From NCBI RefSeq assembly GCF_000284115.1, contig NC_017080.1, forward strand, positions 3,771,226 to 3,803,225: a stretch of 32,000 nt of DNA. Reading direction: 5' to 3'. Each line of letters opens with the position of its first letter. Position 1 is the first letter of the stretch. The DNA comes from Phycisphaera mikurensis NBRC 102666 (lineage in GTDB: Bacteria > Planctomycetota > Phycisphaerae > Phycisphaerales > Phycisphaeraceae). This document shows positions 1 to 32,000 of this stretch, piece after piece. The notes beneath the pieces are model-generated. The model had not been told where the DNA came from, ran no database searches, and worked only from the letters and a program-made list of their open reading frames with translations. The position numbers and the translations under genes were made by a program.

Positions 1-756
1 GGCCCGGTCCGCCTTGGCCCGGCGCCTCTGGGCCAGCGTGCTGAGCATGTCGCTGTCCTCCCCAGGCAGCAGCCGCGTCATCAGCAAGAACATGCCGACC
101 AGGAAGCCGGTGAGGTAGCCGGCGAGGTGCGCCTCGTACGCGACGTTGCCGATGCTCAGGAGATTGAACAGCAGGTCCTGCCCGACGCGGAAGCAGATCA
201 AGACCACCGCGGAGACCTCGAAGCGGCCGATCGCGATCAGGAACCAGTACCAGATCGTCACGTCCAGCCGCGGGAACAGCGCCAGGAAGATCCCGGTGAC
301 CGCGGCGACCGAGCCCGAGGCTCCCAGCACCGGCGAGGACGACGTCAGCACGTGCGCCCAGCCGGCCAGCACGCCGCCGGCGAGGTAGAAGAGCAGGTAC
401 GGCAGCTTGCCCAGCCGGTCCTCCACGGCGCAGCCGAAGGCGTAGAGGAAGACCATGTTCCCGGTGAGGTGCCAGAGGTTCTGGTGCAGGAACGGGTACG
501 TGAAGAACTGGTGCAGCCGCGGGTACGCCGGCTGCAGGTAGCTCGTGTAGACGAGGTTGGAGTTCCAGCCGGCGAGCAGGTCGGGCCGCTGGATGCCCGC
601 GTTGAGGCTCTCCTGCAGCTGGGTCATCTGGTCGCCGAGGGCGAGGATCGACCGCTCGCTCACGAGGAACACCAGGACGTTCAACCCGATGATCGCGTAG
701 GTCAGCCACGGCATCGCCCGCAGAGGCCGGTCGGTGCCGAGGGGGAAGAAGAGCAT
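1..756 (-). CDS. Rhomboid-family intramembrane serine protease (C-terminus runs off the left edge of the window)
   Basis: Edge-truncated, so absent from the ORF track. My reverse-strand translation from ATG (756..754) reads MLFFPLGTDRPLRAMPWLTYAIIGLNVLVFL...FTYPFLHQNLWHLTGNMVFLYAFG...VLGASGSVAAVTGIF...YEAHLAGYLTGFLVG. Rhomboid hallmarks are present: HxxxN (HLTGN), GxSG catalytic Ser (GASGS) and a catalytic His in AHLAGY. Several TM helices and G/C-rich third positions support the frame. Confidence 0.85.
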   Translation of the reverse strand, partial: MLFFPLGTDRPLRAMPWLTYAIIGLNVLVFLVSERSILALGDQMTQLQESLNAGIQRPDLLAGWNSNLVYTSYLQPAYPRLHQFFTYPFLHQNLWHLTGNMVFLYAFGCAVEDRLGKLPYLLFYLAGGVLAGWAHVLTSSSPVLGASGSVAAVTGIFLALFPRLDVTIWYWFLIAIGRFEVSAVVLICFRVGQDLLFNLLSIGNVAYEAHLAGYLTGFLVGMFLLMTRLLPGEDSDMLSTLAQRRRAKADRA

Positions 757-857
757 GCGGCGGGTGCGGGGTGCGGGCGGGGTGCGGGCGGGCCTGGGGC
801 GGCGTGGTGGCGTGGCGGCGTACACCGCGATGCCTCGCGGCCGCGCCCGGCCGGGGT

Positions 858-1880
858 TCAGCGGGCGGGGATCACGGTCCAGACGCGGCCGTCGACGGGC
901 AGGGGCGGCACGAGCGACACGGTCAGCTCGCGGCTGCGGCCCGCGGCGAGGCCGCCGGGCACCGAGACGCCCCAGGCCGCCGCGTCGGGCGGATCGACCG
1001 AGAGGTGCAGGCGCAGAGGCCCCGCCACGGCCTCGCCGTCGTTGCGGAGGGTGACCGCGATCCGCCGCGTCTGCCCGAGCGGGTCGGCCTCGGGCATCGC
1101 CGCGACCGCGACGCCGGGGAGGGGCTCGGGCCGGCCGGCGGCGGTGGAACGCGCGTACACCGTGGCGGGCTCGGCGGTCGGGGCGGGCGGCGCCGCGGCC
1201 GCGATGGGGGCCGGCCGGGGCGCCGGCTCGGGCGCCCGCTCGGCGGGCGCTTCTCCGAGCAGGGCGAACAGCCCGCCGATGAAGCCCGCCGCCAGCCCCA
1301 CCGCGAGCACCACGACCAGCGTCAGCCGGCGTCGCGAGCGGGCCCGCTCCGCCGCCTCGCGCCGCTCGCGGGCGCGGGCTTTGCGGAGCTGGTCGCGGGT
1401 GGGCGGCGCCTCGATCGGCCTCGGCGGCGGGGCGTCGCGGCGCCCGCCGCCGGCGGGCCCCGGCGCCGGGCCGTCGTCCTCGTCGGGTGCCAGCTCCGCC
1501 GGCACGCCGATGCCCGAGTCCGCCGCGCCCTTGAACGAGCCGTGGGCGCCGGTGTTCCCGGGGAAGCCGGCTTCGCCCTCCGACTCGCCGTCGCCGCCCC
1601 CATGGGCGTCCTCCGCCCCGTGCATCAGGCCCGAGAGCCCCGAAAGCCCGACCATCGCCTCCGGCTCCTCGCCCTGGAGCACGTCCTCCTCGGGCTCCCC
1701 GCCTCGCGATCCGGCCCGGCCGCCGGCGAGGGCCGCGCCGCCGGGCCCGCCCCCCTCAAGCGTTTCGTCCTCGATCCGGAAGACCTCCTCGCACGCCGGG
1801 CAGGCCACCTGCGCCCCGATGCGCACGAAGGAAGACTCCTGGACGTGTCCGCAACGGGGGCAGTGGAAGCGGTACTTCAT
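858..1880 (-). CDS. Zinc-ribbon (MJ0042-type) membrane protein, DUF3426-like architecture; function unknown
   Basis: 340-aa ORF in the track. It has an N-terminal CPRC..CPAC zinc ribbon (MKYRFHCPRCGHVQ...VACPACEEVF) and a long G/P/A/E-rich linker. One TM helix follows (LTLVVVLAVGLAAGFIGGLFALL), then a beta-rich C-terminal domain. Confidence 0.6.
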   Translation of the reverse strand: MKYRFHCPRCGHVQESSFVRIGAQVACPACEEVFRIEDETLEGGGPGGAALAGGRAGSRGGEPEEDVLQGEEPEAMVGLSGLSGLMHGAEDAHGGGDGESEGEAGFPGNTGAHGSFKGAADSGIGVPAELAPDEDDGPAPGPAGGGRRDAPPPRPIEAPPTRDQLRKARARERREAAERARSRRRLTLVVVLAVGLAAGFIGGLFALLGEAPAERAPEPAPRPAPIAAAAPPAPTAEPATVYARSTAAGRPEPLPGVAVAAMPEADPLGQTRRIAVTLRNDGEAVAGPLRLHLSVDPPDAAAWGVSVPGGLAAGRSRELTVSLVPPLPVDGRVWTVIPAR

Positions 1881-2016
1881 CCGCTGCGGAGCTTATGGAG
1901 GCACCGGCCGCCCGGCCCCGCCGGGTCGCGGCCGCCGGGGCCGCTGGGGGGGGGCCCTGGGCCCGGCCCGCGTCGCCGCCTCGACAAGGGCGGGCTCTTC
2001 GGCGACGCTCCCGCCC

Positions 2017-2847
2017 ATGAGCTTCACCCCCCCCGACCCGGCGGCCACGCCCCGGGCACCCGGCGAGATCTCCGCCGGCACCGACGGCGCCACCGGCCGC
2101 GTGACCCCCTACGGCGCGCACGTGTTCTCGTGGATCCCCGCCGGGCACGACGAGGTGCTGTACGTCTCACCGCGGGCGGTCCTGGATGGCAGCAAGCCGA
2201 TCCGCGGCGGCATCCCGGTGTGCTTCCCGTGGTTCGGCGCCGGCGGGTCCGGCGACGCCACGCCCGCCCACGGCACCGTGCGCCGCGACACCTGGGAGGT
2301 GAGGGAACGCCGCGGCGACGGCGCGGCCTTCGCGACGCGGGCGGGCGGCTTCGGCATCTCGCTGGACGCGAGCTTCGGCGACACGCTGACGCTCCGCGTC
2401 GCCGTCACCCGCACGGCCGACGACGCCGCGGCCTTCGAACTCGCCCTGCACAGCTACTTCGCGGTCTCCGAGGCCTCGGCGGTGTCGGTCACCGGCCTCG
2501 CCGGCGCCCGCGGCCTCGACAGCCTCACCGGCGAGACCTTCGAGCAGGACACCGAGCCCATCCGCTTCGCCGCCGAATACGACCGCGTCTTCACCGGCTG
2601 CCCCGGCCCGCAGACGCTGCACGATCCGGGCCTGAAGCGGAAGATCGTCATCACCCCGGACAACCTGCCCTCAGCGATCGTGTGGAACCCCCACGCCGCG
2701 AAGGCCGGCCGCATGAGCGACCTCGGCGCCGACCAGTACCCGCGTTTCGTCTGCATCGAGAGCGGACGCGTGCGGCAGGACGCGGTCACGCTGCGGCCCG
2801 GCGAAACCTTCGAAGCGTCCGTCGGGATCGCGGTCGAGGCGGCCTGA
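2017..2847 (+). CDS. D-hexose-6-phosphate mutarotase (YeaD-like aldose 1-epimerase family)
   Basis: Starts at the internal ATG at 2017 of the 127..2847 frame. The upstream part of that ORF is R/G/P-rich junk antisense to the 858..1880 gene. Family motifs: GGIPVCFPWFG, HGTVRRDTWEV, LHSYFAV, IVWNPHAAKAGRMSDLG...FVCIESG. Confidence 0.85.
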   Translation: MSFTPPDPAATPRAPGEISAGTDGATGRVTPYGAHVFSWIPAGHDEVLYVSPRAVLDGSKPIRGGIPVCFPWFGAGGSGDATPAHGTVRRDTWEVRERRGDGAAFATRAGGFGISLDASFGDTLTLRVAVTRTADDAAAFELALHSYFAVSEASAVSVTGLAGARGLDSLTGETFEQDTEPIRFAAEYDRVFTGCPGPQTLHDPGLKRKIVITPDNLPSAIVWNPHAAKAGRMSDLGADQYPRFVCIESGRVRQDAVTLRPGETFEASVGIAVEAA

Positions 2848-2853
2848 GCGGAT

Positions 2854-2899
2854 CCGCGGACCGCGGGTCAGCGGGGCCCGCTGGCCTCGCGGTCCGCGG
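2854..2899. repeat. Paired palindrome element: CCGCGGACCGCGG (2854-2866) and tCGCGGTCCGCGG (2887-2899), centres exactly 33 bp apart
   Basis: Read directly from the sequence. The element begins 7 nt after the mutarotase stop, spans the LOG stop codon, and the second copy lies in the last codons of LOG (..VVPADREASGPR*). A small inner hairpin is present: cagcgg-ggc-ccgctg. Confidence 0.85.
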
Positions 2900-3437
2900 G
2901 AACGACCGCGTCCAGCGCAGCGAGGGCCTCCTCCGCCGTCGCCACGAAGCGGTACGCCTCGCGGTACGCCGGGCCCGCGAAGCGGGCGGCCTCGAAGTGG
3001 TCGAACAGCGTCCGCAGGGGCGACCAGAAGCCCGCGACGTCGACGATGACCACCGGCTTGTTGTGGTAGTTGAGGAAGCGGTGCGTCACCACCTCGGCCA
3101 CCTCCTCCAGCGTGCCGAAGCCTCCGGGCAGCACGACGAAAGCGTCCGCGCGGTCGTCCATCACCTGCTTCCGCTCCCGCATCGTCTCCACCACGACGAG
3201 CTCGTCGGAGGCCTCGAACGCCAGCTCTCGACGCATCATCGCCCGGGGGATGACGCCGGTGACCGCCCCGCCGGCGGCCTGGGTCGCCCGGGCAACCCGG
3301 CCCATCAGACCGACGGAGCCGCCCCCGTACACCAGGCGCCAGCCCCGCCGCCCGACCTCCCGCCCCGTCGCCTCCGCCGCGGCCGCGAACGCCGGGTCGT
3401 CGCCGTCGCCCGAACCACAGAACACGGCGATCTTCAT
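2868..3437 (-). CDS. LOG-family cytokinin riboside 5'-monophosphate phosphoribohydrolase-like (TIGR00730 type)
   Basis: MKIAVFCGSG...WRLVYGGGSVGLMG...AFVVLPGGFGTLEEVAEVV...HNKPVVIVDV. The PGGxGTxxE motif and overall layout are typical of LOG. The ATG at 3437 is preferred over the TTG at 3446 used by the track. Confidence 0.85.
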   Translation of the reverse strand: MKIAVFCGSGDGDDPAFAAAAEATGREVGRRGWRLVYGGGSVGLMGRVARATQAAGGAVTGVIPRAMMRRELAFEASDELVVVETMRERKQVMDDRADAFVVLPGGFGTLEEVAEVVTHRFLNYHNKPVVIVDVAGFWSPLRTLFDHFEAARFAGPAYREAYRFVATAEEALAALDAVVPADREASGPR

Positions 3438-3531
3438 GCCGGGCAACGTAGAGGTTGCGCGGCGCCCGGGTCTCCGCGAGCCACCCGCACCACGGCCAGC
3501 GGCCGGCTCGGTCGTGGCCGTGGTCCCGGTC

Positions 3532-3669
3532 CACCCGCGTCTTCTCGCCGGTGTCGAGGTCGCAGCGGGCGGCGACGAGCTCGATCTTCCCGCCCTTGGC
3601 GGCGGGACCGACGCACGGCCGGCTCTTGCTCAGGCTCTCGACGGTCTGGCGGGCGTTCTCGGCGTAGGA
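3532..3669 (-). pseudogene. Possible C-terminal remnant of a beta-class carbonic anhydrase (no N-terminal part, no start codon)
   Basis: The reverse-strand frame directly after the stop of the 3694..5763 gene reads SYAENARQTVESLSKSRPCVGPAAKGGKIELVAARCDLDTGEKTRV. This resembles the C-terminal N(A/V)RxQVxxL...GK(L/I)xxVGAxYDLDTGxV pattern of many beta-CAs. No catalytic N-terminal half is present. Confidence 0.35.
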
Positions 3670-3693
3670 GGCAGACCCGGTGCGGGAGCGGCC

Positions 3694-5763
3694 TCAGGCG
3701 TCGGAAAGCACCACGACGGCGTGGCAGGAGAACGGCGGGAGCGTGAGGCGGAGGCGGCCACCCTCCCGGCGGACCTGGGGTGCGTGCTCGGTCAGCGGGA
3801 GCGACACCTCCTTCGTGCCGTCGAGCGCGAGATCCAGCTCCACCCCGTGGAGCGTGGGCAGGTCCTCGATCACCTCGCAGCCGCCGCGGAGCGTGGGCGT
3901 GCCGTAGGTCAGGTGCAGCACGTGCCGGCGGTGCTCCGCCTGCCGGTACAGCGTCGCCCGGCCGGAGCTCCCGAAGCCGTCCAGCCGGATCTTCGCCACG
4001 AAGCCCAGCTCGGCGAGCACGGCGGTGAGCAGCTCGCGGTGCTGGCGGGCGCCGTGGCCGCTGTACATCCTCCCAAGCGGGTGGGCGATGAGGGCGACGC
4101 CGCCCTTGCGGGCGACGGCGACGTGCTCGCTGTCCTCCAAGCGGTAAGGCGTCTCTTGGTGGCTGGTGTAGTGGGCGTAGGTGCGGTCGAAGAAGGGCTC
4201 GCGGATCGAGGCGAGCACCTCGGTTCCGCCGCCGTCGACGGGCACGAAGCGGGGCGCGGCCTCGTAGTTGAGGAAGGGCCCGCGGCCCAGCCCGGCCCGG
4301 GCCCGCAGGGCTTCGCCGGCGAGCGTGTAATCGATCTTGAAGCGGGCGGGACCCGCGTACGCGAGCCCGACGTCCAGCGCGAGCTCGTCCTCGCCGAGCC
4401 GCAGCGCGGCGTCGCCGATCAGCACGACCCTCCCGCCGGCCTCGGCGTAGGCGGCCAGCTTCTCGGCGTCGTCGCGGGTGAGGCAACGCTGCGTCACGAC
4501 GACGGCGTCCTTGCCGGCGAGGCTCTCCGGCGTCACCCCCTCGAAGTCGCACTGCGTCTCGAGCAGCATCACGCAGGCGCCCTCGTCCTCCGGGGAGCTG
4601 GAGGTGCCGTGGACCGAGAGATCGCTGGGCCGCACGCCGAAGAGGACGCCCAGGTTGGTGTCGGGCTCGGCGCCGACGCAGAAGCGTTCGACCCGCCGGA
4701 CGTGGGCGAAGACCTCGCCGATGTTGCGGTAGGTCTGCTCGTCGAGCTCGCCGCCGGGGTGCAGCTGGTCGCCGAAGCTGCAACGCGCGTTGAAGGCGAG
4801 CATCGTCGACGCCTCGTAGCGGATCGCGTCGGGGTGCTTGTAGCCGCCGAACTCGCCCCAGGCGGTGTGGAACTTGCCGCTCATGGCCAGCAGCTCCTTC
4901 TTGTCGCGGGCGAAGAAGCGGGCCCGCGGCGGGAGCTTGTCGTAGCCGCCCCAGACGGTCGGCAGGTCCTCGAGCTCGTAGTGCGTCTGATGCCGCAGGA
5001 TCCGCGGCGGCGTGGTCATGTGCGTGAGGCCGTTGAAGAAGACCGAGCCGGGCTCCTCCGAATCCGCCGGCCGCAGCTCGTCGAGGATCGCCCGGCAGTC
5101 GCCCAGGAAGGCGTCCCACTTGTCGACGCTATACGCCGCCGCCGCGGCGTCGTCCTCGGCGTCGATTCCCGCCTCTTCCATCCCCGCCCGGCACCGCTCG
5201 CACCAGCAGGTCTCCAGGTTGCAGATGTCGTACCAGAGGCCGCGGGTCGGGTGCTTGGTGAGGATCTCGCGGGTCAGCTCGAGGATGTGCCGGCGGTAGT
5301 CGCCGCTGGGGCAGAGGAACTTCCAGAAGAACGCGTGGTACCGCTCGTCGGGGCCGCCGGTGAGCGCCGGCGGGTGCTCGTCCAGGTCGCGGTTGGTGTG
5401 GATCGTGCCGTCCTTGTTCCGGACGCACCAGCCCGGGTGCATCGAGGCCTCGGTCGCCGACCAGCCCACGGTCACGTACGCGGTGGTGCGGATGCCGGCC
5501 GCCTCGCACGCCCTCACCTGCTCGCCGAAGAGATCCAGGCCGGGCTTCAAGTTCGGGTGCCGCATGCCGACCTCGCTCGGGAAGTAGCACCACGAGTGGT
5601 GGCCCTTGGCGAAGAGGTTGATCGCGTCGACGTGGCCGAGCTTGAGGGTGGAGACGAAGGCCTCGGCGTCGAAGCGGTCGCCGATGTTCCCGAGGGCGTC
5701 GGAGGTGTGGAAGTCGAGGTGGACCTGGCGGAAGTTCGCGGATCCGAAGCGGGGTCTTGGCAT
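3694..5763 (-). CDS. Glycoside-hydrolase-like protein (GHL6-type TIM barrel plus beta-galactosidase-trimerisation-like C-terminal domain)
   Basis: Starts at the internal ATG at 5763 of the 3694..6771 ORF. The sequence upstream of it is antisense to the GH16 gene and is junk-like. N-terminus MPRPRFGSANFRQVHLDFHTSD...INLFAKGHHSWCYFPS...WKFLCP is typical of the 'hypothetical glycosyl hydrolase 6' family. Good coding composition over 689 aa. Confidence 0.7.
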   Translation of the reverse strand: MPRPRFGSANFRQVHLDFHTSDALGNIGDRFDAEAFVSTLKLGHVDAINLFAKGHHSWCYFPSEVGMRHPNLKPGLDLFGEQVRACEAAGIRTTAYVTVGWSATEASMHPGWCVRNKDGTIHTNRDLDEHPPALTGGPDERYHAFFWKFLCPSGDYRRHILELTREILTKHPTRGLWYDICNLETCWCERCRAGMEEAGIDAEDDAAAAAYSVDKWDAFLGDCRAILDELRPADSEEPGSVFFNGLTHMTTPPRILRHQTHYELEDLPTVWGGYDKLPPRARFFARDKKELLAMSGKFHTAWGEFGGYKHPDAIRYEASTMLAFNARCSFGDQLHPGGELDEQTYRNIGEVFAHVRRVERFCVGAEPDTNLGVLFGVRPSDLSVHGTSSSPEDEGACVMLLETQCDFEGVTPESLAGKDAVVVTQRCLTRDDAEKLAAYAEAGGRVVLIGDAALRLGEDELALDVGLAYAGPARFKIDYTLAGEALRARAGLGRGPFLNYEAAPRFVPVDGGGTEVLASIREPFFDRTYAHYTSHQETPYRLEDSEHVAVARKGGVALIAHPLGRMYSGHGARQHRELLTAVLAELGFVAKIRLDGFGSSGRATLYRQAEHRRHVLHLTYGTPTLRGGCEVIEDLPTLHGVELDLALDGTKEVSLPLTEHAPQVRREGGRLRLTLPPFSCHAVVVLSDA

Positions 5764-5848
5764 GGCGGCGGCGCGGGGGCGATGGGCGAGCGAGAGGGGC
5801 GGCACGAAGCTAACGCGGCGGGCCCAATTCGTCATCGATAAACCGTGC

Positions 5849-5898
5849 CGGTCGACCGACCGCCCGCCGGCCCGGCGGGTCGTGTAGATTGTCGACAA
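5849..5898. promoter_or_regulatory. Two perfect 10-bp palindromes with a GTCGAC core (CGGTCGACCG 5849-5858; TTGTCGACAA 5889-5898) in the divergent GHL6/GH16 intergenic region
   Basis: Read directly. The centres are 40 bp apart, in a locally lower-GC stretch between divergent starts at 5763 (-) and 5968 (+). They are candidate operator sites; the binding factor is unknown. Confidence 0.3.
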
Positions 5899-5967
5899 GT
5901 CTCCTCCGGCGGCCGGGCACGTGCCCGCACCTCCCGCCGGCTGTCTCCTCCTCCTTTTCGGAGCCCC

Positions 5968-6888
5968 ATGATGCGGATCCCCGACCGGATGCTGCTCTTG
6001 ACCGCCGCCGCCACGCTGCTCCTGGGCGCCGCGCACGCCCCGCCGGCCGCGGCTCAAGACTGGCGCGACATCGACGTCCCCCGCGACCCGCTGCCCGGCC
6101 ACGACTGGGTGCTCGACTGGTCCGTCTCGGACAGCTTCAACTACAGCGACAAGAGCGACTGGCGCTTCACGCGGCGCTGGCGAGAGGGCAAGCCCGATGG
6201 CTGGCTCGGCCCCGGCGCGACCTTCTTCAAGGCGGGCAACAGCTTCCTGGTCGGCGGCAAGCTGACGATCTTCGGCTCGCGGGTGCCCGAGGCCCGGCGT
6301 GGCGCCCCGCGCAACGACCACGGCTTCTTCACCGACCGCAACACGCACACCGCTTACATCACCAGCAAGAAGCAGCTGCGCCCGCCGCTGTACACCGAGG
6401 TGCGGATGAAGGCGTCGAGCACGCCGCTCTCGAGCAACTTCTGGCTGCTCTCCGACGACAACGAGACCGAGATCGACGTCGTCGAGATCTACGGCGACAC
6501 GGACTGGTTCCGCCGCCACCCGGCGCACAACGCCCACTTCTTCAAGCGCGGCGGCAACGGCGACATCAACCGCCAGGGCCACCACACCACCGACCGCCGC
6601 TGGGACAACCAGTACCACCGGTACGGCGTCTTCTGGCAGAACGACCGCTACTGCGAGATCTTCTACGACGGCGACCTCGTGCGTCAGATGTGGCTGCCCG
6701 GGCAGATCCCCGACCCCACCGGCCAGTACCTCAACCGGTCGATGCGTCTGATCTTCGACCTCGAGGCCCACACCTGGCGCAAGCAGGCCGGCGTGCCCAG
6801 CGACGCCGACCTCGCCGACTGGGGCCGCAACAACATGCAGGTGGATTGGGTCCGGACCTACCGCAGCGTCGGCCGCCGCGGGCGCTGA
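5968..6888 (+). CDS. Secreted glycoside hydrolase family 16 (agarase/porphyranase/kappa-carrageenase-like clade)
   Basis: Signal peptide MMRIPDRMLLLTAAATLLLGAAHAPPAAAQ. The GH16 catalytic ExDxxE motif sits in NFWLLSDDNETEIDVVEIYG. The conserved tail is YHRYGVFW...IFYDG...MRLIFDLE...MQVDWVRTY. Confidence 0.8.
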   Translation: MMRIPDRMLLLTAAATLLLGAAHAPPAAAQDWRDIDVPRDPLPGHDWVLDWSVSDSFNYSDKSDWRFTRRWREGKPDGWLGPGATFFKAGNSFLVGGKLTIFGSRVPEARRGAPRNDHGFFTDRNTHTAYITSKKQLRPPLYTEVRMKASSTPLSSNFWLLSDDNETEIDVVEIYGDTDWFRRHPAHNAHFFKRGGNGDINRQGHHTTDRRWDNQYHRYGVFWQNDRYCEIFYDGDLVRQMWLPGQIPDPTGQYLNRSMRLIFDLEAHTWRKQAGVPSDADLADWGRNNMQVDWVRTYRSVGRRGR

Positions 6889-6899
6889 AGCGGCGACCG

Positions 6900-6918
6900 A
6901 CCGGCCCCGCAGGCCGGT
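6900..6918 (+). terminator. Hairpin after GH16 stop (accggcc-ccgca-ggccggt), no U-tract
   Basis: 7-bp perfect stem with a 5-nt loop, 12 nt downstream of the stop at 6888 and between convergent genes. Confidence 0.3.
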
Positions 6919-6972
6919 GCCCTCGTCGGGCGGATCGTGGCAGCCCGCGGCGCGGTGGTCCGGCGCGACGCG

Positions 6973-7836
6973 CTAGTGCCGGGCGATCCGCTCCACGCGG
7001 CGCCGCCAGGCGTGCGGCGTCTCGCCGCCGTGCAGCCGCTTGAACACGCGGTGGAAGTGGGCGAGGCTCGGGAAGCCCGAGCGGAGCGCGACCTCCGCGA
7101 GGCCGTCGGCGGTCTGCAGCAGCCGGGTCTCCGCCGCCTGCACCCGCAGGCGGTGGCGGTACTCGGTGACGCTCTGCCCCATGGCGGCGGCGAAGCGGCG
7201 GGCGGCGGCGGACTCGGAGAGGTGGGCGGCGGCGGCGAGCTCGCCGAGGCTCACCCCGTCGCGGAAGCGGTCCTGGAGCAGGCGCGTCATGACCTCAACC
7301 GCGGGATCGGCGGCGCGGGCCGCGGACGCGGGGCCCAGCGGCGTGGACGCCGCCGCGGCCAGCGCCGCGAGGGCCGCGAGCAGGAGGCCCGGCACCCGCT
7401 CGGGCTCCGCGGCGTCGACGAGGCGGTCGATGGCCGCCTCGGCCGTCCCCGGCGCGAAGGCCAGCCCCCCCGCCGCCGCGGAGAGCAGCCCCACGATCCC
7501 GGCGCACTCGGGGAAGGCCGCCGCGGCTCCGCAGACCCGCGCCGCGTCGAACTGCGCCACGCTGGCGCGGCACGGCGGCCCGCCTGCCGGCGCCGGGGGA
7601 TCGTGACCCTCGGAGAACCAAGCGTGCGGCAGGTCGGGGCCGAGCAGCACGACGTCGCCGGTGCTGAAACGCGAGACCGCGGACCCCAGCAACGCCCGGC
7701 CCGTGCCCGCATCGATGCGGGTCAGCTCCACCTCGGGGTGGTGGTGCCAGGGCACGTCGAAGGCGTCGAAGCCGAAGCGCTTCACCAGGACCGACCGGCC
7801 GCTGCCCGCCTCGATGCGTTCGCGTTCGGGCTTCAT
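6973..7836 (-). CDS. AraC-family transcriptional regulator with N-terminal cupin-like sensor domain
   Basis: 287-aa ORF. The N-terminus reads FDVPWHHHPEVELTRI...GDVVLLGPDLPHAW (cupin). The C-terminal HTH reads LSESAAARRFAAAMGQSVTEYRHRLRVQAAETRLLQT...VALRSGFPSLAHFHRVFKRLHGGETP. Confidence 0.85.
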   Translation of the reverse strand: MKPERERIEAGSGRSVLVKRFGFDAFDVPWHHHPEVELTRIDAGTGRALLGSAVSRFSTGDVVLLGPDLPHAWFSEGHDPPAPAGGPPCRASVAQFDAARVCGAAAAFPECAGIVGLLSAAAGGLAFAPGTAEAAIDRLVDAAEPERVPGLLLAALAALAAAASTPLGPASAARAADPAVEVMTRLLQDRFRDGVSLGELAAAAHLSESAAARRFAAAMGQSVTEYRHRLRVQAAETRLLQTADGLAEVALRSGFPSLAHFHRVFKRLHGGETPHAWRRRVERIARH

Positions 7837-8000
7837 GGCGGATCAACCTGCCCCATCCCCCAGATCGGATCGAAAACGCCGGAAACGTACACGATTTCGC
7901 GGGATCCGGCGACGCGGCGTTGCGCTCGGCGCCCGATGATCTTCCCGCTGGCGAGCCGACCGCGGCCGCCGCGACCCCCGTTCCCCTCGAAAGCCATCCG

Positions 8001-8870
8001 ATGACCACCTCCACCCCCCAAGCCCCGCCCGCCCCCGCCGTGCCCGCCGCGATCCGGCAGGAGCTGCAGACTCCGATGGAGCCCACGCCCGAGCAGGTCC
8101 GACGCTTCCGGACCGACGGCTACCTCAAGTGGAAAGACTTCTTCTCGCCGGAGCTGCTCGCCTTCTTCGACCCGATCGTGACGGCCTGCCTGCACGACCG
8201 CAACCCGCTCAAGGACGTGCCGATGGAGCAGCGGTCGGCCTACGACCGGGCGTTCATCCAGGTGCCGAACCTGTGGACCTTCAACGACACGGTGCGGGAG
8301 CTCTCCACGAGCGTTCGCGCCGCCTCCGCCGCGTCGCGGCTGCTGGGCACGACCGGCGTCCGCATGTACCACGACCAGGCCCTCTACAAGGAGGCCGGCG
8401 GCGGCTTTACGCCTTGGCACGTCGACCAGCACTACTGGCCGATCGGCACGGAGAAGACGGTGACGATCTGGTTCCCCTTCACCGAGGTGCCGGTGGAGAA
8501 AGGCCCGCTGATGTTCGGCAAGGAGAGCCACCACAAGCACATCGCCCGCGAGGTCGCCATCTCCGAGGACAGCGAGAAGATCATCGGCGAGGCGATCAAG
8601 AGCCACCGGGTGGTCGAGGAGATGAGCGGCTACGGCCTGGGCGAGGTGAGCTTCCACTACGGCTGGACGCTGCACCGGGCGGCGCCCAACACCACCGACG
8701 ACAGCCGGAGGGTGCTGACGGTCATCTACGTGGCGGAGGACGCGGAGGTGATCGAGCCGAAGTACGACGCCCACCGCTCCGACCTGCGGGAGTGGATGCC
8801 CGGCCTCAAGCCCGGGGACGCGGTGGACAGCCCCTTGAACCCGGTGCTGTTCCGCGAGGCTTCGGCCTGA
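8001..8870 (+). CDS. Phytanoyl-CoA dioxygenase (PhyH) family Fe(II)/2-oxoglutarate-dependent oxygenase
   Basis: Starts at the ATG at 8001 within the 7920..8870 ORF. Motifs: FRTDGYLKWKDFF, GGGFTPWHVDQHYWP (HxD iron ligands), TIWFPF, GEVSFHYGWTLHRAAPN. Divergently arranged with the AraC gene. Confidence 0.8.
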   Translation: MTTSTPQAPPAPAVPAAIRQELQTPMEPTPEQVRRFRTDGYLKWKDFFSPELLAFFDPIVTACLHDRNPLKDVPMEQRSAYDRAFIQVPNLWTFNDTVRELSTSVRAASAASRLLGTTGVRMYHDQALYKEAGGGFTPWHVDQHYWPIGTEKTVTIWFPFTEVPVEKGPLMFGKESHHKHIAREVAISEDSEKIIGEAIKSHRVVEEMSGYGLGEVSFHYGWTLHRAAPNTTDDSRRVLTVIYVAEDAEVIEPKYDAHRSDLREWMPGLKPGDAVDSPLNPVLFREASA

Positions 8871-8905
8871 GAGCGGGGGGGGAAGCGGGACGTCCCCGAC
8901 AAAAG

Positions 8906-8951
8906 CCGCGGACCGCGGCTTAGATCCGCGGCGAACCCACGCGGTCCGCGG
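8906..8951. repeat. Paired palindrome element: CCGCGGACCGCGG (8906-8918; extended perfect 17-nt palindrome aGCCGCGGACCGCGGCt 8904-8920) and aCGCGGTCCGCGG (8939-8951), centres 33 bp apart
   Basis: Read directly. It sits between the convergent PhyH stop (8870) and the DedA-like stop (8920-8922). The second copy lies in the last codons of the DedA-like gene (..EEAADRVGSPRI*). Confidence 0.85.
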
Positions 8952-9495
8952 CTTCTTCGGGCACCAGCCGCTGGAGCGCCCCGCGGGTCGCCCAGCCCAG
9001 GCCCAGGACGCTCAGCGCCGTCGCCGCCACGCCCGCGGCCACGAGCCAGGGCGCCTCCGGCGACGCCCACGCCAGCCGCTCGAGCCCCGCGCCGAGCACG
9101 ACCACCGCCGCCACCCGCGGTGCCAGGCCAACGAGGGTGCCAAGCAGCAGCGGCCCACGCCTGACGCCGAACACGGCGGCCAGCGTGTTGGTGACCGCGA
9201 AGGGGACCACCGGGGACAGCCGCAGCAGGCCCACCAGGAGGGCCGCCCGGCCCGCCGGCGCCGCCGCGATCGCCGCGCAGACGGCCGCGCCCCGCCGGTG
9301 ACGCTCGACCCAGGCCAGCGGGGCCGGCCCCGCGAGCTTCCGGCCCGCCGCGTGCCCGACCAGCGCCGCAACGGTGGTCCCGCCGACCGCGACCGCGGCG
9401 CCCGCGGGCACGCCCAGCGACCAGCCGCACACCAGCGAGAGCAGGTGCGTCGGGACCAGCGCGAGCCCGCAGGCGGCCGCGCCCAGCAGCAGCAA
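8920..9495 (-). CDS. DedA / TVP38-TMEM64 (SNARE-associated) family membrane protein; true N-terminus uncertain
   Basis: Polytopic, with VPTHLLSLVCGWSLG...GHAAGRKL...LLRLSPVVPFAVTNTLAAVFG typical of the family. The track start is a TTG. The in-frame upstream sequence (to about 9650) still looks like a TM helix but has no ATG/GTG/TTG (see findings). Confidence 0.65.
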   Translation of the reverse strand: MLLLGAAACGLALVPTHLLSLVCGWSLGVPAGAAVAVGGTTVAALVGHAAGRKLAGPAPLAWVERHRRGAAVCAAIAAAPAGRAALLVGLLRLSPVVPFAVTNTLAAVFGVRRGPLLLGTLVGLAPRVAAVVVLGAGLERLAWASPEAPWLVAAGVAATALSVLGLGWATRGALQRLVPEEAADRVGSPRI

Positions 9496-9865
9496 CGCCG
9501 CGGCGAGGCCCGCGCCGCCCGCCCGCAGCGCCTCGGCGTGCGGCAGCAGCGCGAGGAAGGCCAGCGCCCCGCCGGCCGCGGGGCCCGCCGCCGCCCAGGC
9601 GACGAGCAGCGCCGGACGCGCCAGCGTCCGGGCGGCGGGGGGCCGGCTTCGCCGCGCTCCGGTGCTCAGGATGCCCCCACGCCCCGGAGCGCTGCCACCC
9701 GCCCGCGGAGCAAGCCGGCGCCGACCTCCCGGGACCGCCGGTCCGCGGGCCCGGAGCGTGTGGCGGCTCCGGGGGCGCTAGCGAAAGCGGAGGCGGGGAG
9801 GCGCACCCGGCGAGCTTATTGCGGCTCCTCCGCCGCCGGACCCCACCGCCCGCGTCGCGCAGCAC

Positions 9866-9895
9866 GACGCCCGCGGCTGCGAAGCCGCGGGCGTC
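9866..9895 (-). terminator. Strong hairpin downstream of the PEP-CTERM-like gene (13-bp perfect stem, 4-nt loop), no U-tract
   Basis: The + strand reads gacgcccgcggct-gcga-agccgcgggcgtc. It lies about 24 nt after the stop at 9919 in the direction of transcription. Confidence 0.5.
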
Positions 9896-9918
9896 GAGGA
9901 GGGTGCGGGTCCGCGGGC

Positions 9919-10698
9919 TCAGGCCGCGGCGTGGCGGCGGCGACGCAGCACGCCGCCGGCGAGCAGGGCCAGGCCGCCCAGGGCCGCCGAGGGCGTCGGC
10001 ACCGCGTTGGCCGTCACCTGGGCGATCACCGCCGAGCCGCCCAGCGAGATCCGCACCTCGTCGAAGCTGGCCACGCCCAGCTGCGCCGCGGTGATCGGGG
10101 CGATCTGGTTGGCCGAGCGGTCGCCGAAGGCGATCGTGGCGTCGAACACGCCCGAGCCGTCGTCGGTGACGAAGCTGGCGAAGTCGAAGGAGCCCACGTC
10201 CACGCCGTCGCTGAGGAAGTCGATGAAGAAGCCGGTGTTGGTCTCGAACTCCTCGGGGCCCTCCACGTCGACGATCGTGAACCCGAAGCTGTCCAGGGGG
10301 GTGGCGAACTCCAGGTTGATCGTGCCGGCGGGACGACGCTTCTCCAGCGGGGTCTCGATCGGCGTGGGCAGCACGCCGAAGCCGGTGAGCACGCCCTCGG
10401 GGCCGCGGAGGGCCAGGCCCTGGCCGAGGTCGCGGCCGGTGGCGTTGCCCGAGGTGAAGGGGGCCTGCTGGCCGGCGAAGTCGAACTGCGGGTAGCCGTT
10501 GAAGTCCCAGGCGAAGACCTCTTCGGGCGAGTCGGCGTAGGGGCTGGAGGCCGAGACGCTCAGGCCGTCGATCTGGTCGGTGACGGTGGCGCCGGTGGCG
10601 ATGCCGTTGAAGTCGATGACCGTGGCGGCGGAGGCCCCGGCGGAGATCGCGGCGGTGGCGGCGGCGGCGGTGAGGAGCTTGGCGGTGGGAGCGTTCAT
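9919..10698 (-). CDS. Secreted protein with C-terminal PEP-CTERM-like sorting signal
   Basis: Starts at the internal ATG at 10698 of the 9919..10944 ORF. Signal peptide MNAPTAKLLTAAAATAAISAGASAA. The C-terminus VPTPSAALGGLALLAGGVLRRRRHAAA has the motif, TM helix and Arg cluster of a PEP-CTERM-type anchor. Confidence 0.7.
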   Translation of the reverse strand: MNAPTAKLLTAAAATAAISAGASAATVIDFNGIATGATVTDQIDGLSVSASSPYADSPEEVFAWDFNGYPQFDFAGQQAPFTSGNATGRDLGQGLALRGPEGVLTGFGVLPTPIETPLEKRRPAGTINLEFATPLDSFGFTIVDVEGPEEFETNTGFFIDFLSDGVDVGSFDFASFVTDDGSGVFDATIAFGDRSANQIAPITAAQLGVASFDEVRISLGGSAVIAQVTANAVPTPSAALGGLALLAGGVLRRRRHAAA

Positions 10699-11001
10699 GG
10701 GGAGAAGCCTCGGGCTTGGGGGCGGCGACGGGGACGCGACGCCGCGTTCCTCGTGGGGAAGAGCCTGAGGCGTCCCGCGCGGCGGGCCAGCCGCCGAGGC
10801 GGAAAATCTCGCGGGCGGAGTCCTTGCGCGGGGGCCCTGCGGGGCGTGACGCCTGTGCGGGATCGCGACGAGCCGGCAGCCCCCGCGTCCACCCGTCGGG
10901 CCCTGCGCCGGCTCCACCAGCGGCCGGCCCAGGATCGGGAGCAACCCCCGGCGCGGCGTCGGCGATCGGCCGCCCGGCCCGGTCCGGCGAGCCCATCCGG
11001 C

Positions 11002-12285
11002 TCACGGCGCCCGCACGAGCAGCGGGACGTTCGCCGTGCCGGCGCCGCCGGCGCCGTCCCGCACCGTGACGAACAGCCGGTACGGGCCCGGCCGCCGGGG
11101 CGCCCGCAGCGTCACCGAATCCGCGGACCGCGCGACGAGATCCATCGCGACCCCCGCGGTCCGCGGCTCCGCATCCCCGCCCATGGCGATCCCCGGCGAG
11201 GCCTCCCGCAGCTCCCATTCGACCGCGAGCCCGGCCCCTTCCGGATCGCTCGCGTCGACCGTCGCGATCACCTGCGCCCCCGGCGGCACCGCCGCGGGGC
11301 CGTCCAGGCGGAGGCCCCGCACCTCCGGCGCCCGGTCCGCCGGCGGCTCGCCCGTCCACAGCTCGCGCATCGTGTCGGCGGCCGCCAGCCGGGCGCCGTC
11401 GGCGAGGAACATCCCGAACCACGTGGCCGTCGCCTCCTGCTTGTCGCCCCAGAGAAAAACGTACGAGCCGAGGCACGCGTCGGGATGCTCGGCGACCGTC
11501 GCCAGGTACCCGCGCCGCGTCCACGCCGCCTTCTGCGTCGAGGTCTGCTCCACCGGCGTGCCCCAGGGTGTGCGTGGGCACTCCCACTGGCCGCGGGGGC
11601 CGAACTCGGTCAGCACCCACGGCCTGCCCAGCGGCGGGTCCATCGCCGCGAGCGCGTCGCCCACCTCCGGTGCCTCGCCGTAGGCGTTGACGCCGAGGAT
11701 GTCGATGGACGGGCAGCGGTCGCGGACGTCGCGGGCCTTGTCGGCGTCCTCCCCGAGCCCGGCGATCACCGCCATCGTCGGGTGGTGGGGGTCCTCCCGC
11801 TGCAACGCTGCCGCGAGCGACTCGATCGCGTCGTAGATCGCGTCGTCCCCGCCGTGGCCCTCCACCTCGTTGCCCACGCCCCAGAGCAGCACCGCCGGGT
11901 GGCCCATCAGCGGCCGCGCCCGGGCCAGGATCTCCTCCTGCTGCCGCGCCACCGCTGCCGCGTCGCCGTAGTCGAAGCCCCGCCGCTCCGGCTGCATCCA
12001 GAGGCCCACCGCCACCGAGAGCCCGAGCCGATGGGCCTCGTCGAGCAGCGCCGGCGTGTCGTGGCCGATGCCCCAGATCCGCGCCGAGTTCCCGCCCGCG
12101 TCGGCGAGCGCAGCGAGCCGCCCGCTCACGCCCGCCCCCTTGATCTCGTAAGGCTGACCGCCGCGGAGCAGCCGCCACGCGTCGCCCTCCCGCACCACCT
12201 CCGCCGGCGTGGGCCCCGCGGCGGCGGTGGCCGCGAGGCAGAGAGAAAACCAGGTAGGCAGCGCGAGCGACGGGACAGCGTTCAT
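11002..12285 (-). CDS. Secreted TIM-barrel glycoside hydrolase (clan GH-A, GH2/GH5-like) with C-terminal Ig-like domain
   Basis: Starts at the internal ATG at 12285 of the 11002..12717 ORF. Signal peptide MNAVPSLALPTWFSLCLAATAAA. LLWGVGNEVEG is the acid/base NE motif and WVLTEFG is the nucleophile-type motif. The C-terminal beta domain reads ...YRLFVTVRDGAGG. Confidence 0.7.
   Translation of the reverse strand: MNAVPSLALPTWFSLCLAATAAAGPTPAEVVREGDAWRLLRGGQPYEIKGAGVSGRLAALADAGGNSARIWGIGHDTPALLDEAHRLGLSVAVGLWMQPERRGFDYGDAAAVARQQEEILARARPLMGHPAVLLWGVGNEVEGHGGDDAIYDAIESLAAALQREDPHHPTMAVIAGLGEDADKARDVRDRCPSIDILGVNAYGEAPEVGDALAAMDPPLGRPWVLTEFGPRGQWECPRTPWGTPVEQTSTQKAAWTRRGYLATVAEHPDACLGSYVFLWGDKQEATATWFGMFLADGARLAAADTMRELWTGEPPADRAPEVRGLRLDGPAAVPPGAQVIATVDASDPEGAGLAVEWELREASPGIAMGGDAEPRTAGVAMDLVARSADSVTLRAPRRPGPYRLFVTVRDGAGGAGTANVPLLVRAP
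11121..11166. repeat. Paired palindrome element inside the GH gene: CCGCGGACCGCGc (11121-11133) and CCGCGGTCCGCGG (11154-11166), centres 33 bp apart
   Basis: Read directly. In the gene frame these are read as ..EPRTAG.. and ..ARSAD.., a different frame from the ADR reading at other loci. Confidence 0.85.
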
Positions 12286-12448
12286 GGGAGGATCCGAGAG
12301 ATGGAGGACGGAGCCGGCCGTTCTACCCGCGGGCGCCTCGGACCCACGAGCGCCGGCATGGCGTTCGGGCGGGCGGGACCGTCGGATCCACCCGGGCAGC
12401 GGTGCGTTGCACGGCGGCGTCCTGCCCGGGGCGGCGCTAGCGTCAGGC

Positions 12449-13618
12449 ATGGCCATCCCCCTGCCGCAGATGGAGGCCCCGGCCGCGCCCCATCTCGCCC
12501 CGACGCACGCGACGCCGCCGGTGCCGCCGGTGCCGCCGCCGCAGGAGGACCCGCGGCCCGCGGCCGCCCGCGCCCGCTGGCGGCCGCGCCGCGTGCTCAT
12601 CGCCCGGAGTGCGCGTGACTCCGCGGTGGCGCAGCGGGCCCGGCGGGCCGCGCGAGAGCTCGGGGCAGAGGTGGTGGAACTCGGAGGCGACGCGGTGCGG
12701 GGGCTGGCGGGCCGCAACGAGCGCGAGACCTACCGGAACGCGAAGGCGACGCTGGCGATCGTGAACGCCCCGCCCTCGGCGCTGAAGTTCGCGCCCATCC
12801 CGCCGTCGGCGGACTTCCGGCTGGACCTCGCGCGCGGGTGCCCCGCCCACTGCCAGTACTGCTACCTCGCCGGTTCGCTCAGCGGGCCGCCGGTGACGCG
12901 GGCCTACGCCAACCTCGACGAGATCTTCGCGGCCGTGCCCGCTCACGTCGGGCGAGGGAGAATCACCTCCGCCTCGGCGGCGCGGAGCCACGAGGGGACC
13001 ACCTTCGAGGCGTCGTGCTACACCGACCCGCTCGGGATCGAGCACCTCACCGGCGGCTTGTCGGAGGCCGTCCGCTTCTTCGGGACGCAGCCGGACGCCG
13101 GGCTCCGATTCACCACCAAGTTCTCGGAGGTGGGCGGCCTGCTGGGCCTCCCGCACAACGGGCGGACCCGGGTTCGCTTCTCCGTGAACGCCGAAGACAT
13201 CACCCGCCGCTTCGATGGCGGGACCGCGCGGCTCGCCGACCGGCTGGCCGCCTTGGGTGCGGTGGCCCGGGCGGGCTACCCGGTGGGGCTGACCGTTGCC
13301 CCGATCATGCCCATCGAGGGCTGGGAGGAGGCCTACGGCGCCCTCTTCCGCGACGCCGGGGCCGCACTCCCGGCCGACGCGGACCTGACGGTGGAGCTGA
13401 TCACCCACCGCTTCACCCCCGGCTCCCGCGAGGTGCTGCTGGGCTGGTACCCCGGCACGAAGCTGGAGATGGACGCGGCGACCCGCACGCAGAAGCGCAA
13501 CAAATTCGGCGGCACGAAGTACGTGTACCCCAAGGAGCTGATGAAGCAGATGCGGGCCTGGTTCGAGGAAGCCGTCGAGCGCGAGCTTCCCGGCGGCGTG
13601 GTGCTGTACTGGACCTGA
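12449..13618 (+). CDS. Spore-photoproduct-lyase-like radical SAM DNA repair enzyme (SplB family)
   Basis: Radical SAM CxxxCxxC cluster in LARGCPAHCQYCYL. Family-typical FEASCYTDPL, RFSVNAE and GYPVGLTVAPIMP are present. The start is uncertain: ATG 12449 is chosen, and the P/A-rich first ~60 aa may not be translated. Confidence 0.8.
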   Translation: MAIPLPQMEAPAAPHLAPTHATPPVPPVPPPQEDPRPAAARARWRPRRVLIARSARDSAVAQRARRAARELGAEVVELGGDAVRGLAGRNERETYRNAKATLAIVNAPPSALKFAPIPPSADFRLDLARGCPAHCQYCYLAGSLSGPPVTRAYANLDEIFAAVPAHVGRGRITSASAARSHEGTTFEASCYTDPLGIEHLTGGLSEAVRFFGTQPDAGLRFTTKFSEVGGLLGLPHNGRTRVRFSVNAEDITRRFDGGTARLADRLAALGAVARAGYPVGLTVAPIMPIEGWEEAYGALFRDAGAALPADADLTVELITHRFTPGSREVLLGWYPGTKLEMDAATRTQKRNKFGGTKYVYPKELMKQMRAWFEEAVERELPGGVVLYWT

Positions 13619-13660
13619 GCGACGGCATGAGGGGGAGCGGGCGTCGCGGGCGAGGCGTTC

Positions 13661-13700
13661 TTGACTCGGCTGCATGCAGCGTCGATGATGCGTGCATGCA
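13661..13700 (+). promoter_or_regulatory. Candidate vapBC promoter (TTGACT-N17-GATGAT) with two TGCATGCA palindromes (13671-13678, 13693-13700)
   Basis: Read directly. The palindrome centres are 22 bp apart and the second overlaps the vapB ATG (13696). This geometry is typical of autoregulated type II TA operators. The implied transcript start would be at or near the ATG. Confidence 0.4.
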
Positions 13701-13965
13701 GTACACGCTCCGCAACGTGCCCGAAGAGGTCGACCGGAAGCTCCGCGAGCGGGCCCAGATCCTCGGTGTCTCGCTGAACGAGGCGGTGATCCGGGCGCTG
13801 AAGGCGGCGACGGGGGTCGGTGCTCCGCCGCCGGAGCCGACGCCCGACCCGCACCCTCTCGACGAGTTCCGCGGGGTTTGGAAAGACGAGCCCTGGGTGG
13901 AGGGGTTTGTCCAGGACCTCGCGGACCTTGACGCCATCAGCTTGGAAGTGAAGACATTGCCTTGA
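13696..13965 (+). CDS. vapB: Type II antitoxin, FitA/VapB-like ribbon-helix-helix
   Basis: This is the tail of the 12838..13965 frame starting from the ATG at 13696: MQYTLRNVPEEVDRKLRERAQILGVSLNEAVIRALKAATG... The stop overlaps the vapC start (TTGA). Confidence 0.7.
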   Translation: MQYTLRNVPEEVDRKLRERAQILGVSLNEAVIRALKAATGVGAPPPEPTPDPHPLDEFRGVWKDEPWVEGFVQDLADLDAISLEVKTLP

Positions 13966-14339
13966 AGGCTGTCGTTGACACCAGCGCCCTGGTTCACCTC
14001 TGGCGTGACGGCGGTCGGGCACTCGACGTGGTGACCCACGCGGTCGTGCCGCTGGCAACGCACGCCGAGCTGATGGTGGGGCTTGAAGCCGCGGTTGATC
14101 CCGCACGGGAGCGGCGTCGGCTGGAGGGAACCTACGCCGCGCTGCACGCGGAGGTCGTGGCTCCCAACCAGCAGACGGCGCAGCACTGGGCGAGGCTGAG
14201 GGACCAGCTCCGACGCAAGGGGCGGAAGCTGCCGCACAACGACCTCTGGATCGCCGCGGCGGCCATTGAACTTGGCCTGCCGCTGATCAGCCTCGACCGT
14301 CACCACCAGGGCCTCCCAGGAATGGCGCTGCTGCCCTAG
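13962..14339 (+). CDS. vapC: PIN-domain ribonuclease toxin VapC
   Basis: 125 aa. MKAVVDTSALVHL carries the first acidic PIN residue. ...HAELMVG... and ...HNDLWIAAAAIELGLPLISLDRHH carry the later acidic residues. There is a 4-nt overlap with vapB. Confidence 0.85.
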   Translation: MKAVVDTSALVHLWRDGGRALDVVTHAVVPLATHAELMVGLEAAVDPARERRRLEGTYAALHAEVVAPNQQTAQHWARLRDQLRRKGRKLPHNDLWIAAAAIELGLPLISLDRHHQGLPGMALLP

Positions 14340-14922
14340 CGGGAGCGAAGAGCGGGTCCCTCGAAACCACCCTCGCCGCCGCGGGAGGCCCAGGGGAGGC
14401 CCAGAGGACCAGGCCCCAAGGGGTCCCACACTCCGCGGCGCAGCCGACCGCCGCTGCGTGCGCAACAAGGTTCAAGCAGCGGCTGCAACGTTCATACGCA
14501 GTGGAGTCCGCTCCGCACAGAGGAGGTTCGTTCCGCCAATCCGGCGGCGAGCGTTCCGCTGCGGGCACGTCGAGCCGGTGCAGCCGCATCCAGTTCCGCG
14601 TCACCAGCCGGTAGGGCAGCAAGGCGGCGGTCCCGATCTGGCGGACGTCTTCACGCAGCACCAAGCTGGCTCCGGCCACCTGCAACGTGACGCGTGAGCG
14701 GAACCGACTCCCCAGGGACTGGCCATGCTTGGGTGCGGTGCGGAAGACCCCGCCGTCGCGGTGAAACGTCCAGCGTGTGGCACCCGCGTCTTGCAGGCGC
14801 AGCGTGGCGGACGCTCCGTCGTCGGCCACGTTGAACACGAACCGATCGGCGGCCGCAAAGGATCGACCGAACGGGATCTGCCGCACGCCCGCCCAATCAA
14901 TGCCGATGCCATCGCCGCCGGA
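14287..14922 (-). pseudogene. 5'-truncated ORF of unknown function abutting the IS256 left end
   Basis: The frame of the 14287..15402 ORF shows good coding-like composition from the IS boundary inward. It reads SGGDGIGIDWAGVRQIPFGRSFAAADRFVFNVADDGASATLRLQDAGATRWTFHRDGGVFRTAPKHGQSLGSRFRSRVTLQVAGASLVLREDVRQIG...LVTRNWMRLHRLD. There is no start codon at its 5' side, and its 3' tail is low-complexity and overlaps the vapC end. The family is not recognised. Confidence 0.3.
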
Positions 14923-14951
14923 GGTCGGTGTATCAAGAGCCGTGTAAATCC
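14923..14951. repeat. IS256-family element, left terminal inverted repeat
   Basis: 29/29 match to the reverse complement of 16334-16362. Confidence 0.9.
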
Positions 14952-14963
14952 GCTCCTGCTTGA

Positions 14964-16247
14964 TCAGCGGGCCACCTCCTCGGAAGCGGGCAGGTAGCGG
15001 CGGGTGGAGGCCTGCCAATCGTCGTCGATCTCGACCAGCAAGGCCGAGCACAGCCGAAGCAACGACTCGGCGTTGGGGAACACGCGGATCTTGCGGGTCC
15101 GACGCTTGAGCTCCTGCTGGATCGGCCGCTCGATGCCGTTGGAGGTCCGAAGCTTCTTCCGCTGCGCCGGCGGGAAGGCGAAGACGGTGAGGCCTTCGGG
15201 CACGTTCTTGCCAAGCCACTTCGCCAGCCGCGGGCTCTTTGGCTCGTGCTCGTCGATCAGGTCGGCAAGCCGGCGGTCGGCCTCGGCCCGAGCGGGCGCG
15301 TTCCAGACTTGGCCGAGCTGCTTGCCGATCTTCTCGCATGTGGCGGCCGTGGGTGCGTGGTGGATCGCGTTGTTGGCCAGATGGAACTGGCACCGCTGCC
15401 ACGGCACCGCTGGCAGCACGGCCTTCCGGGCTTCGGCCAGCCCGGCGTGGTCGTCGCTGTTGACAAGCTCCACGCCCCGCATGCCGCGGGCGACCAGCGA
15501 GTCGAGGAAGTCCCGCCAGTGGACCTCGGCCTCGGAGAGGGCCACCGAGATGCCCAGCACTGAGCGGGAGCCGTTGGGGAGGATGCCCACGGCGGTGAGC
15601 ACGGCCACGTCGCGGACGACCCCGCCCTCGCGGACCTTCTCGTATCGGGCGTCAAGGATCAACCGCTCGACGGTGCCAAGCGGCCGCCCCCGCCAGGCAC
15701 GCAGCTCCTCGTCCAGCTCCGCGGTGGCGCGGCTGACCTGGGCGGAGGTGATGTTCTCGAGGCCCAGCTCGGTCATGACGGCCTTGACGTCGCGGGTGGA
15801 GACGCCCTGGACGTACATGGCGGCGAGCGTGGCGTTGACGGCCCGGCAGGCGCGGCTGCCACGCTCCAACGCCTGCGGGAAGAAGGGCTCGAAGCTTTCG
15901 CCGCGGCCGGGAACCGGTCGGGTCTTGGGCACGGCCACGGTGACTCTGCCGGCGGGCGTGTCCAGCTGCTTGGGTGAGAAGCCGTTGGCGTAGCCGGTGC
16001 GATCGGCCGACCGCTCGTGCTCGGCGGCACCGAGGTGCTGCTCGCGTTCGAGCCGCATGGCGATGTTGAGTGTGGCGGCGAAGGCCTGGGCCATGGCGTC
16101 GGTGCCGTGCTGGGTCAGCAGGTCCATGAGGCCGGTGAGGGCGGGGTTGTGGCGGTCGAGACCGTGGGTATCTTGCAAGTGGGTCACCAGGGGTTGGAGG
16201 CAGAGGTCGAAGACCTGCACTTCAGGGCCTGGTGGCCCGTTGATCAA
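14964..16247 (-). CDS. IS256-family (mutator-type) transposase
   Basis: 427-aa ORF with MRLEREQHLGAAEHERSADRTGYANGF..., LILDARYEKVR, VNSDDHAGL, WQRCQFHLANN and RTSNGIERPIQQELKRRTRKIRVFPN, all typical of the family. The exact start is uncertain (TTG 16247, GTG about 16220 or ATG about 16127). Confidence 0.9.
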   Translation of the reverse strand: MINGPPGPEVQVFDLCLQPLVTHLQDTHGLDRHNPALTGLMDLLTQHGTDAMAQAFAATLNIAMRLEREQHLGAAEHERSADRTGYANGFSPKQLDTPAGRVTVAVPKTRPVPGRGESFEPFFPQALERGSRACRAVNATLAAMYVQGVSTRDVKAVMTELGLENITSAQVSRATAELDEELRAWRGRPLGTVERLILDARYEKVREGGVVRDVAVLTAVGILPNGSRSVLGISVALSEAEVHWRDFLDSLVARGMRGVELVNSDDHAGLAEARKAVLPAVPWQRCQFHLANNAIHHAPTAATCEKIGKQLGQVWNAPARAEADRRLADLIDEHEPKSPRLAKWLGKNVPEGLTVFAFPPAQRKKLRTSNGIERPIQQELKRRTRKIRVFPNAESLLRLCSALLVEIDDDWQASTRRYLPASEEVAR

Positions 16248-16333
16248 GCTGGGGGAGCGGAGGCGTCGGCGCGGGCTGCTGAGCCCTGCGCCCGCTGCGC
16301 GGGCTCCGGGCTCAGCAGCCCGAAGTCGCTCCG

Positions 16334-16362
16334 GGATTTACACGGCTCTTGATACACCGACC
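16334..16362. repeat. IS256-family element, right terminal inverted repeat
   Basis: Exact reverse complement of 14923-14951. Confidence 0.9.
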
Positions 16363-16500
16363 ACCCCCCAGGGAGCGTGGCACCCGGTCAGGGGGGGACG
16401 CGGTGGGTGCCACGCCGCTTGCGGGGTGGCGGGCGTGAAAGGTCGTCGGGTCCCCGCCACCCCCCAAGGGGCGTGGCACCCGTGGCACCCATGGGCACCC
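16361..16500. repeat. REP/REPIN cluster downstream of the RAYT gene: one half REPIN cut by the IS (16361-16385), one full 77-nt REPIN hairpin (16405-16481), then degenerate GGCACCC repeats
   Basis: It shares the arms GGGTGCCACGCCGCTTGCGGGGTGGC / GCCACCCCCCAAGGGGCGTGGCACCC and a related 19-nt linker with the array at 17095-17554. Confidence 0.75.
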
Positions 16501-16514
16501 GACCCGGCGGGGAG

Positions 16515-17048
16515 TCAGCGGAGGTGTGGAAGGCGCAGGGCCCGGATGGGCGTCCCCAGCGATGACCACCGCCAATCCTCCGCTCGGGCCACCAGACCCC
16601 GCCGCACCGGGTTCTGATGGACGTAGTTCACCTTCTCACGAAGATCGTCGTCTCCCCGGATCCACCGGTCGTACCCGCCGCCGGTGAGCCAGAAACGCCG
16701 GGTGTTGTCTTTGCGAATGAGCGGCCGGAGGGCGGCGGGCCGCTCGACCTCCCACAGCGCGAAGGTGTCACGCGCAAAACGGCTCTTGAGGCCGCCGAGG
16801 GCGCGGGCGAGAGGAAGGCGGCCACCCATGACGAGCAGGTGGAGGTGCTCGGGCATGAGCACCCACGCGACCAGGCGGAGGTCGCCGGCGAGCACGACGC
16901 CAAGGAGGTTCTCGGCGGACGCGTCGCGCGTCGCGGCCCGGTGGAAGAGCGGGAGACGGTGCTCGCACGAGCAGGTCATAAATCGGGTGGCGCGAGGGTC
17001 ACCGCGTTGACGCTTCGCCTTGCGGGGTCGGTCGGCGTCGTCGGTCAC
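16515..17048 (-). CDS. REP-associated tyrosine transposase (RAYT, IS200/Y1 HUH-type)
   Basis: C-terminal part of the 16515..17552 ORF. HUH motif in VLMPEHLHLLV, catalytic Tyr motif in VNYVHQNPVRRGLV, then WRWSS. The N-terminal ATRFMTCSCEHRLPLF matches the usual YFVTxxTxxRxxLF strand. The GTG at 17048 is chosen as the start because the upstream part of the ORF is just the translated REPIN array. Confidence 0.8.
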   Translation of the reverse strand: MTDDADRPRKAKRQRGDPRATRFMTCSCEHRLPLFHRAATRDASAENLLGVVLAGDLRLVAWVLMPEHLHLLVMGGRLPLARALGGLKSRFARDTFALWEVERPAALRPLIRKDNTRRFWLTGGGYDRWIRGDDDLREKVNYVHQNPVRRGLVARAEDWRWSSLGTPIRALRLPHLR

Positions 17049-17094
17049 CGCCGCAGCGTCGCAGATCCGGACCGAAGATGTTCCGGCGCGGACT

Positions 17095-17554
17095 GGGTGC
17101 CACGCCGCTTGCGGGGTGGCGGGCGCGGGAGGCTGTCGCGGCTCGGCCACCCCCCAAAGGGCGTGGCACCCGATCGGTGGAGGACGCGGTGGGTGCCACG
17201 CCGCTTGCGGGGTGGCGAGCGCGGGAGGCTGTCGCGGCTCGGCCACCCCCCAAGGGGCGTGGCACCCGATCGGTGGAGGACGCGGTGGGTGCCACGCCGC
17301 TTGCGGGGTGGCGGGCGCGGGAGGTTGTCGCGACTCGGCCACCCCCCAAAGGGCGTGGCACCCGATCGGTGGAGGACGCGGTGGGTGCCACGCCGCTTGC
17401 GGGGTGGCGGGCGCGGGAGGCTGTCGCGGCTCGGCCACCCCCAAGGGGCGTGGCACCCGATCGGTGGAGGACGCGGTGGGTGCCACGCCGCTTGCGGGGT
17501 GGCGGGCGCGGGAGGTTGTCGCGACTCGGCCACCCCCCAAAGGGCGTGGCACCC
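17095..17554. repeat. Tandem array of 5 REPIN units (about 96-bp period: 77-nt imperfect hairpin plus 19-nt linker) immediately upstream of the RAYT gene
   Basis: Copies start at 17095, 17191, 17287, 17383 and 17478. Each unit is GGGTGCCACGCCGCTTGCGGGGTGGC..(apical part)..GCCACCCCCCAAAGGGCGTGGCACCC followed by GATCGGTGGAGGACGCGGT. The outer 12 bp pair perfectly (GGGTGCCACGCC / GGCGTGGCACCC). Confidence 0.9.
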
Positions 17555-17556
17555 GG

Positions 17557-17748
17557 TCAATGGGGGACGCGGAGCTTGCCGGTGACCGCCGCGGAGATCA
17601 GCGCGGAGCGGCGTTCGAGGAGGAGGGCGATGGAGCGATCGGCTTCGGCAAGGAGGGTGTCGAGGTCGGCGAGGCGATCTTCAAGGGCGACCAGAATCTC
17701 GGCGATTTCCTCTTCAGGAGGAACCGCGATCCTGATTGATTCGACCGG
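17557..17748 (-). pseudogene. C-terminal remnant of a type I restriction-modification specificity subunit (HsdS)
   Basis: The reverse-strand frame reads ..PVESIRIAVPPEEEIAEILVALEDRLADLDTLLAEADRSIALLLERRSALISAAVTGKLRVPH*. This matches the conserved HsdS C-terminal coiled-coil pattern (..PP..EQ..I...L......L......I..L...R.AL...L.TGK.RV). No target-recognition domain, hsdM or hsdR lies nearby. Confidence 0.5.
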
Positions 17749-17890
17749 AAGCTCAAGAAGCTCAAGAAGCTCAAGGGGTACGTCCCCTCGAGAATCTCCC
17801 CTCGAGAATCTCGAGAATCCCTCGAGAATCCGTCCCCTCGAGAATCAGGGGTACGTCCCCTCGAAAATCTGAAAGTCCCTCGAAGATCCT
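17748..17890. repeat. Low-GC degenerate tandem repeat: GAAGCTCAA x3, then about 7 copies of (CCC)CTCGAGAATC-type units; GGGGTACGTCCCCTCGA occurs twice
   Basis: Read directly. There are several XhoI-type CTCGAG cores with variable unit lengths (9-22 nt). GC is clearly below the surroundings. Confidence 0.85.
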
Positions 17891-17998
17891 GCGCTGCTGC
17901 ATGACCGCGTGGCTGCCGCGCCGACGGACTTCCTCGAAGCCTTGGGCTTTGAGCGGGTCGCAGCAGTCCTTCCCCGAGAAGGTCCGCAACCTAGGCAA
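17771..17998 (-). pseudogene. hicA: HicA-like mRNA interferase toxin ORF whose 3' third is built from the CTCGAGAAT repeat (probably disrupted)
   Basis: From the TTG at 17998 it reads MPRLRTFSGKDCCDPLKAQGFEEVRRRGSHAVMQQR.., giving the HicA GF..V...GSH core. The sequence then runs into the repeat as RIFEGLSDFRGDVPLILEGTDSRGILEILEGRFSRGRTP. The same DNA 9-mer is read in three different frames there (ILE / DSR / FSR). Confidence 0.45.
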
Positions 17999-18212
17999 CG
18001 CAGACCTCCAGCGAGGTGACGGATACGTCGCCCCGCAGGCGGTCGTCGATCTCGATGGGATCTGCGGCCTCCAGAAAGAGTTCCACCGCTTCTTGCAGGT
18101 TCGCCCGCGCCTCGGGGATCGTGTCGCCTTGGCTCGCGACGTCGACTTCGGGGCAGACGCCGACGTAGCCGTCGCCGTCGGCGGTGATGATCGCGGTGAA
18201 GTGACGGCTCGT
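17991..18212 (-). pseudogene. hicB: HicB-like (UPF0150) antitoxin lacking an in-frame canonical start codon
   Basis: The frame reads (T)SRHFTAIITADGDGYVGVCPEVDVASQGDTIPEARANLQEAVELFLEAADPIEIDDRLRGDVSVTSLEVCVA*, a classic HicB N-domain. The frame opens after a TGA and has only ACG at 18212. The nearby ATG (18220) is in another frame. Confidence 0.55.
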
Positions 18213-18280
18213 TGGAGCATCGTACGTTCAGGCCGCGGACCGTCGCTCATTTCACAATAATCCGCCGACGATCCGCGGAT

Positions 18281-18375
18281 CTGTCCACCCGCGCGTGCGC
18301 GCGACAAAGCGGGTACCGGCACGTGCTGCAAGGCGAGCGGCCCGCTGTCCACCCGCGCGTGCGCGCGACAGAGCG
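18281..18375. repeat. Two 32-bp direct repeats (18281-18312 and 18344-18375, 31/32 identical) separated by 31 bp
   Basis: CTGTCCACCCGCGCGTGCGCGCGACA(A/G)AGCGG; each contains a small GC hairpin. They lie between the groEL terminator and the hicB-like remnant. Confidence 0.85.
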
Positions 18376-18454
18376 GTGCAGCCGAAGCCGCACTGCCGAG
18401 CCGGTGAGACGAGCCCCCGGGTTTCCCGGGAATCCCGTCGAGGATGGACAGCCG

Positions 18455-18484
18455 CCACAAACGAAGCGGCGGGTCTCCCGCCGC
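18455..18484 (-). terminator. Intrinsic terminator of groEL
   Basis: On the transcribed strand: gcggcggg-aga-cccgccgc (8-bp stem) followed by ttcgtttgtgg. It lies about 46 nt after the groEL stop (18530-18532). Confidence 0.6.
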
Positions 18485-18529
18485 GGAGGCGTATCCCGTT
18501 CAGGACGCGACCCCCCGGCGAAGCCGGAA

Positions 18530-20266
<1,737 letters not shown>

Positions 20267-20283
20267 TCAGCCGCCGGAACCCG

Positions 20284-20571
20284 TCAGCCCACGACCGCGA
20301 GGACCTCGTCCTCGCCGAGCACGACGTACTCCTCGCCGTCGACCTTGACCTCGGTGCCGCCCCACTTGCCGAGGACGACCGTGTCGCCCTCTTTCACCTG
20401 GAAGGGGAGGACCTCGCCGCTGTCGGTCCTCTTGCCGGTGCCGACGCGGACGACCTTCGCGTGCTGCGGCTTCTCCTTCGCGGACTCGGGCAGGTAGATG
20501 CCGGAGGCGGTTTTCTCTTCGGCCTTGAGGCGCTGGACGAGGATCTTGTCGCCGAGGGGCTTGAGCTTCAT
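20284..20571 (-). CDS. groES: Co-chaperonin GroES (10 kDa)
   Basis: MKLKPLGDKILVQRLKAEEKTASGIYLPESAKEKPQHAKVVRVGTG...; 95 aa, directly upstream of groEL, preceded by a gaaggaa SD. Confidence 0.95.
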   Translation of the reverse strand: MKLKPLGDKILVQRLKAEEKTASGIYLPESAKEKPQHAKVVRVGTGKRTDSGEVLPFQVKEGDTVVLGKWGGTEVKVDGEEYVVLGEDEVLAVVG

Positions 20572-20654
20572 CTGCAGGTTCCTTCTTCGAGGGTGGTGGG
20601 GGGAGGGCGGGCGGCGGGTGCCGTCCGTCGAGAAAGCGGGGGGTGCGCTCCGGA

Positions 20655-21200
20655 TCAGGCGGCGGGAGGACGGGTCGCGGCGTCGCCGGGCCAGCGGTCC
20701 TGGTGGCCCCGGCGGAGCACGCGGCGGATCGCTTCGAGCAGGGTGTTGAGCTCGACCGGGCGCGGGATGACGGCGGAGGCGCCCAGCCGGAGCGAGGCGA
20801 GCAGGAGGCGCTCGGCTTGGCGGGGACCCGCGGCGGCGTTGATGACCACGGTGGCGGGGGCACCCTCCATGCGGCGGAGCACCTCGAGCAGCCAGAGACC
20901 CGAGGCGGGCGGGCGGAGCGGGCCGCTGCCGCCGGCGGGGGTGGCGAGGTCGATCACGGCGATGTCGAAGCGCATCCGGCTCGCGGCGTCGAGCGCGGCG
21001 GTTCCGCTAGGAACGCGAGCCGCTTCCACGCCGAGCGGGCCGAGCAGGCGGGGCATCTGGCGGGTCCAGTGCTCATCCGCGTGGACGCGGTCCTCGGTCA
21101 CCAGCAGGCGGAGCCGCGGCTCCGGCCGCGGCAACGCGCCCCCGGCCGGTTCGACCGGGGGACGCGGGTTCGGGGGCGAGGGAAGGGAGGGTGCCACCAT
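20655..21200 (-). CDS. Stand-alone response-regulator receiver-domain protein (atypical)
   Basis: Starts at the internal ATG at 21200 of the 20655..22130 ORF. LRLLVTEDR... carries the acidic pair and DIAVIDLATP the phospho-Asp position. ...TVVINAAAG has Asn where Thr/Ser is usual, and ...AVIPRPVE has Arg where the conserved Lys is usual. Confidence 0.65.
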   Translation of the reverse strand: MVAPSLPSPPNPRPPVEPAGGALPRPEPRLRLLVTEDRVHADEHWTRQMPRLLGPLGVEAARVPSGTAALDAASRMRFDIAVIDLATPAGGSGPLRPPASGLWLLEVLRRMEGAPATVVINAAAGPRQAERLLLASLRLGASAVIPRPVELNTLLEAIRRVLRRGHQDRWPGDAATRPPAA

Positions 21201-21352
21201 GGCGACGTCTGGAATGCAATCCGCGTACCAGCGGGAGAAGATCCATTGATCGGTGTGGTACGCCTCCGGAGGGCGGGTTAGAGTCGCTGCCCGCAAGCCG
21301 CGGGACTCGCGGGCTGACGAGACGCAAAGCACCGGCGGCCGGCGGTGTCGGA

Positions 21353-23386
21353 TTGGCAGCCGGCAGCCCGCCCGACGGGGGCTCCACGAATCCCGCCGAA
21401 CCTCCCCGCTTCGCCGAGACACGCTTGCCGCCAGTCCCCGACATCCTCCTCCTGCTTCTCGCCTGGGCGGTGGGCTGCGCGGCCGTGGGTGGGTGGGGCC
21501 TGGCGGCGGCCCGGGCGATGTCGCTGGTGGGGGTGACGCGGGAGGAGCCCAGAGCGGCCGCTCCCGCGGCGGCGGCAAGCCCGCCCCGGGCGGGGCTCGC
21601 GGGGCGCCCGCCGGCGCGGGTGGCGCGGCCCGGGGGCTTGGGCCTGGCGGCGTGGTGGCTGGGCCTGCCGCCGATGCTGCTCTTTCTGCAGGCCTGGCAC
21701 CTGGCGATGCCGGTGGGCTGGCTCGCGTGGCCGGCCGTGCTGGCGATCGCCGCGGCGGGGTACCACCTGGGGCGTGAGGCGGCGGCGAGGTGGCTCCGTT
21801 GGGGCCTCGCCCACCCGGCGGTCCTGGCGGCGACGGGGGTTGCGGCGGTGGCGCTGGCCTGGCGGGTGGCGACGCCGGCCGGGCCCGGGGCCCCGCGGGA
21901 GGTGGCGGCGGCGTGGGAGCCACTGGTGCAGCTGGGCCGCCAGTGGTCGCTGCCGCTGGGTGTGGGCAACCTGTCGGCGGTCTTCGGGCTGAACCACGCC
22001 TGGACGCTGCTCGCCGCGCTCTTCTCGGTGGGCCCTTGGGCGGGGCTTCCCGGCCGGGCCGCGTCGGGGCTGGTGGCGCTCCCGCTGGCCGCGGCGGCGT
22101 TCGCCGGGCTCGCCGCCGCGGCGGGGGCACGCCGCGGGTCCGGCGACGACCGGGCGACGCCGCTGGAAGCGGACGAGCGGGCCGGTGCCCTCGCCGCGGG
22201 CTTCTTCGACGCCGGAGCCGCCCTGCTGCTCGCGGCCTGGATCGCCGGGCCGGGCCTGTCCGCTCCGCTGCCGGGGGTTGGGGCGGGGGCGCTGCTCTTC
22301 GCCGCGACCGGGCAGGCCTTCCGGGGCGTCGCGCCGTCGCTGTGCCCGCACCGCGGCGAGCGGATCGACCGGCTGGCGGTGGCGGTCGTGCTGGCGGCGG
22401 GGGCGGCCGCGGCGCACCCGCCCGCCTGGGCGATCGCCTTCCCGCTGATGCTCTGGTCGGGGTGGGTGCTGCTGGTCACCGACCGGGCCGCGTTGCCGGC
22501 GCGGCGGTCGACCCGCTCCGTCGGCTTCGATCACCACCTCCTCCCCGGGGCGCTCCCGCGGAAGGGCACCGTGATCGCGCTCGCGGTGGGCGTGGGCGCC
22601 CTGGCGGCGGCTTGGGTGCTGCGCAGCCTCTGGACCACCGGGCGGCCGCTGTTCCCCTTCCAGGCCCTCTCTCTGCCGGTGGACTGGGCGGTGTCGCGGT
22701 CCGCGGTGCGCGAGCTGGGCCGCGTGCTCGGCGAGCCGGCGGTGCTGGAGTCGGTGCTTGCCCAAGCCGGGGGGGTGCTCCTGCCCGCAACGGCCGGGGT
22801 GCTCGCCTGGCTGCTGTGGATCGCTCGCGGGGGGGCCGAGGGCCGGCAGCGTCGGACCGCCCCGCTGCCGCTCGTGCTCGCGGCGGGGTTGTCGCTGTCG
22901 CTCTTCGAGCCGGGGCCGACGCCGGGATCCGCGGTCAACGCGGCCGCGGCCGCGGCCATCGCCGCGGGCGGCCTGGCGGCGCTGGCGATGGGCGGGCCGC
23001 GGGGCGGGCGGTCCGCGGGCACGCCGCACCCGTGGCTGCTGACCGGGGCCGTGCTCGTGGCCGCCGCGGGGGTCGCGGTGGCGGCGGCGCTGACGCCAGC
23101 GGCGCCGTCGGCGTCCGCCGCCGATCCGGCGGCTCCGACGCCGCCCCCGCCGCCGCCGATCGCCGCCGACGCCGGGATGCGGCCGTGGGTTTCCGCGTGG
23201 GGGGTGGAGGCGCAGGTGCCCGCCGCCGAGCCCGAGCGGGCCGCGGCGGCCGAAGGCCTGCCGGGCTTCACGCCGCTGCCGTCGGCGGCACGCGAACCCT
23301 CCGCATCGCTCCGCGCGAACGACCCCGCGGACCCCGAGGCGGGGTTCAGGCTGGACCGACGCGACCCGCGGCAGGTCCGATGGTGA
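21353..23386 (+). CDS. Large polytopic membrane protein, function unknown (start uncertain, 21191-21530)
   Basis: This is the only frame with a hydrophobic L/A/W/G-rich TM-like composition (..ILLLLLAWAVGCAAVGGWGLAAA.., LGLPPMLLFLQAWHLAMPVGWLAWPAVLAIAAAGY..); the overlapping frames are R/G/P junk. The TTG at 21353 is chosen as a plausible start. The last 10 codons and the stop come from the tandem repeat. Confidence 0.6.
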   Translation: MAAGSPPDGGSTNPAEPPRFAETRLPPVPDILLLLLAWAVGCAAVGGWGLAAARAMSLVGVTREEPRAAAPAAAASPPRAGLAGRPPARVARPGGLGLAAWWLGLPPMLLFLQAWHLAMPVGWLAWPAVLAIAAAGYHLGREAAARWLRWGLAHPAVLAATGVAAVALAWRVATPAGPGAPREVAAAWEPLVQLGRQWSLPLGVGNLSAVFGLNHAWTLLAALFSVGPWAGLPGRAASGLVALPLAAAAFAGLAAAAGARRGSGDDRATPLEADERAGALAAGFFDAGAALLLAAWIAGPGLSAPLPGVGAGALLFAATGQAFRGVAPSLCPHRGERIDRLAVAVVLAAGAAAAHPPAWAIAFPLMLWSGWVLLVTDRAALPARRSTRSVGFDHHLLPGALPRKGTVIALAVGVGALAAAWVLRSLWTTGRPLFPFQALSLPVDWAVSRSAVRELGRVLGEPAVLESVLAQAGGVLLPATAGVLAWLLWIARGGAEGRQRRTAPLPLVLAAGLSLSLFEPGPTPGSAVNAAAAAAIAAGGLAALAMGGPRGGRSAGTPHPWLLTGAVLVAAAGVAVAAALTPAAPSASAADPAAPTPPPPPPIAADAGMRPWVSAWGVEAQVPAAEPERAAAAEGLPGFTPLPSAAREPSASLRANDPADPEAGFRLDRRDPRQVRW

Positions 23387-23520
23387 GCCCGACGCGACCC
23401 GCGGCGGGTCCGATGGTGAGCCCGACGCGATCCGCGGCAGGTCCGATGGTGAGCCCGACGCGATCCGCGGCAGGTCCGATGGTGAGCCCGACGCGATCCG
23501 CGGCAGGTCCGATGGTGAGC
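23356..23520. repeat. Tandem repeat, 33-bp unit x5 (plus a partial sixth)
   Basis: CCGACGCGA(C/T)CCGCGGC(A/G)GGTCCGATGGTGAGC. Copies start at 23356, 23389, 23422, 23455 and 23488; copies 3-5 are identical. Confidence 0.95.
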
Positions 23521-23553
23521 CCGAGCCCCGTCCCGACGGCGTAGCTTCGCGGC

Positions 23554-24030
23554 GTGCCGACGCCGCCCGTTCCCCCAGCCGACGCCGCCGCGACCGATGC
23601 CCGCGGCCTCCGGGTGCTCGCGCCCGGCGTCGCGGTCCCGCCCGGGGCCGTCACCGAGGCGGCCGTGCGCAGCGGCGGCCCCGGCGGACAGAACGTCAAC
23701 AAGGTGGCCACGAAGATCGTGCTCACCGTCGACGGTACGGCGTTGCTGGACGCTCTGCCGCGCCACGCGCACGCCCGGCTGATCGCCCTCGCCGGCACGC
23801 GCTGGTCCGCCGCCGGGCTGGTCGTCGCGGCGAGCGAAGCCCGCGGCCAGCTCGCCAACCGGCGGGCGGCCCGGCTCCGCGTCCGCGAGCTGCTGGTCGC
23901 GGCCCTGCACCGCCCGACGCCGCGCCGGCCGCGCACGGTGAGCCGCCGGGCGAAGGCCCGCCGGGTGGAGGCCAAGCGCCGGCGGGGCGTCCTCAAGCGG
24001 GGCCGCAGCGACGGCGGAGCCGACGCATGA
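23554..24030 (+). CDS. arfB: Alternative ribosome-rescue factor ArfB (YaeJ-type peptidyl-tRNA hydrolase, GGQ domain)
   Basis: RSGGPGGQNVNKVATKIVL GGQ motif, plus a strongly basic C-terminal tail (RPRTVSRRAKARRVEAKRRRGVLKRGR). GTG start. The stop overlaps the next start (ATGA). Confidence 0.8.
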   Translation: MPTPPVPPADAAATDARGLRVLAPGVAVPPGAVTEAAVRSGGPGGQNVNKVATKIVLTVDGTALLDALPRHAHARLIALAGTRWSAAGLVVAASEARGQLANRRAARLRVRELLVAALHRPTPRRPRTVSRRAKARRVEAKRRRGVLKRGRSDGGADA

Positions 24031-24596
24031 CCCCCCCCGCCCCGCCCGCTTCTCCCCGGCCCGGCCCGCCCGCGGCGCCAACCCGCTACGTCGTCGCGAC
24101 GCTGTGCTTCCTCTTCGATGCGGAGGGCCGGGTGCTGCTGCTGGAGCGCAGCCGCCCGCCCAACCGGAACCTGCACTCCCCCATCGGCGGCAAGCTGGAG
24201 ACGGCGATCGGCGAGAGCCCCGCCGCCTGCGCCGCCCGCGAGATCCACGAGGAGGCGGGGGTCACGGTGGACGCCGCCGACCTCCACCTCGCGGGGGTCG
24301 TGTCCGAATCGGACTTCCCGGGCGTGGGTCACCTGCTGATGTTCCTCTACGAGGTCACCCGGCCGGTGGCGGTGCCGCCGGGGGCGATCGACGAGGGCCG
24401 GCTCGCCTGGCACGCACCCGAGGACCTGCCGGGCCTGGCGGTGCCCCAGACGGACCGCGAGGTGATCTGGCCGCTGTTCCTCGCCAATCGCGGCGGCTTC
24501 TTCGCCGCCCACATCGACCTCGCCGGCGGGCGTCTGCGGTGGCGGCTGGAGGCGGGCCTTCCCGCCGCCGGCGGAACCCCAGAGCCTGGCGATTAG
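24027..24596 (+). CDS. NUDIX hydrolase
   Basis: Nudix box GGKLETAIGESPAACAAREIHEEAGV (GX5EX7REUXEEXGU). Confidence 0.85.
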   Translation: MTPPAPPASPRPGPPAAPTRYVVATLCFLFDAEGRVLLLERSRPPNRNLHSPIGGKLETAIGESPAACAAREIHEEAGVTVDAADLHLAGVVSESDFPGVGHLLMFLYEVTRPVAVPPGAIDEGRLAWHAPEDLPGLAVPQTDREVIWPLFLANRGGFFAAHIDLAGGRLRWRLEAGLPAAGGTPEPGD

Positions 24597-24603
24597 GGGA
24601 TTT

Positions 24604-24630
24604 CCCTCAGTATGAGGGCGTAGATTCTTT
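24604..24630 (+). terminator. Candidate intrinsic terminator after the arfB-nudix pair
   Basis: ccctca-gta-tgaggg hairpin followed by the U-rich cgtagattcttt, 8 nt after the stop. Confidence 0.4.
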
Positions 24631-24844
24631 GCCCGCGGAGCGCCGGGCGGGCGTTAGACTCGGCGTTTCAAGCCGAGACGAACCCGCCCGCCGTGCGTTA
24701 CGCGGCCCAGGCCGCTCCTCTCCCGCACCGGAGGCTCATCATGATCTTGGGGGACTCCCGAGGCGCTCCAACACAACGGCGGTCGACCCCGCACGCGGCA
24801 ATCCGCGTCGGCCGAACCGCCGCGGGGCCGCGAGGCGGTGCCGC

Positions 24845-25897
24845 TTGATCGGCCCGCTCCATGGGAAGGCCTGGGTGCGTCACCTCCTCGCGCACGTCCG
24901 CTGCGACGCCGCCGTGCTCGGGGTGACCGACGGCGGCGAGGCCGCGGACCGCTCGATTCTCGGTCTGTTGAACGCGACCCCCGCCTCGGCGCAGTCCTGG
25001 TGCGAGGGGCCGGATCCGCTGCTCGCCGAGGCGCAGGCCGACGGGCTCGCGACGAGGAACCGCGGGCGCTGCGTGCGCGCGACCGGCCCGCTGGGCGACC
25101 TCCACGAGGCGGTCATCGCGACCCAGCACTTCTGGCCGGGCACGACGCGGCGGTGGTTCCTGCTCGCGGGCCGGCGCGGCGGCGGCTTCAACCCCGCCGA
25201 GCGCGAGCGGCTGGGGCTGGCCCTCACCGGCATCCGCGACGGCTTCATGACGCCGCGTGAGGCGGGGCTCTCGCAGACGGTCCTGCGGGAGGACGGGGAC
25301 CTCGTGCTCATGGATGCGCCCGCCGGCCTGGTGGAGTCCCAACGGCCCGCGACCCGGGGCCTGCGTCACGCCTGCGTGCAACGCGCGGCGAGCGAGCGCT
25401 GGGGCGGGCGGAAGCAGCGGCTCCGCACGCCGCGTGACCTGATCGTCGACCTCGAGGACGGGCTCGGCGCCGTCTGGCTGCGGACCTACCGCTGGTCGCC
25501 CGCGCCGGGCCTGCCGCGGCTGCACTGGGTGCAGCAGCGGCCGGTGGGCGAGCCGGGCCCGCCGCCGGTGGGCGAGCCCGGCGACCTCCGCATCGCCCGG
25601 GCCCTCGCGGTGCTCGGCGACCGGTACCCCGACCCGCCCGGGCTCGGGGCGCTCTCCGAGGAGCTCGGTCTGAGCATGTACCACTTCCAGCGCCTGTTCA
25701 AGGCCGGCGTCGGGTGCTCACCCAAGCAGTACGTGCTCCGGATCCAGCTGATGATGGCTTGCTGGCTGCTGCGGACGACCGGACGCTCCATCGGCGACAT
25801 CGCGGTGTCGACCGGCTTCGGGTCGCCGGGTCACTTCTCCTCGACCTTCCGGGACCACGCGAAGAGAAGCCCGAGCGACTACCGGGCGGCCGGGTGA
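24845..25897 (+). CDS. AraC-family transcriptional regulator with an unrecognised N-terminal sensor domain
   Basis: C-terminal HTH: LSEELGLSMYHFQRLFKAGVGCSPKQYVLRIQLMMACWLLRTTGRSIGDIAVSTGFGSPGHFSSTFRDHAKRSPSDYR. No ATG lies in frame near the 5' end, so TTG 24845 or GTG 24875 are the candidate starts. Confidence 0.7.
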   Translation: MIGPLHGKAWVRHLLAHVRCDAAVLGVTDGGEAADRSILGLLNATPASAQSWCEGPDPLLAEAQADGLATRNRGRCVRATGPLGDLHEAVIATQHFWPGTTRRWFLLAGRRGGGFNPAERERLGLALTGIRDGFMTPREAGLSQTVLREDGDLVLMDAPAGLVESQRPATRGLRHACVQRAASERWGGRKQRLRTPRDLIVDLEDGLGAVWLRTYRWSPAPGLPRLHWVQQRPVGEPGPPPVGEPGDLRIARALAVLGDRYPDPPGLGALSEELGLSMYHFQRLFKAGVGCSPKQYVLRIQLMMACWLLRTTGRSIGDIAVSTGFGSPGHFSSTFRDHAKRSPSDYRAAG

Positions 25898-26074
25898 GAG
25901 CTCCGCCGGGCCCGGCGCCGGGGTGCCGCGAGAACCCGCGAGCGCCGCTCCGCCTTCGCGAGTCCCCGCCATTGGGGCGAGCCCCGCTCTCGACCCGAAA
26001 CAACCCTTCCCGCGGCGGAGGCGTATCGTGCACGCCGCGCCCGCCCCCGCCTCTCCTTCAGGACGACGACGACG

Positions 26075-26521
26075 ATGACCACCCCGCCCGAAGCCACGAA
26101 CCTCCCGCTGCCCCCGCGTCGTCGCCTCCTCGCGTCCGCCGTCCTGCCGGCGCTCGCCCTCGCGGCCGTCCTGCTGCCCTCCGCGGGCTGCTCGGCCGAC
26201 AAGCACACCTTCTACTCGACCACGACGGCCCCCAAGTCGGTGGACGTGCGCTACGTCGAGAGCGGCCAGACCGCTTGGTCGAAGGACATCCCCGAGGGCC
26301 ACGAGCTGACGCTGAACTTCAACCGGCCCGGCGAGGGCCTCTTCCGCTCGATGCCCAAGACGCCGGCGACGAAGATGAAGTGGAAGCTGAAGCAGGTCTC
26401 CGCCGGCAGCGACGACCGCGGGCGGCCGACCGACGACCGACAGAACGACTCGGGCACGGTCGACCTCGACGGCCTGCCGATCCAGATGGACGTCCGCGTC
26501 GACGTGGACGCCGCCGGGTGA
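26075..26521 (+). CDS. Lipoprotein, function unknown
   Basis: Signal peptide with a lipobox (LAAVLLPSAGC). 148 aa with good coding composition. Confidence 0.65.
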   Translation: MTTPPEATNLPLPPRRRLLASAVLPALALAAVLLPSAGCSADKHTFYSTTTAPKSVDVRYVESGQTAWSKDIPEGHELTLNFNRPGEGLFRSMPKTPATKMKWKLKQVSAGSDDRGRPTDDRQNDSGTVDLDGLPIQMDVRVDVDAAG

Positions 26522-27312
26522 GCGCCCCGCCGCCGCGGACCGTGGGGCAAGAACGCCGCCCGGACCCGCGGTCCGCGGCCTCCGGCCGCGCGGCGCTCGC
26601 CGCGGCCGCGGCCGTGGCGGCGGCCGCGGGCGTCGCCGTGCGTGTCGACGCCCAGTTCCTGCCCGACCCCGCGGCGGGCACGGAAGCCGGCAGCGCCACC
26701 CCCTACACCGAGCAGACGGTCGGCGACGTCGACCCGCTCGCGCGGTCGCTGCGTTTCATCGACCCCGCGCAGGCCGCCGACGTGATGCGCGACCGCGTTC
26801 TGCGGGCCCGGGCGGTCGACCCGCTCGCCCCCGGCGACGGAGGCGGCGTGTCCGGGCGCGGCTTCCTCTACCGCGCCCCGGGCGTGCGTGCCCGCTTCGC
26901 GCGGCCCGTGTACCGGACGTGGACCGCGTACGGCGAGACCCTCAACGGCACCCCCGCGCGGCAGGGCGATTTCGAGGAAGTCATCCCGCCGGACACCGTC
27001 TTCGACCTGACGCTGCCCCCCCGGCCGACCGCCGAGCTGACGCCCTTCAGCGCCGGCATGGTCGCCGAGCACCGGCTCCCGCTCGCGCAGCCGGCCCCGC
27101 CGATGGACCGCCGGATCGTCGCCCCGGCGCTGGGCGTGGGCGCGCGGCCGCCCGGGGAGCGGAGCCTTCCCCCGCGGAGCCCCGACCCGGAAGCGGCCGC
27201 CCAGCCGCGGCGGCTGCAGCCGTGGGTGCGTGTGGAGCGGGACGCGGAGGGGCGGCTGCGGGTGGTGGAAGCGGACGCGCCGGAGGCGCGGCCCCCCGCG
27301 TCGGAGCCCTGA
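26518..27312 (+). CDS. Secreted hypothetical protein, translationally coupled to the lipoprotein gene (GTGA overlap)
   Basis: The GTG at 26518 lies in the 25714..27312 frame. The N-terminal signal-like segment is AALAAAAAVAAAAGVAVRVDAQ. The rest has moderate complexity (..FLYRAPGVRARFARPVYRTWTAYGETLNG..). Confidence 0.5.
   Translation: MSAPPPRTVGQERRPDPRSAASGRAALAAAAAVAAAAGVAVRVDAQFLPDPAAGTEAGSATPYTEQTVGDVDPLARSLRFIDPAQAADVMRDRVLRARAVDPLAPGDGGGVSGRGFLYRAPGVRARFARPVYRTWTAYGETLNGTPARQGDFEEVIPPDTVFDLTLPPRPTAELTPFSAGMVAEHRLPLAQPAPPMDRRIVAPALGVGARPPGERSLPPRSPDPEAAAQPRRLQPWVRVERDAEGRLRVVEADAPEARPPASEP
26533..26578. repeat. Paired palindrome element: CCGCGGACCGtGG (26533-26545) and CCGCGGTCCGCGG (26566-26578), centres 33 bp apart
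   Basis: Read directly. It starts 12 nt after the lipoprotein stop, inside the first ~20 codons of the next CDS (read as PPRTVG...PRSAA). Confidence 0.8.
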
Positions 27313-27405
27313 GCGCGAGTCGCTCCCGGCCCGGACGCCGCGGCCGGTCGCGGCGAACCGAGCTCCGGGCGTCCGCGAACGTGGCTGCCGGCCTCCAACG
27401 CCCCG

Positions 27406-28152
27406 TCACCCGTCTCCCGTCGGGTGGAGCGCCTCCCGCAGCGCGCGATCGATGACCCCGAAGCCGAAGCCCCGCCGGGCCAGCTGCCCCTGCAGCCGCC
27501 GCCGCCGGGCCTGGGGGTCGAGGCGCTGCATCGACGGCGTCGAGGCCTTCTTAACGGCGAAGGCGATCGCCTCGGCGTCCACGTCCTCGCCGGCCTCCGC
27601 CCGCTGCTTCCGGTCGTCGCGGTGCTCGGCGAGCACGGCGTCGGCGACGCCGCGGGGCACCCGCTTCTCCATCAGCTTCTGCCGCAGCAGCCGCTCGCCG
27701 GCGGGCTTGGCCCGGAGCGTCTCGCGGACGAGGGCGCGGGCGAACGCGGCGTCGTCGAGCAGGCCCAGCCGGCCCACGCGGTCCAGGGCGGAGCCGACCG
27801 CCTCGGGCTCGTGGCCGGCGCGGCGGAGGCGGTCGGCGAGCATCCCGCGGCTCATCGCGCGGCTGCCGATGCGGTTGCAGGCCGAGCGAAAGGCTCTGTC
27901 GTGCCCGGCGGCGCGGGTGACGGCCTCCGCCAGCGCCGCCGTCCACGCCAGGTCCGGCTCGAGGCGAAGCTCCTGCGCCCGCTCCACCGGGAGCGTCGCC
28001 ACGACGCGGCCCTTGCTCGCCCGGCGTCCCTCCGCCGCCGGCCAGCCCACCCGCACCGTCACCCGCCCGGGGTCCCGCTGCGTCGGCCGCAGCTCGCGGA
28101 TGACGCGTCCCACGGCGAACGCCTCGCCTCCGGGATGGGGTTCTTCGGGCAC
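27406..28152 (-). CDS. recX: RecX-family regulatory protein
   Basis: 248 aa with repeated three-helix RecX-like segments (..LLDDAAFARALVRETLR.., ..LRQKLMEKRVPRGVADAVL.., ..RRRLQGQLARRGFGFGVIDRALRE). Confidence 0.75.
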   Translation of the reverse strand: MPEEPHPGGEAFAVGRVIRELRPTQRDPGRVTVRVGWPAAEGRRASKGRVVATLPVERAQELRLEPDLAWTAALAEAVTRAAGHDRAFRSACNRIGSRAMSRGMLADRLRRAGHEPEAVGSALDRVGRLGLLDDAAFARALVRETLRAKPAGERLLRQKLMEKRVPRGVADAVLAEHRDDRKQRAEAGEDVDAEAIAFAVKKASTPSMQRLDPQARRRRLQGQLARRGFGFGVIDRALREALHPTGDG

Positions 28153-28299
28153 GGGACGACCGTACCGCTCCCGGGCCGCGGTTTCCCGGGAGCCGGGCGG
28201 AGCGAGCGGATCGACCCACGCCGCGGGGCTCGGAGGATCCAGCGTCCGAGCCGGGGCACCCCCGCGGCTGCGCTTCTGGCGGAGCCCCCGGGCAGCGGT

Positions 28300-29145
28300 T
28301 CAGCCCGGCTGGCACGCCACGCAGTGCACGGTCGCCCGCTGCGCCAGCCGCGACGCCACGAGCGGCGAGCCGCAGGCCGTGCACGGCCGGCCGCCGCGGC
28401 CGTAGACGCGGTGCTCGCGCTGGGCGGTGCCGGCCTCGCCGTCGACCCCGGCGTGGTCGCGCAGGGTGGAGCCGCCCAGCGCGACCGCGCGGCGGAGGAC
28501 CGCCCGGATGCCGCGGACCAGCGCCTGGATCCGGTCCGCGGGCACGCGGTCCGCGGGCAGGTGCGGGGCGAGGCGGGCGGCGAAGCAGGCCTCGTCGGCG
28601 TAGATGTTGCCCAGGCCGGCGAGCACGGACTGGTCGAGCAGGGCCGCCTTGAGCGGGCGGCGGGTGCGGGCGAGGGCGGCCCGGAGCGGGGCCGTCCGGG
28701 CGTCGAGCGCGTCGGGTCCCAGGGCGGCGAAGCGGCGGGCTCGGAGGTCGGCCAGGCTGGGGTGGACGCCCAGGCCGCCGAAGCGGCGCGGGTCGACGAA
28801 GCGCAGCTCCGCGCCGCTCCCGAGCGTCCAGCGGGCGTGCGTGTGCGGCGGGACGGGTTCGGCCGCCGCGTCGGCCACGAACCGCAGCCCGCCGGACATC
28901 CCCAGGTGGACCCACACCGCCCCGCCGGCGGCGCCCTCGATCGCCAGCTGCTTCCCGTGCCGGTGCACCCCCGCGACGACGTCGCCGGCGAGCAGCTGCC
29001 CGGGGGCGGGCGTCGCGTAGACGCGGCGGGCCAGCGAGGCCCGCACCACCGGGTGCGGGCCGAGCGTGACGCCGGCCACCCGGCGGCCGGTGAGGCGGGC
29101 GGCGAGCCCGCGGCGGACCGTCTCGACCTCGGGCAGCTCCGGCAC
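28300..29145 (-). CDS. mutM: Formamidopyrimidine-DNA glycosylase (Fpg/MutM)
   Basis: The GTG at 29145 gives the canonical (M)PELPEVETVRRGL N-terminus. The H2TH region is LLDQSVLAGLGNIYADEACF. The C-terminal zinc finger is GRPCTACGSPL...RATVHCVACQ. Confidence 0.9.
   Translation of the reverse strand: MPELPEVETVRRGLAARLTGRRVAGVTLGPHPVVRASLARRVYATPAPGQLLAGDVVAGVHRHGKQLAIEGAAGGAVWVHLGMSGGLRFVADAAAEPVPPHTHARWTLGSGAELRFVDPRRFGGLGVHPSLADLRARRFAALGPDALDARTAPLRAALARTRRPLKAALLDQSVLAGLGNIYADEACFAARLAPHLPADRVPADRIQALVRGIRAVLRRAVALGGSTLRDHAGVDGEAGTAQREHRVYGRGGRPCTACGSPLVASRLAQRATVHCVACQPG
28511..28556. repeat. Paired palindrome element inside mutM: CCGCGGACCagcG (28511-28523) and aCGCGGTCCGCGG (28544-28556), centres 33 bp apart; an extra partial copy lies at 28531-28541
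   Basis: Read directly. In the mutM frame it is read as ..LPADRVPADRIQALVRG.., which lies in a variable linker of Fpg. Confidence 0.75.
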
Positions 29146-29199
29146 GGCGGAAGGTAGCGCCGGGCCGGCCCGGCCCCCCCGAGGCCGTACCGTCCGCTC

Positions 29200-30423
29200 A
29201 TGCTGATCCTCCCGATGCTCGCCGCGATGGCTCCCGTCGCCGACCCCGACGCCGTGCGCCCGCCGGCCACCACCGCCGATTGGGTCATGCTCGGCGTGTA
29301 CCTCGGCCTCGCCGTGGGCGTGTCCTTCCTCTGCTCGCTGCTGGAGGCCGGGCTGCTCTCGGTGAGCGCGGGCTACGTGGGCAGCCTCGAGGCCGAGGGC
29401 AGCAAGACCGGCGAGCGGCTGGCGCGGATGAAGCAGTCGATCGACAGGCCGCTGGCGGCGATCCTCACGCTCAACACGATCGCTCACACGGTCGGCGCCG
29501 CCGGCGTGGGGGCGCAGTCGCTGAAGATCTTCGGGTCCGAGTGGGTGGCCGCGACCTCGGCGATCGTCACGCTGCTGATCCTGGTCTTCTCGGAGATCAT
29601 CCCCAAGAGCCTGGGCGCGGCCAACGCCAACCGGCTCGCGCCGTTCACGGCGAGCGTCGTGTCGTTCCTGACCTGGTCGATGTTCCTGATCATCACGCCG
29701 CTGCAGTGGATCTCGAGCTTGTTCGGCGGCGGCCACAAGGAGGCTCTTTCTCGCGCCGAGGTCGCGTCGATGGCGGAGATCGGGCTCGCCGACGGGGCGC
29801 TCAAGCCCGAGGAAAGCCGCGTGATCCAGAACCTGATCAGCCTCTCGGAGGTGCTGGTCTCGGACATCATGACCCCGCGGACCGTGGCCTTCGCCCTCGC
29901 CGACACCACCACGGTCGCCCAGGCCGTCGAGGAGAAAGGGCCCCTGCGCTTTTCGCGGATCCCGGTCTTCAAGGAGGACATGGACCACTGCCTGGGCCTG
30001 GTCACGCGCAGCGAGATCCTCCACGCCCACGCCGAGGGCAAGCTCGACACGCCGCTGGCCGAGCTGGTGAGCCCGATCTCGCGGGTGAGCCACGAGCTCG
30101 ACGTCTCCACCCTGCTCCGCCGGCTGATCACCGGGAACGAGCACCTGATGCTGGTGACCGACGAGTTCGGCAGCACCGACGGGCTCGTGTCGCTGGAGGA
30201 CTGCCTGGAGACGCTGCTGGGCACGGAGATCGTCGACGAGACCGACGGCCACGCGGACATGCGCGAGCTCGCCCGCGAGCTCATGAAGAAGCGGCGGGGC
30301 AAGGCGGAGCTGATTGCCGCCCCGCCGCCGTCCGCCCCCGGCGCGGCCGACGTGCTCGAGGCCGATCCGCAGCGGCCCGACCCCGAGCCGGGCATCGGCT
30401 CGGGCGACAAGCCGCCTTCCTGA
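29200..30423 (+). CDS. CNNM/DUF21 plus CBS-pair domain transporter (CorB/TlyC hemolysin-like family)
   Basis: DUF21 TM region with LLEAGLLSVS...TLNTIAHTVGAAGVGA...SEIIPKSLG. The CBS region reads VLVSDIMTPRTV...RIPVF...LMLVTDEFGSTDGLVSLEDCLETLLGTEIVDE. Confidence 0.85.
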   Translation: MLILPMLAAMAPVADPDAVRPPATTADWVMLGVYLGLAVGVSFLCSLLEAGLLSVSAGYVGSLEAEGSKTGERLARMKQSIDRPLAAILTLNTIAHTVGAAGVGAQSLKIFGSEWVAATSAIVTLLILVFSEIIPKSLGAANANRLAPFTASVVSFLTWSMFLIITPLQWISSLFGGGHKEALSRAEVASMAEIGLADGALKPEESRVIQNLISLSEVLVSDIMTPRTVAFALADTTTVAQAVEEKGPLRFSRIPVFKEDMDHCLGLVTRSEILHAHAEGKLDTPLAELVSPISRVSHELDVSTLLRRLITGNEHLMLVTDEFGSTDGLVSLEDCLETLLGTEIVDETDGHADMRELARELMKKRRGKAELIAAPPPSAPGAADVLEADPQRPDPEPGIGSGDKPPS

Positions 30424-30447
30424 GCCCGCCGCCGGGCCGGCCCCGGC

Positions 30448-31713
30448 TTAGCCGCTGCCGCGGAGCAGCGCCCGCAGCCGGGCGGCGAGCGCGGGCCCGG
30501 GCGTGCGGTCGCGGCGGGCCAGCTGGCGTCCGACGGCGGTGAGGAACGCTTCCTCCCGCATCGCCGCCGGGCCGGCGTCGGTCGTGAACGTCATCGGCGG
30601 GACGAAGGACGGGGCGATGGCGGAACCCGCAAGGCAGGCCCCGGTGCCGACGCAGCAGCCGGTGGGCAGGCGGGTGCCGATCGCGGTCTTGACGAAGTCG
30701 CCGACGATCGGGCCTTGCGAGGAGCGGCCGGTGTCCTCCCGATCGGCGTCGGCGGCGAGCTTCACGCGGACCGGGCCGTAGGTGTTCTTCAGATTGGAGG
30801 CGGTGGTGCCGGCGCCGAAGTTGCACCAGGCGCCGACGACCGCGTCGCCCAGGTAGCCGCCGTGGGCCTTGTTGCTGTGGGCGCCCACGATCGCGGCCTT
30901 CACCTCGCCGCCCACCTTGCCGCCGAGGCCCAGCGCGACCGGTCCGCGGAGCTGCGTGTGCGGGGCGACGACGACGCCCCGGCCGATCCACACCGGGCCG
31001 ATGATCACCGCCAGCGCCTGCACCGCGGCGCCCGCCTCGATCACCACCGGCCCGGCGCCGCCGTCGATCACCGCCGACGGGTGGATGCTCGCTTCGGGGT
31101 GGGCGTGGACGCCCTCGCCGCGGGCGGGGTCGTCCTCGTCGGGGCCGCCCGGGAGCCAGGCGTCGGCGTCCACCGCGAGCCCGAGCGCGAGGCGATCGAG
31201 CAGGTCCCACGGGCGGCGCACGGCGGCGGCTTCGCCCAGCCGCCCGGCCGCGCGGCAGCCCTCCGGGACGCCGGCGAAGCCCGAAGCCGCCCAGGCCGCC
31301 GCGGCCGCGGCCGCGGCGACGACGCCGAGCACCGCCCCGTCGGCGTCCACGAGCGCCTCGCCGACGCCCAGCCCCGCGAGCCGCCGCGCGACCGCGGCGT
31401 CGAGCCCGTCCCAGCGGCCGTTGACCGCGAGGACGGCCCCCTCCGGCGGGGCCTCCGGGTTCACGGCCGCGCCGCCGCCCGCCCCGGCCTCCCGCTCCGC
31501 CTGCAGCGCCGCCAGCCCCCCGGGCACCCACACCGCGGCGGCGCGGCGGCCCAGCCGGCCTTCCTGCCGGCGGCGCAGCGTCCGGCCGCCGGCCGGGAGC
31601 TCGAACGCCGGCCGCAGGTCCGTCAGCGGGCCGAAGCGGCCGAGGCCGTCGTCGAAGAGCCACAGCGGGCGGATCGGGGCGTCGTCGGGTGCAGCGTCCA
31701 CCGGGTGCGTCAT
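30448..31713 (-). CDS. Putative sugar nucleotidyltransferase with left-handed beta-helix (GlmU-like, alt_bact_glmU type)
   Basis: Starts at the internal ATG at 31713 of the 30448..31977 ORF. The N-terminus LWLFDDGLGRFGPLTDLRPAFEL is typical of this family. The C-terminal hexapeptide-repeat region reads IGPVWIGRGVVVAPHTQLRGPVALG...GAHSNKAHGGYLGDAVVGAWCNFGAGTTASNLKNTYG. Confidence 0.7.
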   Translation of the reverse strand: MTHPVDAAPDDAPIRPLWLFDDGLGRFGPLTDLRPAFELPAGGRTLRRRQEGRLGRRAAAVWVPGGLAALQAEREAGAGGGAAVNPEAPPEGAVLAVNGRWDGLDAAVARRLAGLGVGEALVDADGAVLGVVAAAAAAAAWAASGFAGVPEGCRAAGRLGEAAAVRRPWDLLDRLALGLAVDADAWLPGGPDEDDPARGEGVHAHPEASIHPSAVIDGGAGPVVIEAGAAVQALAVIIGPVWIGRGVVVAPHTQLRGPVALGLGGKVGGEVKAAIVGAHSNKAHGGYLGDAVVGAWCNFGAGTTASNLKNTYGPVRVKLAADADREDTGRSSQGPIVGDFVKTAIGTRLPTGCCVGTGACLAGSAIAPSFVPPMTFTTDAGPAAMREEAFLTAVGRQLARRDRTPGPALAARLRALLRGSG

Positions 31714-32000
31714 GCCCGGGTTGTACGCGGTCGCGGCCCGGGTTGCCGCCCCGATCGCCGCCGCCGTGTCGGCGTTGCGGCCGTGCGATCCGCCGGGAAC
31801 GCGGTTCCCGCCCCGGCCTGCGGGCAACGCTTTGACACCCCCCGGAGCCGTCTCTACGGTGCCGGGCGGCCCCGCCGAGTCCGCGTTTTTCCCGCAACGA
31901 CGCCACGAACACCGCCCCGAACGCCGGCTTTCGCCCGCCGGCCGGCGATCCCCTTGCCGCCGCGGCCGCGCCCCCACGGCCCCGCTCCGCTCCTTGACCA

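What the first reader, a model, noticed from the sequence alone, without database searches (positions are those of the whole stretch)
2854..28556. Over-represented palindrome CCGCGG-W-CCGCGG occurring as pairs spaced exactly 33 bp apart at five to six loci
The 13-mer CCGCGG(A/T)CCGCGG consists of two SacII-type half-sites around a central A/T. It recurs as an A-centred copy followed, exactly 33 bp centre-to-centre, by a T-centred copy, which is its reverse complement.

The centres are at 2860/2893, 8912/8945, 11127/11160, 26539/26572 and 28517/28550. A degenerate sixth pair lies at 9709/9742, and a lone copy at 22695-22706. The roughly 20 nt between the copies is not conserved, although GATCC recurs in three of them.

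A back-of-envelope expectation for the 11-nt core in 32 kb is below one occurrence. That estimate assumes about 70% GC and base independence and was not computed rigorously.

Two pairs straddle convergent gene ends (mutarotase/LOG and PhyH/DedA-like). One lies just after a stop, in the first codons of the next gene. Two lie inside genes (the GH and mutM).

Where the motif is coding, it is read in different frames: (P/A)ADR in LOG, DedA-like and MutM, and PRT(A/V)G...RSA in the GH and the 26518 CDS. Conservation is therefore at the DNA level, not the protein level.

Possible meanings are:
- A 13-bp-stem hairpin acting at transcript 3' ends.
- A paired operator for a multimeric DNA-binding protein.
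- A tiny REP-like element family distinct from the RAYT REPINs.

The 33-bp spacing equals the period of the tandem repeat at 23356-23520, whose unit also carries (C/T)CCGCGG. I do not recognise this as a described element.
Basis: partly seen in the sequence, partly recalled or inferred. Interest (0 to 1): 0.7.

Follow-up and report, generated by a model that had tools for sequence, protein, structure and literature searches.

The report
Fixed-spacing palindrome pair marking gene ends
Phycisphaera mikurensis and its close relatives carry hundreds of copies of a 46-bp mirror-image DNA element, usually placed just behind stop codons and kept intact by selection; it resembles known REP-type repeats but has an unusual strictly measured architecture, and its function is still unproven.

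Summary
The window comes from Phycisphaera mikurensis. The conserved unit is CCGCGGACCG-N26-CGGTCCGCGG, often flanked by GAAT/ATTC. There are 7 copies with at most 2 mismatches in the window, against 0.01 expected from dinucleotide shuffles and 0.33 from a codon-aware null.

In 125 kb from the clade, 25 arm pairs have a 26-nt gap; no other gap from 0 to 120 has more than one. Lone arms occur at chance level.

Related metagenome genomes carry units at the same gene ends (LOG, mutarotase, DedA, GroEL). Arms are 95-100% identical there while the interiors are randomised. More distant relatives have none.

Units sit mostly 1-11 nt after stop codons. A few lie inside genes without indels, and one of these uses rare codons that fit the element. 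The interior carries dyad-symmetric A/T tracts about 10 bp apart.

It is not a RAYT REPIN, a MITE, a canonical terminator or an uptake sequence. The 33-bp tandem repeat is unrelated: it is duplicated C-terminal codons.

The best reading is a selection-maintained REP-like gene-end element read by a sequence-specific factor. Whether it acts as an RNA hairpin or as a duplex DNA site is unresolved.

The parts
2854..2899 (.). Unit 1. Both 10-mer arms are perfect (CCGCGGACCG...CGGTCCGCGG). It lies between the convergent mutarotase (2017-2847, +) and LOG (2868-3437, -) genes.
   Evidence: locate the unit. It starts 6 nt after the mutarotase TGA. The LOG stop codon lies inside the interior. LOG orthologues in relatives end TGA-AT directly before their unit, whereas P. 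mikurensis LOG lost that stop and reads into the unit.
8906..8951 (.). Unit 2, with perfect arms. It lies between the convergent PhyH (8040-8870, +) and DedA/VTT (8920-9495, -) genes.
   Evidence: The DedA stop TAA lies in the interior. The DedA orthologue in L181 has a unit at its 3' end too (L181 9409), with arms 100% and interior 35% identical.
9703..9748 (.). Degenerate unit with 2 mismatches, both in the left arm. It lies in the spacer between DedA and the next minus-strand gene.
   Evidence: It is either a decayed copy or chance: the codon-aware null gives 0.33 such matches per window.
11121..11166 (.). Unit 3, with perfect arms plus a GAAT flank. It lies inside the GH2-like glycoside hydrolase gene (11002-12285, -), where it is read as EPRTAGVAMDLVARSAD.
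   Evidence: locates the unit. The coding signal runs through it, with GC3 of 0.87-1.0. Homologues align without a gap. The P. mikurensis paralogue carries a perfect unit at the same codons, written with rare codons (L187 1886-1931).
18233..18278 (.). Unit with 1 mismatch (right arm CGATCCGCGG), 251 nt downstream of the groEL stop.
   Evidence: A unit also lies downstream of groEL in the relative L126 (11957); arms are 95% and interior 31% identical.
26533..26578 (.). Unit 4, with perfect 10-mer arms. It starts 11 nt after the stop of the 148-aa gene (26075-26521, +) and lies before, or in the annotated first codons of, the next gene.
   Evidence: The orthologous unit in L126 (4797) is at the same gene junction; arms are 100% and interior 42% identical.
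28511..28556 (.). Unit-like match with 1 mismatch inside mutM (28300-29145, -), read as PADRVPADRIQALVRG.
   Evidence: It aligns without a gap to solved MutM structures. The L126 orthologue has 14 of 20 arm bases at the same codons. It is either a copy that arose in place or the one chance match the codon-aware null allows (0.07 for up to 1 mismatch).
22695..22706 (.). Lone arm with no partner at N26. Best treated as a chance or codon-driven occurrence, not part of the family.
   Evidence: Lone 10-mers number 12 in 125 kb, against about 2 per 32 kb under the codon-aware null.

Best explanation
**What it is.** This is a REP-like, dyad-symmetric element specific to one clade and maintained by the host. 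Its form is (GAAT)CCGCGGACCG, then exactly 26 nt, then CGGTCCGCGG(ATTC). I estimate about one copy per 5-6 kb in P. mikurensis and its nearest relatives.

**How it most likely works (my commitment).** It works at the ends of transcription units. Being symmetric, it can be transcribed from either side. The two G+C-rich arms then pair directly behind the stop codon into a very stable stem-loop. That stem-loop marks or protects the mRNA 3' end by blocking 3'-to-5' decay, assisting termination, or both. One unit can serve both genes of a convergent pair.

**Why a protein partner is implied.** The arm sequence is invariant, the 26-nt spacing is strictly kept, and A/T tracts are phased. A bare hairpin does not need these features, so I infer a dedicated sequence-specific protein that measures the unit.

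**Shown versus inferred.**
- Shown: the family, its architecture, its enrichment, its clade restriction, purifying selection on arms and length, its 3'-end placement, and its independence from the RAYT gene.
- Inferred: that the active form is RNA, that it sets or protects 3' ends, and that a protein partner exists.
For: **Enrichment and architecture**
- The window holds 7 units against 0.01 expected from dinucleotide shuffles and 0.33 from the codon-aware null.
- The gap is exactly 26 nt in 25 of 25 arm pairs.

**Purifying selection**
- At five shared gene ends (LOG, mutarotase, DedA, groEL, the hyp148/hyp264 junction), arms are 95-100% identical. Interiors are 23-46% and flanks 20-55% identical. 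The LOG proteins themselves are only 76-79% identical.

**Placement**
- In annotated loci the contexts are 7 convergent, 19 tandem, 2 divergent and 4 intragenic.
- Ten of 26 intergenic units start 11 nt or less after a stop codon. 'TGA-AT-CCGCGG' recurs.

**Hairpin potential and context**
- 62-nt segments fold at -30 to -50 kcal/mol, with z-scores down to -7.6.
- Canonical hairpin-plus-T-tract terminators are not enriched in this genome: 4 found against 4.1 expected.
- Sense-strand T exceeds A in the two loop tracts, 72 to 34.
- The element is absent from relatives whose LOG is 68% identical or less, so it is a lineage-specific system.
Against: **Against a simple terminator**
- No U tract follows the stem: only 0.6% of sides have 5 or more T in the next 8 nt.
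- A bare RNA hairpin needs neither a fixed 26-nt loop nor one invariant stem sequence.

**Weak support for pairing**
- The only covarying pair is 11/36 (47 against 31.4 pooled). It disappears within single genomes: 5 against 4.7 and 6 against 5.9. It may therefore reflect a species-level half-site preference rather than pairing.
- Interior and flank positions show no pairing covariation.
- A/T tracts recur every ~10 bp symmetrically about the dyad, and are often T-run plus T-run, which cannot pair. That pattern looks more like bent duplex DNA.

**Other weak points**
- The sense-strand T bias is weak when counted by unit: 13 against 6.
- An automated test found no link between interior polarity and gene direction.
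- Perfect units inside genes are awkward for a terminator.
- No expression data were available.
Confidence: 0.35

Rival explanations
1. The element is a duplex-DNA binding site. A two-fold symmetric protein (a dimer, or a dimer of dimers) recognises the two arms. The arm centres, A7 and T40, are 33 bp or about three helical turns apart. The protein bends or wraps the 26-bp spacer through its phased A/T tracts. The complex would act as a gene-end boundary, for example as a roadblock to read-through or a site for supercoil management, much like E. coli BIME-1/RIP elements that bind IHF and gyrase.
For: - Spacing is strictly fixed and the arm order is always A then T.
- A/T frequency peaks at -2..0, 7, 11, 17-20, 27-30, 36, 40 and 47-49. 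That is a period of about 10 bp, dyad-symmetric, against a 25% background.
- There is no base-pair covariation in the interior or flanks. The GAAT flank occurs on each side independently: 7 units have it on both sides against 5.1 expected.
- Each arm contains its own palindrome, CGG-W-CCG, extended to CCGCGG-W-CCGCGG in P. mikurensis.
- The 11/36 concordance vanishes within genomes.
- Intragenic copies are kept without indels.
Against: - A duplex model does not demand the striking placement 1-11 nt after stop codons or the depletion from divergent promoter regions (2 of 28). Tolerance, and the A/T content of stop codons, could nevertheless produce both.
- The weak sense-strand T bias points the other way.
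- No candidate protein was identified.
- No IHF consensus is present in any of 78 units.
Confidence: 0.3
2. The element is, or was, a selfish non-autonomous mobile element: a tiny MITE or REP mobilised in trans. It spread by copying. Only the terminal inverted repeats are kept, because a transposase needs them, and it has no host function.
For: - It has terminal inverted repeats, a constant length and a high copy number.
- Interiors of non-orthologous units are more alike than position-specific composition explains: 68 pairs share 16 or more of 26 bases, against 18 in column-shuffled controls.
- Two units in L186 sit next to REPINs.
Against: - Interiors are essentially randomised while the arms are perfect.
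- Units sit at the same gene ends across genomes whose proteins are only 76-79% identical, so they are ancient and constrained.
- Intragenic copies show no insertion relative to homologues.
- There is no target-site duplication.
- No second RAYT gene exists in P. mikurensis, and the RAYT genes here and in the relative are flanked by a different repeat.
- The IS256 ends are unrelated.
- There are no copies in viral contigs.
Confidence: 0.12
3. The arm sequence accumulated through a single-motif drive. Candidates are an uptake-signal-like bias or methylation and very-short-patch-repair bias acting on CCGCGG or CGGWCCG. This would resemble the neisserial DUS or the cyanobacterial HIP1.
For: - The arms contain the SacII (CCGCGG) and RsrII (CGGWCCG) palindromes.
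- Some copies arose inside genes by substitution without indels, as HIP1 and USS do.
- Inverted DUS pairs also sit at gene ends (my own knowledge).
Against: - Lone arms are at chance level: 12 in 125 kb, against about 2 per 32 kb expected. By contrast, 45 arms are paired at exactly N26.
- A single-motif drive cannot explain the fixed spacing, the fixed A-then-T order or the phased interior.
Confidence: 0.03
4. The pairs are a coincidence of preferred codons in a 74% G+C genome (PADR, PRTA, RSA and similar).
For: The codon-aware null raises the expectation about 30-fold over the dinucleotide null and can explain one weak unit (mutM or 9703) and the lone arms.
Against: - There are 4 perfect units against 0.003 expected.
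- Most units are intergenic.
- The gap peaks sharply at 26 nt.
- Units are conserved in relatives.
Confidence: 0.01

Closest known systems
REP / BIME elements of Enterobacteria and Pseudomonas, especially BIME-1 (RIP/RIB): two inverted REPs around an IHF-binding linker
   Same: - Short G+C-rich inverted repeats in hundreds of copies, lying between convergent or co-directional genes and often close to stop codons.
- Roles have been proposed both in RNA (3'-end protection, termination) and in DNA (IHF and gyrase binding).
- Occasional intragenic copies occur. PMC3733652 gives general REP features: stems of 5-13 bp, loops of 2-20 nt, intragenic units, and families without a transposase.
   Different: - Here only two 10-bp arms are invariant.
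- The 26-nt spacer is free in sequence but fixed in length.
- There is no GTAG or CGTC tag, no IHF consensus (0 of 78 units) and no associated RAYT gene.
- Arms are identical across genomes whose proteins have diverged to 76-79% identity.
RAYT-associated REPINs (present in this same window at 16350-17570)
   Same: Both are dispersed palindromic repeats in the same genome. Both have a short core conserved between P. mikurensis and the ERZ25039505 relative.
   Different: - The REPINs (GGGTGCCACGCC...) flank the RAYT gene, are conserved along their full length and form tandem arrays.
- The CCGCGGACCG units do not flank the RAYT gene, occur singly and have unconserved interiors.
Inverted pairs of DNA uptake sequences (DUS/USS) acting as terminators in Neisseria and Haemophilus
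   Same: A conserved 10-12-mer occurs as inverted pairs behind genes with unconserved loops. Some copies arise inside genes by substitution.
   Different: DUS and USS are abundant as single copies and their pairs have variable spacing (my own knowledge). Here single arms are at chance level and the spacing is invariant.
Rho-independent (intrinsic) terminators
   Same: A stable G+C-rich stem-loop just downstream of the stop codon. A symmetric element can serve convergent genes.
   Different: - No U tract follows the stem.
- The loop is 24-26 nt rather than 3-8 nt.
- The same stem sequence is used at every site.
Rickettsia palindromic elements (RPE) and cyanobacterial HIP1
   Same: Palindromic repeats that also occur inside protein-coding genes and are translated. 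HIP1 spreads by substitution and is conserved at orthologous sites (my own knowledge).
   Different: - RPEs are insertions of 100-150 bp that add residues. Here intragenic copies add none.
- HIP1 is a single 8-bp palindrome without a partner at fixed distance.

Membership tests
REP/REPIN mobilised by a RAYT gene | A RAYT gene flanked by copies of the element | tested here: not met
   The window's RAYT gene (16515-16979) and its 60%-identical relative (L186 10001-10540) are flanked by GGGTGCCACGCC REPINs, not by the units. No second P. mikurensis RAYT gene appeared in the protein search.
REP/REPIN mobilised by a RAYT gene | An unpaired GTAG (or CGTC) tag next to the hairpin (PMC3733652) | tested here: not met
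   The flank consensus is (G)AAT on one side or the other. No GTAG or CGTC tag is present.
REP-like stem-loop repeats in the broad sense (untagged) | A short dispersed palindromic repeat in high copy number, mostly extragenic, with a bias to 3' ends and convergent genes | tested here: met
   - About 1 unit per 5 kb in 125 kb.
- Contexts are 7 convergent, 19 tandem, 2 divergent and 4 intragenic.
- The loop of 24-26 nt exceeds the 2-20 nt reported for REPs.
MITE | Target-site duplication, and an interior conserved among copies | tested here: not met
   No consistent flanking direct repeat was found. Interiors of orthologous units are 23-46% identical, which is random. Only a weak shared interior signal exists.
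MITE | A parent insertion sequence with the same terminal inverted repeats | tested here: inconclusive
   The IS256 copy in the window has unrelated ends (GGTCGGTGTATCAAGAGCCGTGTAAATCC). The whole genome could not be searched.
Intrinsic terminator | A G+C-rich hairpin followed by a U tract | tested here: not met
   The hairpin is present. Only 0.6% of sides have 5 or more T in the 8 nt after the arm.
Intrinsic terminator | Transcripts end at the element | not testable with these tools
   No RNA 3'-end data were available.
DNA uptake sequence (DUS/USS) | Over-representation of the single short motif, independent of a partner | tested here: not met
   Lone arms number 12 in 125 kb, close to the codon-aware null. 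Paired arms number 45, all at N26.
BIME-1 / RIP (REP-IHF-REP) | An IHF consensus (WATCAANNNNTTR) in the linker between inverted REPs | tested here: not met
   0 of 78 units match. Only the overall architecture of two inverted arms around a bendable A/T-phased linker is similar.
Rfam RNA families | A match to any curated covariance model | tested here: not met
   No hit reached gathering score in the window. Around three units in L181, only chance-level hits appeared.

The most novel reading that the evidence does not exclude
The units are the cis sites of a previously unknown, lineage-specific 'gene-end mark' system. A dedicated two-fold symmetric protein would read two 10-bp arms exactly 26 bp apart, on bent duplex DNA or on the extruded or transcribed hairpin. 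It would act as a bidirectional, factor-dependent terminator or insulator in a high-G+C bacterium that lacks canonical intrinsic terminators. Selection would be strong enough to write the site into coding sequence with rare codons.
Probability: 0.25. Interest if true: 0.8.

Novelty: new variant of a known kind. Interest (0 to 1): 0.6.

Why it matters
How high-G+C bacteria, and Planctomycetota in particular, define the ends of transcription units is poorly understood. Canonical hairpin-plus-U-tract terminators are not enriched here.

A single conserved, symmetric element sits directly behind stop codons at an estimated several hundred loci. It has been kept intact while neighbouring DNA was randomised. 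That makes it a concrete, testable candidate for a sequence-specific 3'-end or boundary signal.

Its bipartite, length-measured design also gives a clean handle for finding the protein that reads it: a 54-mer bait, with spacing and arm mutants as controls.

Even if it proves to be 'only' a REP-like repeat, it is an undescribed family. It is also a useful marker of the Phycisphaera clade in metagenomes, and it explains C-terminal extensions (LOG, DedA) and doubtful start-codon annotations in these genomes.

Tried and rejected
1. **Genome-collection scan.** I scanned with the 11-mer pair and a gap of 8-38 nt. One orthologous Kitasatospora locus accounted for the gap of 36.
2. **Link to the 33-bp tandem repeat.** I first took the array at 23356-23524 for an amplified arm plus loop. 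Translation refuted this: it is RRDPRQVRW* repeated five times.
3. **Extended symmetric stem in the interior.** There is no covariation except at 11/36. That signal disappears within single genomes.
4. **An apparent compensatory change in L126 18553.** This was my misreading of the strand. It is a single mismatch.
5. **Interior polarity tied to transcription direction.** Expectation-maximisation orientation finds a real but weak T-run polarity: 8.4 bits against 4.2 in controls. An automated test found no link to gene direction. A curated set gives only a weak trend.
6. **G-U wobble asymmetry as an RNA signature.** The sense-oriented count was 6 to 6.
7. **A gene flanked by units, as a clue to a dedicated enzyme.** Nothing was found in L143, L148 or L163.
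8. **P. mikurensis plasmid in the plasmid collection.** It is not held there.
9. **Other checks with no result.** There were no hits in viral contigs, nothing in Rfam, and a literature search for the arm sequence returned only primers.

Full report
**Source and gene map**

The window is 74% G+C. Exact protein look-ups place it in Phycisphaera mikurensis NBRC 102666 (Planctomycetota, Phycisphaerae), on GCA_014207395.1 contig JACHEL010000005.1, a few kb from dnaA. I called genes from codon-position G+C and named them with Pfam. The genes relevant here are:
- mutarotase, 2017-2847 (+)
- LOG, 2868-3437 (-)
- PhyH, 8040-8870 (+)
- DedA/VTT, 8920-9495 (-)
- a GH2-like hydrolase, 11002-12285 (-)
- an IS256 transposase
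- a RAYT gene with REPIN arrays, 16350-17570
- groEL/groES
- a DUF8201 gene ending at 23386
- recX, mutM (28300-29145, -) and a CNNM gene

**Checking the observation**

The 13-mer CCGCGGWCCGCGG occurs 4 times against 0.06 expected.

Reading more copies showed that the invariant part is the outer 10-mer pair, CCGCGGACCG-N26-CGGTCCGCGG. With this definition the window has 7 units at up to 2 mismatches against 0.01 in dinucleotide shuffles. One of them, at 18233-18278, had not been listed.

It shuffles synonymous codons among genes and shuffles bases within intergenic segments.

| Measure | Expected (codon-aware null) | Observed |
|---|---|---|
| Units, 0 mismatches | 0.003 | 4 |
| Units, up to 1 mismatch | 0.07 | 6 |
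| Units, up to 2 mismatches | 0.33 | 7 |
| Single 10-mers | 2.1 | 17 |

One weak unit could therefore be chance; the family cannot.

**Spacing**

I assembled 125 kb of non-redundant DNA from P. mikurensis and three related assemblies. In it, A-centred-then-T-centred arm pairs with at most 1 mismatch occur 25 times at a gap of exactly 26 nt. They occur at most once at any other gap from 0 to 120. The reversed order never exceeds one. Of the exact arms, 45 are paired and 12 are lone, and the lone count is about what the null predicts. The unit of selection is therefore the pair, not the arm.

**Distribution**

- A whole-collection genome scan with a loose gap was truncated. It showed only chance matches in unrelated high-G+C taxa.
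- A complete metagenome scan with N26 gave just 53 stretches. Most came from one marine assembly (ORXU01), and a few of its contigs have coding similarity to this clade (72-96% amino-acid identity).
- Contigs of relatives were reached through GroEL, LOG and RAYT homologues. ERZ25039505 (L126, L181, L186) carries 5-6, 5 and 4 units per locus. ERZ25070591 (L180) carries 5. That is about one unit per 4-5 kb.
- Relatives whose LOG is 68% or 59% identical have no unit and not even one arm in 15-20 kb.
- No copy occurs in viral contigs.
- P. mikurensis itself shows 11 units in about 71 kb. I infer roughly 600 per genome.

**Conservation at shared gene ends**

Five positions carry a unit in two or three genomes: the 3' ends of LOG, mutarotase and DedA, the region downstream of groEL, and the hyp148/hyp264 junction. 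At these positions the arms are 95-100% identical. Interiors are 23-46% and flanks 20-55% identical, which is random for this composition. The LOG proteins themselves are only 76-79% identical.

In both relatives LOG ends 'TGA-AT' immediately before the unit. P. mikurensis LOG has lost that stop and reads into the unit to a TGA in the interior. This explains its roughly 10-residue C-terminal extension. Arms and length are therefore under purifying selection while the interior sequence is nearly free.

**Placement**

Using the database gene calls for the annotated loci, the contexts are 7 convergent, 19 tandem, 2 divergent and 4 intragenic. Ten of 26 intergenic units start 11 nt or less after a stop codon. 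'TGAAT|CCGCGG' recurs at independent genes.

**Intragenic copies**

- The mutM match aligns without a gap to solved MutM structures. Its orthologue already has 14 of 20 arm bases at the same codons. It either arose in place or is the one chance hit.
- Unit 3 lies in genuine coding sequence, with GC3 of 0.87-1.0. Homologues align through it without a gap.
- The P. mikurensis paralogue, 61% identical, carries a perfect unit at the homologous codons. Its interior is GTT TCG GGC GTT TTC ACG TCA, followed by GAT. By my own knowledge, not a measured codon table, these are rare codons for a 73% G+C genome. They reproduce the family's A/T tracts and ATTC flank. This indicates selection at the nucleic-acid level inside a gene and argues against simple insertion.

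**Anatomy of the interior**

- There is no symmetric pairing. Of all mirror pairs only 11/36 shows excess complementarity: 47 against 31.4, with none of 5000 permutations reaching the observed value.
- Stratified by genome, that signal is absent in P. mikurensis (5 against 4.7) and in ERZ25039505 (6 against 5.9). It survives only in the mixed ORXU set. It may therefore be a species-level half-site preference, C/G in P. mikurensis and T/A in relatives.
- The A/T frequency profile does not depend on strand. It shows dyad-symmetric peaks at -2..0, 7, 11, 17-20, 27-30, 36, 40 and 47-49 against a background near 25%. The period is about 10 bp over about 50 bp.
- The two inner tracts are often T-run plus T-run, which cannot pair.
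- Interiors share a weak consensus (YSG-NSG-TTTY...), worth 8.4 bits against 4.2 in controls. They resemble each other more than column composition predicts.
- The GAAT flank appears on either side independently.

**What it is not**

- **Not a RAYT REPIN.** The RAYT genes here and in the relative are flanked by GGGTGCCACGCC repeats. No second RAYT gene was found. There is no GTAG or CGTC tag (PMC3733652).
- **Not a MITE in the usual sense.** There is no target-site duplication, the interior is unconserved, and the IS256 ends are unrelated.
- **Not a canonical terminator.** No T tract follows the stem. Such terminators are in any case not enriched here, with 4 found against 4.1 expected.
- **Not BIME-1.** No IHF consensus is present in 78 units.
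- **Not an uptake sequence.** Lone arms are at chance level.
- **Not in Rfam**.
- **Not found in the searchable literature**, where the arm sequence appears only as primers.

**The 33-bp tandem repeat**

The array at 23356-23524 translates as RRDPRQVRW* repeated five times. It is the last 11 codons of the DUF8201 gene plus its stop codon. The orthologue in L126 ends FRDPRQVAW* and has no array. The CCGCGG in the repeat encodes DPRQ. The shared number 33 is best treated as coincidence.

**Mechanism**

Two readings survive.

*RNA stem-loop at transcript 3' ends.* This reading fits the placement behind stop codons and the use of one unit by both genes of a convergent pair. It also fits the very stable folds of -30 to -50 kcal/mol, the lack of canonical terminators, and a weak sense-strand U bias of 72 to 34 (13 against 6 by unit). 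It does not explain the fixed 26-nt loop, the single invariant stem sequence, or the phased non-pairing A/T tracts, unless a protein measures the hairpin.

*Duplex-DNA site for a symmetric protein that bends the spacer.* This reading fits the spacing, the 10-bp A/T periodicity, the independence of the two half-sites and the palindromic arms. It explains the stop-codon adjacency only indirectly.

A selfish mobile origin without host function gets 0.12, a single-motif drive 0.03 and chance 0.01.

**Verdict**

This is a real, strongly selected, clade-specific, REP-like gene-end element with an unusual length-measured bipartite design. It is a new variant of a known kind, and its function is not yet shown.

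Noticed in passing
window 23356-23524 (the gene ends at 23386): The 33-bp tandem repeat is five copies of the last 11 codons plus the stop codon (RRDPRQVRW*) of the DUF8201 gene. The orthologue in L126 ends FRDPRQVAW* without any array. It is a recent (97% identical) duplication of a gene's 3' terminus, unrelated to the palindrome family.
   Followed up: yes
window 16350-17572, with the RAYT gene at 16515-16979 (-): The RAYT gene is flanked by REPINs with core GGGTGCCACGCC, including a 96-bp-period array of 5 copies at 17094-17572. The same 12-nt core flanks the 60%-identical RAYT gene of a relative (L186 9797-10590), but the inner stem differs there.
   Followed up: partly
window about 14923-16362: An IS256-family (Mutator-type) insertion sequence lies directly next to the RAYT/REPIN cluster. 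Its transposase is at 14964-16220 (-) and its terminal inverted repeats are GGTCGGTGTATCAAGAGCCGTGTAAATCC. At least one further copy (P0005) lies on another P. mikurensis contig (L125).
   Followed up: partly
window 2868-2899 and 8920-8951: LOG and DedA both end inside a unit, so their last 8-10 residues are encoded by the element. For LOG, the relatives show that the ancestral TGA directly before the unit was lost. Annotated starts of genes that follow a unit (for example the 26518 CDS) probably lie downstream of the unit.
   Followed up: partly
window 23064-23154: ARAGORN calls a 91-nt tRNA-Gly(GCC) inside the G+C-rich repetitive coding region of the DUF8201 gene. It is over-long and lies within a gene, so it is probably a false positive.
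   Followed up: no
window 17580-18500: This stretch is relatively A+T-rich and carries short perfect tandem repeats (GAAGCTCAA x3 at 17748-17775; TCCCCTCGAGAATC x2 at 17783-17812) and small minus-strand ORFs. In the relative, the corresponding region after groEL holds VapB/PIN toxin-antitoxin genes.
   Followed up: no
L123 12801-14363 (about 0.8-2.4 kb beyond the right end of the window): dnaA lies just outside the window, so the window is next to the probable replication origin. Whether unit density differs near the origin was not tested.
   Followed up: no
L186 6696-6830 and 9717-9965: In the relative, two palindrome units each sit about 35-55 nt from a REPIN. They lie in a region with a DDE transposase, the RAYT gene, and genes carrying DUF499 and DUF3780 domains plus an N-terminal fragment that I judged by eye to resemble a DUF1156 protein. 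I suspect a disrupted defence island. Here one unit directly abuts a start codon on the minus strand.
   Followed up: no
L187 5580-5625 (P. mikurensis): A perfect unit with a canonical interior lies between divergent genes, 9 nt upstream of the annotated start of a DUF5060 gene. It is one of only two units seen in a divergent spacer. The start codon may be mis-annotated.
   Followed up: no
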